In this document: positions 1 through 64,000 of the stretch, one piece after another
Layout: every line of letters starts with the position of its first letter
How positions within the stretch are numbered: the first letter of the stretch is position 1
From: an uncultured Verrucomicrobia subdivision 3 bacterium
GTDB taxonomy: Bacteria; Verrucomicrobiota; Verrucomicrobiia; Limisphaerales; UBA11358
Length of the DNA: 64,000 bases
Assembly: GCA_903889895.1 (NCBI GenBank)
Contig: CAISYZ010000089.1
Span: forward strand, 5,274 to 69,273
Direction: 5' to 3'
The notes under the pieces: model-generated
What the model was told of the DNA's origin: nothing
What the model saw: only the letters and a program-made list of their open reading frames with translations
Databases searched by the model: none
Program-made: the position numbers and the translations under genes

Positions 1-660
1 TTCATCGATGGCAACCGCGAGCATCAACAGCGCGAACTCTGGCGGCTGGCCGGCGAAGGCTCGGAGATCCGCAACAACGGCATCACCGTGCAGGCGGTGA
101 GTGATTCGGTGGTGGAACATGTCACCTGCGCGCGCAACCGTTCGGGCGGGCTAGTCACGACGCTCGGCGTGGCGCGCCTGACCGTCCGCGATTTGGAGGC
201 GTTCGACAACGAGTTTGACGGACTGGCCTGCTATCTCACGACGGACAGTTTGTTTGCGGATTTGTTTCTGCACAACAATCCCGGCGCCGGCATCTCGCTG
301 GATTTGGCTTTCAACCACAACGTCATCAGCAACGCCGTCCTGACGGCGAACGATCTGGGCATCTTCATGCGCGCGAGCCGGGAGAACCAGTTTCTGAATG
401 TCGCCATCCGCAACAGCCATCATCACGGCGTTTTCATGGCGCATTCCGAAACGCAGACGGCGAGCGGCTGGGGGCCGGAGCCGAAAAGCGAGTGCGTCTA
501 TAATTCCTTCACGAACCTCATTGCCATGAACTGCGGCGGCGCGGCCTTCCGCGTCAACAACACCACCTGCACGCACAATGTTATCATCCGCGCCAAGTTT
601 GAGGGCAACGTGAACGGCGGCCTTTCGCAGGCGCAGCCCAATCTGGTGGCGGTGCAATAA
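1..660 (+). CDS. Right-handed parallel beta-helix repeat protein, C-terminal part (5' end outside the window)
   Basis: The frame is open from nt 1 and stops at 658-660. Periodic N/I/V-rich repeats ('NHNVISNAVLTANDLGIFM', 'VAIRNSHHHGVFM', 'NNTTCTHNVIIRA') are typical of pectate-lyase-fold beta-helix proteins. Confidence 0.5.
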   Translation, partial: FIDGNREHQQRELWRLAGEGSEIRNNGITVQAVSDSVVEHVTCARNRSGGLVTTLGVARLTVRDLEAFDNEFDGLACYLTTDSLFADLFLHNNPGAGISLDLAFNHNVISNAVLTANDLGIFMRASRENQFLNVAIRNSHHHGVFMAHSETQTASGWGPEPKSECVYNSFTNLIAMNCGGAAFRVNNTTCTHNVIIRAKFEGNVNGGLSQAQPNLVAVQ

Positions 661-767
661 ATCTTCTTTCCGCTCCGCCAAAGGTTTGTCGCCGGTTTTC
701 TCAATTTGAGATTGGATTTCGCGCGAACATCCGTATTGTTTGCGTAAGAAATTTTCCGAATAATTTT

Positions 768-1781
768 ATGGCCAAGAAAAAATCAAATAAACCCGCTCCG
801 CTTACCGGTGGACCCGTTTCGCGTTTCATCCAGCATCACTATCGCCATTTCAACGCTGCGTCGCTCGTAGACGCCGCAAAAGGCTACGTCGCGCACCTCA
901 AAGGCGGCGGCAAGATGATGATCACGCTTGGCGGTGCGATGAGCACGGCGGAACTCGGCCTTTCGCTCGCCGAAATGATCCGGCAGGACAAAGTGCATTT
1001 GATTACTTGCACCGGCGCGAATCTGGAAGAAGACGTTTTCAACCTCGTCGCGCATGATTATTACGAACGCGTGCCCGGTTACCGCTCGCTAACGGCGGAA
1101 GACGAGCAGGCATTGCTGAACCGCCACATGAACCGCGTGACTGACACGTGCATTCCTGAAGGTGAAGCCATGCGCCGCATGGAAAAAGCCATGCTCGAAG
1201 TCTGGACCGACGCCGACAAAAAGGGGGAACGCTATTTCCCGCATGAATTTTTCTACAAAGTGTTGCTCTCCGGCAAATACGAAAAATATTACCAGATTGA
1301 CCCGAAACATTCCTGGATGCTCGCCGCCGCGCAGAAAAATCTGCCCATCGTCGTGCCCGGCTGGGAAGACGCCACGCTCGGCAACATGTATGCGGCAGCG
1401 GTCATCCGTGGCGAAATCAAAAACGTCCACACCGTCCGCACCGGCATTGAGTATATGACGTGGCTCGCCGAGCATTACACCAAGACCGCCACCAAGAAGA
1501 GCACGCTCGGCATGTTCCAGATCGGCGGCGGCATTTCGGGCGACTTTCCGATTTGTGTCGTGCCGATGCTGCATCAAGATTTGCTGCGCACGAACGTTCC
1601 GCTCTGGGGCTACTTCTGCCAGATCAGCGATTCCACCACGAGCTACGGCAGCTATTCCGGCGCGGTGCCGAACGAAAAAATCACTTGGGGCAAACTCGGC
1701 GTGAAGACGCCTAAGTTCATCATCGAATCGGACGCGACAATTGTTGCGCCGCTGATTTTTGCGCACGTTCTCGGCTGGTAA
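768..1781 (+). CDS. Deoxyhypusine synthase family protein (DHS / homospermidine-synthase-like)
   Basis: 337 aa. 'ITLGGAMSTAELG', 'LITCTGANLEEDVFNLVAH' and 'MFQIGGGISGDFPICVVP' match the DHS-fold NAD-binding signature. Confidence 0.75.
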   Translation: MAKKKSNKPAPLTGGPVSRFIQHHYRHFNAASLVDAAKGYVAHLKGGGKMMITLGGAMSTAELGLSLAEMIRQDKVHLITCTGANLEEDVFNLVAHDYYERVPGYRSLTAEDEQALLNRHMNRVTDTCIPEGEAMRRMEKAMLEVWTDADKKGERYFPHEFFYKVLLSGKYEKYYQIDPKHSWMLAAAQKNLPIVVPGWEDATLGNMYAAAVIRGEIKNVHTVRTGIEYMTWLAEHYTKTATKKSTLGMFQIGGGISGDFPICVVPMLHQDLLRTNVPLWGYFCQISDSTTSYGSYSGAVPNEKITWGKLGVKTPKFIIESDATIVAPLIFAHVLGW

Positions 1782-1786
1782 TTTTT

Positions 1787-2794
1787 ATGAAGCCCAATGA
1801 TTTTTCCGACGCGCGCGTCCTCGTCACCGGCGGCGCGGGCTTCATTGGCAGCGCGCTCGTCTGGGCGCTGAACCGGCGCGGCTGCGACAACATCGTCGTC
1901 TGCGACATTCTCGGCACGAACGAAAAATGGCGCAATCTCACGCCGCTGCGCTTTGCTGATTACGTCGAGGCAGCGGATTTACAAACGCGTTTACAAAACG
2001 GCGCGCTGGGGAAATTCGATTTGGTGCTGCATATGGGTGCTTGCTCCGCGACGACGGAAAAAGACGCGACGTATCTGGCCAAGAATAATTACGAGTTCAC
2101 CAAAGACCTTGCGCATTGGTCTTTGGAAAACAAAGCGCGATTTGTTTATGCGTCGTCCGCCGCGACTTATGGCGACGGCTCGGCGGGCATGGAAGACAAC
2201 GAGGCCGCGCTCGACACGTTACGGCCACTCAACATGTATGGCTACTCGAAACACCTCTTCGATTTGCATGCCAAGCGGGCTGGTTTTCTGAACAAGATTT
2301 GCGGTCTGAAATTCTTCAACGTCTTCGGCCCGAACGAGGATCACAAGGGCGACATGCGCTCGCTCGTCCACAAAAGTTTCGCGCAGGTGCAGGAAAAGGG
2401 CGTCATCCAATTGTTCAAGAGCTATCGCAAGGATTACAAGGACGGCGAACAGAAGCGCGATTTTCTTTACGTCAAGGACGCGGTCGCGATGACGTTGCAT
2501 CTCGCCGCGACGCCGCGCGCGAACGGCCTGTTCAACATCGGCAGCGGTGGCGCGCGCTCGTGGATTGATCTGGCGAATGCAGTTTTCACCGCGACGAAAA
2601 AGAAACCCGTCATCAAGTTCATCGAGATGCCGGAAGTGATTCGCGACAAGTATCAGTATTTCACGCAGGCGAACCTGCTGCGCCTGCGCGGCACGGGTTA
2701 CGCCGCGCCCGTCACGTCGCTCGAAAACGCCGTGTTCGACTACGTCCGCAAATATCTCATCCTCGACAAGCGGCTGGATCCGGCGGTGGAATAA
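1787..2794 (+). CDS. hldD: ADP-L-glycero-D-manno-heptose 6-epimerase
   Basis: 335 aa. The sequence is colinear with HldD: 'VTGGAGFIGSALV', 'MGACSATTEKD', 'ASSAATYGDG', 'LNMYGYSKHLFD', 'FFNVFGPNEDHKGDMRS', 'KRDFLYVKD', 'YQYFTQANL'. Confidence 0.85.
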   Translation: MKPNDFSDARVLVTGGAGFIGSALVWALNRRGCDNIVVCDILGTNEKWRNLTPLRFADYVEAADLQTRLQNGALGKFDLVLHMGACSATTEKDATYLAKNNYEFTKDLAHWSLENKARFVYASSAATYGDGSAGMEDNEAALDTLRPLNMYGYSKHLFDLHAKRAGFLNKICGLKFFNVFGPNEDHKGDMRSLVHKSFAQVQEKGVIQLFKSYRKDYKDGEQKRDFLYVKDAVAMTLHLAATPRANGLFNIGSGGARSWIDLANAVFTATKKKPVIKFIEMPEVIRDKYQYFTQANLLRLRGTGYAAPVTSLENAVFDYVRKYLILDKRLDPAVE

Positions 2795-2814
2795 CATTGG
2801 CGCGCGCACCCCTT

Positions 2815-3900
2815 ATGGCCGCGTCGGCAAATCCGAAATACCTCCGGCAACTAGATGGCTTGCGCGCGCTGTCAGTGGCGGCGGTGGCTTGGAGCCATTG
2901 GCGGCTGTGCTGGACGCTAGATCCGTCAAAGTTTCCCGGCGCAGAATTCGGCGTGGAGACATTTTTTGTCATCAGCGGATTTCTCATCACCGGCATCCTG
3001 CTGGACAACCGTTCGGAATTGTCCCGGCAAACAATCTTAAAGCAATTTTACCTCCGCCGCTTTCTGCGGATTTTTCCGGTTTATTACGCCACCATTTTAA
3101 TCGGGCTTTTGCTGGGCGTCACCGGTCTTCGGGAATCGTGGGGCTGGCACGTCACCTATCTCTCCAACGCCTTCTTTTATCAGCACGGCTGGGTCGGTTC
3201 GTTAAGCCATTTCTGGTCGCTGGCCGTGGAGGAACAATTTTATTTTTTCTGGCCGCTGCTGATGCTGTTTTTGCCCGCCCGCTCGCTGCGCCCGGCGATT
3301 TTGACGGCAATGCTGTTGGCGCCATTCTATGCGATGGCGATGAACGCTTCCATTCGCGGTAACCCGACCGCGAGCGTCCTAATGCCCAGTTGCATGAGCG
3401 CCCTGGGAATGGGCGCGCTCATCGCGTGGTCGGCGCGAAACGGCGTCGCCATGCGACCGTTCAAGCAATGGCTGCTGTGCCTCGGCCTGGCCGGCGTGGC
3501 GGTCTGGCGCGGCTGCGGTTGCCTCGCAACTTTCAACCCGCTCAACCGCCTCGCGGAGGATTGTGTCTTGGGCTGGCTGGTGTTTTCCGCCGCCGAAGGT
3601 TTTGGCGGGGTGACCGGGGCGCTGCTGGCGTGGTCGCCGATGAATTATCTCGGAAAAATCAGCTATGGGCTTTACATCTTTCACAACTTCGCCGCGCCCG
3701 CCTGGCAAGCGGTGATGGACGGGCTGGGCAACCCGGCGTGGCTCGCCAAAATCTACAATGTTCCGGCTGGCCGGGTGGCGATGTTTATCATCGGCACCAT
3801 CGGCGTGGCTTCGCTGTCCTGGTTCTGCTTTGAAAAACCCATCAATAATCTGAAGCGAAAATTCCCTTATCCGGACTGCTGCCAATCAACTTCACCGTAA
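2815..3900 (+). CDS. Acyltransferase family 3 membrane protein (O-acyltransferase)
   Basis: 'LDGLRALSVAAVAWSH' and 'FFVISGFLITGILL' are present, and the protein is polytopic and hydrophobic. I chose the ATG at 2815; an upstream TTG at 2797 is also possible. Confidence 0.75.
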   Translation: MAASANPKYLRQLDGLRALSVAAVAWSHWRLCWTLDPSKFPGAEFGVETFFVISGFLITGILLDNRSELSRQTILKQFYLRRFLRIFPVYYATILIGLLLGVTGLRESWGWHVTYLSNAFFYQHGWVGSLSHFWSLAVEEQFYFFWPLLMLFLPARSLRPAILTAMLLAPFYAMAMNASIRGNPTASVLMPSCMSALGMGALIAWSARNGVAMRPFKQWLLCLGLAGVAVWRGCGCLATFNPLNRLAEDCVLGWLVFSAAEGFGGVTGALLAWSPMNYLGKISYGLYIFHNFAAPAWQAVMDGLGNPAWLAKIYNVPAGRVAMFIIGTIGVASLSWFCFEKPINNLKRKFPYPDCCQSTSP

Positions 3901-3941
3901 CGTCGCTTGCCGTTTTTGGCGGTTCATCCCATCATCGAAAA

Positions 3942-6617
3942 ATGAACGCGAAATCTTATGTCCGCTTTTCGGCCCTGTTCGCCGCCGCCGTATTTGTGAA
4001 TTCTCCGTTGCGGGCGGATGATTTTGTGACCACCGCCGCGCCGGTCGCGCGCGCGGGCGATGCGCTCATCACGCCGGCCAACCAACTCGTCACGCCCGCC
4101 GGCACCCAGGTGGAACTCGCTGGCATCCGGCCGAACGCGCTGGCGTTGAGTCCGGACGGCCAACTGCTCGTTACCTCCGGCATCGCCCATGAATTGGTGG
4201 TGGTTGACCCATCTACGGGAAATGTTTTGCAGCACGTCCCGCTGCCTTCTGGCAAGATTCTGGAGCCGCAGCCGATTACGTCCGCGATTCTCGGCGCGGA
4301 TGAAAAGGCGCAGTTGAGTTTCACCGGCTTGGCCTTTGCCCCCGACGGCACGCGGCTTTATCTCGCCAACGTCAGCGGCGACGTGAAGGTTTTCGCCATC
4401 GGCTCCAACCACAAGGTTGCGCCGCTGTTCTCCATCGCGCTGCCGCCGGCGAATGCGCCGAGTCGCGTGAACGAAATTCCCGCCGGCCTCGCCGTTTCCG
4501 CCGATGGCAAAAAACTTTACGTCGCGGGCAATCTTTCCAACCGCCTGCTGGAACTTGACGCCGCCAGCGGAAAAGTTTTGCGCACATGGGATGTCGGCGT
4601 CGCGCCGTTCGACGTGGTGCTGGCTGGCCACCAGATTTACGTCAGCAACTGGGGCGGTCGCCGGCCGGACGCGGGTAGCGTGACCGGTCCGGCGGGGCAG
4701 GGCACGCTCGTGCGCGTGGACGCGCGCAGCATTGCCAGCGAAGGTTCGGTGACGGTGATTGATCTGGCGCAAGGCGCGGTTGCGGCGGTGCCGCGCGAAA
4801 TCATCATCGGCCCGCATGCGAGCGCCCTGGCGCTGGCGCCCAACGGCAGGTTTCTCGTCGCCGCCAGTTCGGGCAGCGACATGTTGAGCGTCATTGATAC
4901 GCACAGCGACGAGGTGATTGACACCATCACCACGCGGCAGACGCCGGGCGATCCGTTTGGCGCGCAGCCGGACGCGCTGGCGTTCGATGCCTCGGGAAAA
5001 ATCCTTTTCTGCGCCAACGCCTCGCAGAACGCCGTCGCCGTCTTCAAGTTCGCGCCGCGAGGGACGACGCTGCTGGGCCTAATTCCCACCGGCTGGTTTC
5101 CGGCGGCGCTGGCGTTTGACGCGCGCGGCAAAAGACTGTGCGTCGCCAATTTGAAAAATCTCGCCCCGCGGACCGAGCGGGCCAAGCTGGGCGCGGACGG
5201 CTTCGGTTTCAACACCAAGCAATACACCGGTTCGCTCTCGCTGATTCCCGTGCCCGCGAAGAGCGAGCTGGCGGTGTTCACGCAGCACGCGCTCGCGAAC
5301 CTGCGCTACCCGCTGCTTGCGCAGGCCGCGTTGCCGCCGCGTCCGAACCGCGCGCCGCAGCCGGTGCCCGAGCGCGCCGGCGAGGTGAGCGTGTTCAAGC
5401 ATGTCATTTACATCATCAAGGAAAACCGCACTTACGACCAGGTGCTCGGCGATGTGGCGGAAGGCAATGGCGACGCGGCGCTGTGCAATTTCGGCGAACG
5501 CATCACGCCCAATGAGCACAAGCTCGTCCGTGAATTCGCGCTGCTGGACAACACCTACTGCTGCGGCATCCTCAGCGCGGACGGCCACAACTGGGCGGAC
5601 AGCGGCCTCGCCACGGATTATCTGGAGCGCTCCTTTGCGGGCTGGCCGCGCAGTTATCCCAGCGGCGGCTTCGGGCTGGCGGGTGCGGATGCGCTGGCCT
5701 ATTCGCCCGCCGGGTTCATTTGGGACAACGCGCTCGCACACGGCAAAACCGTCCATGACTTTGGCGAATTTTGCACGACGAGCAAGCGCTGGAAAACCCC
5801 CACCCGCACCGCCAAGATTGGTTTCGCCGAGGCGTGGCGGGATTTCACCAGCGGCGCGAATGAGATTGAATACACCTGCGAACCGGACATCGCGGCGCTG
5901 GGGCCGTTCATAGAAACGAACTGGGTGAGTTGGGACCTCAGCGTGCCGGACGCCGTGCGCGCGGCGAAATTCACCGCGCGGCTGAAGGAATTTGAGAAGA
6001 CCGGCAACCTGCCCGCGCTGACCATTCTTTGGCTGCCCAACGACCACACCGAAGGCACCAAGCCCGGCGCGCCCACGCCCGCCGCCATGCTGGCCGACAA
6101 CGACCGCGCGCTCGGCCAAATTATCGAAGCCGTGAGCCGCAGCCCCTTCTGGAAGGACACCTGCATCTTCGCAATTGAGGACGACCCGCAGAACGGTTGG
6201 GACCACGTCAGCGGCTATCGCACCACGGCCTACGTGGCCAGTGCATACACCCGGCGGCACGCCGTCATCCACACCCAATACAACCAGACCAGCCTGCTGC
6301 GCACCATGGAGCTGGTGCTCGGTCTCCCGCCGATGAACCAGTTTGACGCCACGGCCACGCCGATGTTCGATTGCTTTACCAACCAGCCGGACTTCGCGGC
6401 CTTCAGCGCGGTGACGAACAACGTGCCGCTGGACGAAATAAACTTGGCGCTGAAAAAACTGTTCGGGGCGCAGCGGCAGGACGCCGTGGTTTCCGCCCGG
6501 CTCCCGCTCGACCAGCCCGACCAATGCGACGAGAACGTGCTGAACCGCATTCTCTGGCGCGCGACGATGGGGACGTCGTATCCCGCCTGGGCGGTGAAAG
6601 TGGTGGATGACGACTGA
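3942..6617 (+). CDS. Secreted fusion protein: N-terminal YVTN/YncE-type beta-propeller plus C-terminal phosphoesterase (phospholipase C / AcpA family) domain
   Basis: 891 aa with a signal peptide ('FSALFAAAVFVNSPLRA'). The N-terminal half has repeated 'DG..LYVAN / SDMLSVID' propeller blades. The C-terminal half carries 'HVIYIIKENRTYDQVLGD', 'LDNTYCCG.LSADGHNW' and 'LWLPNDHTEG', characteristic of the phosphoesterase family. Confidence 0.75.
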   Translation: MNAKSYVRFSALFAAAVFVNSPLRADDFVTTAAPVARAGDALITPANQLVTPAGTQVELAGIRPNALALSPDGQLLVTSGIAHELVVVDPSTGNVLQHVPLPSGKILEPQPITSAILGADEKAQLSFTGLAFAPDGTRLYLANVSGDVKVFAIGSNHKVAPLFSIALPPANAPSRVNEIPAGLAVSADGKKLYVAGNLSNRLLELDAASGKVLRTWDVGVAPFDVVLAGHQIYVSNWGGRRPDAGSVTGPAGQGTLVRVDARSIASEGSVTVIDLAQGAVAAVPREIIIGPHASALALAPNGRFLVAASSGSDMLSVIDTHSDEVIDTITTRQTPGDPFGAQPDALAFDASGKILFCANASQNAVAVFKFAPRGTTLLGLIPTGWFPAALAFDARGKRLCVANLKNLAPRTERAKLGADGFGFNTKQYTGSLSLIPVPAKSELAVFTQHALANLRYPLLAQAALPPRPNRAPQPVPERAGEVSVFKHVIYIIKENRTYDQVLGDVAEGNGDAALCNFGERITPNEHKLVREFALLDNTYCCGILSADGHNWADSGLATDYLERSFAGWPRSYPSGGFGLAGADALAYSPAGFIWDNALAHGKTVHDFGEFCTTSKRWKTPTRTAKIGFAEAWRDFTSGANEIEYTCEPDIAALGPFIETNWVSWDLSVPDAVRAAKFTARLKEFEKTGNLPALTILWLPNDHTEGTKPGAPTPAAMLADNDRALGQIIEAVSRSPFWKDTCIFAIEDDPQNGWDHVSGYRTTAYVASAYTRRHAVIHTQYNQTSLLRTMELVLGLPPMNQFDATATPMFDCFTNQPDFAAFSAVTNNVPLDEINLALKKLFGAQRQDAVVSARLPLDQPDQCDENVLNRILWRATMGTSYPAWAVKVVDDD

Positions 6618-6659
6618 AGGCGGATACAGACTTGGCAGCCAATCAGTCTGTTAGGCCAC
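6592..6659 (+). repeat. Partial copy (L1) of the island repeat R, ending in GTTAGGCCAC. It overlaps the last 8 codons and the stop of the phosphoesterase gene.
   Basis: Manual alignment to 36626-36692 gives about 57 of 68 identical positions with one 1-nt indel. It contains the hairpin ACAGACTTGG-CAG-CCAA(TCA)GTCTGT. Confidence 0.7.
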
Positions 6660-7004
6660 TTGGCTATCTCACTAATTTGTGCCATGAATCACATCGGCCA
6701 CTACTTGGTTTGTGCTAGCAGGCTGCTTAATAATCAATCGCAACTTGCGCTCTTTTTCGGTGTCGGCATGAACGGCATACCAGCGGTAATATTTCGAAAT
6801 GGGTTATCAAGTTGGTGGATTTTCGCGAGCTACCCACCCTCGGTCACACGCATAGGGCAAGGCAGAAAATTTCGGTGAATTGAGGACAAGGATGGTGCGT
6901 TTAAGGGCGTTATTTTGCGCAAAGCCCTCTCTGCACAGGAAATTAAACTTTGGCAATTAGTTGCGCCTCTGCCACTCTTTTGCGCGATTTCATAATTTCC
7001 ACGC

Positions 7005-8048
7005 ATGAGCAAAAAAATATTCATTGGCACGGACAGCGGCGCGACCACCACCAAGCTTTGTGCCGTCTGGGAAACCGGCGAGCCCGTTTCAAACAAGGTG
7101 CTGCAACGTTCCACCGGATCGGAAAACGGTCGCGAAGCGGTCATCCACTCGTGGATCACCGGGGTCAGTGACTTTCTTACACAAAATAATCTGCAATGGT
7201 CGCACGTTGCTGGCGTTGGCCTCGCGATTCCTGGCCCGTATGAACGCTACGGCGTTTGGAGCAACACGCCTAATTTACCGAAGAGCTTCGCGGGTTGGGA
7301 CGTTTTCACCGACTACAAAACCGCCCTCGCCCAACAGGCCGGGCGCGAACTGCCGCTCGTGTGTGGCAACGACGGCAATTACGGCGGCGTGGCCGAAGCC
7401 CGTCTTGCTCGTGGCAATGCGAAGATCAGCGTCCTGATGCTCATGCCCGGCTCTGGCCTTGGCGCGGCGTTTGTCGGCGCAGATGGCCTTTGCCTCGATG
7501 GCGACACGCTCGCCGGGATGGAGGCCGGCCACATGCCCGTGCCGCTGCAATTGCTCGGCCTGACCGGCAAGCCTTTCACCTGCGGCTGTGGCCGCGACTG
7601 GGGCTGTGTCGAGGCTTACACAACCATTTCCGGCCTGCCGCAATTGCTGGTCGAACGAATAAAAAATTTCCCAGATCACGAACTGGCTAGGTCCACCGCG
7701 CCCACGAAAGAAAAAGTGCTTTCCCTGCGCACTCGCGCGCAAAAAGGCGACGCACTGGCCCTCGACATCTTTGATTTTCAGGCGCGCGTCATGGGTATCC
7801 ATGTCGCCAATCTTGCCATGGCGCTCGATCCGGCCATCGTCGTCATTGGTGGCGGCCTCATGGATCACGAGGCAACCACGCCTGAATTCCGTGTTCGTTA
7901 CATGAACGCCATCCGCGCGGCCGCGCGGCCCTATTTGTGGGCACCGCAAAAAGACACCATTAAAATTGTGCCCGCCGCACTCGGTGAACTTTCGCAGGCC
8001 ATTGGTGCGGCACTCATGGCCATGTATCAAAGCCAGGACAAGCATTGA
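7005..8048 (+). CDS. ROK family sugar kinase
   Basis: 347 aa. It has an N-terminal 'IGTDSGATTTK' ATPase motif and the ROK zinc motif 'CGCGRDWGCVEAY'. Confidence 0.75.
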   Translation: MSKKIFIGTDSGATTTKLCAVWETGEPVSNKVLQRSTGSENGREAVIHSWITGVSDFLTQNNLQWSHVAGVGLAIPGPYERYGVWSNTPNLPKSFAGWDVFTDYKTALAQQAGRELPLVCGNDGNYGGVAEARLARGNAKISVLMLMPGSGLGAAFVGADGLCLDGDTLAGMEAGHMPVPLQLLGLTGKPFTCGCGRDWGCVEAYTTISGLPQLLVERIKNFPDHELARSTAPTKEKVLSLRTRAQKGDALALDIFDFQARVMGIHVANLAMALDPAIVVIGGGLMDHEATTPEFRVRYMNAIRAAARPYLWAPQKDTIKIVPAALGELSQAIGAALMAMYQSQDKH

Positions 8049-8083
8049 CTGGCAACTTGATAATTTGATTTCCAATGGAAGCG

Positions 8084-8115
8084 AAAATGCCGCCGGAGCA
8101 ATCCGGCGGCATTTT
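8084..8115. terminator. Bidirectional rho-independent terminator between the convergent ROK and argJ genes
   Basis: AAAATGCCGCCGGA-gcaa-TCCGGCGGCATTTT forms a perfect stem flanked by an A-run and a T-run. Confidence 0.7.
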
Positions 8116-8142
8116 GCGATGACCAACACGGTTGCGAATCAA

Positions 8143-9477
8143 TCAACCACCCAGCGAACTCGCGTCCGTCACGTCGCCCTTGTTGAAGTCCACATATTCT
8201 TCCGTCAAATCGGCGGCATACATCACCGCGCTCGCCTTGCCGAGGTTCAGCTGGATGTGCAGCTCAAATTCCTTCGGCTCAACAGCGGTGCAAAGCTGCT
8301 TGAATGTCGCCTTCGTCGGTTGGCCACGTTTGAGGCTCCAGAGAATTTTGTTCGACCTTGGCGCGGAATAACCAATGTCAATTTTCTCTTCCACCACCGT
8401 CGCCTGCGAATAGCCGATGGCGTCAATGATGCGACCCCAATTCGGGTCGCCGCCGTGCCAGCTTGTTTTCACGAGCGCGCTGTTCGCCACGGCGCGCGCG
8501 GCAGCATCGGCATCCTGAATTGTTTTCGCGCCATTCACGCGCACGGTTACGACGCGGTGAACCCCTTCGCCATCGCGGACAATTTTTTTGGCCAGTTCGA
8601 GGCAAACATGACTGAGCGCGGCTTGAAAATTTTTAAATTCAGGATTTTTTTGGGTAAGTGGTTTATTGCCGGCCAGTCCATTTGCCAAAACCAACACCGT
8701 GTCATTCGTGCTCATATCGCCGTCCACAGTGATGCGATTGAAGCTTTGCGCCACGGCTTCCTGCAAGGCCGACTGCAAAACTTTTTTCTCCACCGCCGCG
8801 TCTGTCGTGATGAAGCCAAGCATCGTCGCATGCAGTCCGCCGTGCGGCAGCGCCGCTGGCCGCGCACCGGTCGCGCTCATGCCAGGCTGAATCATGCCCG
8901 CGCCTTTGCAAATGCCGCCGATGCGCACCGTCTTTCCGCCGAGCTTGAATTCAACCGCGATTTGTTTCGGCTTGGTGTCGCTGGTCATGATGGCTTCCGT
9001 CGCACTGTCTGCGTGCGCGGCGGAGGTGCCAAGCTCCATTGCGGCTTCGAGAATGCCGGCGCGGATATTGTCCATCGGCATCGTCACACCAATGCGTCCG
9101 GTCGAGCCGACCAGCGCGCGGCCGGCAGAAAGTGCCAAAGTTTTTTCCGTGAACGCCACCATCGCGCGCGCATCGGCCATGCCCTGTTTGCCGGTGCAGG
9201 CATTCGCGTTGCCGGAATTCACGACGACGACTTGTGCCTTGCCCTTTTTAGCGCGCTCGACGCAAACTTTCACCGGCGCGGCGCAAACTTGATTCGTCGT
9301 GAACATGCCGGCGACCGTCGCCGGCGTTTCGGAGACAATGAGCGCGAGGTCGCGCTTCTGGCCTTTGTTCGAGCCTTTGCCGGTGCCGAGCTTTTTGATG
9401 TCGCAAAACACGCCGCTGGCCAGGAAACCGATGGGCGCTACAATAGAGCCGGGAATTTCTTTGAACTGATTTTTCAT
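8143..9477 (-). CDS. argJ: Bifunctional glutamate N-acetyltransferase / amino-acid acetyltransferase
   Basis: 444 aa. It carries the autoproteolytic site context 'HATMLGFITTDA' and shows overall ArgJ colinearity. Confidence 0.9.
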   Translation of the reverse strand: MKNQFKEIPGSIVAPIGFLASGVFCDIKKLGTGKGSNKGQKRDLALIVSETPATVAGMFTTNQVCAAPVKVCVERAKKGKAQVVVVNSGNANACTGKQGMADARAMVAFTEKTLALSAGRALVGSTGRIGVTMPMDNIRAGILEAAMELGTSAAHADSATEAIMTSDTKPKQIAVEFKLGGKTVRIGGICKGAGMIQPGMSATGARPAALPHGGLHATMLGFITTDAAVEKKVLQSALQEAVAQSFNRITVDGDMSTNDTVLVLANGLAGNKPLTQKNPEFKNFQAALSHVCLELAKKIVRDGEGVHRVVTVRVNGAKTIQDADAAARAVANSALVKTSWHGGDPNWGRIIDAIGYSQATVVEEKIDIGYSAPRSNKILWSLKRGQPTKATFKQLCTAVEPKEFELHIQLNLGKASAVMYAADLTEEYVDFNKGDVTDASSLGG

Positions 9478-9551
9478 TTTCTAAATTAATTGAAGCCGGA
9501 AAAGACACGAATTGCACGAATTTTCACCAAGGGAATACTATTAATTCGCGC

Positions 9552-10376
9552 CTAAATTTTTATAGCATCAATTTCGAGCCGCACCATGCGGACGTGGATT
9601 TGGCCAGCGGCATCCGGCGGATGTCTGGCAACGTAGCGCTGCGTAATTGCCGCGATGAATTCCCCGCGCAAATTTTCCGGCACACGCTGGACAAACGGCA
9701 GCCACGTCGTCCGCAGCCACGTCGCAAAACCTTCCGCGCCAGCAAAAGCGGCATCTTTCGGCGCTAGCTTCAACGATTGAATTTTGAAACCAAACTTCGG
9801 CAACCAATTTTCGTAATCGCCCAGCGAATAAAAAAAATACGGCATCGGCATCCCGCGGAAAAATTCACGCCAGTGCTTCAGCCGCATCTCCGGCCGCAGC
9901 GCCAGAAAGACGTCGTGCGCGTTGCCTTTGCCGCCGCAGGAAACTATCAATCGTCCGTCGGGCTTCAGAACCGTTGACGCGCCGCGCAGAAATTTTTCAT
10001 GATCATCCACCCAGTGCATAGCGGCGTTGGAAAAGACGAGGTCGAAGCCGCTGGCAGCATCGCCTTCACCGATTTCGCGCGCGTCGGAAACTTCAAATTT
10101 CAGGTTTGAAATTTTTGACGGTGGAAATTGTTTTTTGGCGTAGGCAACCATTTCCGCCGAGGCATCAACGCCGACCGCTGAACCGTGCGGCACGGCGTGG
10201 GCGAGCTCTGCCGTCACCTTACCGTCGCCGCAGCCGACATCAAGAATTCGTTCGTCGCCGCGCAGATGCAGCCGCGCGATCAGCTCGCGCGCCCAGCTTT
10301 GTTGCACGACGGAATTCGCGGCGTATTCGGCCGCGTTCCACTTAGCTGGTTGAGCGTTCTTAAGCCGCACGATCAC
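9552..10376 (-). CDS. Class I SAM-dependent methyltransferase (trans-aconitate methyltransferase-like)
   Basis: 'ILDVGCGDGKVT' is SAM motif I, and 'FDLVFSNAAMHWV' is also present. The ATG-defined ORF (to 10520) would overlap argC by about 150 nt. A GTG at 10376 or 10370 gives a 4-nt overlap or a small gap instead, so the start is uncertain. Confidence 0.7.
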   Translation of the reverse strand: MIVRLKNAQPAKWNAAEYAANSVVQQSWARELIARLHLRGDERILDVGCGDGKVTAELAHAVPHGSAVGVDASAEMVAYAKKQFPPSKISNLKFEVSDAREIGEGDAASGFDLVFSNAAMHWVDDHEKFLRGASTVLKPDGRLIVSCGGKGNAHDVFLALRPEMRLKHWREFFRGMPMPYFFYSLGDYENWLPKFGFKIQSLKLAPKDAAFAGAEGFATWLRTTWLPFVQRVPENLRGEFIAAITQRYVARHPPDAAGQIHVRMVRLEIDAIKI

Positions 10377-11410
10377 ACCAAGCCGGCAGTTTCCGGCCAG
10401 CCGCACAGGAGATTCATGCTTTGCACCGCCTGACCGCTCGCGCCTTTGACCAAGTTGTCTTCCGCGCTCATCACGATGAGCCGGCCGGTGCGCGGATCGA
10501 GCCGCCACGCGATTTCGCAAACGTTCGTTCCGACGACATTTTTTGTGTCGGGCAAAGCTTTGCCTTCAAGCAGCCGCACAAACGGTTCGTTCGCGTAAGC
10601 CTTGGCATAGCACGAGGTGATGGCTTCGGCGTTCGCCTCTTTCGTTGGCTCCAGATAAAGTGTCGTCAATATGCCGCGGTTCACCGGAATCAAGTGCGGA
10701 GTAAATTGAATGACTACTTTAGATCCGGCGGCGATTGAAAGTTGTTCTTCAATTTCCGACAAATGCCGATGCTTCGGCACGCCATAGGGCCGCACGCTTT
10801 CGTTGCATTCGCAAAACAGATAATCAATCTCCGCCTTGCGCCCCGCGCCGCTGACGCCGCTCATGGAATCAGCGATGATGCCGGCGGGCTTGATCAGGCC
10901 AGCCTTCAAAAGAGGAATCGTCGGCAACAATATGCTCGTTGGATAGCAGCCGGGCGAGGCGATGAGCAAAGATTTTTTGATTTCTTCGCGGTAAAATTCC
11001 GGCAAACCGTAAACAGATTTTTTCAACAGCTCCGGCGCGGGATGCTCGTGCGCGTAAAATTCTTTGTAAATCTCCGCGCTTTTGAGCCGGAAGTCCGCGC
11101 TCAAATCAATCACGATGACGCCGGCGGCGTTCAGCGGCACGGCGAATTCCGCCGCGACGCCGTGCGGCAATGCGAGAAAAACCACGTCAGCTTGCTTGGC
11201 GAGCAATTCAGCATTCGGCTCGACGAACCGGAGTAACTTTGATTTCGGATGGCTGGCGAATTTTGGAAATACCTGTGCTAGCGTCTGTCCTGCGTTCGCG
11301 CGCGAGGTGACGGCCACCAATTCCGCGTGCGGATGATGGAGCAGCAGTTTTACCAACTCTTCGCCGGAGTAACCCGACGCGCCAACAATGGCGACTTTCT
11401 TTGTTTTCAT
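10373..11410 (-). CDS. argC: N-acetyl-gamma-glutamyl-phosphate reductase
   Basis: 345 aa. 'VAIVGASGYSGEEL' and the active-site 'ASPGCYPTS' are present. Confidence 0.9.
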   Translation of the reverse strand: MKTKKVAIVGASGYSGEELVKLLLHHPHAELVAVTSRANAGQTLAQVFPKFASHPKSKLLRFVEPNAELLAKQADVVFLALPHGVAAEFAVPLNAAGVIVIDLSADFRLKSAEIYKEFYAHEHPAPELLKKSVYGLPEFYREEIKKSLLIASPGCYPTSILLPTIPLLKAGLIKPAGIIADSMSGVSGAGRKAEIDYLFCECNESVRPYGVPKHRHLSEIEEQLSIAAGSKVVIQFTPHLIPVNRGILTTLYLEPTKEANAEAITSCYAKAYANEPFVRLLEGKALPDTKNVVGTNVCEIAWRLDPRTGRLIVMSAEDNLVKGASGQAVQSMNLLCGWPETAGLV

Positions 11411-11452
11411 TTTGAAAAATTTTAACCACGAAAAACCCGAACCACACGAAAA

Positions 11453-11484
11453 TAAAAAACCCGCCGGCCAAGGCCAGCGGGTTT
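11453..11484 (-). terminator. Rho-independent terminator downstream of rpsI
   Basis: The minus strand reads CCCGCTGGCC-tt-GGCCGGCGGG followed by TTTTTTATTTT. Confidence 0.6.
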
Positions 11485-11503
11485 GAAAAACTTTCTTGTT
11501 CGA

Positions 11504-11902
11504 TCAACGCTTTGAGAACTGGAAGCGTTTGCGGGCGCCTGGCTGGCCGTATTTCTTGCGCTCGCGGGCGCGCGGGTCGCGCGTGAGAAACCCTTCCGCT
11601 TTCAGCGCGGGGCGCAGGGCAGCGTCGAACTTGAGCAGCGCGCGGGAAATGCCGTGGCGCACCGCACCGGCTTGGCCGTTCGGGCCGCCGCCGGTGACAT
11701 TCACGCGCACGTCCAGCTTGTCCGACGTGGCGGTAATGGTCAGCGGCTGGGTGACCGCAGAGCGCTGGGTGTCGAGCGGAAAATAATTTTCAAGCGGGCG
11801 ACCGTTAACGGTGATTTTGCCGCTGCCGCTCGCGATGCGAACGCGGGCGATAGCAGTTTTGCGGCGACCGGTGCCGAGGAATTCGTTGGTGGTTTTGGCC
11901 AT
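11504..11902 (-). CDS. rpsI: 30S ribosomal protein S9
   Basis: 132 aa, with '[12 protein letters not shown]' and the C-terminal '[18 protein letters not shown]'. Confidence 0.95.
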
Positions 11903-11910
11903 AACAGAAA

Positions 11911-12345
11911 TTATTTGCCGGCGGCGAGCACGGCAGGCGTCTGGGCCTGATGGTCGTGCTTCGGACCTTTGAAGACTTTGAGTTTGGTTAGCAGCACGCG
12001 GCCGAGGCGGTTCTTCGGAATCATCCCCTTCACGGCGTGTTCAATGAGCTTTTCCGGATTCTTGGCGCGAACCTGCTCGACGGTGGCGTATTTTTCGCCG
12101 CCCTTCCAGCCTGAATAGCTCATGTATTCCTTGGCGGTCTCTTTTTTGCCGGTGACGCGCACTTTTTCGGCGTTGACGACGATGACAAAGTCACCAGCAT
12201 CGAGGTGCGGCGTGTAAACAGGCTTGTTTTTCCCGCGCAAAATATCAGCCACCTGCACGGCCAGTCGGCCAAGCACGGCGCCGTCGGCATCAATGACATG
12301 CCACTTGCGCTGGTCCAAATTAACTTTCGGCAAATGCGTTTTCAT
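11911..12345 (-). CDS. rplM: 50S ribosomal protein L13
   Basis: 144 aa, with '[29 protein letters not shown]'. Confidence 0.95.
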
Positions 12346-12462
12346 CTAAATTCGAAACAAAGGGACGTGGAAACTATCAAACGGGCGAATGAAGTCAACA
12401 CGTGATTTTAATAAAATCGGTTTGCGCTTTACAGCCGTTCCCAAAATCTAAAGATTTGGCTG

Positions 12463-13656
12463 ATGAAAAAGCTGGTTTCAATCTTCACAGTTGCCGTTGT
12501 GCTCGTCGGAGTTTTTTGTGCGCCCGTTGCCCAAGCCGCCGTGCTGGCACAGGCTTCACCCACCAATTCACCGCCGCCCGGTGTGGAGATTGCCAAGACA
12601 CTTTCCACCATCACCGGCGTGGCCATTTCGCCGCTGCTGGGTGTCAGCGCGGTTGGCTGTTACCAATGGAGCAAGGCCAAGACTGACGCGGAAAAAGCCA
12701 AACTGCCGTGGTTCGCAAATCCATTGTTCTGGGTGCCGGCAATTTTGCTGTTGGTCGCTTGCTTCATCAAAGACACCGCCGGCGTGGCGTTGCCGACCGT
12801 TGCCAAAAAACCTTTTGACGCGCTTGAAACCGTCGAGCATAAAATCTCCGGTCTCGTCGCCACCGGCGCGTTTGTGCCGATCATGGTCAACATCATTCAC
12901 GAGGCCAACTCCACCGGTGGCCAACCCGTCGCGTCTCTGAGTTCGCTCGGTTTTGCCGCGATGGATTTTAGCTGGCTCTACAATGTGCTGGTGACGCCCG
13001 TGGCGATGGCGGCATTTTTCATTGTCTTTCTCGCCTCCAATGCCATCAACATCCTCATTCTCATGAGCCCGTTCACGACCGTGGATACGGCGCTCAAGGG
13101 ATTCCGAACGCTGATTCTGGCCAGCGTCGCCGGGACGGCGTTCATGAATCCGTGGGTCGGCGCAGCTTGGGCACTGATAGTCCTGTTGATTTCATATTTC
13201 ATCGCCGGCTGGAGTTTCAGGTTGTCACACTTCGGCTTAGTGTTCATCTGGGAATTTTTCACCGGCAGCAAAGGTCGTTTCCATCCCGACGCCAAGGAAA
13301 ATAAAATGTTTCTCGGCCGCAAAATTGAAAAAGTTCCCACGCGCACCTACGGCAAATTGTTTCGCAATGAAAAGAGCGAACTAGTTTTCGACTACCATCC
13401 GTGGCTGGTGTTGCCAAAACGCACGCTGATTCTGCCCGCCGGCAATTACGAAGCCGGGCGCGGACTCTTCTACTCCGAAATTTTACGGGTCGAAGGCGAT
13501 TCTGCGAAAACCGTGATTCTGCTGCCACCGCGCTATCGCGGCCACGAGGAAGAGATCGCAAAGATTTATAATTTTGCCGGCGTCCGCGATGTCGGTATCC
13601 GCGCCGCGTGGGCTTGGTTCAAAAGCCTGTTCGGCAGCAAAACGGCCGTGGCTTGA
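12463..13656 (+). CDS. Polytopic membrane protein of unknown function with a soluble C-terminal domain
   Basis: 397 aa, with a signal peptide and at least 6 hydrophobic segments. Codon usage is consistent with the neighbouring genes. No family was recognised. Confidence 0.5.
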   Translation: MKKLVSIFTVAVVLVGVFCAPVAQAAVLAQASPTNSPPPGVEIAKTLSTITGVAISPLLGVSAVGCYQWSKAKTDAEKAKLPWFANPLFWVPAILLLVACFIKDTAGVALPTVAKKPFDALETVEHKISGLVATGAFVPIMVNIIHEANSTGGQPVASLSSLGFAAMDFSWLYNVLVTPVAMAAFFIVFLASNAINILILMSPFTTVDTALKGFRTLILASVAGTAFMNPWVGAAWALIVLLISYFIAGWSFRLSHFGLVFIWEFFTGSKGRFHPDAKENKMFLGRKIEKVPTRTYGKLFRNEKSELVFDYHPWLVLPKRTLILPAGNYEAGRGLFYSEILRVEGDSAKTVILLPPRYRGHEEEIAKIYNFAGVRDVGIRAAWAWFKSLFGSKTAVA

Positions 13657-13726
13657 GTGCCGCATTTGCTTGACGCCACTGGTGGAAAGCGGCATTTAAC
13701 CGCGCCAACAGTGCGGTTATTTTTCC

Positions 13727-15235
13727 ATGAAACTTTTCCGACGCAAACACGCCGCCGACTTGCAGGCCGAGGCCACCAGCGACCAGAGCCTCAAACGCGC
13801 GCTCGGCCCGATCAACCTCACCTCGCTCGGTATCGGCGGCATCATCGGCGCGGGCATTTTCGTGCTGACCGGCCACGCGGCGGCGCAATACGCCGGGCCG
13901 GCGATTGTCCTGTCGTTCATTTTTGCGGGCATTGCCTGCGCATTCGCCGGGCTTTGCTACGCGGAATTCGCCTCGATGATTCCGCTGTCCGGCTCGGCTT
14001 ACACTTACGGCTACGCGACGCTCGGCGAATTAATCGCGTGGATCATCGGTTGGGATTTGATTCTGGAATATTTATTCGCCGCCTCGACCGTGGCCGTCGG
14101 CTGGAGCGGCTACGTCGTTTCGTTCCTGAAAGATTTTGGGGTCACGATCCCCGCCGCGTTCACGTCCGCGCCTTACAACCACACCACGCCGCCCGACGCG
14201 CAATGGTGGAACCTCTGGCAGCTCTTCGCCAAAGGCTGGGTCAGCACCGGTGCCGTGCTGAATGTCCCAGCCATGGTCGTCGTCGGCATCATCACCATCC
14301 TGCTCATCATCGGCATCAAGGAATCGGCGAATTTCAACAACTTCATCGTCGCCTTGAAACTCGCGGTCATTCTCACCTTCATCGGCGTCGGCGCGGCCTA
14401 CATCAACCAGGGTAACTGGCATCCGTTCGTGCCGCCGGCGGATGCGGCGGGCAATTTCGGCTGGCATGGCGTGATCCACGGCGCGGCGGTGATTTTTTTC
14501 GCCTACATCGGCTTCGACGCGGTATCCACCGCCGCGCAGGAAGCGAGACGACCGCAGCGAGACATGCCCATCGGCTTGCTCGGCTCGCTCGGCATCTGCA
14601 CGGTTCTTTACATCGCCGTCGCGCTGGTGCTGACCGGCATCGTCAATTATTCGCAGCTCAACGTGCCCGCGCCAATCGCGCTGGCCATCAATTCTCTCGG
14701 CTCGTCGCTTGCGTGGCTTACATTTTTCATCAAGATCGGCGCTATCGCCGGATTGTCGTCGGTCATCCTGGTGCTGCTGCTCGGCCAGTCGCGGATTTTT
14801 TACACGATGTCCAAGGACGGCTTGCTGCCGCCGGTATTCAGCGCCGTGCATCCGAAATTCCGGACGCCCTGGCTCGCGCAACTCTTGACTGGCGCGGCCG
14901 CCATGCTCATCGCCGGATTGTTTCCAATCGGCTTGCTCGGCGAACTCGTTTCCATCGGCACGCTGCTGGCGTTTGCCATCGTCTGCGCCGGCGTTTTGGT
15001 TTTGCGCTGCACCGACCCGCAAATCGCGCGGCCGTTTCGCACGCCTGCCGTCTGGCTGTGCGCGCCGCTCGGCGTGGGTTCCTGCATTTTTCTCATGGCC
15101 GCCGGGTTGCCCGCTGATACTTGGGCGCGGCTCATCGTCTGGATGGTCATCGGCTTCGTGATTTACTTCGCCTACGGCCACCGGCATTCCAAGCTCCACC
15201 ACGGCTTGACCGGCAAAACCGATACATCCCGCTAA
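13727..15235 (+). CDS. APC-superfamily amino acid permease (cationic amino acid transporter-like)
   Basis: 502 aa. 'LKRALGPINLTSLGIGGIIGAGIFVLTG' is present, with about 12-14 TM segments. Confidence 0.85.
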   Translation: MKLFRRKHAADLQAEATSDQSLKRALGPINLTSLGIGGIIGAGIFVLTGHAAAQYAGPAIVLSFIFAGIACAFAGLCYAEFASMIPLSGSAYTYGYATLGELIAWIIGWDLILEYLFAASTVAVGWSGYVVSFLKDFGVTIPAAFTSAPYNHTTPPDAQWWNLWQLFAKGWVSTGAVLNVPAMVVVGIITILLIIGIKESANFNNFIVALKLAVILTFIGVGAAYINQGNWHPFVPPADAAGNFGWHGVIHGAAVIFFAYIGFDAVSTAAQEARRPQRDMPIGLLGSLGICTVLYIAVALVLTGIVNYSQLNVPAPIALAINSLGSSLAWLTFFIKIGAIAGLSSVILVLLLGQSRIFYTMSKDGLLPPVFSAVHPKFRTPWLAQLLTGAAAMLIAGLFPIGLLGELVSIGTLLAFAIVCAGVLVLRCTDPQIARPFRTPAVWLCAPLGVGSCIFLMAAGLPADTWARLIVWMVIGFVIYFAYGHRHSKLHHGLTGKTDTSR

Positions 15236-15285
15236 CGTCGGTTTCTGCTGGTGGACAACTTTCGTTTGACAAATCACCGGCTGTT

Positions 15286-15303
15286 ACCTACCGTTCGGTA
15301 GGT
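15286..15303. promoter_or_regulatory. Candidate TetR operator: the 18-bp palindrome ACCTACCG-TT-CGGTAGGT, immediately upstream of the TetR start codon
   Basis: The 8+2+8 inverted repeat is perfect. A TTGACA hexamer lies at 15266-15271. Confidence 0.45.
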
Positions 15304-15305
15304 TT

Positions 15306-15941
15306 ATGGCCAAAGATACCTTGGACACCCGCCAGTTGATTCTCCGCGCCGCGCTCAAGCGGTTCGCGAACGGCGGCTATGCGGCCACATCCGTCCAGGA
15401 TATCGTGGACGACGCGCAGGTTTCCAAGCCGGCGCTTTATTATCATTTCAAGGACAAGGCCGGGCTGTTCCAAGCGCTCGTCCATGAGGCGCATGACGAA
15501 CGCTACCGCATCCTCCGCGAGGCGGCGGCGCAGGCTGAAGGCATTCGCGCGCAACTGGAGAACATTCTTGCCGGGCTGTTCGATTACTTCGGCAAAAACC
15601 GCGAGCTGATGCGGATTTCCTTCGCCACCATGTTCGCCGCGCCGGGCGAGGTGCCGGAAAACCTGTCCTACACCGACAAGTGCGAGCGCAATTTTGAATT
15701 CGTCCGCTCGCTCATCAAGCGCGCCCAGAAGTCCGGCGAACTGGACAAACATTTTGACTGTCAGGAATTGGCATTTGGTTTTTACGGACTGGCCAATTTT
15801 CACCTTGTCGGGCATCTCGTCTGCAAGGACTGCCAGCCGGACCGCTTGACTGCGCAACGCGTGGTGGAATTATTTCTGGCCGGCGCCGCTCCGAAGGCGG
15901 ATGCAAAAAAAATACGGGTTCAATCCAAGGAGAAAAAATGA
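15306..15941 (+). CDS. TetR/AcrR family transcriptional regulator
   Basis: 211 aa. The N-terminal HTH is 'RQLILRAALKRFANGGYAATSVQDIVDDAQVSKPALYYHF'. Confidence 0.85.
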   Translation: MAKDTLDTRQLILRAALKRFANGGYAATSVQDIVDDAQVSKPALYYHFKDKAGLFQALVHEAHDERYRILREAAAQAEGIRAQLENILAGLFDYFGKNRELMRISFATMFAAPGEVPENLSYTDKCERNFEFVRSLIKRAQKSGELDKHFDCQELAFGFYGLANFHLVGHLVCKDCQPDRLTAQRVVELFLAGAAPKADAKKIRVQSKEKK

Positions 15942-17062
15942 AGAAAAAAATAGTTTTTGGCATCATTATCGTGGTGGCTGTCGCCGGCGGGCTGGCAGCG
16001 GTGAAGGCGTTGCAAATCAAAACTCTCATCGGTTCCGCCGCGTTATTCGCGCCGCCGCCGGAAACCATCGCGACGGCTGTGGCGCACGCAGAAAACTGGG
16101 CGGACACGCTGCCGGCCGTCGGTTCGGTGAGCGCGGCGCAAGGCGTGACTGTCGCGCCGGAAATTGCCGGCACGATTACGGAAATCGCCTTTGAATCCGG
16201 GGCGACCGTGAAGCAGGGCGATTTATTGTTGAAACTCGACACGTCGTCCGAGGACGCGCAGTTGCGCGCGGCCGAGGCGCAGACGGAACTCGCGCGGCTC
16301 AACGCGGAGCGCAACCGTAAATTGATCGAAGACAAAACCGTTTCACAGTCCGAACTTGACACGACCGAGGCGACGTTGAAACAGGCACAGGCAAATGCCG
16401 ATGCCATCCGTGCCATCATCCAAAAGAAAACTATCCGCGCGCCGTTCGCTGGCAAGCTCGGCATCCGGCTGGTGAACCTCGGCGAATCGCTGGCGGTTGG
16501 GCAGGGTATCGTCTCGCTGCAATCGCTCTCGCCGGTGTTTGTAGATTTTTCGCTCCCGCAACAGGAGTTTGCGCAGTTGCAGACCGGCCTCAAGGTGCGC
16601 GCGTTTCTGGATGCGTATCCGACCAACCAGTTTGAAGGCGAACTGGCCGCGATCAATCCCGACCTCGACGCGGTGACGCGCAGCGTGCGGGTGCGTGCGA
16701 AGTTTGCGAATGATGGCGAACTGCTCCGCGCCGGCATGTTTGCGCGAGTGAGCGTGATTTTGCCGGAGGAGCAACCGGTGCTGGTCGTGCCGTCCACGGC
16801 GGTCATGAGCGCGCCGTATGGCGACTCGGTTTTTGTCATTACACCCGATGACAAACCGGGTTCAACCAATCTTGTGGCGCAGCAGAAATTTGTCCGCACG
16901 GGCCGGATGCACGGTGATTTTATCAGCGTGGAAACCGGCTTGAAAGCGGGCGACAAGGTCGCGACCGCCGGCTTGTTCAAGCTCCGCAATGGCATCAGCG
17001 TGCGCGAAAATAACGAGCTGGCGCCCAAGCCGTCGCTCGCGCCCAATCCGCCGAACACCTGA
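15938..17062 (+). CDS. Efflux RND transporter periplasmic adaptor (membrane fusion protein)
   Basis: 374 aa. It has lipoyl, hairpin and beta-barrel architecture and contains 'IRAPFAGKLGIR'. Its start forms an ATGA overlap with the tetR stop. Confidence 0.85.
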   Translation: MKKKIVFGIIIVVAVAGGLAAVKALQIKTLIGSAALFAPPPETIATAVAHAENWADTLPAVGSVSAAQGVTVAPEIAGTITEIAFESGATVKQGDLLLKLDTSSEDAQLRAAEAQTELARLNAERNRKLIEDKTVSQSELDTTEATLKQAQANADAIRAIIQKKTIRAPFAGKLGIRLVNLGESLAVGQGIVSLQSLSPVFVDFSLPQQEFAQLQTGLKVRAFLDAYPTNQFEGELAAINPDLDAVTRSVRVRAKFANDGELLRAGMFARVSVILPEEQPVLVVPSTAVMSAPYGDSVFVITPDDKPGSTNLVAQQKFVRTGRMHGDFISVETGLKAGDKVATAGLFKLRNGISVRENNELAPKPSLAPNPPNT

Positions 17063-17072
17063 ACGGACGCGC

Positions 17073-20000
17073 ATGAAATCTTTCACGGATATTTTCATCC
17101 GCCGTCCGGTGTTGGCGGTGGTGGTCAGTCTGCTCATTCTCATCGCGGGCTTGCAGGCCATCAGTTCGCTGAATGTGCGGCAATACCCGCGCAGCGAAAA
17201 CGCGACGGTCACGGTGACGACGGTTTACGTCGGCGCGAGTGCGAATCTCGTCCGCGGCTTCATTACGCAGCCGCTGGAGCGCGCCATCGCGGCGGCGGAT
17301 GGCATTGATTACATGGAATCGGCGAGCAAACTCGGCTTGTCCACGATCACCGTGCATCTGCGGCTGAACTACGATTCCAAAAAGGCGCTCGGCGAAATCA
17401 GCTCCAAGGTGGACCAGGTGCGCAACGATCTTCCGCCCGAAGCGGAAATTCCCACGCTGTCCATCGCCACCGCCGATTCACAATTTGCCTCGTGCTATTT
17501 GAGTTTTACCTCCGGCATCAAAACGACCAATGCGGCGGGCGAGGTGGAAAACAAGCCGCTGCTGGAGCCAAACCAAATCACGGATTACCTCGTGCGCATC
17601 GTGCAGCCACGCCTGTCCGCGCTCGAAGGCGTGCAGAAGGCGGACATCCTCGGCAGCCGCACGTTTGCGATGCGCGTCTGGCTGAAACCCGACCGGCTCG
17701 CAGCGTTCAACATCAGCCCGAATGAAGTCCGCCAGGTGCTCGCGGCGAATAATTTTCTTTCCGCCGTCGGCCATACCAAAGGTTCGCTGATGCAGGTAAA
17801 TTTGACGGCGAACACAGATTTGCGCTCTGTCGACGAATTTAAAAAGCTCATCGTGCGCCAGACCGGCGATCAATTTGTGCGCTTGAGCGACATCGCCGAC
17901 GTGGTGCTGGGCGCGGAGGATTACGACAGCGAAGTGCGCTTCAGCGGCGAACACGCGGTGTTCATGGGCGTGTGGGCGCTGCCCAATGCCAATTCGCTCG
18001 ACATGGTCAAGCGTGTCCGCACCGAGATGGCCGCTATCCAAAAAGATCTGCCGACCGGCCTCAACGCATTTGTGGCCTACGATGCGACCAAATATATTGA
18101 CGACGCATTGCATGAAGTGGAGCGCACTCTGGTGATGACGCTGGTCATCGTCGCGATTGTGATTTTCCTTTTTCTCGGTTCGCTGCGGTCTGTGTTGATT
18201 CCGCTAGTGGCGATTCCGTTGTCATTAATCGGGGCGGTGTTTCTAATGCAGACGCTCGGCTTCACGTTGAACCTGCTGACCCTGCTGGCAATTGTCTTGG
18301 CCGTTGGTCTTGTGGTGGACGATGCCATCGTCATTGTGGAAAACGTCGAGCGCCACGTGCGCGAAGGCAAAACGCCGCTGGAATCTGCGTTGCTCGGCGC
18401 GCGCGAATTAGTCGGGCCGGTCATCGCCATGACTATTACGCTCGCGGCGGTCTATGCGCCGATTGCGTTCCAAGGTGGCCTGACCGGCTCGCTGTTCCGC
18501 GAATTTGCACTGACGCTTGCCGGCGCCGTTTTCATTTCTGGCATCGTGGCGTTAACGCTGTCGCCGGTTATGTCGTCCAAACTGCTCAATCACGATATTG
18601 AGGAAAAAGGTCTGGCTGGCCGCATCAACCGTGATTTCGACCGGCTGAAAAATTTCTACGGGCGTGTGCTGGACTGGACGCTCGCGCGGCGACCGTTGAT
18701 TTACACGATTTGGATCGGGTTGTCGCTGCTGACGATTCCGATGTTCAAAATGGCGTGGCAGGCAAAGGAAACCGCGCCGATGGAAGACCAGAGCATCATT
18801 TTTGGCGTCGTGGAAACCCCGCCGGATGCGACCATCGAGCAGGTTTCACATTACACGGACGAGGCTGGTCGCGCGTTCGCAAAAATTCCCGAGATGGTGC
18901 AGGTCTTCCAGATAACGCAGCCGGATTTCGGCATGGGCGGCGTGGTGGTCAAGCCGCGCGGCGAACGTAAGCGCACGGTTTTCCAAATGGTGCCGGAAGT
19001 GCAGGCGATGGTGAACAAAATTCCCGGCGTCCGCATGCTCATGGTCACGCCGCCGCCGCTGCCGACGGGCGGGGAAAATTTTCCGGTGAACCTGATTTTA
19101 TCCTCGACCGCCGAGCCGGATGAGATCTTGAAATTTGCGCAGCAGTTGCAGTTGGAATGCGCGACGAACGGCATGTTTGCTTTTCCGCCCATCGTGGACA
19201 CGAAGGTGGATCAGCCCGAAGTGGAGCTGGTGATAGATCGCGACAAGGTTGCCGCGCTCGGTTTGAATATGGAATCCATTGGCGGCGATTTGGGCGCGCT
19301 CGTTGGCGGCAATTATGTGAACCGTTTTGATTTTTCAGGCCGCAGTTACAAGGTCATTCCGCAGCTCCAGCGTGGCGCGCGGCTGAATGCCGAGCAGTTG
19401 GAAAGCACCTACGTCCGCGGACCGGCGAACCAGATGATTCCCGTCAGCACCTTTGCACATCTGGAGAAACACACCACGCCGCGCGCATTGAACCGGTTCC
19501 AGCAGTTGAATTCGGTAAAGCTGAGCGGCGTGGCCATCGTGCCGCTGGCCACCGCGCTGAAATTTCTCGAAGGCGAATGCGCCAAGACGCTGAACGGCTA
19601 CAAGCTGCCCAGCGGCTCCAAGCTTGATTACACCGGCGACTCGCGGTTTTTGCGCACGGAAGGCGATAAATTCCTGCCCGCCTTCATGCTCGCCGTCGTG
19701 CTGATCATCCTGGTGCTGGCCGCGCAGTTCAACAGTTTCCGCGACCCGTTCATCATCATTCTCGGCTCGGTGCCGCTGGCGATTTTCGGCGCGCTGATTT
19801 TCTGTTTCTGGAAAATGCCGAACCCGAACATTCCGTTCTGGACGGATGGCTGGACGACTTCGATGAACATTTATTCCGAAGTCGGCCTCATCACGCTCGT
19901 CGGTCTCATCGCCAAGAACGGCATTTTGATTGTGGAGTTTGCCAACCAACTCCAGCGCCAGGGTCGCACGAAAACAGTGGCCATTCACGAGTCCGCGATG

Positions 20001-20240
20001 CTGCGGTTACGGCCGGTGCTGATGACCACCGTGGCGACCATCGCCGGCAATTTTCCGCTCACGCTGGTCACCGGCGCGGGCGCGGCGGCACGCAATTCCA
20101 TCGGCATCATCCTAGTTTCCGGCATGAGCATTGGCACGCTGTTTACGCTGTTGGTGGTGCCGTCCATTTATATTTTAATTGCCAAAGATCACGCCGGAGA
20201 AAAACCGGCGGGAGCCGAAGGAGGTTCAAGCCATGAGTGA
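17073..20240 (+). CDS. RND efflux permease (AcrB/HAE1-like)
   Basis: 1055 aa from the ATG at 17073 ('MKSFTDIFIRRPVLAVVVSLL'). 'VVDDAIVIVENVERH' is present, with 12 TMs and two large loops. Confidence 0.9.
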   Translation: MKSFTDIFIRRPVLAVVVSLLILIAGLQAISSLNVRQYPRSENATVTVTTVYVGASANLVRGFITQPLERAIAAADGIDYMESASKLGLSTITVHLRLNYDSKKALGEISSKVDQVRNDLPPEAEIPTLSIATADSQFASCYLSFTSGIKTTNAAGEVENKPLLEPNQITDYLVRIVQPRLSALEGVQKADILGSRTFAMRVWLKPDRLAAFNISPNEVRQVLAANNFLSAVGHTKGSLMQVNLTANTDLRSVDEFKKLIVRQTGDQFVRLSDIADVVLGAEDYDSEVRFSGEHAVFMGVWALPNANSLDMVKRVRTEMAAIQKDLPTGLNAFVAYDATKYIDDALHEVERTLVMTLVIVAIVIFLFLGSLRSVLIPLVAIPLSLIGAVFLMQTLGFTLNLLTLLAIVLAVGLVVDDAIVIVENVERHVREGKTPLESALLGARELVGPVIAMTITLAAVYAPIAFQGGLTGSLFREFALTLAGAVFISGIVALTLSPVMSSKLLNHDIEEKGLAGRINRDFDRLKNFYGRVLDWTLARRPLIYTIWIGLSLLTIPMFKMAWQAKETAPMEDQSIIFGVVETPPDATIEQVSHYTDEAGRAFAKIPEMVQVFQITQPDFGMGGVVVKPRGERKRTVFQMVPEVQAMVNKIPGVRMLMVTPPPLPTGGENFPVNLILSSTAEPDEILKFAQQLQLECATNGMFAFPPIVDTKVDQPEVELVIDRDKVAALGLNMESIGGDLGALVGGNYVNRFDFSGRSYKVIPQLQRGARLNAEQLESTYVRGPANQMIPVSTFAHLEKHTTPRALNRFQQLNSVKLSGVAIVPLATALKFLEGECAKTLNGYKLPSGSKLDYTGDSRFLRTEGDKFLPAFMLAVVLIILVLAAQFNSFRDPFIIILGSVPLAIFGALIFCFWKMPNPNIPFWTDGWTTSMNIYSEVGLITLVGLIAKNGILIVEFANQLQRQGRTKTVAIHESAMLRLRPVLMTTVATIAGNFPLTLVTGAGAAARNSIGIILVSGMSIGTLFTLLVVPSIYILIAKDHAGEKPAGAEGGSSHE

Positions 20241-21444
20241 AAAACCGACTGTCACCACGCCGTCCGCCGATGCTTTGACGGCTGAAAAAGCCAATCCAAA
20301 AAGATTCGTTTGGCCCGCTGCCGTCGTGTTGGCGGTGCTGCTGTATTTCGGGATTTCATATCTCGCGGATGTGTTCACGCATGAATCCACGGACGACGCT
20401 TTCATTGCCGGGCACGTTGTTTCCATCGCGCCGAGAATTTCCGGGCAGGTCGCTGCCGTTCACGTTTTGGACAACCAGATGGTGCGCTCGAATGATTTGC
20501 TGGTGGAGATTGACCCGGCGGATTATGCGATGACCGTCGCGCAAAAAGAGGCGGCGGCGGACGCGCAATCGGCCAGCTACAAAACGATGTTCGCCGGCTG
20601 GCAGTTGATGCAGGCGAAAGTCACCACCGCCGAGGCTGATGTGCGCAAGGCGCAGGCTGACGCGGATGCCGCCGAATCGACGGCAACCAAAACGCAGGCC
20701 GATTTTGTGCGCGCGCAGGATTTGCTGAAACAGAAAACGGTTTCGCAGCAGGAATTCGACACCACGCAAGCCGCGAACACCAAGGCGCAGGCGGATTTGA
20801 AATCTGCGCAGGAAAACGTGGCTGAAGCCAGCTCGCGCGTCGAGGAGGCCAACCGCATGCTTGCCGCCGCGTGGGCGCAGGTCGGCACCGTGCTGGCGCA
20901 GTGGCAGGAGGCGCAAACGAACATTGCTGCCGCCAAGATCAATTTGGCTTACACGAAAATTTTCGCGCCAGCGGACGGACGTGTGACGCGCAAAGCTGTC
21001 GAAGCTGGTGACTACCTGCAAGCCGGCCAGCAAATTATGTCCATCGTGCCACCGGAAGTCTGGGTCGTGGCGAATTTCAAGGAATCACAACTGGCCAAAA
21101 TGACACCCGGCCAGCCGACGACGGTGGAAATTGATGCGCTCGGCGGCAAAGAATTCCGCGCCCATGTGGACAGTGTGCAGGCCGGCAGCGGCGCGGCGTT
21201 CAGTTTGCTGCCACCGGAAAATGCCAGCGGCAATTTCGTGAAAGTCGTCCAGCGCGTGCCGGTGAAAATAATTTTTGACGAGCCGCTGCCGGCGGAAAAA
21301 GTCATCGGTCCCGGCCTGTCCGTCACGCCCAATGTTCAAATCAGCAAATTCATTTTGCCCGCTTGGGTCGTGGCGCTCATCGCCATCGCCATCACAGGAA
21401 CCGTGGTATTTATTTTTCTGGCCGTCACGGGCCGGAAAAAATAA
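20233..21444 (+). CDS. HlyD/EmrA family secretion adaptor
   Basis: It has an N-terminal TM, a long coiled coil and 'YTKIFAPADGRVTRK'. The ATG at 20233 overlaps the RND stop by 8 nt. Confidence 0.8.
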   Translation: MSEKPTVTTPSADALTAEKANPKRFVWPAAVVLAVLLYFGISYLADVFTHESTDDAFIAGHVVSIAPRISGQVAAVHVLDNQMVRSNDLLVEIDPADYAMTVAQKEAAADAQSASYKTMFAGWQLMQAKVTTAEADVRKAQADADAAESTATKTQADFVRAQDLLKQKTVSQQEFDTTQAANTKAQADLKSAQENVAEASSRVEEANRMLAAAWAQVGTVLAQWQEAQTNIAAAKINLAYTKIFAPADGRVTRKAVEAGDYLQAGQQIMSIVPPEVWVVANFKESQLAKMTPGQPTTVEIDALGGKEFRAHVDSVQAGSGAAFSLLPPENASGNFVKVVQRVPVKIIFDEPLPAEKVIGPGLSVTPNVQISKFILPAWVVALIAIAITGTVVFIFLAVTGRKK

Positions 21445-21460
21445 CGCCGCCTGATTTTTC

Positions 21461-23026
21461 ATGCAGCCGCAACAGGAATGGCATCCGCGCCACAGCCCCT
21501 GGCTCATCGCCCTGGGCGTGATGCTGGCGACGTTCATGGAGGTGCTCGACACTTCCATCGCCAACATTGCGCTGCCTCATATCGCGGGTAGCCTCTCGGC
21601 CACGCCGGAGGAGGCGACGTGGGTGCTCACCAGCTATCTCGTGGCCAATGCTATCGTGTTGCCGACCACCGGCTGGCTGGCAAATCATTTCGGACGCAAA
21701 CGGGTTTTTCTCTCGTGTATCGTGCTGTTCACAGTGTCGTCGGCGTTGTGCGGGCTGGCGTGGAGTTTGCCGACGCTGATTTGCGCGCGCATTTTGCAGG
21801 GTCTTGGCGGCGGCGCGATGGTGCCCATCGCCCAGGCCATCATGCTGGAAAGTTTTCCGCGCCAGAAGCGCGGCGCGGCGATGGCCATCTTCGCGCAGGG
21901 CGTGGTGGTGGCGCCAATCCTTGGCCCGACGCTCGGCGGCTGGATTACGGACAGCTATTCGTGGCGCTGGATTTTTTACATCAATTTGCCCGTGGGGATT
22001 TTCGCTTGGATCATGGGCGAATGGCTGGTGGAAGATCCGCCTTACATCCAGCGAAATAAGGGCGCGACGATTGATTACATCGGCTTTAGCCTGCTGGCGG
22101 TGTGGCTGGCGACGCTGCAAATCCTTTTGGACAAAGGCCAGGAAGCCGACTGGTTTGGCGCGGAATGGGTGCGGTGGTCCACGGCGGTTTCCGTGGTGGC
22201 CTTCATTGGATTTGTCTGGTGGGAATTCACGACCGAGCATCCGCTGGTGGATTTGCGAATTTTTAAAAACCGCAATTTCGCCCTGGGCCTGATTTTGATG
22301 ACGACGCTCGGCGCGATTCTTTACGGCACCACGGCGCAAATTCCATTGTTCCTGCAGACGCTCATGGGCTATCCGGCGCTGCAAAGCGGTTACGCGCTTT
22401 CACCGCGCGGCATCGCGGCATTTTTTGCCACGGCTATCGTTGGGCGCATCGTCGGCAAGGTGCGCGGTCGCTGGCTCCTGTGCATCGGTTTCACTCTCCT
22501 CGCCGTTTCATCGTTTCAACTGAGCCTGGTCAACATGGAGGTGGCGCGGATTAATGTCATCTGGCCGAGCGTCGTCAACGGCATCGCCATCAGCTTTATT
22601 TTTGTGCCACTCACCGCCGCGACCATGAGCCAGTTGAACCAGCAGCAGCTCGGCAACGCCACTGGCCTTTACAACCTCACGCGCAATCTCGGTGGCAGCT
22701 TTGGCATCGCGTTCGTAACCACGGCGCTTGCGCGCGGGGCGCAAAGCCATCAGGCGCTCCTCGTCGGCCACCTGACCGGAACCGATCGTTCATTTGCGCA
22801 GCATTTTGCGGCGGCCAAAAATCTGCTCGCGCAGCACACCGACGCCACGACCGCGACGCATCAAGCCTACGCCGCCGTTTATGCGTTGCTCGACCAGCAG
22901 GCGCACTTGCTTGCGTATGTGGACAATTTCTTTTTATTCGGTGCCATGGCGGTGTGCGCCATGCCGCTGATTTTCCTGTTCAAAAAGGTAAATTACGCTC
23001 CCAAGCCGGCGGCCGCTGCGCATTAA
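21461..23026 (+). CDS. MFS drug:H+ antiporter, DHA2/EmrB family (14 TM)
   Basis: 521 aa, with 'LDTSIANIALPHI', 'GWLANHFGRKRVFL' and 'ILQGLGGGAM'. Confidence 0.85.
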   Translation: MQPQQEWHPRHSPWLIALGVMLATFMEVLDTSIANIALPHIAGSLSATPEEATWVLTSYLVANAIVLPTTGWLANHFGRKRVFLSCIVLFTVSSALCGLAWSLPTLICARILQGLGGGAMVPIAQAIMLESFPRQKRGAAMAIFAQGVVVAPILGPTLGGWITDSYSWRWIFYINLPVGIFAWIMGEWLVEDPPYIQRNKGATIDYIGFSLLAVWLATLQILLDKGQEADWFGAEWVRWSTAVSVVAFIGFVWWEFTTEHPLVDLRIFKNRNFALGLILMTTLGAILYGTTAQIPLFLQTLMGYPALQSGYALSPRGIAAFFATAIVGRIVGKVRGRWLLCIGFTLLAVSSFQLSLVNMEVARINVIWPSVVNGIAISFIFVPLTAATMSQLNQQQLGNATGLYNLTRNLGGSFGIAFVTTALARGAQSHQALLVGHLTGTDRSFAQHFAAAKNLLAQHTDATTATHQAYAAVYALLDQQAHLLAYVDNFFLFGAMAVCAMPLIFLFKKVNYAPKPAAAAH

Positions 23027-23080
23027 AATCGCCATCTATTTTGAAACATTTTCCGCCTTGAAGCGTCAAATGCTTCAAGT

Positions 23081-23419
23081 ATGAAAACTTCAACCATAAT
23101 TAGAAATCTGCTGTTTGCCGCCAGCCTGCCGCTGTTCGCGGGCTGCGTGGAACGGGAAGTCGTCTATCGTCCGGTTCCCGGTGCCGTGGTGACCGATGAA
23201 GCCCCCGCGCCGCCGCCGCCGCAAACCGAAGTCATCACTGTCGCCCCCGGGCCGCTGAATGTATGGTTCTGGGCACCCGGTTGCTGGGAATGGCGCGGGC
23301 ATTGGGTCTGGACCGGTGGCCGCTGGATGGCTCGACCGCATGCTGGCGCCGTCTGGATTGCGCCGCATTGGGGCTGGCGCGGCCATCACCGCCTGTGGGT
23401 CGGCGGCGGCTGGCGCTGA
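23081..23419 (+). CDS. Small Trp/Gly/His-rich repeat lipoprotein
   Basis: It has a signal peptide with the lipobox 'LFAGC'. There are two tandem repeats, 'VWFWAPGCWEWRGHWVWTGGRW' and 'VWIAPHWGWRGHHRLWVGGGW'. Confidence 0.5.
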   Translation: MKTSTIIRNLLFAASLPLFAGCVEREVVYRPVPGAVVTDEAPAPPPPQTEVITVAPGPLNVWFWAPGCWEWRGHWVWTGGRWMARPHAGAVWIAPHWGWRGHHRLWVGGGWR

Positions 23420-24901
23420 TCAGGCGCTGACTTGGGCGAGCGCGCGCGCGGTGATTTCGCGGGCGCGGGCGTCGCTCGTCGCCTCGGCATAACAGCGGAA
23501 CTCCGGCGCATTGCCGGACGGACGCAGATGGATCACTTCCTCGTTGGCGAACGTGATGCGCAAACCGTCGGTGCGGTTTAAGCCGGTGACAGTGCCGCAA
23601 ATCGCGCCGAACATTTTTTCAATCGCCGTTTTGTCGGCGGCTTCGGAGCCGGAATTGAACTTCGCCAAGATTGCCGCACTTTTTTCCGTGGCGAAATTCT
23701 TCAACCGGTCGCTCGCCGTGAACCGCGCCGGCAAGCCGGCAGCAAGCTGCGATACGGTTTTCTTCTTTGCCTTCGCCAGCAACAAAATGCCGAGCATCAC
23801 AATCACCGCGTCCCGCGTGGGCAACGCGCGAAGTTTTTTGCCGCCGGTTTCGATGTCCGAGTTCAGCAGGAAGCCGCCGTTGGCCTCGTAGCCGACCACG
23901 CATTTCGCGCCAGCGGTGGACGCCTGAATCATCGAGGTGATGACAAACGGCGAGCCGATGCGCGTGCGGCGGATTTCCTTGAACCAGCCGCATTTTTCCA
24001 CAGCGGTGTTGCAGCTCACCGGCGTGCTGATGGAATCGGCCTCCAGAAATTTCGCACACAAAATCCCGGCCACGTCGCCGCGCAGCCAGTTGCCGCGTTC
24101 GTCGCTGACCAGCGGACGGTCGCTGTCGCCGTCGGCGGAAACGAGCGCATCGAATTTCCCCGTCGCCGCCCAGTCGTGAGCGAGTTTTACATCTTCCGGT
24201 CGGATGGCCTCAGTGTCCACCGGAATGAATTTGTCCGAGCGTCCTAGCGGCATCACTTCCGCGCCGAGATGCGAAAGGACTTTTACCAACACATCGCGTC
24301 CAACGGCAGAATGCTGATAAACACCGATGCGCAAACCTTTCAGCGCGTCGTGAATGAAAAAATTCAAATAGCGCATCACATAATTTTCGCCGGCGACCGG
24401 CGAGATATCGGGCGCGGGTTTCGGCTGCGCAAAATTGCCGTTGGCATTGAACAGTGCATCGTCCAGCTCGACGATCTGGCCGCTCATGCCTTTTTCGTCG
24501 TCCTTCAAAACTTCGCCGGTGGCCTTGTTGAACTTGATGCCGTTGCGGTCGTCGGGAATGTGGCTGCCGGTGACCATGATCGCCGGAATTTTATTTTCGA
24601 GGCCAAACAGCGCGACGGCGGGCGACGGCACCTTGCCGCAGTTAACCGCGCGATAGCCCATATCATCCGCCGCGCGGCAGACGGCGGCCATTACACGGTC
24701 GGTGCTGGGCCGGAAATCACCGCCGACCGCCACGCGCTCGCCGGCGCGCTTGAGTTCACCGATAGTTTCGAGGTATTGCAAAAAACCTTTCGTATAGGCG
24801 TAGCATACCTGATCGGTCATTGCCGTCGCCAATCCGCGTGCGCCGCTGGTGCCGAAGGCCACGCCGCTACGGACCATGAGTTCGCTGATGGAGATTTTCA
24901 T
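23420..24901 (-). CDS. Phosphomannomutase / phosphoglucomutase (alpha-D-phosphohexomutase family)
   Basis: 493 aa. The active-site loop is 'TGSHIPDDRNGIKF', the metal loop is 'SADGDSDR', and there is a 'GYEANGG' sugar loop. Confidence 0.85.
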   Translation of the reverse strand: MKISISELMVRSGVAFGTSGARGLATAMTDQVCYAYTKGFLQYLETIGELKRAGERVAVGGDFRPSTDRVMAAVCRAADDMGYRAVNCGKVPSPAVALFGLENKIPAIMVTGSHIPDDRNGIKFNKATGEVLKDDEKGMSGQIVELDDALFNANGNFAQPKPAPDISPVAGENYVMRYLNFFIHDALKGLRIGVYQHSAVGRDVLVKVLSHLGAEVMPLGRSDKFIPVDTEAIRPEDVKLAHDWAATGKFDALVSADGDSDRPLVSDERGNWLRGDVAGILCAKFLEADSISTPVSCNTAVEKCGWFKEIRRTRIGSPFVITSMIQASTAGAKCVVGYEANGGFLLNSDIETGGKKLRALPTRDAVIVMLGILLLAKAKKKTVSQLAAGLPARFTASDRLKNFATEKSAAILAKFNSGSEAADKTAIEKMFGAICGTVTGLNRTDGLRITFANEEVIHLRPSGNAPEFRCYAEATSDARAREITARALAQVSA

Positions 24902-24916
24902 TTTAAGAATTCAAGT

Positions 24917-26770
24917 TTATTTAACCGCTTCACCCTTCGCCTTTTTGGCGTAAAAGTTTTTTAGCACATCATAGGCTATTTTCTTTTCACCATCGTGGCC
25001 GATAAGTCCTTTGATATTCCAGCCGTCTTCGATGTCGGGCAGCGGTCGGCGCGGCGAACGGAAGTCGAACAGTATCCACGGGGTGCAGCCGCTGAAACCG
25101 GGAATCTGCTCAAGCATCGGCAGCGTGCGGCGGTAAAGTTCGGCCTGATATTCCTCGGTAAATCGCGTCATCATGTCGCCGTGCAGGCCTTGCTTGGCGT
25201 CTGCGCCGAATTCGCTGATGATGACCGGCTTGTTGTATTTGATGCTCCAGGTGGTGTGATCAATTTTCTCCAGCGTGCCGTCATACCAGCCAGTGTATTG
25301 ATTGAAGCTGCACAGGTCGGTGTATTCGCCAAACGGGTCGTCCACGATTTTGTGGCTCTCCGGCTTTTCGCCGGGATGATTTTCCATCGTGCCGGAATGG
25401 ACTTCCATCGCCGCTGAAACCAGCCGTGTGCCATCGAGTTCGCGCGCCTCGTCCACGAGCGCCTTCAAAAATTTCGTGCGTGGCTTGCTGACTGGCGTCT
25501 CGTTGGCCACGGACCAGACGATGACGCTGGCGCGGTTCTGGTCGCGGGAAATTAAATCGGCCAGTTGCTTCTTCGCGTTGGCGAGCGTGGCGGCGTTCGT
25601 CCACTGAATTGTCCAATAAACCGGCGTTTCTTCCCAGCATAAGATGCCCAATTCGTCCGCGACGCGCGCCATGTGCTCGTTGTGTGGATAATGCGCGAGG
25701 CGGACGAAGTTGCAGCCGAGTTCCTTCGCCTGACCGAGCAGCTTTCGCGCGTCCGCCTCCGACCACGCGCGCCGGCCTTCGGTCGCCATTTCCTCGTGAA
25801 TGCAGACGCCACGCAGAAACACTTTTTTGCTATTCAACAAGATGTCCTCGCCGCTCGTGGTTATGGACCGGAAACCGACGCGGTCTTTCAATTCATCCGC
25901 GCCGCTGGAAATCTCCACATCGTTCAAGACCGGATTTTCCGGCGACCACAACGCAAGGTTCGGCGCGGCCAGTTCAAAGCGGGCGATGCCATCTTTGTCA
26001 CCGGTCATTTCGGCGGCGATTTTCAGCGATGGAAAATCAATTTTTACCTTTTGTGTTTTGTTCGCGCCATCGAGCTGAACCGTTGCTTCAATCGTGTTCG
26101 TCGTGCCAGCCTTGAGGCGCGTGCGGAAATTGGAAACGAATGTCGCCGGCGTCTCAACCAGCAGCACGTCGCGCGTAAGGCCGCCGTAATTCCACCAATC
26201 CGTATTCACCGTCGGCACGTCCTCGGCATGGCGGCTGTTGTTCACGCGCACGACGAGCGAATTGTCTTTCGCCCTGGCCAGCTTGGTGATTTCGTAGGCG
26301 AACGGCGTGAAACCGCCGATGTGTTTTCCAAGTTTGTGGCCGTTGAGATAAACATCTGCCTCGTAATTTGCCGCGCCAAAATAAACAAACAGCCGGTGGT
26401 CGGGAGCGGATTTCAGCGCGTCAAATTTGCGACGATACCAGACCGAGCCTTCGTAATAGAACAGTTTGTCGTCCTGCGAATTCCAGTCGCCCGGCACATT
26501 CAGCGTGGGGCTGGTGTCGAAGTTGTATTCAATCAACTCGCTGCCTTTCGCTTGTTTGTCGAGTGCGTAACCGCCGGTGATTTTTTCGTCGGCATCATAC
26601 GGCTGGCGGCGGTAGTCAAAATAGCCTGTGTCATACGGGTCCACGATGACATTCCATTTGCCGTTCAGGCTTGTCGGCTGCCGCGCAAACACGTCGGCGA
26701 TGACGGTCTCAGATCGGACGCCCGCCACGGCGAGCAGCGAGCCGATGCAGATTAAAATCAGGTTTTTCAT
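24917..26770 (-). CDS. Secreted glycoside hydrolase family 2 (beta-glucuronidase/beta-galactosidase-like)
   Basis: 617 aa with a signal peptide. 'VWYRR', '[13 protein letters not shown]', '[10 protein letters not shown]' and 'ISEFG' are catalytic-region motifs of GH2. Confidence 0.8.
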
Positions 26771-26900
26771 GGGCGGCAGATTGAACGCACACAGGCTAAC
26801 GGAACTCCAATCGCTAAGAAATCAATTTTGCGCCGCCGGCTGCCATTTGACGAAATGCCCGCTATGTGAGATTGGTTGCGGGCGGCAAAAATTGAAAAGC

Positions 26901-27443
26901 ATGAAACCAACCTTGATGTTCCTGACGCTGGCTGCCGTCGTCCTTGCCGCCGGCTGCAATGCCGCGCCGACCAACAGCCCGGCGGCGATGAACAGTTCCA
27001 CCAACTCCACCATGAAATTCCCGTTTCAACTTACCGAGGCCGAATGGCGCCAACGCCTGACGCCCGAACAATATGCAATCCTGCGCCAGGCGAATACCGA
27101 GCGCGCCTTCACCGGCAAATATTGGAACACCAAGGAGCTGGGCATTTATCGCTGCGCGGCGTGCGGCGAAATTTTGTTCAAGTCCGACGACAAGTTTGAT
27201 TCCGGCTGCGGCTGGCCGAGCTTTTCGGAGATTGCCGCGCAGGGCAAGGTCATCGAGCGCGATGATTTCAGCTACGGGATGCACCGCAAGGAAGTGGTGT
27301 GCGCCAACTGCGGCAGCCACCTTGGTCATGTTTTTGACGATGGGCCCGGGCCGAAGGGTTTGCGTTATTGCATCAACTCCGCCTCGATTGATTTTGGAAC
27401 GGACACCAATGCGCCAAATTGGAGTGCGCCGGATAAAAAATAA
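26901..27443 (+). CDS. msrB: Exported peptide-methionine (R)-S-oxide reductase
   Basis: The start is the ATG at 26901, with a signal/lipobox 'VLAAGC'. 'GIYRCAACG', '[16 protein letters not shown]' and 'RYCINSASI' are present. Confidence 0.85.
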
Positions 27444-27457
27444 TTTGTGGGCTGAGA

Positions 27458-28921
27458 TTATTTGGGCGTGAGCCTGACGACCGCCGCGCTCGCAGCGGGC
27501 AATTCGACGGAAATTGCCAAGACTGGCATATTCATGGGCTCGGAAAGCTGCTCCCATTTGCCGTTCCAATGCGCGTCGTTGGATATCTCCGCCCCACCAA
27601 GTGTCACGCCGGTTTTGGCGGCGATATCGTCGTGCGCCGCCGTCAGCCGGATGATTTCGCTCTTGGTATATCCAGATATTTCCTCTGCGCTAATTTGCAC
27701 GGATACGTTGGTGGCGGTCGCGTCGTGTGACCGGTTGATGAGCGTGACGTAAAAATTCTGGTCGTCACCGAGCACGGCGTAGGCGGCGAAGTTCAGGTTG
27801 GTATCCGCTGTGGAGATAGTTACCGGCAGGACTTTCCCCCGGCTGCCGAGCGAAAACATTTTTTCCGCGTAGCCGATGGGATGCACGTCGTAGCCGTCCG
27901 CTGTTGTCCAGAAAGTTGCGTAACGGCAAGGCTTATTCTCGTCGCGCGCGGCCACCTTGTCGCCGGTGTGAAAATTGATTCCGCTGACGCCGTGGGCCGC
28001 CCACCACCACTGGAAGTTCAGCGCCCACAACGCGGAGGCAAATGTGTCGCTGGCGTCCGGCGCCCCGCCGTCATAAAAACTATTCGCCTCCTCGAAGCGG
28101 AAGGCAAGTCCATTGGTAGCCACCGCTGGAACAAAATTTGCCGCGAATTTTTCATAATGCCCGTCCATCGCTGGTGACAGCAGCCGGTCGCGCGCGGCGG
28201 CGGCGTTGGTGGCGCGTCGCGCATCGCCGCCGGGGTAATCATGTTGCGAGATGAATTTTATTCTGCCCGTGCCGGCCAGATCATCGGCAAACCGCGCGGA
28301 CCACTTTTCATGGCCGGGTGAAACTCCCGGCCCGCAAAACCGGGCGGTGGGCAGGTTGGTCGGCGCGGTGATGCGGGCGGCGAACCGTTTCCATTCGGCG
28401 AGATACGTTTCGTAATTTGTCGAAAACACATTCGGCTCGTTGCCGATGGCCAAAGCGTCGAGCTGGTTTGAATAATTCCGCGAAATGTAATTGGCCATGC
28501 TCACAGCGGCCTCGGCGTCGCCGTGGTTAAGGCGCAAGGTGAAGATGATTTTCACGCCGGCATCCTTGGCGAAGGCAAAGAGCGCATCCACATCGGCGGT
28601 GGTCGGCGTCGGAAGCGTCGGCCGGTCGGCCGTATTGCCGCCCACGCGGAGATTTTTTATCCCGAGCGTCTTAAAGGTGGCGATGAGCCTGGTGTTTTCC
28701 GCGCTGAAGTAATGCCAGCCATTCGTATCCGCCAGCACGCGCTGCATCTCAAAGCTCAAGCCGGGAAAGTCCGCCGGAATCTCCGCGCCAGGATGCGCCG
28801 GGTCAAAGGTCACGACCACCGGCACCTGTGCCGGACAATGAAGTGCGCAAAGGCTGAAGATACCCAACGAGGCAATCAGCTTCCGGATGGATATTACTAT
28901 TTTCGCAGCTGGCATGTTCAA
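27458..28921 (-). CDS. Secreted clan GH-A glycoside hydrolase, GH79-like
   Basis: 487 aa with a signal peptide. 'NLRVGGNTADR', 'AIGNEPNVF' and a C-terminal beta-sandwich-like region are present. The family assignment is tentative. Confidence 0.5.
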   Translation of the reverse strand: MNMPAAKIVISIRKLIASLGIFSLCALHCPAQVPVVVTFDPAHPGAEIPADFPGLSFEMQRVLADTNGWHYFSAENTRLIATFKTLGIKNLRVGGNTADRPTLPTPTTADVDALFAFAKDAGVKIIFTLRLNHGDAEAAVSMANYISRNYSNQLDALAIGNEPNVFSTNYETYLAEWKRFAARITAPTNLPTARFCGPGVSPGHEKWSARFADDLAGTGRIKFISQHDYPGGDARRATNAAAARDRLLSPAMDGHYEKFAANFVPAVATNGLAFRFEEANSFYDGGAPDASDTFASALWALNFQWWWAAHGVSGINFHTGDKVAARDENKPCRYATFWTTADGYDVHPIGYAEKMFSLGSRGKVLPVTISTADTNLNFAAYAVLGDDQNFYVTLINRSHDATATNVSVQISAEEISGYTKSEIIRLTAAHDDIAAKTGVTLGGAEISNDAHWNGKWEQLSEPMNMPVLAISVELPAASAAVVRLTPK

Positions 28922-28952
28922 TTCGGGTGGTCAGGACGCTGACCACTTTTTC

Positions 28953-31166
28953 TTAATGGATCGTTTTACCGCGCGTGCAGGAGGATTGCGCGCCGTCAAC
29001 CAGCCGCGCATTCGCCGCCGCGCGGAAAATTCGCAGCAGGCCGTAATCGTATTTCTCGCCCAGCAGTTCGCGCGCGCCGACGATGTTGCCCCAGCCCGTG
29101 CGCTTGAACGCCGCAGCGATTTCCGCCTGGGCTTCCGCGCTGATGAGCTGTGCTAGATCAATTGGTTCGCCCGCCTCGATTGCGGTGCCGAGATGGCCGT
29201 AAATCGTGCCGACCGTCAGCCCGCGGGCTTCGGCTATTTCCGCCGGTGAATCGCCGGCGCGAAAACGGCGCAGCGTTTCGCGGGCGGTGTCGCCGAGGCT
29301 GGAACGCTGCGCCACGGGCACAACGAAGGAATCATCGGCAAACATCTGGCGCGGGTTTGTCGCCAGATGCGCGGCAATCTCGCCGAGAAATACTTCGCCA
29401 AACTCGCGTAGTTTCTTTTCGCCGACGCCGCTGATGCGGGCGAGGTCGCTTTCGCCGGCCGGATAATTCCGCGCCATCTGCCGCAGTGAAACGTCGGAGA
29501 AAATGATGTAGGCCGGCACGTCGCGTTCGTCGGCCAGCCGCTTGCGCAGTTCGCGCAGCCGCTCGAACAGCACCTCGTCGCAAGCGATTTCGCCGATGTG
29601 ATGTTTTTTAGTCTCCGGCGCGGTGACGGGCTTGGTGAGCGTGACCTTGGCGCGCGACTTGAGAATCGCCGCGCCGGCATTGGTCAATTCTAGCGTGCTG
29701 AATTTCTCCGTGGTCTGCCGGAGAAAACCGAGGCGCACCAATTCGCGGCCGATGGCCGCCCATTCCGGCCGGCTGTGTTCTTTGCCGATGCCAAAGGTGG
29801 AAAGCTGCGCGTGATCCCATTTGCGAATTTTATCCGTGTCCGCGCCGGTGAGGACTTCCACGACGTGATTCAGCCCGACACCAAAACCGTTCTTCTCGCG
29901 GATGCGGAAAACGCAGGACAGAAATTTCTGCGCTGCGAGCGTGCCGTCGAACGTCGCGCGCGGCGAAAGACAATTATCGCATGCACCGCAGTCATCGGCG
30001 GAAAATTCCTCGCCGAAATACGCCAGCAATTCTGTGCGCCTGCATGCTGCGCACTCGGCGTAGTGAACCATCTGTTGCAACTGTTCGCGCGCGATCTGCC
30101 GCTCCTGCGGATTCGGTTTTTCGTCAATGAACGTCGTCTGTTTCACCGCGTCGCCGGCGCTGAAAAGCAAAACACATTCGCCGGGCAAGCCGTCGCGGCC
30201 CGCGCGACCGGTTTCCTGATAATAGCCCTCGATATTTTTCGGCAGGTCGTAGTGGACGACGAAGCGCACGTTCGGCTTGTTGATGCCCATGCCGAAGGCG
30301 ATGGTCGCGCAGACCACGCGGATGTTATCGCGCAAAAAAAGTTCCTGATGCTCGCTGCGCTCCTTCGGCGTCAGCCCGGCGTGATATGGTTTGGCCTTGA
30401 TGCCGTTTTCGCTCAGCCGCTCCGCGACGCTTTCCGCGCCTTTGCGCGAGAGGCAATAGACGATGCCACTTTCCTTGGGCCGCGAGCGGAGAAATTCAAA
30501 CAGCTGGTCAAACGGCTTATTCTTGGCGATGACGCGGTAGGTGAGGTTGGGCCGGTTGAAGCTGGCGACATAGCATTTCGGCTCGCGCAATTTCAGGTGC
30601 GTGACTATGTCCTCGCGCACGCGGCCGGTGGCGGTGGCGGTGAGCGCCATGAACGGCACTTGGGGAAAAAGTTTTCGCAGTTCGGAAATTTGCCGGTATT
30701 CCGGGCGGAAATCGTGGCCCCATTCGCTGATGCAATGCGCCTCGTCAATGGCGATGAGCTGGACGTTCCACTTTTGCAAATCGCTGAGAAAACCGGACAA
30801 CATCAGCCGCTCCGGCGCGACGTAGAGCAGGCGGTATTCGCTGTTGTGCAGGCCGCGCAGGCGCTTCCGTGATTCCTCGGCGGCGAGCGAGGAGTTCAAA
30901 AATGTTGCCGCGATGCCGCTGGCTTGCAGCGCGTCCACCTGATCTTTCATCAATGCTATCAAGGGTGAAACGACGACGGTGAGGCCGTCGCGCGCGAGCG
31001 CGGGAAGCTGGAAGCAAAGTGATTTGCCGCCGCCGGTCGGCAGCAGTGCGAAGACATCCTTGCCGGCGAGCGAGTCGCGGATGATTTCCTCCTGCAACGG
31101 GCGGAACGAGGTGAAGCCGAAGTATTGCTTCAGCAACGGGAGCAGGTTGGGCGAAACGGATTTCAA
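28953..31166 (-). CDS. recQ: ATP-dependent DNA helicase RecQ (with an extended C-terminal HTH-like tail)
   Basis: 737 aa. 'LPTGGGKSLCFQLPA', 'DEAHCISEWGHDFRPEY' and the zinc motif 'CRR..LL.YFGE....CG.CDNC' are present, together with an HRDC region. Confidence 0.9.
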   Translation of the reverse strand: MKSVSPNLLPLLKQYFGFTSFRPLQEEIIRDSLAGKDVFALLPTGGGKSLCFQLPALARDGLTVVVSPLIALMKDQVDALQASGIAATFLNSSLAAEESRKRLRGLHNSEYRLLYVAPERLMLSGFLSDLQKWNVQLIAIDEAHCISEWGHDFRPEYRQISELRKLFPQVPFMALTATATGRVREDIVTHLKLREPKCYVASFNRPNLTYRVIAKNKPFDQLFEFLRSRPKESGIVYCLSRKGAESVAERLSENGIKAKPYHAGLTPKERSEHQELFLRDNIRVVCATIAFGMGINKPNVRFVVHYDLPKNIEGYYQETGRAGRDGLPGECVLLFSAGDAVKQTTFIDEKPNPQERQIAREQLQQMVHYAECAACRRTELLAYFGEEFSADDCGACDNCLSPRATFDGTLAAQKFLSCVFRIREKNGFGVGLNHVVEVLTGADTDKIRKWDHAQLSTFGIGKEHSRPEWAAIGRELVRLGFLRQTTEKFSTLELTNAGAAILKSRAKVTLTKPVTAPETKKHHIGEIACDEVLFERLRELRKRLADERDVPAYIIFSDVSLRQMARNYPAGESDLARISGVGEKKLREFGEVFLGEIAAHLATNPRQMFADDSFVVPVAQRSSLGDTARETLRRFRAGDSPAEIAEARGLTVGTIYGHLGTAIEAGEPIDLAQLISAEAQAEIAAAFKRTGWGNIVGARELLGEKYDYGLLRIFRAAANARLVDGAQSSCTRGKTIH

Positions 31167-31268
31167 CGCGAATAAAGTAGGACAGGCACGTTGGAGTTCA
31201 AGCTTTAGCTATTGCCGCCACCAGTTCTGGTGATGTTGCTGGCTGCGAGATTATGCGAGCATGGTTAA

Positions 31269-32879
31269 ATGAAAACTGGGCAAAACCGGTTGGTAAATTT
31301 TTTGGTTGCCGCACTAATTGTCGCTTTTCGCGTGGAAGCGGGGGTAGCGGTGGACATCCAACAAACATCTGAGCCAGCGAGTTTTAATCTCATGAGTCCG
31401 CCGGCGGCACAAACGGCCGACAGCATCGCAGTTTTGTGGGACAAGCCAGCCGGCGTCAGCGTCGATGGCTACGACGTTTATTTGGGCAGCAATTTCGTGG
31501 CAACCACCAAATCTACTGACTACACCTTGGAGGGCCTGGCCGCTGCCCAAGGATATGAAATTTCGGTGCGCGCCCATGTGGCGGACGGGAAGTTTTTGCA
31601 AAGCAATCCGGTGCACATCGCGACCAGGCCGCAGCCTCAAGTTTTCGACGTCACAACCTACGGCGCGGCAGGGGACGGCAAAACGTTGAACACGCATGCG
31701 ATTCAAGCGGCGATTGATGCGTGCAGCCCGGGCGGCGTGGTGCGGATTCCGGCGGGCGTATTCCTGTGCGGCGCTATCTTCTTGAAAAGCGCGATGACGT
31801 TGCACCTTGACGAAGGGGCCGTGCTGCTGGGCAGCCTCGATCCCAAAGATTATCCCGTCATGAAATATCGTTTTGAAGGCCGGGAAACCAACTGCTATGC
31901 CAGCTTGGTCAACACGCCGTCGGCAAACGGCGCGCGGTGGCGGGACATCACCATCAACGGCTCCGGCACCATCAATGCCAACGGTTCGGCGCTGCGCAAG
32001 AAAGAGAAGGCGGCGGCCGCAGGCAAGCTGGGTCGGGCCGTCTGCCTCCGCGATACCGACGGCGTTTATCTGCAAGGCATCACGGTGCGGCAATCCCCGT
32101 TTTGGTGCGTGCATCTGATTTATTGCACCGGCGTCACCGTCAACGGCGTGGGCATTCACACGCGCTACGACGAAGCCGGCAAGCAATACCCGGGCATGGT
32201 GAACGGTGACGGCTTGGATCCGGATTCCTGCCGGGACGTTTATATTTTCAACTGCCTTATCGCCAGCCAGGACGATTGCATCGCCCTCAAATCCGGGCGC
32301 GATGCCGAGGGTCGCGCGGTGGGCATCCCGACGGAAAATGTGCGCATCAGCCATTGCCGGTTCACCCACGGCTTTGGCGTGGCGATGGGCAGCGAAATGG
32401 CCGGCGGCCTGCGTAATGTGCTGGTGGAAGATTGTGTTTTTCAAGACACGTTTAGCTTGGCGAGCGTGAAAGCCATCCGCGGGCGCGGCAACGTGATCGA
32501 GAACATCACCTATCGTAATTGCACTTATACAAATCAGAATCCGGAAGTTCACGATTCCCAATATGCCCGCGGCGCCCTCTATGTGGATCAGTTCTACGGC
32601 GATGCCAAATTCGACGCGCACCAAGCCAAACCCAAAGATGAGACCACGCCGCTCATACGCAATGTGCTGTTTCAAAACATCACGGTGGACACGGCGGTCG
32701 GCAACGCCATCTACCTCACCGGCCTGCCCGAAAGCCCGCTGGAAAACATTCGTTTGGAGAATGTCACCGCCATTGGCAGGCACGGCTTCATCGCGAACAA
32801 CGTCCGTGGCCTGATGCTGAACAAAGTCTCCGTCGAGGCTCGCGAGGGAAATGCCATGCGCTTTGACAATGTGAAATAG
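31269..32879 (+). CDS. Glycoside hydrolase family 28 (polygalacturonase-like) with an N-terminal Fn3-like domain
   Basis: 536 aa. 'FDVTTYGAAGDGKTLNTHAIQAAIDAC', 'NGDGLDPDSC', 'SQDDCIALKSG' and 'RISHCRFTHGFG' are present. Confidence 0.8.
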   Translation: MKTGQNRLVNFLVAALIVAFRVEAGVAVDIQQTSEPASFNLMSPPAAQTADSIAVLWDKPAGVSVDGYDVYLGSNFVATTKSTDYTLEGLAAAQGYEISVRAHVADGKFLQSNPVHIATRPQPQVFDVTTYGAAGDGKTLNTHAIQAAIDACSPGGVVRIPAGVFLCGAIFLKSAMTLHLDEGAVLLGSLDPKDYPVMKYRFEGRETNCYASLVNTPSANGARWRDITINGSGTINANGSALRKKEKAAAAGKLGRAVCLRDTDGVYLQGITVRQSPFWCVHLIYCTGVTVNGVGIHTRYDEAGKQYPGMVNGDGLDPDSCRDVYIFNCLIASQDDCIALKSGRDAEGRAVGIPTENVRISHCRFTHGFGVAMGSEMAGGLRNVLVEDCVFQDTFSLASVKAIRGRGNVIENITYRNCTYTNQNPEVHDSQYARGALYVDQFYGDAKFDAHQAKPKDETTPLIRNVLFQNITVDTAVGNAIYLTGLPESPLENIRLENVTAIGRHGFIANNVRGLMLNKVSVEAREGNAMRFDNVK

Positions 32880-32931
32880 CCGGTTGCGTTCTTGACAGGC
32901 GGAAGCGGCGTGTCAAATTTCATCAGGTCTT

Positions 32932-33399
32932 ATGGTTGCAGCCAGCGATCCCAATTTGATTGTCGGCGACCTCGCCGTGGGCGGCATGATTTTCTATGCC
33001 TTTTGGCGGCTGATTGTCTGGGTTCGTGAGGCGCCGGTCAGCCCGGATCCGTGGGATGCCGAGATTGAAAAGCAATTGTCCGAACCGGAAGCGGTTGAGA
33101 TTTGCCCGCACTGCCTGACGGAAACATCCTCGACCGCGTGGTTCTGCGAAAAATGCGGCAGCGCCGTCGGGCCTTACAACAATCTGATGCCTTACGTCCA
33201 CGTCTTTTCGGAAGGCGAAGTTTTTCGGAACGGCGTGGCCGGCCGTTTTCGCCACCGCCCGCTGATCCTGATCGGATTAATTCTGATTTCCCTTACCAGC
33301 TACTTTGTTTTTCTGCCGGTTTATTTGTTTGTGCTGCTGGCCAACTGGCGGCGGCACGGCGGCGGGACGGAATGTGGCGAGGAGCCGAAAATTCTCTAA
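32932..33399 (+). CDS. Zinc-ribbon membrane protein, unknown function
   Basis: 155 aa. It contains 'CPHCLTETSSTAWFCEKCGS' and is flanked by hydrophobic helices. Confidence 0.4.
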   Translation: MVAASDPNLIVGDLAVGGMIFYAFWRLIVWVREAPVSPDPWDAEIEKQLSEPEAVEICPHCLTETSSTAWFCEKCGSAVGPYNNLMPYVHVFSEGEVFRNGVAGRFRHRPLILIGLILISLTSYFVFLPVYLFVLLANWRRHGGGTECGEEPKIL

Positions 33400-33590
33400 G
33401 CCAACTTACTTCGCCGGATTCGTGTCTTTGCCGTTCATGCGGATTGGATCAAGGTCTTTGCGGACGATATCGCTGACGGAGCTTTGGAGATTCTTTAATT
33501 CCGGTTTCTACAAATACACCTGCCCTGACGAACTTGGTTGGTGAAAGCAATCGGCCATTCATCGTTTTGGTCGGAAGGTTCGCCGCCCAG

Positions 33591-34703
33591 TCAAAGGCCG
33601 CCGACCTCGGCCTCGCGGTGGATGATTTTCCCGCTCTGGCCAAACGATTTCACGGCGTCAATCAGCCGCGCGTCCACGGCGTCGCGGTGGAGCGAGCAGC
33701 CGGCGCCGGCGAGGACGCTGTTCAGCGCGGCGGCGGCGGGTTCGATGGTCAAGCTGTCGAGCGAGCCGTTGCTGGGCGCGGCCACGAAAGTCGGCGCGCT
33801 TTCGCCGGCACCAAAATCCGCTTCCACGAGTTCGCGACCGTTCAATTGGCCGTCCTTGTCCAGGTCCACGAAATTGCCCTTGAGAAAAACGTGGTCGGTT
33901 TTGGCGCATTCGCCGACGGCGTGCTTGCCGGAGTTCGGCCCGGCGATGAAATAGTTGCCGACGACATCCTGAAAATGGTCGCCCGCCGAATGCCCGCCGA
34001 CGAGGCCGCAGACGCCCCAGTTATAAACGACGTTGTTGACGTATTGGATGCGGCCTTTCGCCTTGGGGTTGCGGCTCTGGTTATTGATCCAGAGGTTGTG
34101 CGTGTAGGTGATGTTCGTCACGGAATCGGAGAGCGAGCCGAAGCGCTGCGGGTCCACGCCCTCGCCGATGATGCAGTTTTGGAACGTGATGTCATGGCTG
34201 CCGCCGGTGAGGCCGAGGCAATCCCACCGGCCCCATTCGATGCTGCAATGATCAAAAATCATGTCGCTGCCCTTGGACAGATTTACCGAGCATTTGCCTT
34301 TGTCGCCGGCGATGCCCTCGCGGAAACGAACATAGCGCACGATGACATTTTTCTGCCCGCTGAATGACGTGGAACGGCCGTAGAGCGTGATGCCGTTGCT
34401 GGGCGCGGTGTCGCCAAGCAGGGAAATGTCGCTGCTGACGGCGACGTTGGATTTCAGGCGGATGATGCCGCCGACATCGAAGACGACGATGCGATGGGAT
34501 TTGCTGACGGCATCACGGAACGAGCCAGGGCCAGAATCATTCAACGTGGTGACGTGAACCGTTTCGCCGCCGTAGCCGCCGCTGGCGTATTGGCCAAAGC
34601 CTTCCGCGCCATTGAAAGCACGACTGAGTTGCGCGCTGGCGGAACTTATAAATAAATTGCCGCTCAAAACGAGCGCGAGGCAGAGAATGGCTTTGGGTTT
34701 CAC
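33591..34703 (-). CDS. Secreted pectate lyase (PL1-like beta-helix)
   Basis: 370 aa with a signal peptide. 'AEGFGQYASGGYGGETVHVTTLNDSGPGSFRDAV', 'VVFDVGGIIRL' and 'NNVVYNWG' are present. Confidence 0.7.
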   Translation of the reverse strand: MKPKAILCLALVLSGNLFISSASAQLSRAFNGAEGFGQYASGGYGGETVHVTTLNDSGPGSFRDAVSKSHRIVVFDVGGIIRLKSNVAVSSDISLLGDTAPSNGITLYGRSTSFSGQKNVIVRYVRFREGIAGDKGKCSVNLSKGSDMIFDHCSIEWGRWDCLGLTGGSHDITFQNCIIGEGVDPQRFGSLSDSVTNITYTHNLWINNQSRNPKAKGRIQYVNNVVYNWGVCGLVGGHSAGDHFQDVVGNYFIAGPNSGKHAVGECAKTDHVFLKGNFVDLDKDGQLNGRELVEADFGAGESAPTFVAAPSNGSLDSLTIEPAAAALNSVLAGAGCSLHRDAVDARLIDAVKSFGQSGKIIHREAEVGGL

Positions 34704-34743
34704 AAAATGGTTGACGCCATCCTCACGGCAACCGTTACAACCA

Positions 34744-36534
<1,791 letters not shown>

Positions 36535-36572
36535 CGGGCGAAAACAAATTCGCGATAGTAAGCCGAAATTCC

Positions 36573-36692
36573 CCGCGCCTGTCGAGCAAGATGCGTGGGC
36601 GGAGCCGGAAAAAACTTACGCGGGACGGTGAAAGTGGGAATGCCGACGGAAGGCAGAATCAGGCTTGGCCGCCTATCAGTCTGTTAGGACAC
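36573..36692 (+). repeat. Island repeat R (copy 1), ending in GTTAGGACAC
   Basis: This is a direct repeat of 37328-37441. The first ~75 nt differ at only 2-3 positions by manual alignment, and the last ~45 nt have diverged. The right part is homologous to 6592-6659. Confidence 0.85.
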
Positions 36693-36696
36693 ATGG

Positions 36697-36987
36697 TCAT
36701 AAAACACCCCTCAAATGCCAAATCCAACAGGACAGAAAAAAGGAAACGAGAATCACTGGAAAATATCCGAACCGAATCAACTCAATATCCAGACGACTCG
36801 GAGACTGCGGATGCCGCCAAATCAACACGGCTGCGCCTCCCCAAAACGAAACCAAAGCGATGCCGCAAATCTCAGCAATGCCGCCACCATCCAAAATCAA
36901 CAAGGCCAAAAGCCCCAAAACAATCTGGAGCGCAATCGCCTCGAAAATCGGGCTGTCATACTTTGGTGAAATCGGTATCCGTTTCAT
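36697..36987 (-). CDS. Cassette ORF 1: small 3-TM membrane protein, unknown function
   Basis: 96 aa from the ATG at 36987 ('MKRIPISPKYDSPIFEAIALQIVLGLLALLIL...'). A TTG at 37041 would add 18 aa. The region is AT-richer than its flanks. The opposite-strand ORF is a K/R-rich shadow. Confidence 0.4.
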   Translation of the reverse strand: MKRIPISPKYDSPIFEAIALQIVLGLLALLILDGGGIAEICGIALVSFWGGAAVLIWRHPQSPSRLDIELIRFGYFPVILVSFFLSCWIWHLRGVL

Positions 36988-36998
36988 GGTGTGCGAAT

Positions 36999-37039
36999 GT
37001 GGTCTAACAATTATTAGACCCCAGCTTTTGTGGCCTATC
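36999..37039 (+). repeat. Boundary motif copies to the right of cassette 1: GTGGTCTAAC (inside the palindrome GGTCTAA-caatta-TTAGACC) and GTGGCCTATC
   Basis: These motifs are in inverted orientation relative to GTTAGGACAC at 36683-36692. Confidence 0.6.
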
Positions 37040-37159
37040 AAGTTTCACGGAAACGAGATTGCGCTGCCTGTAAATCCTTGTCCAGCCCGTTCTATGGGCG
37101 AATGCACCCGGCACCGGAACCGGCACCGGCGGCAAAACCGTCCGCCCGCCATTCGGCCT

Positions 37160-37334
37160 TCAAAACTCCGCATCCAGCTTCAGCACGCAATGCCCCAGGT
37201 CTAGCCGCGAGCCGTTCGCCTCCGGTTGGAGGTGCGCCGCCAGCTTGTAGAGCCGGCCATAACCCGTCGTTACCAGCCCCGCCTTCCGCAACACGGCCAT
37301 GTGCTTGGAAACCTTCGGCGCCGTGCTCCGCGCC
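37160..37334 (-). pseudogene. Truncated 3' copy (last ~57 codons plus stop) of the wHTH regulator gene at 38084-38401
   Basis: Only 2 of 175 nt differ from 38084-38258, and both differences are synonymous Leu codons. Homology stops abruptly at CCGCGCC (37328-37334), where repeat R' begins. Weaker homology continues downstream to about 37078 (matching about 38004). Confidence 0.8.
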
Positions 37335-37441
37335 TGTCGAGCAAGATGCGTGGGCGGAGCCGGAAAAAACTAACGGCGGGACGGTGAAAGTGGGAATGCC
37401 GACGGAATCAGGCATGGCAGTCTAGCTCGGTATTAGGCCAC
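37328..37441 (+). repeat. Island repeat R' (copy 2), ending in TTAGGCCAC
   Basis: See 36573-36692. It is fused through a shared 7-bp CCGCGCC to the truncated HTH copy. Confidence 0.85.
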
Positions 37442-37448
37442 GGATCTC

Positions 37449-37907
37449 TCATTGATTGTGTGAAACATCCAAAGTGCAACTCACTGTAAAGTTCGTGCCA
37501 TCAAATCCAAATCGGTATGGTGACAAAACATAATACCCAAGGGTGCAGTGCTGGGTCTGCTCAATAAACGTCCCCTTCTGGTCATACGACAATATCAAAC
37601 CACCGGGTGGGATTTGAAGGTAGCACAAATGAACCTGCGAATACTCCGGCAGATAATGTGTCTCTACTAAAGCCTGCACATTAGTCGGCCAGTGACCGAA
37701 TCTCTCGCGATAAAGTCTGGCTCGCTGATATAGAGCAGCCTGATGCGTCTGACAAATATCCAATGCTTCATTTGCTCGCCCATGGGCATATTCAGATCTC
37801 TCCGCTTCATTTGCTCGCTCAAAATATAGATAGCACGCACTACTACCTGCGACTATGCCAGCAGCAAAAGCGAGGCTTAATGCTAAAACTCTGGCCAGTA
37901 TTTTCAT
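37449..37907 (-). CDS. Cassette ORF 2: small exported or membrane-anchored protein, unknown function (weak pseudopilin-like flavour)
   Basis: 152 aa, with an N-terminal hydrophobic anchor 'MKILARVLALSLAFAAGIVAG'. 'FGHWPTNVQALVETHYLPE' resembles GspG/pilin-type segments. The region is clearly AT-richer. An alternative ATG at 37928 lies inside the boundary motif (ATGTTAGGCCAC). Confidence 0.5.
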   Translation of the reverse strand: MKILARVLALSLAFAAGIVAGSSACYLYFERANEAERSEYAHGRANEALDICQTHQAALYQRARLYRERFGHWPTNVQALVETHYLPEYSQVHLCYLQIPPGGLILSYDQKGTFIEQTQHCTLGYYVLSPYRFGFDGTNFTVSCTLDVSHNQ

Positions 37908-37916
37908 AAGCGTGAA

Positions 37917-37957
37917 GTGGCCTAACATCCAAGTCGGCCAAGTTGGTTTGATTGTTC
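37917..37957 (+). repeat. Inverted copy of the R right end (GTGGCCTAACATCCAAGTCGGCCAAGTTGG...) bounding cassette 2
   Basis: It shares GTGGCCTAACA and CGGCCAAG with the reverse complements of 36652-36692 and 6618-6659. Confidence 0.6.
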
Positions 37958-38083
37958 GTGCATATCTAGGTTGTGGAGAAAAACTATGCTGGGCACAAGT
38001 GGATGTCCAACCTGTTCTATTGGCGAATGAACTTTGGACCGCCACCGGAACCGGCGGCAACGCGTCCGCCCGACCTTCGGCCT

Positions 38084-38401
38084 TCAAAACTCCGCATCCA
38101 ACTTCAGCACGCAATGCCCCAGGTCCAGCCGCGAGCCGTTCGCCTCCGGTTGGAGGTGCGCCGCCAGCTTGTAGAGCCGGCCATAACCCGTCGTTACCAG
38201 CCCCGCCTTCCGCAACACGGCCATGTGCTTGGAAACCTTCGGCGCCGTGCTCCGCGCCAGTCCCGCCAACACCCAGACCGGCAGCGCCTCGCCTTTGGCC
38301 AGCTCCTTCAGAATCCGCCAGCGCACCGGGTCGTGCAACACGGTGGCCAAGTGCCTTAGTTTGGTGGCCGACGAAGTGGTGGTGGGTTCGGAGGTATTCA
38401 T
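38084..38401 (-). CDS. ArsR-like winged helix-turn-helix transcriptional regulator
   Basis: 105 aa from the ATG at 38401. 'LHDPVRWRILKELAKGEALPVWVLAGLARSTAPKVSKHMAVLRKAGLV' is the ArsR/SmtB-type HTH pattern. Confidence 0.65.
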   Translation of the reverse strand: MNTSEPTTTSSATKLRHLATVLHDPVRWRILKELAKGEALPVWVLAGLARSTAPKVSKHMAVLRKAGLVTTGYGRLYKLAAHLQPEANGSRLDLGHCVLKLDAEF

Positions 38402-38827
38402 ACCCCCAGCCAACACCCTTTCGCCCCCCGCCGTCAAGCCTTTTAAGCCAGCGGACGACTTGCAGAGACGAACGGACGAGCATCAGAAGAAAACCAACGC
38501 ACTTGAAAACCAAACATACGGATAACCAAAACGAACGGACGACTGCCAGAAGAATAAAAAGCGGTATGGAAAGCAGATAAATATATGAACAAAGCAAACA
38601 AACGATTATAAAGCTCTAACAGACGGCAACCAAAAGCAAATATATGACTTGTATCATCACGCAGATGCCGAAACTTCGTTCACAAAGGCGTTCCGGCTCG
38701 ATTCGAAGGCGCTCGGGAGGTGGGCGAACCGGGTTTTTACCGCGAAATACTCGAAATACGCGAAAGCGGTTTAATCGGGAGTCCCCCGTTCGCGTATTTC
38801 GCGTGGTTTGCGGTGAAAACCAGCTGC

Positions 38828-41800
38828 TTATTCTTCGGCGAACAGGTATTCCAAGTCCACTGCCGTGAGGCTGCGGGCAAAACCTTCTTCGCCGAGCACG
38901 TCGGCAATGGTCTTGGCCTTGGATTGCTGGAGTTCCCAGATTTTTTCCTCCACCGTGCCGGGCGCGATGAGCCGGTAGGCGTTCACCGTCTGCGTCTGGC
39001 CGATGCGGTGCGAGCGGTCAATGGCCTGCGCCTCCACCGCCGGGTTCCACCACGGGTCGTAAAGCACCACGTAGCTGGCGTTGGTGAGGTTCAGGCCGGT
39101 GCCGGCGGCGCGCAGGCTCAGCAGGAACACGCTCGCGCCGGTGTCTTTCTGGAAATCGTTGACGACGGACTGGCGGTCCTTGGTCTGGCCGGTGAGGGTG
39201 TGCGTGCGGATGTTGCGCGCCTGGCATTCCTTCTCCAGCAGTTGCAGCATCTGCACAAACTGCGAGAAGACGAGCACCTTCTGGCCGTCGGCGATGAGCG
39301 GGTCGAGCAGTTCGAACAGGGTGTCGGTCTTGCCGCTGGCGGTGTCGCTGCCCACGAGCGACGGATGGCAGCACACCTGCCGCAACCGCGTGAGCGCGGC
39401 GAGGACGTGCATCTTGGATTTGTTGAGGCCCTGCGTCTCGACGGCCTTCATCACCTGGTCGCGGCTGCGGCGCAACTCGGCGAGGTAAAGTTTCCGCTGA
39501 TCTTCGCCCAGCGGGCAATCGCGGCGTTCCTCGATGCGGTCGGGCAAATCTTTCGCGACGTGTTTTTTCAGGCGGCGCAGCAGCAGCGGGCGCAGCTTGG
39601 CGGACAGGCGCCGGCGCGCGATGCGTTGCTCGGCCTCGGCATTCTCGCCGCCCTTCGGCTCGTAGGTGTCGAGGAACTGTTCCTGGTTGCCGAGGTAGCC
39701 GGGCTGGATGAAATCCACGATGCTCCACAAATCCAACAGGCGGTTTTCCAACGGCGTGCCGGTGAGCGCGATCTTGTGTTCGCACTTCAACTGTTTGACG
39801 GATTGCGTGACTTGCGCGCCGGGGTTCTTGATGAACTGCGCCTCGTCCAGAATGACGGCGCGGAAGGCGAACTTGTGAAATTCCTCGAGGTCGCGGCGGA
39901 GCAGGGCGTAGTTGGTGACGATGAGGTCGTGCTGCGGAATCTGCTTCCGCAAATTATGGCGCGCCGCGCCGCTTTCGAGCACGAGCACCTTCATGTCCGG
40001 CGTGAACTTCTCCGCCTCGCGCCGCCAGTTGTGCAGCACGGACGCGGGACAGATGACGAGCGACGGCTTGGGATTCTTTTTGTTCTGCTCCTTGAGCCAC
40101 GCGAGCCAGGTCAAGGTTTGGAGCGTTTTGCCCAAGCCCATGTCGTCGGCCAGAATGCCGCCGAGCTTCACTCCCACGAGGTGCGCAAGGAAATCGAAGC
40201 CGTCCTTCTGATACGGCCGCAGTTCCGCCTGCAAACCCGCCGGCAGTTGCGCCGCCGGCACGCCCTTGAAATCCTTGACGCGTTCGCGCAAGGCCTGCGC
40301 CTCCGGCGAATCCACGAAGCGTTGCAAGCCGCCCTCGTCCAGATGCGCGACGTGTTCGAGCCCGACCTTCTGCGGCACGGCGATAAGACCGTCCACGCCC
40401 ATGTCGGCCATGGCCTCATGCGCGCCCTGCACGGCGGCGGTGTCGAGTTCCACCCAGCCGGCGTTCGGCAGCTTGACGAAACGGCTCGTCGCGGCGGCCA
40501 GACGGTCAAGGTCGGCCTTGGAAAGCTTCATGCCTTCCGCTTCCCATTCGGCGGAGACGGCGAGCCAGTCAATGCCGCTGCCCTTCACAACGAGGCGCGG
40601 CTTGAGCTGGCGTGGCTTGAGGAAGAGATGGTGGAACGCGGGGTTGCCGAGGAATTCGGCGTCGGCCGGCTTCGTGCCCCACGCGTCGGCGAGCAGGCCG
40701 AGGAAGTTTTCATTCGCATCGCCAATCCACAGCCCGGGTTCCTGCATGAACCAGTCGAGTTTGCGCAGCCAGTGCACCGCCGGTTCGAGGCGCGGGTCGT
40801 CGAGGATTTCCGGCTTGTCGCCGGGTTTGATGACGCGGCCGTGCGGCGTCCACTCGTGGCCGTTCCAGACCCAGGTGCTTTTGTCGCGCAGGCTTTTCGC
40901 CATGAGCCGCAACTGCACGGTGTCGTCCTGCAATTCAAACACGAACTGCGGCGTCGCCGGATGTGCGATGCAAAGCTGGTCCCAGTCCACGCCCTGATTG
41001 GCCTGCGACTTGCGCAGATGCAGCAGCAGGCGGTGGCTCAGCTTGCGCACCGGCACGGACGGTTTTTGCGCGAGATATTTCAGCACGCCGTTCGGCGGCG
41101 CGTTGCGGAGCAGATAAAAAGTGTTGCCGATGAGCGCAATCGGCGACTGGCGGTTGAAGAACTTCGCCTCGGCGATGGGATGGAACTTTCCGTCCGGCAG
41201 CGCGATGCGGTGCGTGAAGGCCAGTTCCTGCGTGCCGTTCTCGAGTTGCGGCGTGAGCGAAATGACTTCGCCGTGGAAATCAATCGGCATGCCGTTGCCG
41301 GCGAGTTCGAGACGGCCGGTGTTGCCCCAGCGCGCGAGCCATTGCAGCAGCTCGGCGTCGGTCAGCAGCAGCGAAGTCTCGTGGCCGGCGCGCTCGCGGT
41401 GCGTGTCGTAAATCCACTGGATGAATTCCCAGTCCCACGGCGTGAACAGCTCCTGCTCGTGCGCGGCGCGGACAACGAGGTCCACGAGGTCGTGCAGCGA
41501 GCGCGCCTTCTCGCCGGTGCGCGGGCGCAGCAGCAGAAATTGCAGCAGCATCCGGTGGCGCGACGGGTCGGCTTCGTCCGCCTGCGGCTTGCCGACGACG
41601 CGGAGCGTGGCGCGCGGTGTGTCGAGATGCAGCGGGGCGGAGGGCGCGAGCCAGTTTTCCAGTTCGCGGACGAGGCGGAGTTCCTGTTCGGCTTCCTCGG
41701 CGCGGGCGAACCGTTCCGGGCTGGCGTGCGGCTGCAATTCCGGCGGCACGGAGCGCTTGGCGCGCAGAAACAGAAACGCGAGTTCTTCCAGCCGCGCCTT

Positions 41801-42124
41801 GCCGGTGGCGGCGAGCATTTTCGGCCACCAGTCGTTCGCGGGAAAATCGCGGCGCGAGAGCGAGAGCTTCTCGAAATAATCCTCCAGTGCCAGCCACGCG
41901 CGCTGCGAGTCCGGGCAGGCGGCGAAGGTGCGCAGGATGTCCTCGCGCTCGTTGACGGTGGTTTTGGAGTCGGAAAGTTCGCGGCGCAGGTCGGCAAAAG
42001 CGCCGTAAGTCTGCGACAAAACCTTGTGGTGTGCGTCGTATTTGCTCGCGCCCGCGCGCGGCGTTCCGTTCCCGTTTCTGATTGGCGTTCTCGGCATCTG
42101 GGCAAAATTACTATGTTCTATCAT
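38828..42124 (-). CDS. SNF2/RapA-family helicase with a ~540-aa uncharacterised N-terminal region
   Basis: Helicase motifs are present: '[14 protein letters not shown]', '[11 protein letters not shown]', '[10 protein letters not shown]', '[15 protein letters not shown]' and '[21 protein letters not shown]'. I chose the start at 42124 (or 42097). The longer ORF to 42961 is antisense to asd. Confidence 0.85.
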   Translation of the reverse strand: [1098 protein letters not shown]

Positions 42125-42232
42125 TTCGACACAACCCGCGTTGGCGGTCAATCGCAAAGCAAAAGTTTTTTGGTCGGGAAGGCGGCGGGCGATTGACGGT
42201 TGGATGAATTTTGTTAAGCTGTCCGGCCATTT

Positions 42233-43237
42233 ATGAACCGCAATCCACACGTTGCAATTGTCGGTGCCACCGGCGCGGTCGGCATCGAGATGATCAAGAC
42301 CCTTGAAAAGCGGAATTTTCCCGTGGGCAAGCTCACGCTGCTCGCGTCCGCCCGTTCGGTCGGCAAGAAACTCAAGTTCAAGGGGCAGGACATCACCGTG
42401 ACGGAACTGACGAAGGATTCGTTTGCGGGCATTGACATCGCGCTCTTTAGCGCCGGCGGCGGCATCTCGAAGGAATTTGCCCCCATCGCCGCCAAGGCCG
42501 GCTGCGTGGTCGTGGACAACTCCAGCGCGTTCCGCCAGGACCCGAACGTGCCGCTGGTCGTGCCGGAGATCAATGCCGCCGACGTGAAGAAACACAAGGG
42601 CATCATCGCCAATCCGAATTGCACCACGGCCATCACGCTGATGGCGCTGTATCCGCTGCACCAGGCGTTCGGCGTGAAGCGCATTTTTGCCTCCAGCTAC
42701 CAGGCTGTTTCCGGCACGGGCGCGAAGGCTTTGGAAGAGCTGGAAAAACAGGTTGACCAAATTGTCCACAAGCAGCCGGTGACGAAGGAAGTCTATCCGC
42801 ACCAGATCGCGTTCAATGTGATTCCGCATGTGGACTCGTTTTTGGCCACCGGCTACACCAAGGAAGAGATGAAGATGGAAAACGAAGGCCGCAAGATCAT
42901 GCACCATGACAAGTTCCGCGCCAGCGTGACCTGCGTGCGCGTGCCGGTCTATCGGTCGCACTCCATTGCTGTGAGCGCGGAATTCGAGAAGCCGGTGTCG
43001 CTCGACGCGGCGCGCGCGGTTTTGAAGAAGGCGCCCGGTCTTGACGTCGTGGACGAGCCGGAGAACAAGAAATATCCGATGCCGCTGTTCACCTCCGAGA
43101 AATACAACTGCGAGGTCGGCCGCCTGCGCCTCGATTGCGCGCTGGATAACGGCCTGTGCTTCTGGGTCAGCGGCGATCAGCTGCTCAAGGGCGCCGCGCT
43201 CAACGCGGTGCAGATCGCGGAAGAGTTGGTGAAATAA
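42233..43237 (+). CDS. asd: Aspartate-semialdehyde dehydrogenase
   Basis: 334 aa, with 'VAIVGATGAVG', 'IIANPNCTT' and 'SYQAVSGTG'. Confidence 0.9.
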   Translation: MNRNPHVAIVGATGAVGIEMIKTLEKRNFPVGKLTLLASARSVGKKLKFKGQDITVTELTKDSFAGIDIALFSAGGGISKEFAPIAAKAGCVVVDNSSAFRQDPNVPLVVPEINAADVKKHKGIIANPNCTTAITLMALYPLHQAFGVKRIFASSYQAVSGTGAKALEELEKQVDQIVHKQPVTKEVYPHQIAFNVIPHVDSFLATGYTKEEMKMENEGRKIMHHDKFRASVTCVRVPVYRSHSIAVSAEFEKPVSLDAARAVLKKAPGLDVVDEPENKKYPMPLFTSEKYNCEVGRLRLDCALDNGLCFWVSGDQLLKGAALNAVQIAEELVK

Positions 43238-43275
43238 ATCACTGGAGCGGTCATTGGCTTAGGCAAAGCGTTTCA

Positions 43276-43341
43276 CGGGCGGGAATTTCTTCAGGGATTC
43301 CTGCCCGCTTGCTTTTCCCCGCCGGCAGCGGGAGTTGCCGG
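43276..43341 (+). terminator. Two hairpins downstream of asd (candidate terminators)
   Basis: The first is GGGCGGGAAT-ttcttcaggg-ATTCCTGCCC, followed by a T-rich stretch. The second is GCCGGCA-gcgggagt-TGCCGGC. Neither has a strong U-tract. Confidence 0.35.
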
Positions 43342-43344
43342 CTT

Positions 43345-43366
43345 CAAGTAACTGATCAGTTACTTG
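43345..43366. promoter_or_regulatory. Perfect 22-bp palindrome CAAGTAACTGATCAGTTACTTG (candidate dimeric-regulator operator)
   Basis: It is exactly self-complementary and lies 112 nt upstream of the ATG at 43478. Confidence 0.4.
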
Positions 43367-43477
43367 GTGGTTGATTTTCCCGAAACCTCTGCGAACATAA
43401 CTGCGTCCTTTTGGGACAAACATGACGTATCCTCAGTCTTTCCCCCGACGTGCTGCCGGCTGGCCCGGTGTTTTACC

Positions 43478-44743
43478 ATGAGCCGGCCACGCAAGCCGGA
43501 GTCCGGCGCGGCGGCCAATGTGTTCCAGTTCTCGCTCACGGGGCTGATTATCTTCAGTCTGGCGTTGCTCGCGGGCACGGCGTTCGTCACCTCCCGGCTG
43601 GTGGCCGTCACCCGCCCGAAACTGGCGGAGACCTTTGCGATTGATCCCAAGGACAAATCGCGTTCGGTTCACGTCGGCCCGTGGGGGGAATTGATCACGC
43701 GCGAAATCTCTTTGGAACGGCCCGTGGAGTATCTCACCGAGGAAGTCGCCAAGCCGACGCCGCAGGTCTGGGTTTTCAACGGTCTCAAGCCGGACGGCAT
43801 CCGATCGTTTCTGGTGCAGCACGGGCTGACCGCCGCGCAGGCCGCCGCCGCCGTGGTGCCGTCCGCCGTGCAGGAAACTTCCTCCGGCACGCAAGTTACG
43901 CCCACCGCTGACTTCTTGTTCTCGCTCACGCCGGCGAACCGGCAGCAGCTTTATCCCGCGCTCGCGGGCTTTGGCATAAACCTCTACCTTGACTACCCCT
44001 ACATCTTTCCCGCCCAGACCATCCAGACCATCTACGCGGATGACCGGTTGAATCCCGACGATGTGGCCCTGCTCAAACGGCTCGTGTATCCGAACGGCTC
44101 CGCGCAGCAGCTCGCCGACTATCCGTTTCTCCTCAACCAGATTCCCACGCTTGAACGCCGCGTGGCGTTGACGCACGCCATGTCGCGCCAGTCTGCCATC
44201 CTGGCCGGGCTGTCCGTCAAGCCGGACACGGACATCGACAAGATTGCCGCTTATTGGGGTAAAATGCACAACGTCCGCTTCACCGACATCCGTCCGCTGA
44301 TGGAAGCCCTCAAGCGGCTGCCGGAAGGTGGCAATCTTCCTCTGCTTTACCTGCTGCCGAAGTTTGCCCGCGACCGCCTTTACACCTTCCCGCTCCCGCC
44401 GCAACCGGGCGACCCGACGATGGACTGCCACTGGACGACGTTTAATTTCAGCAGCGAGACGCCAGACAACCGGTTCAACGATCCGAAGTTTGCCGTGGAC
44501 TACATCCAGAAGAATTATTACCAGATTGCCGCGCCCTCCCAATACGGCGACATCCTGCTGCTGATGAACAACAAGAACGAGATCAAACATTCCGCCACCT
44601 TTCTGGCCGATGATTTGGTCTTCACCAAAAATGGGAACAACTTCCGCCAGCCGTGGATGATAATGCGTATCGACGATTTGCTGGCGACCTATCCGGACGA
44701 ACCACCGATGCGCGCGGTCTACATGCGCGTGAAGACAGATTAA
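43478..44743 (+). CDS. Membrane-anchored hypothetical protein with a possible C-terminal Cys/His (papain/NlpC-like) motif
   Basis: 421 aa from the ATG at 43478, with the TM anchor 'FSLTGLIIFSLALLAGTAFV'. The C-terminal region has 'DPTMDCHWTTFNF ... IKHSATFLADDLVFTKNG'. Confidence 0.5.
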   Translation: MSRPRKPESGAAANVFQFSLTGLIIFSLALLAGTAFVTSRLVAVTRPKLAETFAIDPKDKSRSVHVGPWGELITREISLERPVEYLTEEVAKPTPQVWVFNGLKPDGIRSFLVQHGLTAAQAAAAVVPSAVQETSSGTQVTPTADFLFSLTPANRQQLYPALAGFGINLYLDYPYIFPAQTIQTIYADDRLNPDDVALLKRLVYPNGSAQQLADYPFLLNQIPTLERRVALTHAMSRQSAILAGLSVKPDTDIDKIAAYWGKMHNVRFTDIRPLMEALKRLPEGGNLPLLYLLPKFARDRLYTFPLPPQPGDPTMDCHWTTFNFSSETPDNRFNDPKFAVDYIQKNYYQIAAPSQYGDILLLMNNKNEIKHSATFLADDLVFTKNGNNFRQPWMIMRIDDLLATYPDEPPMRAVYMRVKTD

Positions 44744-44752
44744 GCAAAATAA

Positions 44753-45178
44753 CTACGGCTTGGGAGTATCCCGTGTGACGGCGCTCAGGGATTTGATCTT
44801 TGCGGCGCGCGCGATGTCCATCACGGCCACCACTTTTTCCCAGGCGGCCTTTTTGTCCGCGCGGATGGCCAGCTTCAAGTCCGGGTCCCGGGCAGCCCGC
44901 TCCAGCAATTGCCCGCGCAACTGGTCCACGGTTAGCGGCCGCGATTCCTTGTCCAACCGGAAAATGCCCTCGGCATCAATGCTTACTTCCACGGGCGGAT
45001 GCTCCTCGGCGCCGGTCTTTTCCGCCGCCGAAGAGGCCGGCAGCGCCAGCTTGAGGGACGGCTGCTGCTTGAACGTGGTCGTCACCATCAGGAAAATCAG
45101 CAGCACCACCAGCACGTCAATCAGCGCGACGATGATGACGGCGGGCGCCGTGCGGCGTTTGCGGACGGAGAAGCGCAT
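44753..45178 (-). CDS. exbD: Biopolymer transporter ExbD/TolR
   Basis: 141 aa, with 'VIIVALIDVLVVLLIFLMV' and an ExbD-type periplasmic domain. Confidence 0.85.
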   Translation of the reverse strand: MRFSVRKRRTAPAVIIVALIDVLVVLLIFLMVTTTFKQQPSLKLALPASSAAEKTGAEEHPPVEVSIDAEGIFRLDKESRPLTVDQLRGQLLERAARDPDLKLAIRADKKAAWEKVVAVMDIARAAKIKSLSAVTRDTPKP

Positions 45179-45181
45179 GGT

Positions 45182-45775
45182 TCAGTTCGTTTTGTCGCGA
45201 TACTGCTTGCGGATGAAGTCATCGCACAACGTCTCCATCTCCACGGCGAGCACCTCGACCTTTTTGCTGAAGTAGCTCCAGAAAATGAGTGAGGGAATGG
45301 CGATGAGCAAGCCGGCCAGCGTGGCGCGGAGAATGAGCGCGATGCCCTGGGCCAGCTTTTGCGCGTCGTTGAGGCCGGTCACGCCGAGGTCCCCGAAGAC
45401 GCTCATCATGCCGGCGATGGTCCCGACGAGTCCGAGCAGCGGCGCAATGCCCACGATGACTTCCAACACGACGAGGCCGCGTTCCAGGTGCACCACCTCA
45501 TGCCGCGCGGCGGTTTCGAGGGCATCCATGTTGTCGGCCTTCGGCCACTCCACGCGTTCGGCCGCGAGCGCGATGAGCCGGCCGAGCGGGGAAGGGTGCT
45601 GGTCGCAGACCGCGCGGACCGTTTTAAAGTCCTCGCGCGTGTGGCAGTTTTCCAACGCGGTGACAATCTTCGGCGGCACGACCGCGCTCCAGCGCAGCGA
45701 CCACGCGCGCCAGAGGATGACGCCGACACACACGACCGAGGTGACGGCAAGGAGGAGATAAACGGCATTTTCCAT
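45182..45775 (-). CDS. exbB: MotA/TolQ/ExbB proton channel protein
   Basis: 197 aa, with 'IAPLLGLVGTIAGMMSVF' and 'ILRATLAGLLIAIP'. Confidence 0.85.
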   Translation of the reverse strand: MENAVYLLLAVTSVVCVGVILWRAWSLRWSAVVPPKIVTALENCHTREDFKTVRAVCDQHPSPLGRLIALAAERVEWPKADNMDALETAARHEVVHLERGLVVLEVIVGIAPLLGLVGTIAGMMSVFGDLGVTGLNDAQKLAQGIALILRATLAGLLIAIPSLIFWSYFSKKVEVLAVEMETLCDDFIRKQYRDKTN

Positions 45776-45799
45776 AAATTTTCGGCGGACAAACTTAAT

Positions 45800-46756
45800 T
45801 CAATAGTAATAGAAGGTGAAGGTGATTTCGCGGTAATTCGTCCCGATCATGCGCCGCATGTCCGTGCTCCACGCGCCAAACGGCGCGGCCTGTTGGATGG
45901 CTTCCTGGCAGACGTAACCCAGCAGCTCGCCCACGGTGTTGACGGTAATCTTGAGCTCGGTCACGGACCCGTCGGGATTGAGGCGGAAATAAACCGTCGC
46001 CCGGCCAGTGCGGTCGAGCGCGAACTGCTGGCTGTCGAGCAAGTCATACCACCGCGAGCGGATGGCGTCCACAATCCGGCGGTCGTAGTCACCAAACGGC
46101 GTGGCCATCGCATCCAACGAGGAAGCGAGGGCGCGCCGCTTGACGCCGCCTTCCTGCTGCAGCTCCAAGCCCGGCGGTTTGTTCTGTTGGGCCAGCGCCT
46201 CGCGCACCGTGCGCGGTCGCGGCTTGGGCTGGGAATCGGGATTGCTCTGGTCGGCGGGTTTCCCCGGCTGCAAGGTGCCGGGATTGAGGCCGGCGGGCTT
46301 TGGCTCGGCGGGTTGGGAATCAACCTGCTTTTGCGGGGGTGTGGGCGTGGCGGATTTGGTCTTCACCGGTCGCGGCGCGTCCTCAGTCTTCGGCACGTCG
46401 CGCTGATGGCCGTTGAGCTTGGGCTGATTCGATTCGATGGCGGCATCAGGATTGGCCGCGCGGGAGTTCTTGTCGGAATAATACTTCGCCTGTTTCGGCG
46501 CCACGGTGTCCGCCTGTTCCACGTCGAGGTAAATGGTCGGGTCGGTTTTCGGCACCATCGGCGGCGGGGTTTGCGCCCCGAGCGGATGCCGCACGGGCCA
46601 GTGCAGTTTCTGCCACCACCCGGCCTTTTTGCCCGCCTCATAGCCGCCCCAGACGCCGAGATGCGCGAGCAAAGAGATGAGCAACGCCAGCAACAGGCCG
46701 GTTTTATCCAGCCGGTTGAAGCGCAGGGAAGCTAGTCCTTTGCGGGGGCGAACCAT
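45800..46756 (-). CDS. TonB-like energy transducer (N-terminal anchor, Pro/Lys-rich spacer, C-terminal TonB-type domain)
   Basis: The start at 46756 gives 'MVRPRKGLASLRFNRLDKTGLLLALLISLLAHL'. A proline-rich middle region is followed by a C-terminal 'ATVYFRLNPDGSVTELKI' beta-alpha-beta-like domain. Confidence 0.6.
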   Translation of the reverse strand: MVRPRKGLASLRFNRLDKTGLLLALLISLLAHLGVWGGYEAGKKAGWWQKLHWPVRHPLGAQTPPPMVPKTDPTIYLDVEQADTVAPKQAKYYSDKNSRAANPDAAIESNQPKLNGHQRDVPKTEDAPRPVKTKSATPTPPQKQVDSQPAEPKPAGLNPGTLQPGKPADQSNPDSQPKPRPRTVREALAQQNKPPGLELQQEGGVKRRALASSLDAMATPFGDYDRRIVDAIRSRWYDLLDSQQFALDRTGRATVYFRLNPDGSVTELKITVNTVGELLGYVCQEAIQQAAPFGAWSTDMRRMIGTNYREITFTFYYY

Positions 46757-46850
46757 GGACTTTAATTTTGCCGCACGGATGCAGACGGGGCAACAGCTAG
46801 ATTTTCCATTTGGCAAGGACGATGAAGGTGCTACATTCTTCCCACACCCT

Positions 46851-47117
46851 ATGTTTCAAACCGCTCACGCGGCAACTGCGTCCGCGCAAAATGTGGCCGA
46901 CTATATCATCGTCGTCAGCAATGAGGATGATTACCACGGCAGCTTCCATCACTTCGCCGAAAAGGTGAACCGCAAACTTAAGGCCGGCTACCAACTGCAC
47001 GGGCCGCCGTTCAATATCAACCTCACGCTGTGTCAGGCCATGGTGCGCCCCGGCGGTGCCGCGGCCAGCGGGGACACGACGATGTTCTTAAATTCGCCGG
47101 GCAATCATCACAGCTGA
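46851..47117 (+). CDS. Small DUF1737-like protein
   Basis: 'YIIVVSNEDDYHGSFHHFAEKVNRKLKAGYQLHGPPFNINLTLCQAMVRP' resembles the DUF1737 pattern. The start is uncertain (46755 or 46851). Confidence 0.35.
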   Translation: MFQTAHAATASAQNVADYIIVVSNEDDYHGSFHHFAEKVNRKLKAGYQLHGPPFNINLTLCQAMVRPGGAAASGDTTMFLNSPGNHHS

Positions 47118-47159
47118 TTGCCGCTTGCGGTTCCGCCGCGATTTGGTTTCATCGGCGTC

Positions 47160-47921
47160 ATGACAAAGGTTCCGCTGCAAAAAATCGCCGCGCATTGCGA
47201 CAAAATTCTCCGCACCGCCGCCATTGGCGATTACGACGGCGCGGTGAACGGATTGCAGGTGGAAAACTCCGGCTCCGTCACGCGCCTCGCCGCCGCCGTG
47301 GACGCCAGCCTCGCCACCGTGAAGCTTGCCATCGCGGCGAAAGCAGATTTGCTCATCGTGCACCACGGTTTGTTCTGGTCGAAGTCGCAGCCGTGGACCG
47401 GCAAAAAGTATGAGTTGATAAAATTGCTCATCGAAAACAACCTCGCGATTTACAGCTCCCACCTGCCGCTCGACGCGCATCCCAAGCTTGGCAACAACGC
47501 CCAACTTGCCACCGCGCTTGGCTTGAAAAATCTGCAGCCATTTTTCTTCAGTCACGGTCAGGACATCGGCTTGAAAACGTTCTCCAAAATTTCACGGACT
47601 GAATTGGCGCAGCGATTGGAGCGCGCCACCGGCGCAAAACCCAAAATAATTCCCGGCGGGAAAGAGACCTGCCAACGCATCGGCATCGTCACCGGCGGCG
47701 CGGGTGGTGAACTGAAACAGGCGGTGGCGGAAGGCGTGGACACGTTCATCACCGGCGAAGGCCCGCACTGGACTTATGCGCTGGCGGAAGAATTGGGCCT
47801 GAATGTTTTCTACGCCGGCCACTACGCGACCGAGACATTCGGCGTGCAGGCGCTGGCCGCAGAGCTTGCCAATAAATTCAAGTTGCCGTGGTTTTTTTTG
47901 GATCATCCGACTGGATTGTGA
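47160..47921 (+). CDS. Nif3-like dinuclear metal centre protein (GTP cyclohydrolase 1 type 2 homologue)
   Basis: 'NGLQVENSG', 'DLLIVHHGLFW', 'IYSSHLPLDAH' and 'AGHYATETFGV' are present. Confidence 0.85.
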   Translation: MTKVPLQKIAAHCDKILRTAAIGDYDGAVNGLQVENSGSVTRLAAAVDASLATVKLAIAAKADLLIVHHGLFWSKSQPWTGKKYELIKLLIENNLAIYSSHLPLDAHPKLGNNAQLATALGLKNLQPFFFSHGQDIGLKTFSKISRTELAQRLERATGAKPKIIPGGKETCQRIGIVTGGAGGELKQAVAEGVDTFITGEGPHWTYALAEELGLNVFYAGHYATETFGVQALAAELANKFKLPWFFLDHPTGL

Positions 47922-48433
47922 TGGCGGATTTTCAACATGATTTTTCGAACCCGGCAGATAAATTCCATCTGAACGCGGCTTCCGGCTGGATAGGTTTGGG
48001 CGACTTGGATTCCGCGCGTGCCGAATTGGATCAGGTCTCGCCCGAAATCCGTAGTCACCCTGCGGTGCTCATGGTTCAAAGCGAATTGTTGTTCGCGGAA
48101 AAAAACTGGGAACGGCTGTTGCCGCTCAACGAAACTTTGCTGGGGCAGTATCCCAAGCTGGAATTTCTTTGGATCAACCGCAGCTATGCGCTGCATGAGT
48201 TAAAGCGGACGCAGGATGCCTTTGATGCTTTGCTACCCGCTGTCAAAAAGTTTCCAAAACGCTGGCTCATTCGTTACAACCTCGCCTGTTATTGTTCACA
48301 GCTCGGCGCGTTGAAAGAAGCGATCCAGTGGCTGCAAAAGGCGATTGAACTCGCGGGCAAAAAGGAAATCAAATCCATGGCGCTGGACGATTCCGACTTG
48401 CAGCCGCTTTGGAAAGAAATCCGGGAATTCTGA
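47921..48433 (+). CDS. TPR-repeat protein
   Basis: 170 aa. Its start forms an ATGA overlap with the Nif3 stop. It is made of helical TPR-like repeats ('YNLACYCSQLGALKEAIQWLQKAIEL'). Confidence 0.6.
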   Translation: MADFQHDFSNPADKFHLNAASGWIGLGDLDSARAELDQVSPEIRSHPAVLMVQSELLFAEKNWERLLPLNETLLGQYPKLEFLWINRSYALHELKRTQDAFDALLPAVKKFPKRWLIRYNLACYCSQLGALKEAIQWLQKAIELAGKKEIKSMALDDSDLQPLWKEIREF

Positions 48434-48441
48434 CCGTCACG

Positions 48442-49641
48442 TCAACCGAGCCGCGGCAAAACCCGTTGGCAAATCGTCTGCCCGATGGCCAGCGACGCGG
48501 TCGCGGCCGGTGACGGCGCGTTGATGACGTGCAACATGCCCGGCGCTTCCACGAAATGAAAATCTTCGACCAGCTTACCATCCGGCGTCATTGCTTGCGC
48601 CCGCACGCCAGCGCCGCCCGGTTCGATGTCTTCCGTGCGGATTTCCGGCACCAGCTTTTGCAGCGAGCGCGTGAACTCGGCGCGTGAAAGTGAGCGGCGA
48701 ATTTCATAGCCACAGAGACTTGGATATTTCGCCAGGAATTTCCACAGGCCGGGAAAGGACAGTGACTCCACAAAATCTCGCAGATTAAAATCCGTCCATT
48801 TGTAGCCTTCGCGCGCGAAGGCCAGCACCGCGTTCGGCCCGGCCTCGATGCCACCGTGGATGAGTCGAGTAAAATGCACGCCGAGAAACGGGAACTTCGG
48901 ATCAGGCACCGGATAAATCAAATTGCGGACGAGGTGCTGCCGCTCCTTTTTGATGACATAATACTCGCCGCGAAACGGGACGATTTTGGCCGTCGGCTTT
49001 TGCCCGGATATTTTGACCACCCGGTCAGCATGCAATCCGCCGCACGCGACCACAAATTTTGCGCCGAAATTTCCGGCGGAAGACTCCACTACTTTCTTAA
49101 CGCCGGCGGAAATTATTTTTTCAACGCATGCGTTAAGCTTGATTTCTCCGCCCGCTTTGCGGATGAGTTCGCCGAGCTTTTCGCAGACGGCGGGATAATC
49201 CACGATGCCTTCCTGTGGCACATGAATCGCAGCGAGGCCGGCGGCATGCGGCTCGATTTCTTTGATTTGCTTCGGATTCAATTTGCGCAACCCTTGCAAG
49301 CCGTTGGCGTTGCCACGCGTCCAAAGGTTTTCCAAACGCTCCAGCTCGTTTTGCTCCGTGGCGACGACAATTTTTCCACACTGCTCATGCGCGATGCCAT
49401 GTTCGCGGCAAAACGCTACCATCTGTTGCAAGCCCTGCACGGCGCAGCGCGCTTTTTCTGAGCCGGGTTTGTAATAAAGTCCCGCGTGCAACACACCGCT
49501 ATTGTTGCCGGTCTGATGTGCGGCGAGCTTGGATTCTTTTTCGAGCAGCAGAATTTTCAATTGCGGCCTCGCCTCCAAAAGTCGATACGCCGTCGCCAAA
49601 CCAACAATCCCGCCACCCACAATGACCGCGTCGTATTTCAT
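48442..49641 (-). CDS. lhgO: L-2-hydroxyglutarate oxidase-like FAD-dependent oxidoreductase
   Basis: 399 aa, with 'YDAVIVGGGIVGLATA' and 'NSGVLHAGLYYKPGSEKA'. Confidence 0.8.
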   Translation of the reverse strand: MKYDAVIVGGGIVGLATAYRLLEARPQLKILLLEKESKLAAHQTGNNSGVLHAGLYYKPGSEKARCAVQGLQQMVAFCREHGIAHEQCGKIVVATEQNELERLENLWTRGNANGLQGLRKLNPKQIKEIEPHAAGLAAIHVPQEGIVDYPAVCEKLGELIRKAGGEIKLNACVEKIISAGVKKVVESSAGNFGAKFVVACGGLHADRVVKISGQKPTAKIVPFRGEYYVIKKERQHLVRNLIYPVPDPKFPFLGVHFTRLIHGGIEAGPNAVLAFAREGYKWTDFNLRDFVESLSFPGLWKFLAKYPSLCGYEIRRSLSRAEFTRSLQKLVPEIRTEDIEPGGAGVRAQAMTPDGKLVEDFHFVEAPGMLHVINAPSPAATASLAIGQTICQRVLPRLG

Positions 49642-50813
49642 TTATTCTTGCCGTCTTTGGACAGGAAGCCGACGGCCATCGCCTTGCCGTCACTGGCGAC
49701 CATACCGAGGAAGCGGAATAGCCGACGGAAAAAATTCAACTCAGGCCAGGCTATCAGGACTTCTTTTGCGAGTTTGTCTGCTTCGGAATTTTTACCAAGC
49801 GCGCGGAGACATTCCACCTTCATGTCCTGTGCCTGCCGCACGCGCAGATTTGACATTAGTGTGGCGTCAATAAATTTCAACGCCGCTTCGTATTTCTTGT
49901 CGGCGATACGCTGCTGCGCGTAGCCGAGCATCTGCGCGACGGCGGCAGCCTCTTTTTGGAAATATGCCGGGTTAAATGCGCGCCGTTCTTCCGGCGTGTG
50001 CAGCGTGAAGCGCTCCTCCTGAAACACCGCGTAGAGGTCGGAAAACTTATCTTGGGATTTTTCCAGTTCGGCGGCGCGCTGCTCCATTTTTTCCAAAGCG
50101 GTCTTTTTGCTGTCCGGGTCAAGGTTCATGGCATTAATCAATTTTTTGGCGGAGTCCTTACGCTCGTCCAGCGCGAGTTGAAAAAATCGCGCCCAGAAAG
50201 GCAGGTCGCGCATCCGCCGGGTTTTGCCCTTGCCGCCAATAGGCCGAACCACAATCGGCAGCCACGCATAGCGCCCGGCCATTTCGCCAATCTGGTGAAC
50301 CCAGCGGTCGTCATACCAAAACGGAAAGTGTCCGCAGAACAATGACTGCAAAGTCTCCAGCCAGTTCCAGCCGAAGACTGGATAGGTGCAGGTGTCGGCC
50401 GTCATCGGATCGTGCGGGCTGGCGAGAAAAATACCGTCGGGAAATGTTGCGGCGGTCTCGCGGAGAATGTTATCCCAGCCCGGCGTGTCGAAGCGAACGT
50501 CGTCGCCCAGCACCATAAAAACTTCCGCCGTGCGACCGGAAACCTCCCAGAGAATCTGCTGCATCTGGCCGAGGCCGGAAGTCTGCTGGCCGATGTGCCA
50601 GTGCAGTTGCACGCCCGCGTCGTTCAAAGTTCCGTCAGCAATCGCCTTGCGCGTGACGGCGTCGTCTTCGTCAACGTAGAGCCAGAGGGAAACTTTGTCT
50701 TTTTGGACCGTGTGCTGTTTCAGCGCGGTGAAAACTTCCGCGAGCATGTGCGGCCGCCCGCGCGTGGCCATGATGAGGCAGATTTCGCCGCGATGGATCT
50801 GCGCCGGATTCAT
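49638..50813 (-). CDS. GT-A-like putative glycosyltransferase with a C-terminal helical (TPR-like) extension
   Basis: The ATG at 50813 forms an ATGA overlap with the upstream stop. 'CLIMATRGRP', 'LYVDEDD' and 'GDDVRF' are reminiscent of the GT-A DxD fold. This is a weak call. Confidence 0.45.
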   Translation of the reverse strand: MNPAQIHRGEICLIMATRGRPHMLAEVFTALKQHTVQKDKVSLWLYVDEDDAVTRKAIADGTLNDAGVQLHWHIGQQTSGLGQMQQILWEVSGRTAEVFMVLGDDVRFDTPGWDNILRETAATFPDGIFLASPHDPMTADTCTYPVFGWNWLETLQSLFCGHFPFWYDDRWVHQIGEMAGRYAWLPIVVRPIGGKGKTRRMRDLPFWARFFQLALDERKDSAKKLINAMNLDPDSKKTALEKMEQRAAELEKSQDKFSDLYAVFQEERFTLHTPEERRAFNPAYFQKEAAAVAQMLGYAQQRIADKKYEAALKFIDATLMSNLRVRQAQDMKVECLRALGKNSEADKLAKEVLIAWPELNFFRRLFRFLGMVASDGKAMAVGFLSKDGKNK

Positions 50814-51760
50814 GCGTCGGCAAATTTGCGCCGGTCTTTCACGGCGTCGTAATTTTTTGCATACCATGCCACGGTGCGGCGGATGCCAGGCGCGAGTTCG
50901 TGGTTCATTACGATGCCATATTTTTCGCGGAGCTTGGTTGCATCTACAAATTTTTCCTTCGCGCCGGTATAACGGCTGGAGTTGAAAACCACCTTGCCCT
51001 GATAGCCCGCCGCTTCGCACACGGTCAACGCCAGCTCGCGAATCGTTTTACCGCGACCAGGCGCGAGATTGACGATGTCGCGTTCCAATTTCGGCGCAAG
51101 CTCCAGCAGGCTGCCAACAAAATCTTTCACGTCGGCCAAGTCGCGGACCTGTGTGCCGTCGCCCCAGATTTCCACTTCCGATAGATTCATTTTCACCGCT
51201 TTGACAAAGCGGCCGATGAGCGCTGACGGAACATGCGCGGTGGCTTCGTTGAAATCATCGTCCTCGCCATACATCGCGGGTGGGATGAGATAATTTCCAT
51301 TCAGTTTGAACTGGTCGTTGTAAGCGAGGATGCCGGTGTAAAGCATCCGCTTGGTCGCGCCGTAGGAATAAACGCTGCCGTGAATAGCCCCGTCAAAAAT
51401 CTTGTCTTCCGTCATCGCCTGCGCCGAGCTGGGATACGCACACGATGCCCCGAGTGCGATGAACTTTGCCTGCGGAATAGATTGCCGCCACGCTTCGAGC
51501 GTGTGGTTGTGGATGAGATTGTTGATGTAAAACTGCTCGGCCGTGTGCTTGGCGGGAAACTCGCCCGCTGCCTGAAAGCTGGCAAGGTGGATGATGAGCG
51601 TGGCGTCGCGGTGCGCGGAAAAAACCGCCTCGGCGTGTTCCCAGCGGGTTAGATCAAACTGCCGTTTGCCAAAAGCAAAATGGGGGATGCCGCGCGCAGT
51701 TAATTCCTGCTGCAAATGTCTGCCAACAAAACCTGTGCCGCCGGTGATGAGAACTTTCAT
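50810..51760 (-). CDS. GDP-L-fucose synthase family SDR (Fcl/ColC-like NDP-4-keto-sugar epimerase/reductase)
   Basis: 316 aa, with 'VLITGGTGFVGRHL', 'GASCAYP', 'YSYGATKRM' and 'PPAMYGEDDDF'. Confidence 0.75.
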   Translation of the reverse strand: MKVLITGGTGFVGRHLQQELTARGIPHFAFGKRQFDLTRWEHAEAVFSAHRDATLIIHLASFQAAGEFPAKHTAEQFYINNLIHNHTLEAWRQSIPQAKFIALGASCAYPSSAQAMTEDKIFDGAIHGSVYSYGATKRMLYTGILAYNDQFKLNGNYLIPPAMYGEDDDFNEATAHVPSALIGRFVKAVKMNLSEVEIWGDGTQVRDLADVKDFVGSLLELAPKLERDIVNLAPGRGKTIRELALTVCEAAGYQGKVVFNSSRYTGAKEKFVDATKLREKYGIVMNHELAPGIRRTVAWYAKNYDAVKDRRKFADA

Positions 51761-53298
51761 GCAACACAGGTCGGTTCAATCGCCAAGCAATTTGCGTTTG
51801 AGCTTGATGCTTGCCATTGCCTCGACATTTTTGCGCTGCTGCGGGCCGAAAGTTTTTTCCACCGACTGTAAATAAACCGGATTCGTGAATAAGTGCGCCA
51901 TGCCTCGTCGCGGAATTTCAGCACCTGCGCAGCGGATAGGTGTTTGGTTGGCAGCGGCTCGCTGTCATAGGAAAGAAATCCATAGCCGCTCGGTGAGGAG
52001 GGCAGTTTCCAGCCGTTCGCCTTGGCCGTGTAATAAAGCGGACTGCCGGGCAAAGCCTGGCACGGATACATGTTGGCCATTTCCGTATTCAGTTCCAGCG
52101 CGAGGTCGAGTGTCTGCTGCATCGTCTCATGCGTGTCCTCTGGGAACCCAAAGATGTAGTTCGAAATGACATACATGCCGGATTCACGGACGGTCTTGAT
52201 GACTTCGCGGATGTTGACGTCCTGAAAGCTACCCTTCGAAACCTCACGGCGGACGGTTTGGTTGCCGGCTTCGACACCCAGCGCGAGCCAGTTGATGCCG
52301 GCCTTGCGGAATTTTTCGAGATACTGCGGCCGCACTGTATCAATCCGTGAATAAGTCCACATCCGCAAATCGAGCTGCCGTTCAATGAGACCATCCAGCA
52401 AAGGCTCGTAGTAATTCTTGTTAAGGAAAAACATCTCGTCCGATACGCGAATGGTTTTTGCGCCCATCGAGGCAAGCTTTTCGAATTCCTTCACCATGAA
52501 CTGCGGCGACCAGAATCGCATGTTCGGTGAGTTAGCGGAGACGACACCATCCGCATTGTCCGTGCGGTTTACGATATTGATCATGCAGAAGTCGCACTTG
52601 AACTTGCAGCCTAGAGACGTGTAAATCGCGGCGAACGGCGTGCGCAAATCATGGTTGAACTCCGCGTGCCAGAAATGCGCGCGATACAAGTCGAGCGGCT
52701 TGTTTTTATAGGGCAGCAAATCCCATGCGTAGCCCGGCAAGTCGGTGTCCATCCGTTCATTCGGAACGACCATCTCCGGCGGATTCAAGACGGGCACGCC
52801 GTTTTGCTTGTGGCCGATACCCTTGACTTTATCCAAGCTGGAAACCAAATCCGTCCGCAGCAAGTTTTGCAGCGCATAGACGCCCTCGTTCAGCAAAATG
52901 AAATCCACTTCCGGCAGCGCAATTACTTCCATTGGCAGCGCGCTGGTGTGCGAGCCGACGAAGCAAGTTTTTGTGTTGGGATGCGCTGCTTTTAGTTTTC
53001 GGGCGAGAGAAGTCGCGCCGATCATGTTGGTCGTGCCGGAGTTCGGGTTTTGTCCGTAAACCACAAAGCATATGAGCCGCGCAGGCATTTCACTGATGCG
53101 CTGGACCGATTGCTCTTCCGATAGGCGTTCCGCGCCACAGTCAAGTATGTTTACTCCGAACCCTTGCGAGCGGCAGGCTTGCGCGAGCAGCAGTGCCCAC
53201 GTAGGTGGTTCAATCGCCGAGAAATCTTTGCTTAAGTCTTGGTAAGCCTGCGCTGATGAGTCCGCGTTGACAAACAGGACGTCGAGGGGGCGGTTCAT
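51757..53298 (-). CDS. B12-binding-domain radical SAM enzyme (class B, candidate C-methyltransferase)
   Basis: 513 aa. The N-terminal cobalamin-binding Rossmann region includes 'VLFVNAD...PPTWALLLAQ'. The radical SAM cluster motif 'GCKFKCDFC' (CX3CX2C) is present. Confidence 0.85.
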   Translation of the reverse strand: MNRPLDVLFVNADSSAQAYQDLSKDFSAIEPPTWALLLAQACRSQGFGVNILDCGAERLSEEQSVQRISEMPARLICFVVYGQNPNSGTTNMIGATSLARKLKAAHPNTKTCFVGSHTSALPMEVIALPEVDFILLNEGVYALQNLLRTDLVSSLDKVKGIGHKQNGVPVLNPPEMVVPNERMDTDLPGYAWDLLPYKNKPLDLYRAHFWHAEFNHDLRTPFAAIYTSLGCKFKCDFCMINIVNRTDNADGVVSANSPNMRFWSPQFMVKEFEKLASMGAKTIRVSDEMFFLNKNYYEPLLDGLIERQLDLRMWTYSRIDTVRPQYLEKFRKAGINWLALGVEAGNQTVRREVSKGSFQDVNIREVIKTVRESGMYVISNYIFGFPEDTHETMQQTLDLALELNTEMANMYPCQALPGSPLYYTAKANGWKLPSSPSGYGFLSYDSEPLPTKHLSAAQVLKFRDEAWRTYSRIRFIYSRWKKLSARSSAKMSRQWQASSSNANCLAIEPTCVA

Positions 53299-53302
53299 AA
53301 TT

Positions 53303-54520
53303 TCAAATTGAATTCAGCAGTTCGCAGAGCGCCTTGATTCGATCGGTTGCCAAATCTGGATAATTACCGATGTAAGCGCCGAAGAAATGGACGTGATTGA
53401 CCTGCGGATAATCTTCCGCGCAGTCGAACTCGCGGCGCAGAAATGGCTGGCGCAATTGGTTGCCGCCACCAGACAGACCGCGGCGGAATTCAATCTTGCG
53501 TTCGCGCAACTTGGCTTCGATGCGATCCCACAAAGCTTGGTTTGCTTCGCGCAGAACGAGCGTGAAAGCGTAGTTCACGCTACCTTCGCGGTCAAAGTTG
53601 GTGTAAAACTTTTTCGGGTCGAGGTTGTCGAGAAAGACGTTTTGATTGCGCATGCGCTTTTCGTTGTTCGCGTCGAGGCGTTTCAACTGCGCGCGACCGA
53701 GAACGGCGTTGAGTTCCGTGCTGCGGACGTTGTAAGCGGGGAACGCGAAGATAAAATCAGGATTCAAATCCGGGAAATCAGATTTGTATTTTGCCTTCAA
53801 TGCGTCGTCCTTGCTCTCGCGCACCATGCCGTGCGAGCGCATCATGCGGAGCGTTTCGTAAAAATCAGAATCGTTCGTGCAAACCATGCCGCCTTCGATG
53901 GTGCTCATGTGGTGCGCGTAGTAGAACGAGAAGTTTGACGCGAAACCGAGGCTGCCCAGACGCTTGCCTTGAAACGTCGCGCCGTGCGATTCGCAAACGT
54001 CTTCGATGATCGGTATGTTGCGCTTCTGGCATTCGTCAATCAACGTCTGGTCGAGCGCATTGAAACCGAGGACGTGCGTGATGAATACGGCGCGCGTGGA
54101 GGAATTCAATTCCGCCAAAACCTGTGTGATGTCCATGCCGAGCGTGCGCGGATTGATGTCCACGAACACGGGATCAAAACCGGCTTGAATGACGGAGGCG
54201 ATGTCGGAAACCCACGTGAGCGTCGGCACGATGACTTCGCCGGCGCCAAATTTTTCCTTGAGCGCAGCCATCGTGATCTGGTTCGCGGAGGAACCAGAAT
54301 TCACGAACACGCTGTGCTTCACGCCGAGCCATTCGGACCATTCCTGCTCGAACGCGATGACGTTCTTCGATTGGGTGAGAATCGGGTCTTCCTGTTTGAG
54401 AAATTCAATCAGCGCATCGAGGTCTTCGCGCGGAATGTTATTCTGCATCAAGGGCCAGTCGCGCAAATTCGCGGCGGTCACGGGTTCACTTTTCGCTGTA
54501 GTAGTCGCCATATTCAACAA
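53303..54520 (-). CDS. DegT/DnrJ/EryC1 fold PLP/PMP enzyme of the ColD/E1 3-dehydratase type
   Basis: 405 aa. 'VNSGSSANQITMAAL' is present. The active-site segment 'SFYYAHHMSTIEGG' has His where aminotransferases carry the Schiff-base Lys. The start (54520 or 54511) overlaps the upstream gene by about 26-35 nt. Confidence 0.7.
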   Translation of the reverse strand: MLNMATTTAKSEPVTAANLRDWPLMQNNIPREDLDALIEFLKQEDPILTQSKNVIAFEQEWSEWLGVKHSVFVNSGSSANQITMAALKEKFGAGEVIVPTLTWVSDIASVIQAGFDPVFVDINPRTLGMDITQVLAELNSSTRAVFITHVLGFNALDQTLIDECQKRNIPIIEDVCESHGATFQGKRLGSLGFASNFSFYYAHHMSTIEGGMVCTNDSDFYETLRMMRSHGMVRESKDDALKAKYKSDFPDLNPDFIFAFPAYNVRSTELNAVLGRAQLKRLDANNEKRMRNQNVFLDNLDPKKFYTNFDREGSVNYAFTLVLREANQALWDRIEAKLRERKIEFRRGLSGGGNQLRQPFLRREFDCAEDYPQVNHVHFFGAYIGNYPDLATDRIKALCELLNSI

Positions 54521-55022
54521 TGATTGTGCTTTTACCGTCCGTGCGCGTCAGCGCCTTTTCGTAGGCCGGAAAAATATGTTCAGGTTCGTCGAGGCGGATG
54601 ACCTCGATGTTTTTACACATCAGCCGGAAAGCTTCTGTGAAATCGCCGACATGCTGGTGCTGCGGGTGCAGCGGACGTTCCGAGCCGATGCCGGTGCGGA
54701 TGATAACCTTGGGCTGGTAGCCGCCGTCGGACATCGCGGAAAGTTTGTCGAGGTGGCTAACCACCTGGCTGACGGCGCAGAGCAAAAAGTTCCAGCGCGG
54801 ATAGATGCTTACGGGCACCAAGCCATTCAGCGCCATGCCGATGGACATGCCCATCTGCAAATCTTCCGTCACGGGCATCTCCAAAAGTTTTGCGCGATCC
54901 ACATTTTTTAGCGTGTTCGTCATCGCTGTGCCCGCGCAGGCCACCGCCTGGCCGAGAAACAGCGTGCGCGGATCGCGCGCGAGGAATTCCATCGAGCGGC
55001 TAAGTTCGTCAAAATACTTCAT
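54486..55022 (-). CDS. Minimal TPP-enzyme subunit, E1-beta / transketolase pyrimidine-binding-domain-like
   Basis: 178 aa. 'LLEMPVTEDLQMGMSIGMALNGLVPVSIYPRWNFLLCAVSQVV' matches the E1-beta Pyr-domain pattern. It lacks the usual C-terminal domain. Confidence 0.65.
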   Translation of the reverse strand: MKYFDELSRSMEFLARDPRTLFLGQAVACAGTAMTNTLKNVDRAKLLEMPVTEDLQMGMSIGMALNGLVPVSIYPRWNFLLCAVSQVVSHLDKLSAMSDGGYQPKVIIRTGIGSERPLHPQHQHVGDFTEAFRLMCKNIEVIRLDEPEHIFPAYEKALTRTDGKSTIIVEYGDYYSEK

Positions 55023-55034
55023 GCGAAAATAAAA

Positions 55035-55655
55035 TTAAAATTGGACGCGCTGGCCGGCTCCGGCGTGCGGGTATTTGGTTTCGTATTTGTAGAACGTCAC
55101 CAACGGATGCCTGTCGTTTTCGTAGGTGAGAACTTTTTGCGCCCACGCTTCGCGCGTGTCGGTGCAGACGGACTTGCCGTTGTCTTCGACGATGAAGCGA
55201 ATCGGTAACTGATGATTGTAGGAATACTTCACGCTCTCGTGAAAAATCCCCGTCTCGCTCGTCATCTCGCCCGCGAAGCAATGAACCATGCCTTTTTCGC
55301 CTTTGCGCTTGAGGCTCAAGGCCGCTCCAACTGCAATCGGTATAATGCCGCCGACGATGGCCGAAGAGACGATGCGTTGTTTTGGAAAGCAGAGAGAAAT
55401 GGAATGGCCGGCGAGAATTTCCGACTTCAACTCCTCACGCGGCACGCCTTTGAGCAGGCATTGATAATGACTCCGCCACGAGCAAAAAACCCAGTCTTCC
55501 GGCTTCACGTCGCGAAAGAGTTCAATCATCTTTTCCTCGTTGCCGTAATAAAGATGAATGGGCGCGCGGATTTTTGCGGCGTTAAACAAATCCGCAATCT
55601 CCGTCTCAAAGGCGATTAAATCTTGGGCGGTCATGGAGCAGACAGCTTGCCGCAC
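55035..55655 (-). CDS. Minimal TPP-enzyme subunit, E1-alpha (PP-domain)-like
   Basis: 206 aa. 'IHLYYGNEE', 'SWRSHYQCLLKG', 'VGGIIPIAVGAALSLK' and 'CFAGEMTSETGIFHESVKYSYNHQLPIRFIVEDNG' together resemble the TPP-binding GDG-X-N-like region. Confidence 0.65.
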   Translation of the reverse strand: MRQAVCSMTAQDLIAFETEIADLFNAAKIRAPIHLYYGNEEKMIELFRDVKPEDWVFCSWRSHYQCLLKGVPREELKSEILAGHSISLCFPKQRIVSSAIVGGIIPIAVGAALSLKRKGEKGMVHCFAGEMTSETGIFHESVKYSYNHQLPIRFIVEDNGKSVCTDTREAWAQKVLTYENDRHPLVTFYKYETKYPHAGAGQRVQF

Positions 55656-55720
55656 CGACGTAACAGGGTCAAGTTTTGACGCGCCCGAAAGGGTTTGGGC
55701 AGGTTAATTTTGCGTGAACT

Positions 55721-56797
55721 TCAGATGTTGGCACCCGGCGCGCTGGCGTCCAGTTCACGGAAGGCCTCAACCTGTTGCTTATCCCGCGCCTTGTCGTGTG
55801 CGGAGTAATCCTCCTCCAGCTCATGAAAAATCACCTGGCTGCCGCCAAACTCAAACTTGAACGGCACATGAATCAACCGGCTCAGCTGCTTCTTGATTTT
55901 GGCGTGCTTCGCTGGTGCCGCGAACACGAGCAAAAATCCGCCTCCGCCCGCGCCGAGCAGCTTTCCGCCCAGCGCGCCGGCGGAGCGCGCCGCCTCGTAG
56001 GCCGCATCCACCTGATCATTGGAAATCTTGTCGCTTAAACTACGTTTCGCGAGCCACGCTTCGTGCAACAACTCGCCGAATGGCGCGAGGTCTTGGCCGC
56101 TGTTCAGGATTTCGCAGCCTTTGTCCACGCAGTCACGCATCTTGTTCAGCAGCGCCACGCGGTCGGCGAGGCTCGGCACAAAACTTGTGGCTACCGTGGC
56201 CGCCGTGCGCTTGATGCCGGTGTAAAAAAGCATCAGATGCGAATTCAATTCTTCAATTCGCTCGTGGGTCAACGTCATCGGTTGCACGGAAAATTCGCCG
56301 TTCTGGAAAAAGCTGATGCGGTTCAATCCGCCGTAAGCCGCGCAAACTTGATCCTGCGAACCGACCATTTCTTTCAGCATCTCCTGCTCAATGTGGATGC
56401 TTTCCGCCGCGAGCTGCTTTTTGCCAACCGCCCGGCCCTGCAAGGCATAAAGTGCGTTGAGCAAACCGACGGTAAACGCCGAACTGGAACCCATGCCGCT
56501 GCGGCCCGGCAGGTCGCCGTCGTGATGGATTTCCACACCGCGCGCGAGCTTGAGAAAGCGCAGGGTCTCGCGGGCCGAGGGATGCTGGATTTCCTCCGGC
56601 TTCTGGCAGTTCTCGATTTTGGAATAAACGACGCGGATGCGATGCTCGAAAAACGGCGGCAGATAGCGGCACGTCAGGTAGCAGTATTTGTTGATGGTGG
56701 TCGCAAGCACTGCGCCGCCATGCTGCCGATACCACGCCGGATAGTCCGTGCCGCCGCCGAAAAACGAAATGCGAAATGGGGTTCTGCTGATAATCAT
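55721..56797 (-). CDS. GHMP-family sugar kinase (HddA / D-glycero-D-manno-heptose-7-phosphate kinase-like)
   Basis: 358 aa. The N-terminus is 'IISRTPFRISFFGGGTDYP', the GHMP motif is 'PGRSGMGSSSAFTVGL', and 'LGAGGGGFLL' is present. Confidence 0.8.
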   Translation of the reverse strand: MIISRTPFRISFFGGGTDYPAWYRQHGGAVLATTINKYCYLTCRYLPPFFEHRIRVVYSKIENCQKPEEIQHPSARETLRFLKLARGVEIHHDGDLPGRSGMGSSSAFTVGLLNALYALQGRAVGKKQLAAESIHIEQEMLKEMVGSQDQVCAAYGGLNRISFFQNGEFSVQPMTLTHERIEELNSHLMLFYTGIKRTAATVATSFVPSLADRVALLNKMRDCVDKGCEILNSGQDLAPFGELLHEAWLAKRSLSDKISNDQVDAAYEAARSAGALGGKLLGAGGGGFLLVFAAPAKHAKIKKQLSRLIHVPFKFEFGGSQVIFHELEEDYSAHDKARDKQQVEAFRELDASAPGANI

Positions 56798-56857
56798 AGC
56801 TGCGACTCAAAAGTGTTGAACCGAAAACTACTGGCTGCGATTTATCGCCACAAGTTG

Positions 56858-57385
56858 TTAAATGCTTAATTTGCCCCGCGCCACCGCCGCCAGCAGTGCC
56901 GCCCAGTTGCCGGCGCTGTAGAAATCCGGTTCCTGTAGGAGCGATTTCAAATCCCTTGTCCAGAGCACACAGTTCAAGCCAGCTTCAATCTCCGCCGCCG
57001 GTGCGGGAGTGGCATTGCCGGCGAAATAACACCAAATCCGGTTTGTAAACCGCCCGGGCGAGGGCGATATGTTGGCGAGCAATTCAAATTTTTCCGCGCC
57101 GTGGCCGGTCTCTTCCAGTAACTCCTTCCGCGCAGCCTGTTCCGGCGTCTCGTCTTGCTCAACGTGGCCGGCGGGCAGTTCCAAAGTCATTTTCGCGACC
57201 GCATGGCGGAACTGGCGCACGAGCAGCAGTTCCTTATTCTCCGTCACCGCGATGATGCAGACAAAGTCCGCCGAATTGATGGAGTAGTTTGGATGTTTTC
57301 CACTGCCCGCCGCTTCCTGCACTTGAAACCAGGGCGTGGCATAAACGGTTTTTCGCTCTGGGAATTTTTCGCACATACGATTCAT
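56858..57385 (-). CDS. NUDIX hydrolase
   Basis: 175 aa, with the Nudix box 'GHVEQDETPEQAARKELLEETG'. Confidence 0.8.
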   Translation of the reverse strand: MNRMCEKFPERKTVYATPWFQVQEAAGSGKHPNYSINSADFVCIIAVTENKELLLVRQFRHAVAKMTLELPAGHVEQDETPEQAARKELLEETGHGAEKFELLANISPSPGRFTNRIWCYFAGNATPAPAAEIEAGLNCVLWTRDLKSLLQEPDFYSAGNWAALLAAVARGKLSI

Positions 57386-58122
57386 TCCGCGAAGTGCGCG
57401 CGGTTTTGTCGGATGAAGCCTGCCGCCTGCGGCAGCGATTCCGGCGTGCCGATGTCGAGGAACGGCGCTTCGCTCAAAACAGCTTTTAATTTTGCGCCGC
57501 CGCTGATGAGCGCGGGAAAAACATCCAGTTCAAAACTCAATGGCAATTTCGCCGGGAATTTTTCCAGCGCGGCAGCGCGAAAAAGATACACGCCGGCGTT
57601 GATGTCGCCCGCGCCGGGTTTCTTTTCATTGAAGCCGGTCAAATCACCATCAGCATTCGCCGAAATCGTGCCGAAGCGCGCGGCGTCGGTCATCGGCACA
57701 CCGAGGATTGCACCATCATTTTCCGGATGATCAAGTGAATTGAAAAACTTTTGCAACGGCGCGACGACAAGTGAATCGCCATTTAAAACAATCCACGCGG
57801 CAGGTTTTTCTTTGACAGTGTTTGCGGCATTTAGAAATCCCCCCGCCGTGCCAAGCGGTGTGGTTTCGGGAACGCAAGTGACGCGGATATTTTTCACTGG
57901 CTGCGGCGCGAAATGTTTTCCCACCGTTTCCGCGAGGTGGCCGGTGGAGAGAATCACATTGCGAATGCCCTGCGTCGCTAGATAGCGCACGACCCATTCG
58001 ACGAAGGGCTTGCCGTTAACCGGAGCCATCGGCTTCGGCAACTCACCTAGCAGATGCTTGATGCGGGTGCCGAACCCGCCGGCGAGGACGACGGCGGTGA
58101 TTTGTTCGGGACGGACGCTCAC
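57382..58122 (-). CDS. Sugar-1-phosphate nucleotidyltransferase (HddC/ManC-like)
   Basis: 'AVVLAGGFGTRIKHLLGELPKPMAPV' is present. I chose the GTG start at 58122, because the ATG-defined ORF would overlap the upstream gene by about 80 nt. Confidence 0.75.
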   Translation of the reverse strand: MSVRPEQITAVVLAGGFGTRIKHLLGELPKPMAPVNGKPFVEWVVRYLATQGIRNVILSTGHLAETVGKHFAPQPVKNIRVTCVPETTPLGTAGGFLNAANTVKEKPAAWIVLNGDSLVVAPLQKFFNSLDHPENDGAILGVPMTDAARFGTISANADGDLTGFNEKKPGAGDINAGVYLFRAAALEKFPAKLPLSFELDVFPALISGGAKLKAVLSEAPFLDIGTPESLPQAAGFIRQNRAHFAE

Positions 58123-58127
58123 AAGCG

Positions 58128-59060
58128 TCAGACGTTGGAGTAAATCGTGTTCCGCAAAATCGTGAACCCCTTGATGAGTTCCACGATGCCGCGATCCAAG
58201 CCCCATTCCGGTTTAAAGCCGGTGCCGGCGATGCGCGCGTTGCTCACGATATAGTCGCGCTTGTCCGGGTCTTCGCCGATGGGTGCTTCGACATACACAA
58301 ACTTCGGCAAATGTTTTTGAATCACCGCGCAGAGTTCAAGCTTGGAGAGGTTCGCGTCGTCGAGGCCAACGTTGTAGGGCTTGCCTTTCATTGACTCGAA
58401 ATTGGCGATGCCGTGCGTGAAGGCGCGAGCCACGTCGCGGATGTGAATATAATTGCGTTTGAAATGGCCTTCAAATATCAGCACCGCACGGTCATGAAGC
58501 GCGCGATAAACAAAATCGTTCACCAGCAAATCCAGCCGCATGCGCGGCGAGCAGCCGAACACGGTGGCGAGGCGAAAGCTGATGCTGTTCTCGCGGGACA
58601 AAACGGCTTCCTCGGCTTTCACCTTGGTGACGCCATAAGTTGAGATCGGGCGTAACGGCGTTTCTTCGGTGCAGAATTTTCCTTTTTCGCCGACGCCATA
58701 GCCGCTGTTCGTGACGGGCATGATAACCCATTGCTGTTTGCCCGCGAGCCGGCAGATCATTTCCACCGCGTGCTGATTGGTGGAAGTGGTTGCGAGCGAA
58801 TCTGTGTTGCACAGCGGCACGCCGACGAGCGCGGCGAGCGGGATTATGAGGTCGTGCTTGGCGATGAGTGGTTTCACAACCGATTCTTCGCGGCAGTCGC
58901 CGCGCACAACGGAAAATTTCTCGTTGCCGCAGACGTCCATCAGCGAGTTCTGGTTGAAGTAAAAATTGTCCAGCACGGTGACTTCGTGACCTTGTGCGAG
59001 CAAGGTGGGCGTGAGGACGGAGCCAAGATAACCGGCACCGCCGGTGATGAGTATTTTCAT
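58128..59060 (-). CDS. NAD-dependent epimerase/dehydratase (extended SDR)
   Basis: 310 aa, with 'ILITGGAGYLGS' and the catalytic 'YGVTKVKAE'. Confidence 0.8.
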   Translation of the reverse strand: MKILITGGAGYLGSVLTPTLLAQGHEVTVLDNFYFNQNSLMDVCGNEKFSVVRGDCREESVVKPLIAKHDLIIPLAALVGVPLCNTDSLATTSTNQHAVEMICRLAGKQQWVIMPVTNSGYGVGEKGKFCTEETPLRPISTYGVTKVKAEEAVLSRENSISFRLATVFGCSPRMRLDLLVNDFVYRALHDRAVLIFEGHFKRNYIHIRDVARAFTHGIANFESMKGKPYNVGLDDANLSKLELCAVIQKHLPKFVYVEAPIGEDPDKRDYIVSNARIAGTGFKPEWGLDRGIVELIKGFTILRNTIYSNV

Positions 59061-59070
59061 AGGTTAAAAT

Positions 59071-61755
59071 TTATTTAGTGGCGGGAGTGTGTGTTTTTCG
59101 CTTCAGAAAAACAAGCAAACCTGCTAGGGCGGCAGCCGTGAACAAGCCGGCGAGAGTGACATAAAACGGCCGGTTGGGCAGGGTGAAATCGAATTTAACG
59201 AGGTGACGTCCGGGCGGCACCTGCACGCCGCGCATAAGGTAGTTGCAGCGCAGCAGTCCCGCTGGCTGGTCATCCACCGTGACGTGCCAGCCGGAATCGT
59301 ATTTGTCATTGACTAGCAAAACTGACGGGACGGTGGCATTCGCCTCAAAGACAATTGTCTTCGGCGAGTAGCTTTTGAATTCCACGGTGCCGGTCGCATC
59401 GTTGGTGGCCACGGCGGCCAAGCCGGGTTGGGGCGTGGAAATCAAAACGGTTTTGGCGGGGTCGAATTGCAGGTCGGCCAGGGTTTTCAAATTCGCCTGG
59501 TCATTGGTGTTAACCAGCCAGTTGGCATAAAGTTTTGCACGTGGCAGGGCACCGGTGAATTCAATGAGCGCGTAGCGGCCGTTTTCATTCGGCACGGCGG
59601 TGAGTTCTTCCAACCGTTGTGGCTGAAGGATGCCGGGCTTGGGCACGACTTCGAAACGCTGCACGAAATGAAACCGGTGCTGCACGGGGTCGATCTGCTG
59701 GTTCATCACCTCGAGATAGCCTGCGGGGCCGAGCAGGTAGCGGGTGTTGGATAATTCCCAACGGCGGGCCAAAAGCGGCGCGGAGTCCGCCGTGCCACGC
59801 GGTGAAAGGGCTTCAAGGTAGGACTTTAAATCTTCCGGCATGCGCGGCATCTGGATGATGTCGAGGCACTGGATGTTGTAATAAGGGAAGTGATGCTGCA
59901 TCCATTCGATGCGATAAAGCTGATCGAATAGTTCCATGCCTTCCGGCGCGCGGAAGGGGAGGCCGGCGACGCGGTGTTCATAAGGTTTGTTCCGCAGAAA
60001 ATCCAGAATGGGATTCAGCGAGCCGACCTCGTATTTCTGCTTGTAGTCCCAGTGGACAACATAGGGCAAATCCGCGCGGCTCAAGTCAAACAACATGAAG
60101 CCGCCCAGCAGCAGGCTGCCCAGCCGCACGCGCGAGCCTGAAAAATAACCGGTGATTGTCAACTGCACCAGGAGCAGCGCCACTGCCAGCAGTCCGATGA
60201 ACCAGCCAACTTGGCCGAGACTGAACGCGGCGATTTCCCGCGCGAAATTTTCATCGGGATAACCCACTTTTTGGAGGTAGGTGACGAGGGCGTTTTGCTC
60301 GCTTGCAAAAATCAACCAGCCCAAAACGCTCGCCATAAATACACCCGCGCAACTCACCGTCCATTTGCGCTCAAAGGCGCTGGCGCGTGCCCACCAGGTG
60401 CCGGTAGGTTTGGATTTCGTCTCCGGTTGCCGTTGGCTCAAGGCATGAACGCCATAGGCAAACAAAATCACCAATGCCCAGGTGAAGAAAATTAGGAATT
60501 TGGTGGGGTTTCGTATGGTTGAAAAATAGGGCAGCTTGTAAAGCGTCCCATAAAACATCGGCGCAAACCGTCCCCAGGCAAGCACAAGGGAAATGACCAG
60601 CACAGCCGTGAAAAACCAGATTATCCTTTTTTGCCGGTCGGAATAGGGCGAGTTCTTTTTTCGCATTGATTGGGCAATTGCCCACGCCACCAGCAGACAG
60701 ACGAGAACGCCGCAATAATCTCCACCACCGGTGAAGCGCATAAAGCCTGCCGGCAGTTGCCCCGGCGCGCCGCTGTCAAGGAAACGGTCAAGCGTCGGAT
60801 CCCGGCCGATGCCGCCCCAATAAACGCCGCCTTCGAACCATTTTTGAGCCAAGGGCATCATGTCCTTGGGCGTATCCATTTTGTAGCCAAAGATGCCGGG
60901 GACAAAAATAGTTACCGTTTCGAGCTTGGGTAGACTCCATTGCGTGGCCCAGTCCCAGTGTTGCAACTTGGTTTCGCTGTCCTGCGCGGTTCCGGCGATG
61001 CCCTGGATCTGCGTTCCCACCAGTGAAACGACGGTTTGCGTGGCGATGAATCCAGCAAAGATGGCAATGATTGCGATGCGGCCAAAACCCGCAGCCATCC
61101 GGGTGAACAGCGCCCCTTCATAACTGATGATGGCGTCATAGAATACAAACGCGGCCACAAAGATGCTGAAAATGGCGCCAATGTCCGCCGCTTCCATGAC
61201 ATTGAGGCCGACAGCAAAACCGGCCAGCGCCGTCTTGATCCAACGTTCCAAGCGGGGCGTTGTCGAATCGTTAGAAATCACCAACGCCAGCGCCAGAAAA
61301 ACCATGCTGAACGCATCCAGTTGGCCGGACACCCCCCAACAGGCGGTTGAGAAATAAGCGGAGTTTAAGGCGGTCGCCAATGCGCCCATGGTGCAGGCGA
61401 ACTGGGAAAGTTTGAGCTGATAAAACAAAACCCACGCGCTCATGCCGAGAATCAGTAGAGTGACCGGCGCGAAAAATTTGGCGTAGCCCAGCGGTCCCAA
61501 AATCCACCGGCAAATGCCGTTGATGTCAATCGGCCACGCACCGCCGCCGCCGCCGACGTCATTCAAATCATCCCAGACACCGGAGAAAGCCGCCGGCAAC
61601 TGGCACCAGGCGGCATTTTGCGTGCCCAGCGGACCGTCGTTGGAAAAATGCACATAATCCGGTAGAAAGCTCCGGTAAAACAAGGCGGTCAGGATGACCG
61701 CCAGCAGCAGCAGGATTTTCATCACTGAGGCGCGAGCGGATGTAGCAAAGGGCAT
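59071..61755 (-). CDS. Large polytopic membrane protein, YfhO-like (putative glycan or glycolipid glycosyltransferase)
   Basis: 894 aa (or the start at 61722). It has more than 12 TM segments. The C-terminal periplasmic region plus final TM ('YDSGWHVTVDDQPAGLLRCNYLMRGVQVPPGRHLVKFDF') is typical of YfhO-type proteins. Confidence 0.6.
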   Translation of the reverse strand: MPFATSARASVMKILLLLAVILTALFYRSFLPDYVHFSNDGPLGTQNAAWCQLPAAFSGVWDDLNDVGGGGGAWPIDINGICRWILGPLGYAKFFAPVTLLILGMSAWVLFYQLKLSQFACTMGALATALNSAYFSTACWGVSGQLDAFSMVFLALALVISNDSTTPRLERWIKTALAGFAVGLNVMEAADIGAIFSIFVAAFVFYDAIISYEGALFTRMAAGFGRIAIIAIFAGFIATQTVVSLVGTQIQGIAGTAQDSETKLQHWDWATQWSLPKLETVTIFVPGIFGYKMDTPKDMMPLAQKWFEGGVYWGGIGRDPTLDRFLDSGAPGQLPAGFMRFTGGGDYCGVLVCLLVAWAIAQSMRKKNSPYSDRQKRIIWFFTAVLVISLVLAWGRFAPMFYGTLYKLPYFSTIRNPTKFLIFFTWALVILFAYGVHALSQRQPETKSKPTGTWWARASAFERKWTVSCAGVFMASVLGWLIFASEQNALVTYLQKVGYPDENFAREIAAFSLGQVGWFIGLLAVALLLVQLTITGYFSGSRVRLGSLLLGGFMLFDLSRADLPYVVHWDYKQKYEVGSLNPILDFLRNKPYEHRVAGLPFRAPEGMELFDQLYRIEWMQHHFPYYNIQCLDIIQMPRMPEDLKSYLEALSPRGTADSAPLLARRWELSNTRYLLGPAGYLEVMNQQIDPVQHRFHFVQRFEVVPKPGILQPQRLEELTAVPNENGRYALIEFTGALPRAKLYANWLVNTNDQANLKTLADLQFDPAKTVLISTPQPGLAAVATNDATGTVEFKSYSPKTIVFEANATVPSVLLVNDKYDSGWHVTVDDQPAGLLRCNYLMRGVQVPPGRHLVKFDFTLPNRPFYVTLAGLFTAAALAGLLVFLKRKTHTPATK

Positions 61756-61986
61756 AGTAAAAGTTTCTGAAAAAAAGTGTCTGCGTTATTGTCTTTAATG
61801 TGGCCCACTATTTCCTATGACCCGCCGTTAGCGTATCTGTTCAAAAGCGCTCGGCCGCAGCCTTTAAAATAAAAGTGGCTGGATAATTTGGACGAAAACG
61901 GAAAATCCGCAATCCTTTTGCGCCTGCCGGCCACATTTTCCTTTTCGCCAGCGGCGCTATCGGCTTAAATCCGCGTTCCATTCATA

Positions 61987-62712
61987 ATGAAAAGCCATGA
62001 GATTCAACTGCTGTTGAGCGAAAGTAATAAGGATTGGGTGCTGGCCAATCCGGGCACCGTCAGCCCGCGAATCGTCAAAGCCCGGCAGATTTTTTCGCGG
62101 ATGAATCCCGGGCAGGTCATATTGGACGTGGGCTGTGCCGACGGCGGCATCCTCAAACCGTTGGTGGGTCCCCACGAAATTCACGGGGTCGAGATTACGC
62201 CTTGGTTGGTTGAATTGGCGCTTAAAAATGGTGTGAAGGCTGTCCGCCACAACATCGAGGCCGAGCCGTTGCCATATGCAAACGCACGTTTTGACGCCGT
62301 TTTTTGCGGCGAAACCATTGAGCATCAGGTGGACACCGACTGGCTGATGTTCGAGATTAACCGCGTGCTCAAACCCGGTGGCAAACTCGTGTTGACCTTT
62401 CCCAATATCCGCACTTTATTGGGTTTGGCCATGATGCTGTTCTTTGATCTGCCGCCGATGTATGCCGCGCGCTACCGTTCGGCGCATTTCCGTGATTTCA
62501 CCCTGCGCCTCATCAAGGTGGTGCTCGCGGCGCACGGTTTCCGGGTGGAACGCACACAGGGCAGCGCGTTTTATCTGCCCAAGCTGAACGAATTCTGGTC
62601 GCCCGTTGCCACCTATTTTCCCTCCTGGTCGCACACGGTCATTGTTGAGGCAGTCAAGGAATCAGAATCTGTTTATTCCAAGGAATCCGTGCTGCCCGTG
62701 CGGCTCTACTGA
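61987..62712 (+). CDS. Class I SAM-dependent methyltransferase
   Basis: 241 aa, with 'ILDVGCADGG' and 'FDAVFCGETIEH...LKPGGKLVLTFPN'. Confidence 0.8.
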   Translation: MKSHEIQLLLSESNKDWVLANPGTVSPRIVKARQIFSRMNPGQVILDVGCADGGILKPLVGPHEIHGVEITPWLVELALKNGVKAVRHNIEAEPLPYANARFDAVFCGETIEHQVDTDWLMFEINRVLKPGGKLVLTFPNIRTLLGLAMMLFFDLPPMYAARYRSAHFRDFTLRLIKVVLAAHGFRVERTQGSAFYLPKLNEFWSPVATYFPSWSHTVIVEAVKESESVYSKESVLPVRLY

Positions 62713-62713
62713 C

Positions 62714-63583
62714 ATGGGAATTGACATCAATTCTGCAAAGTTCCTGGTTTCGACGCGTAAACGCGGCGTAAATTTCGGAGATGTTCTGATGATTGGTCGT
62801 CAGGACTTGAACGTCTATCCCGCCAAAATGCGCGGATTGCTGGCTGCGGCTGGTTACTCCGGCGAGCTTTTCGCGCCCGGCGCAGCGGACAGCGGATTTG
62901 GTGAGCCGGTCTTCAAAGCTTTGGGAGCGCGAAGTATTTCCTCGCTGGACGCCTCTGCCTTTGAAGGCGCGGAATATGTCCACGACCTCAACCAGCCGGT
63001 TGACGGCCAGCTCAAGCAGAAATTCGACTTCGTGTTCGATGGCGGCACTCTGGAACACGTATTCAATTTCCCGGTGGCGTTGCAAAACTGCATGGAAATG
63101 CTGCGTCCCGGCGGTAGCTTTATCACCCACACCTGTGCAAACAACTGGTGCGGCCACGGCTTCTACCAGTTCAGCCCGGAACTTTTTTACAATGTTTTGA
63201 GCGCGGAGAACGGCTTTGTCGTCGAGCGTATGATTCTTCACGTCGTCGGCCCTTACAACCGCTGGTATGAAGTCGCCAGCCCGCAGTCCATTCGGTCGCG
63301 CGTGGAGCTCTTCAACAGTTTCCCGTTGCAGCTTTTGGTTCACGCTCGGCGCACGCAAGTCGTCCCGCTCTTCGCCAAAACCCCGCAGCAGGGCGATTAC
63401 ACGGTGCGCTGGGCCGGGCAAAAGGCCGGCGAAGGCAAGGCGCTCGCGGCCACGCGCCCCGCGCTTGCCAAGGTGTTACCCGGCGTGGCTCGGCTGGGCA
63501 ACGTGCTCAAGAACGGCTGGGCCATGTGGCACGGCAACTCACTCGGCAACCGGAAAAAATTCCGGCCCGTCTCTAAAGATTGA
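62714..63583 (+). CDS. Methyltransferase-like protein
   Basis: The ATG at 62714 lies 1 nt after the upstream stop. 'FDFVFDGGTLEHVFNFPVALQNCMEMLRPGGSFI' is present. Confidence 0.55.
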   Translation: MGIDINSAKFLVSTRKRGVNFGDVLMIGRQDLNVYPAKMRGLLAAAGYSGELFAPGAADSGFGEPVFKALGARSISSLDASAFEGAEYVHDLNQPVDGQLKQKFDFVFDGGTLEHVFNFPVALQNCMEMLRPGGSFITHTCANNWCGHGFYQFSPELFYNVLSAENGFVVERMILHVVGPYNRWYEVASPQSIRSRVELFNSFPLQLLVHARRTQVVPLFAKTPQQGDYTVRWAGQKAGEGKALAATRPALAKVLPGVARLGNVLKNGWAMWHGNSLGNRKKFRPVSKD

Positions 63584-63639
63584 CCTTCAAGGATTAATTT
63601 TCCCATGCATCACGGCCACCAAATTGTCGCCGGTTTGAA

Positions 63640-64000
63640 ATGAGCGAAAAGCGTTCAGCCATTGTCACCGTGGCGTTCGGTCACTCCACCGAACATCTTG
63701 ACCACACGTTCTCCAGCTTTGCCATCAACCGTGGCGTGCCGCTGCACGCGTTCATCATCGGCACGGAGTTGCCGAAGCGACGGCTGGAAAACATTGAATA
63801 TCACCTCGTCGCGCCCGTGCCGGATTTTTCGCATCCGCTCCGCGAAATCTATTTCCGCCGGCTGGAACTCATTGACCGGCTCGACGTGGATTTTGCGCTG
63901 ACGGTGGATTCCTACGATGTGCTGTGCCTCCAGCCGCTGCCGCCGTTTGAAAACCTGCTGGGCGACGCCGATGTGGCCGCGTGCGTAGAGCATCAGGGCA
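63640..64000 (+). CDS. Partial CDS running off the window (putative glycosyltransferase-like protein)
   Basis: The frame is open from the ATG at 63640 to the window end, with GC3-rich codon usage. 'AIVTVAFGHS...' and 'LTVDSYDVLCLQPLPP' are present. This ORF is not in the supplied track because it has no stop. Confidence 0.4.
   Translation, partial: MSEKRSAIVTVAFGHSTEHLDHTFSSFAINRGVPLHAFIIGTELPKRRLENIEYHLVAPVPDFSHPLREIYFRRLELIDRLDVDFALTVDSYDVLCLQPLPPFENLLGDADVAACVEHQG

Follow-up and report, generated by a model that had tools for sequence, protein, structure and literature searches.

A conserved verrucomicrobial operon predicted to build a heptose-derived, 3-deoxy, C-branched sugar of the cell envelope

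Introduction

Related systems have been described in GDP-heptose chemistry and in the branching of keto-sugars. Cj1427 requires 2-oxoglutarate and yields L-2-hydroxyglutarate as a by-product; with a C3-dehydratase it gives GDP-D-glycero-3-deoxy-4-keto-heptose in vitro, using Campylobacter enzymes (PMC10680097). By a route of this type (C4-dehydrogenase, C3-dehydratase, epimerase-reductase), Raushel's group made four GDP-3-deoxy-heptoses in vitro (PMC10680097). Thiamine diphosphate (TPP) enzymes of the E1 alpha/beta family add C2 branches to keto-sugars (PMC12247030, PMC4753412), and methylated C2 branches are known, e.g. in everninomicin (PMC12247030).

Here, we analysed a stretch of 64,000 nucleotides, hereafter the window, from an uncultured Verrucomicrobia subdivision 3 bacterium of soil. 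A preliminary description had placed at 49638-64000 a cluster of fourteen genes, predicted to make a 3,6-dideoxy sugar (possibly heptose-derived) with a branch or a C-methyl group, and had not recognised the combination as a described pathway. Our literature search likewise found no paper on this pathway or enzyme combination.

Results

Extent and conservation of the operon

All fourteen open reading frames of the preliminary description are present, and their domain assignments stand. Its range left out a further gene, encoding the L-2-hydroxyglutarate oxidase LhgO. With it, the operon comprises 12 minus-strand genes running from 61755 down to 48442 (table 1). Family matches were graded against the NCBIfam equivalog cutoffs, which LhgO alone exceeds. 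Packing is tight, with the 4-nt overlaps reported earlier, except that the apparent overlap between the radical SAM and Fcl-like genes is the product of a frameshift: the former has an apparent 1-nt deletion near 51,885-51,890, and its homologous C-terminus runs on in another frame to a stop codon at 51776-51778. Homologues of the nucleotidyltransferase are 244-246 aa long, which suggests a true start near 58,120. Alternative or assigned starts are ATG at 54511 for the DegT-family dehydratase gene (alternative) and ATG at 62714 for the second methyltransferase.

Table 1. Genes of the operon and of the adjoining plus strand, with predicted products.
Predicted product	Position	Strand	Basis
LhgO (L-2-hydroxyglutarate oxidase), last operon gene	48442..49641	-	NCBIfam NF008726
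Glycosyltransferase, predicted GT-A fold and C-terminal helical domain, 391 aa	49638..50813	-	AF2 and Foldseek
Fcl/ColC-like extended SDR	50810..51760	-	Pfam Epimerase
Cobalamin-binding radical SAM enzyme	51757..53298	-	Pfam B12-binding and Radical_SAM
ColD-type PMP-dependent NDP-4-keto-sugar 3-dehydratase (DegT family)	53303..54520	-	ColD match, His for Lys
Minimal E1-beta-like TPP-enzyme subunit, 178 aa	54486..55022	-	Pfam Transket_pyr
Minimal E1-alpha-like TPP-enzyme subunit, 199 aa	55035..55634	-	Pfam E1_dh
HddA-like GHMP kinase, proposed heptose-7-phosphate 1-kinase	55721..56797	-	NCBIfam HddA, solved relatives
Nudix hydrolase, recurrent accessory gene of the cassette	56858..57385	-	Pfam NUDIX
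Sugar-1-phosphate nucleotidyltransferase, probably guanylyltransferase	57382..58206	-	Pfam NTP_transferase
Cj1427-like NDP-heptose C4-dehydrogenase (SDR)	58128..59060	-	6VO6 match
YfhO-like polytopic membrane protein, 894 aa, first operon gene	59071..61755	-	Weak Pfam YfhO
Class I SAM methyltransferase, divergently transcribed	61987..62712	+	Pfam Methyltransf_11
Second class I methyltransferase	62714..63583	+	Weak Pfam methyltransferase matches
Partial ORF, runs off the window end	63640..64000	+	Translation only

A gene-neighbourhood comparison bears out the conservation of the cluster. The core set (kinase, nucleotidyltransferase, C4-dehydrogenase, 3-dehydratase, TPP pair, B12 radical SAM enzyme and Fcl-like SDR) recurs in Verrucomicrobiota, Nitrospira, cyanobacteria, SAR116, Bacteroidota and on plasmid pDMC1 of Solidesulfovibrio magneticus RS-1. 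This core is found in synteny at more than 40 loci, which belong to several phyla; chance alone would not produce such clustering by far. The order E1-alpha, E1-beta, DegT, radical SAM did not change in any of the five additional contigs that were sampled. Related loci compared with the window are labelled L001, L002, L004 and so on; among them, L001, L011, L013 and L035 lack the radical SAM gene although the TPP pair is present. A related cluster of Azospirillum lipoferum encodes a GHMP kinase, a Nudix protein, an Fcl-like SDR and a radical SAM enzyme of 40% identity; the part of it that was examined shows no TPP gene. The TPP function is provided in related clusters by an E1 pair, either minimal or full-length, or by a split transketolase, and the ColD-type enzyme gives way in S. 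magneticus to a Cys-rich dehydratase of the E1 type. Because TPP enzyme and dehydratase subtypes are swapped between some genomes, it is the functions that are conserved, not just the genes. Wzm/Wzt genes follow the Nitrospira cassette and GT9, GT2 and GT10 genes lie near related cassettes; as judged from these neighbours, the genomic context is that of O-antigen or LPS. The glycan-building nature ascribed to the cluster is supported.

Probable heptose activation

The preliminary description had also proposed a heptose-type activation, which agrees with our searches. The best NCBIfam match of the kinase is HddA (142 bits, equivalog cutoff 600) and its best solved relatives are the HddA/WcbL heptose kinases 3K85, 4N3O and 4USK. 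For the nucleotidyltransferase, the NCBIfam models that score highest are mannose-1-phosphate guanylyltransferase, at 148 bits, and the heptose-1-phosphate enzyme HddC, at 120 bits (cutoff 300), each under its cutoff. The hldD gene reported at 1787-2794 was confirmed. On pDMC1 the operon of S. magneticus holds a gene for a GmhA-like SIS protein, which bears out the heptose origin; GmhB was found in none of the cassettes examined. The Nudix protein, likened to Gmm/WcaH in the preliminary description, matches a NudE-type model best (71 bits, below cutoff). Nudix genes likewise occur in L004, L006, L007, L041, L042, Azospirillum and S. magneticus, whereas L001 has none.

A predicted C4-dehydrogenase linked to LhgO

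The SDR encoded next to the YfhO-like gene matches PDB 6VO6 over 308 ungapped residues (54% identity, 375 bits, E = 2.5e-111), whereas no dehydratase structure scores above 61 bits. We take 6VO6 to be Cj1427, the GDP-heptose C4-dehydrogenase of Campylobacter, with which the deposited molecule name agrees. At the site of the acid/base motif TDE of the dehydratases, the SDR has TNS (in TNSGYG), and its match to dTDP-glucose 4,6-dehydratase models is weak (79 bits, cutoff 365). It is 50-94% identical among related loci. Its identity to 6VO6 and the TNS motif led us to reject it as a 4,6-dehydratase; the operon contains no other candidate for this activity. A Cj1427-like enzyme would oxidise C4 and retain the C6 hydroxyl, so the predicted intermediate is a 3-deoxy-4-keto-heptose and not the 3,6-dideoxy sugar of the preliminary description.

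The gene omitted from that description ties in with this mechanism, because L-2-hydroxyglutarate is the by-product of Cj1427-type enzymes. LhgO scores 554 bits against the NF008726 equivalog (cutoff 299), and its gene shares a 4-nt overlap with the gene upstream. LhgO is kept in L001, L006 and L012, directly follows the C4-dehydrogenase gene in L042, and the pDMC1 cluster has a gene annotated lhgO (328 bits). The linkage thus occurs in three arrangements: that of the window and L001, that of L042 and that of S. magneticus pDMC1. We propose from this that LhgO regenerates 2-oxoglutarate from the L-2-hydroxyglutarate of the C4-dehydrogenase.

Predicted deoxygenation and branching, and a radical SAM protein

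The best solved relative of the DegT-family protein is ColD (E = 1.3e-44, residues 45-402). It is a ColD-type enzyme, in agreement with the preliminary ColD/E1-type assignment: His stands where the catalytic Lys would be, as it does in ColD itself (YYAHHMSTIEGG versus FYSHHIATMEGG in ColD), in the alignment column marked by the solved ColD mutants H188N and H188K; there is no E1-type Cys cluster in the protein. The split TPP enzyme named earlier belongs to the E1 alpha/beta family, for which C2 branching of keto-sugars is known (PMC12247030). Its beta-like subunit consists of the pyrimidine-binding domain, without the C-terminal domain, keeps the cofactor-activating Glu (in PVTED) when aligned to pyruvate dehydrogenase E1 beta, and is 55-93% identical among related loci. 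The alpha-like subunit belongs to a family of ~200-aa proteins (114 representatives at E <= 1e-30) with a conserved ThDP motif, G-D-[MG]-x25-[DN]-N, in which the window protein has Glu for Asp.

The radical SAM enzyme carries the motif CKFKCDFC. Across phyla its orthologues show 65-95% identity, and their genes invariably come after E1-alpha, E1-beta and DegT. Its best NCBIfam match is HpnJ (112 bits, far under the cutoff) and its best solved relative is the diol-dehydratase AprD4, a weak match (E = 1e-9). The Fcl-like SDR scores 146 bits against NCBIfam GDP-fucose synthase (cutoff 500). Aligned to E. coli Fcl, it keeps the Ser-Cys pair, the YxxxK motif and the catalytic His, and is probably a C5 (or C3/C5) epimerase and ketoreductase. 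Fcl-like SDRs are likewise encoded by the clusters of Nitrospira, Azospirillum and Solidesulfovibrio.

Putative transfer enzymes and plus-strand genes

The 391-aa protein has no match in Pfam or NCBIfam. It has 318 homologues, each close to 391 aa in length; the family is confined to Verrucomicrobia, is annotated as hypothetical and shows D48xD50D51 and D104D105 without variation. AF2 models the N-terminal domain with a pLDDT around 90, and a Foldseek search of the PDB places GT2 enzymes on top (E = 4e-7): the modelled fold is GT-A. The YfhO-like protein reaches 24.5 bits in Pfam (gathering score 28.5) and has ~11 hydrophobic segments, then a large soluble region or loop, and a C-terminal transmembrane segment. 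Homologues adjoin the cassette in L001/L002 and L015, and the analogous position in S. magneticus is taken by an unrelated 'phospholipid carrier-dependent glycosyltransferase'. The protein is probably a lipid-carrier-dependent (GT-C-type) glycosyltransferase. The two plus-strand methyltransferase genes counted earlier as part of the cluster are present, but are no more than possible members of the system: none of the related loci compared contains a counterpart. The partial ORF may encode a glycosyltransferase.

Discussion

A proposed pathway to a branched 3-deoxy-heptose

We propose, with a probability of about 60%, that the operon directs the synthesis of a 3-deoxy, C-branched higher sugar that derives from a heptose, is activated by a nucleotide and is attached to a cell-envelope acceptor. 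D-glycero-D-manno-heptose 7-phosphate would be drawn from the LPS heptose pathway of the cell and phosphorylated at C1 by the HddA-like kinase, with a 7-phosphatase that must come from elsewhere in the genome. The Cj1427-like SDR would oxidise C4, its bound NADH being re-oxidised by 2-oxoglutarate, which LhgO would restore. The ColD-type enzyme would remove the 3-hydroxyl with glutamate, releasing 2-oxoglutarate and ammonia, to give GDP-3-deoxy-4-keto-heptose (GDP is predicted). The minimal E1 pair would decarboxylate pyruvate and add the C2 unit to the C4 ketone as a 4-C-acetyl branch, and the Fcl-like SDR would epimerise and/or reduce. One further C-C bond would be made by the B12 radical SAM enzyme; we lean towards ring closure between C7 and the carbonyl of the branch, giving a caryose-like cyclopentane, with C-methylation about as likely. 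The GT-A enzyme and the YfhO-like protein would transfer the sugar, and the Nudix enzyme would trim the NDP-sugar pool. The enzyme identities for activation, C4 oxidation and 3-deoxygenation are supported by homology and synteny; we infer the TPP branching, Fcl-like, radical SAM and transfer/Nudix steps. Several observations speak against the proposal: family scores under the equivalog cutoffs for every protein but LhgO, the lack of GmhB in the cassettes, an Fcl-like SDR whose active site would also allow reduction at C4, the loci in which the TPP pair stands without a radical SAM gene, the Azospirillum cluster in which no TPP gene was seen, and the frameshift near the 3' end of the radical SAM gene in the window. 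The enzyme set fits the carbocyclic sugar caryose atom for atom, and a caryose-like product is a tentative possibility by this analogy. To our knowledge, caryose has no known biosynthetic route.

Alternative readings

The same pathway could end without a carbocycle, if the radical SAM enzyme is a class B C-methyltransferase and the product a C-methylated, acetyl- or hydroxyethyl-branched 3-deoxy-heptose. We consider this possible, if well short of even odds. Methyltransferases are the majority of characterised B12-binding radical SAM enzymes, C-methyltransferase models of the PhpK, Mmp10 and RiPP types match the protein (E = 1e-14 to 1e-20), everninomicin provides a precedent for methylated C2 branches (PMC12247030), and the Azospirillum paralogue has no TPP gene annotated nearby. 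However, three distant orthologues score best to the carbocycle-forming HpnJ, followed by the cyclase BchE, and the gene strictly adjoins the TPP pair and dehydratase in all sampled orthologues, although neither point is decisive. An unlikely possibility is a heptose analogue of colitose synthesis, where the C4-dehydrogenase, ColD-like and Fcl-like enzymes yield GDP-3-deoxy-L-heptose and the TPP pair and radical SAM enzyme have another task, e.g. building a non-carbohydrate substituent or modifying the C6-C7 side chain. The Fcl-like SDR keeps every residue for C5 epimerisation and C4 reduction; it could thus reduce C4, leaving no ketone for the TPP enzyme. The in vitro synthesis of four GDP-3-deoxy-heptoses by Raushel's group is a precedent (PMC10680097), and the side chain of a heptose is a vicinal diol, the nearest solved relative of the radical SAM enzyme being a diol-dehydratase, albeit by a weak match. 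Yet the gene order from E1-alpha to the radical SAM gene does not vary, and three enzyme types that are not orthologous to one another preserve the TPP function, both of which point to the product of the dehydratase as the substrate of the TPP enzyme; moreover, known E1 alpha/beta enzymes of sugar clusters all attack a ring ketone (PMC12247030).

The substrate may not be a heptose at all, the kinase and nucleotidyltransferase salvaging a hexose or other sugar such as fucose or mannose. Both score far below the HddA and HddC cutoffs and also match fucokinase and mannose-1-phosphate guanylyltransferase models, and a homology search with GmhA and GmhB query sequences found neither in the window, as reported before. 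We nevertheless regard this as improbable, given the three heptose kinases among the best solved relatives, a C4-dehydrogenase of the GDP-heptose-specific Cj1427 type, the GmhA-like gene in S. magneticus and the GT9 (heptosyltransferase-family) genes flanking two cluster versions. The product of the preliminary description, a 3,6-dideoxy sugar with a branch or a C-methyl group, would call for a route that starts with a 4,6-dehydratase, as for colitose, ascarylose and yersiniose. This reading is largely refuted and has, if anything, slightly poorer odds. The ColD-type dehydratase, Fcl/ColC-like SDR and TPP enzyme do parallel the colitose and yersiniose pathways, and the SDR at 58128-59060 weakly matches 4,6-dehydratase models. 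But this SDR matches 6VO6 far better than any dehydratase structure, it has TNS where dehydratases carry an Asp-Glu pair, the operon offers no substitute, and a linked LhgO is sensible only with a 2-oxoglutarate-dependent C4-dehydrogenase.

In the proposed heptose pathway, the operon would bring its own enzyme, LhgO, for recycling the by-product of C4 oxidation. If it proceeds as proposed, the pathway would give an undescribed cell-surface sugar that is 3-deoxygenated, carries a two-carbon branch and is possibly ring-closed.

Organization of the operon

Eleven ORFs occupy 49638-61755, all on the minus strand, followed by two plus-strand ORFs and a partial ORF that reaches the end of the window. 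The domain calls of the preliminary description were upheld by Pfam and NCBIfam; the presence of hldD at 1787-2794 was also confirmed. That description ended the operon at 49638, which is wrong: a further gene, encoding an L-2-hydroxyglutarate oxidase (LhgO), overlaps the cluster by 4 nt. This gene is translationally coupled to the cluster and lies just beyond the limits first proposed for it. The two methyltransferase genes counted in the cluster are present, but they are not established members: tblastn with the window proteins found no counterpart of them at any related locus.

Several observations concern the surroundings. The partial ORF (MSEKRSAIVTVAFGHSTEHLDH...) runs past the window end and may encode another glycosyltransferase. 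A deoxyhypusine/homospermidine synthase-like gene lies directly upstream of hldD, with every match below the curated cutoffs. A scan for promoters and terminators over 48000-62200 was uninformative, with counts not above those of shuffled sequence.

Features of the window, with domain assignments from Pfam and NCBIfam unless indicated otherwise
Feature	Position	Strand	Remarks
Deoxyhypusine/homospermidine synthase-like gene	768-1781	plus	
hldD	1787-2794		
L-2-hydroxyglutarate oxidase (LhgO)	48442-49641	minus	
GT-A-like protein	start at 50813	minus	391 aa, as in every homologue; no Pfam or NCBIfam match
Fcl-like extended SDR	50810-51760	minus	
B12-binding radical SAM enzyme	51757-53298	minus	CX3CX2C
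DegT-family protein, ColD-like	53303-54520	minus	
E1 beta-like subunit (E1b)	54486-55022	minus	Transket_pyr-only, 178 aa
E1 alpha-like subunit (E1a, mini-E1-alpha)	55035-55634	minus	E1_dh fragment, 199 aa
Cj1427-like extended SDR	58128-59060	minus	Predicted C4-dehydrogenase
GHMP kinase		minus	
Nudix hydrolase		minus	
NTP_transferase		minus	
YfhO-like protein		minus	894 aa, weak YfhO match, about 11 hydrophobic segments (topology)
Two class I methyltransferases		plus	
Partial ORF	63640-64000	plus	Candidate glycosyltransferase

A predicted GDP-heptose C4-dehydrogenase and its putative recycling enzyme

The decisive result of the analysis concerns the first SDR. It matches PDB 6VO6 at E = 2.5e-111, with 54% identity across 308 residues and no gaps. 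We take 6VO6 to be Cj1427 of Campylobacter jejuni, in agreement with its molecule name in the PDB. No 4,6-dehydratase structure exceeds 61 bits against this SDR. The catalytic YxxxK is kept as YGVTK and the motif TNSGYG is common to 6VO6. At the position of TNS, RmlB-type 4,6-dehydratases carry TDE, with the Asp-Glu acid/base pair. The match to 6VO6 and the TNSGYG in place of TDE speak against a 4,6-dehydratase, and so against the 3,6-dideoxy sugar of the initial reading. By similarity and motif, it is a predicted Cj1427-type GDP-heptose C4-dehydrogenase.

The tightly bound NADH of Cj1427 is re-oxidised by 2-oxoglutarate, which yields L-2-hydroxyglutarate (PMC10680097). The protein encoded at the end of the operon scores 554 bits over residues 3-392 (curated equivalog cutoff of 299) as an L-2-hydroxyglutarate oxidase; its substrate is the by-product of a Cj1427-type dehydrogenase. 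We found its gene in three arrangements: at the operon end in the window and in three related loci (L001, L006 and L012), directly after the C4-dehydrogenase in a verrucomicrobial locus (L042, 60% identity), and within the operon of Solidesulfovibrio magneticus RS-1 (35% identity, yet above the equivalog cutoff). From this gene linkage, we infer that LhgO closes the 2-oxoglutarate cycle of the predicted C4-dehydrogenase.

Other sugar-nucleotide enzymes and transferases

Along its full length, the DegT protein is related to ColD (E = 1.3e-44), and it has His at the position of the catalytic (Schiff-base) Lys: its AHH aligns with the SHH of ColD, and the solved H188N and H188K mutants mark the column. 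Of the marks of E1-type dehydratases, we found neither a Cys cluster ([2Fe-2S] motif) in the protein nor an E3 reductase gene in the operon, which places it in the ColD subtype. The other enzymes are more distant from curated families. The GHMP kinase scores 142 bits against HddA (equivalog cutoff of 600) and the nucleotidyltransferase 120 against HddC (cutoff of 300), both below the cutoffs; among solved structures, the kinase is nevertheless closest to three heptose kinases. The Fcl-like SDR scores 146 bits where the GDP-fucose synthase cutoff is 500, and hence is not an Fcl orthologue; its catalytic Ser, Cys, Tyr, Lys and His are all aligned.

The label 'GT-A-like' was borne out by structure prediction. 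The AlphaFold model, built with 24 homologues, has a pLDDT around 90 in the N-terminal domain, and Foldseek retrieved GT2/GT-A glycosyltransferases at E = 4e-7, with nearly all of the top 50 matches of GT-A fold, mostly GT2, at probability 1.0. The acidic motifs DxDD and DD are invariant. The YfhO-like protein reaches 24.5 bits for a Pfam gathering score of 28.5, in its C-terminal part only, and its polytopic topology is compatible with the family.

A minimal TPP pair

The TPP enzyme is encoded by adjacent E1 alpha and E1 beta genes (Pfam E1_dh and Transket_pyr). Alignment shows that the beta-like subunit keeps the cofactor-activating Glu. The ThDP motif G-[DE]-[MG]-x25-[DN]-N is common to 68 proteins of the mini-E1-alpha family, the window protein having Glu for Asp. 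Both subunits fall short of full length (about 320 aa for alpha, about 330 aa for beta) and there is no Transketolase_C domain. The alpha-like subunit belongs to its own family, whose members have about 200 residues and of which we counted 114 representatives at E <= 1e-30. Full-length E1 pairs stand in for the minimal pair in S. magneticus and in two verrucomicrobial loci (L038 and L043), while L042 has both pairs; in these three verrucomicrobial loci, the full-length pair has 318 and 348 aa and accompanies the same radical SAM and ColD-like genes. Since the full-length pair occurs elsewhere, and both occur in L042, the minimal pair looks like a derived, trimmed version.

Two other ideas about this pair were rejected. 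Long homologues could have been fusions of a TPP subunit with another pathway enzyme, but they proved to contain inteins or homing endonucleases instead; two distant homologues of mini-E1-alpha (P0287 and P0291) are interrupted by inteins or LAGLIDADG homing-endonuclease domains. A phosphonate pathway, in which a split TPP decarboxylase accompanies an aminotransferase, is out because the subunits are of E1_dh/Transket_pyr type and there is no PEP mutase.

The radical SAM enzyme

The motif CKFKCDFC (CX3CX2C) and an N-terminal B12-binding domain, with PF04055 at 70 bits and PF02310 at 46 bits (both above gathering scores), point to a cobalamin-dependent (class B) radical SAM enzyme. HpnJ is the best-scoring curated family for this protein and for its Nitrospira and Solidesulfovibrio orthologues, but at 112 bits for a cutoff of 578 the window protein is not an HpnJ member. 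Searches of PDB sequences gave weak matches only (AprD4, 1e-9), and the AF2 model (mean pLDDT 58.8) was too poor for a fold search.

The gene has an apparent 1-nt deletion near 51,885-51,890, where a T is missing in ACTTAT[T]TCACG (minus strand). Up to residue 470, the protein shares 94% identity with a homologue of 507 aa. The final 43 residues of the called ORF bear no relation to homologues, and another frame encodes the conserved C-terminus FTNPVYLQSVEKTFGPQQRKNVEAMASIKLKRKLLGD, with a stop at 51776-51778. Either the assembly is in error here or the frameshift at the 3' end is real. As a consequence, the apparent ATGA overlap between this gene and the next one is an artefact of the deletion.

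Distribution and conservation of the cassette

We scanned one genome per species for mini-E1-alpha and found it in 34 genomes, including Limisphaerales and other Verrucomicrobiota (identity up to 94%, a value that places the organism of the window), Nitrospira, Spirulina, SAR116, Gammaproteobacteria and Bacteroidota; a tblastn search of plasmids with this protein gave no match. When tblastn was run with the window proteins, the C4-dehydrogenase, kinase, nucleotidyltransferase, E1a, E1b and ColD-like enzyme were found to move together, and roughly two loci in three also had the radical SAM gene, 65-70% identical between phyla. The order E1a-E1b-DegT-radical SAM recurs in each of the five further contigs that were sampled via the radical SAM protein. 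Neighbourhood comparison thus bears out the cluster as a conserved unit whose core is kept together across phyla. The functions, not just the genes, are conserved across cassette versions. Besides the full-length E1 pairs, Azospirillum argentinense has a split transketolase beside the radical SAM, C4-dehydrogenase and kinase genes, and S. magneticus has a Cys-rich E1-type dehydratase (CSCPSC...C) in place of the ColD type.

The fullest version in a cultured organism is that of plasmid pDMC1 of S. magneticus RS-1. Its genes are ordered as two GT2, radical SAM, Nudix, kinase, E1a, E1b, Fcl-like SDR, DegT, C4-dehydrogenase, nucleotidyltransferase, phospholipid-carrier-dependent glycosyltransferase, lhgO and a GmhA-like SIS protein. 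The presence of a GmhA-like gene confirms that the sugar derives from a heptose. After the Nitrospira cassette come Wzm/Wzt with a Wzt_C domain, an O-polysaccharide export context, and other versions have GT9, GT2 and GT10 genes at their flanks. The host of pDMC1 is magnetotactic and in culture, and the whole cassette lies at 22.5-39.7 kb of the record of this 58.7-kb plasmid, flanked by IS elements, which suggests that the pathway is horizontally mobile.

Some loci depart from this scheme. Plasmids p5 of A. argentinense Az39 and p6 of A. lipoferum 4B carry a 40%-identical radical SAM gene with C4-dehydrogenase, GHMP kinase, Nudix and Fcl-like genes; in Az39, a second cobalamin-dependent protein accompanies the cluster and its split transketolase. 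No ColD-like gene was found with these plasmid clusters: theirs is a related pathway without the 3-deoxygenation step. Plasmid pSF25509b of Sinorhizobium fredii was rejected as a further carrier: it encodes a C4-dehydrogenase, a kinase, a transferase and a DegT protein, lacks genes for a TPP or radical SAM enzyme, and represents a different heptose pathway. A close relative, the Verrucomicrobia subdivision 3 MAG with locus L006 (E1a 93% identical), has all genes but the C4-dehydrogenase within 10 kb, and a large oppositely oriented gene in its place. Hence, the enzyme is encoded elsewhere or the pathway differs. On a 1.8-Mb contig (L003), the cassette is split into many short ORFs, which looks like frameshift noise of long-read assembly rather than gene decay.

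Comparison with known pathways

One close parallel is the GDP-heptose pathway of C. jejuni (PMC10680097), which shares the heptose kinase and guanylyltransferase types (HddA/HddC), the C4-dehydrogenase, a PMP-dependent 3-dehydratase and an Fcl-like reductase. The C. jejuni set includes the HS:5 C3-dehydratase and Cj1428-type C4-reductases in capsular heptose modification (PMC10680097). Cj1427 and the C3-dehydratase together gave GDP-D-glycero-3-deoxy-4-keto-heptose in vitro, with a reported m/z of 616.08, presented by the authors as a novel compound (PMC10680097). However, the 3-dehydratase naturally follows a 4,6-dehydratase, leading to 3,6-dideoxy sugars, and the 6-hydroxy-3-deoxy route exists only as an artificial mix of enzymes. 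The heptose pathways of C. jejuni also lack TPP and radical SAM enzymes, LhgO and Nudix. The GDP-L-colitose pathway (GMD, ColD and ColC) has in common the ColD-type 3-dehydratase with His for Lys, the ColC/Fcl-like epimerase-reductase and GDP-linked substrates. It differs in that the window substrate would be a heptose, with C4 oxidised by a dehydrogenase instead of a dehydratase, and in that the operon adds the TPP and radical SAM steps.

TPP enzymes beside enzymes for 3-deoxy-4-keto NDP-sugars are known from YerE/YerF (yersiniose), AviB1/B2, Pau11/12 and KbDH-alpha/beta (PMC9306805, PMC12247030, PMC4753412). The last three share with our pair the two-subunit E1 alpha/beta organization, the ThDP motif and the catalytic Glu. 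In contrast, the window subunits, at about 200 and 178 aa, have roughly 60% and 55% of the normal length, and the beta subunit lacks the C-terminal domain. The known E1-type examples serve actinomycete antibiotic pathways on 6-deoxyhexoses, whereas those of the window type are encoded in envelope-glycan clusters of Gram-negative bacteria, where the substrate would be a heptose. Finally, the combination of a GT-A (GT2-like) cytoplasmic transferase and a large polytopic YfhO-like/GT-C protein in one operon recalls the three-part lipid-carrier systems CsbB/GtcA/YfhO, ArnC/ArnT and GtrA/B/C, and the corresponding position in S. magneticus is taken by a gene annotated as a phospholipid carrier-dependent glycosyltransferase. 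Unlike in these systems, no flippase was identified, the GT-A protein of the window has neither membrane anchor nor Pfam family, and the YfhO match is below threshold.

A possible route to caryose-type sugars

On homology to characterised enzymes, the pathway would start with activation to GDP-heptose. Homology and published in-vitro reactions suggest that C4 would then be oxidised, with 2-oxoglutarate converted into L-2-hydroxyglutarate, and C3 deoxygenated, with glutamate converted into 2-oxoglutarate and ammonia. The TPP pair would add a C2 unit to the C4 ketone, as suggested by the fixed gene order and by the chemistry of YerE and E1 alpha/beta enzymes (PMC9306805, PMC12247030, PMC4753412). 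For the Fcl-like SDR and the radical SAM enzyme, as for the GT-A and YfhO-like proteins, the roles are inferred.

Caryose is produced by Trinickia (Burkholderia) caryophylli. The origin of this sugar is 'currently unknown' (PMC9092360). Our tentative hypothesis, with a probability of about one in four, is that the cassette is a biosynthetic route to caryose-type carbocyclic sugars. The C1-C7 chain of caryose, with 6-OH and 7-OH kept, would come from GDP-heptose via a C4-dehydrogenase, not a 4,6-dehydratase, and its 3-deoxy centre from the ColD-type enzyme. The tertiary alcohol at C4, bonded to C8, with C9 as methyl, would correspond to the TPP-dependent addition of a pyruvate-derived C2 unit, and the C5 inverted relative to D-manno to the Fcl-like epimerase. 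The mass balance is exact: C7H12O6 + C2H4O = C9H16O7, the formula of caryose. The C7-C8 bond, closing the cyclopentane, would be left to the B12 radical SAM enzyme, and in loci lacking this gene the product would be the branched sugar in its open form. HpnJ (bacteriohopanetetrol cyclitol ether) and the calditol synthase Cds likewise combine a B12-binding domain with a radical SAM core, and both make a cyclopentane ring from a sugar (PMC9092360). However, the window enzyme, at about 20% of the HpnJ cutoff, is not an orthologue, and its substrate would be an NDP-sugar rather than a lipid-linked sugar. Ring closure is hypothetical, and it is about equally likely that the radical SAM step is a C-methylation instead.

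Implications

NDP-sugar tailoring operons are known as a kind, but neither this pathway nor its minimal E1 pair or LhgO coupling has been described. The literature search found no paper joining these elements or on this pathway, in line with the earlier view that the combination is not a described one; a study of bradyrhizose yielded nothing that bears on it. The embedded LhgO suggests that a glycan operon itself encodes the means to recycle the odd co-substrate of its C4-dehydrogenase, which would explain how the cell tolerates an enzyme making L-2-hydroxyglutarate stoichiometrically. So far, 6-hydroxy-3-deoxy-heptoses have been obtained only from mixed Campylobacter enzymes in vitro, and no natural pathway to them would precede this one. 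Its TPP enzyme, stripped to about 200 and 178 residues, would be the first of the E1 type to branch sugars outside the antibiotic clusters of actinomycetes.

The hosts of the cassette are ecologically important and mostly uncultured (Limisphaerales, Nitrospira, SAR116 and cyanobacteria), and it probably makes a surface sugar that is common but has gone unseen. The cassette offers a concrete route to caryose-like carbocyclic sugars that is open to testing, for which S. magneticus RS-1 provides a cultured organism. If the hypothesis is true, bicyclic caryose-type sugars would occur widely in bacterial envelopes, among them those of Verrucomicrobiota, Nitrospira and cyanobacteria.
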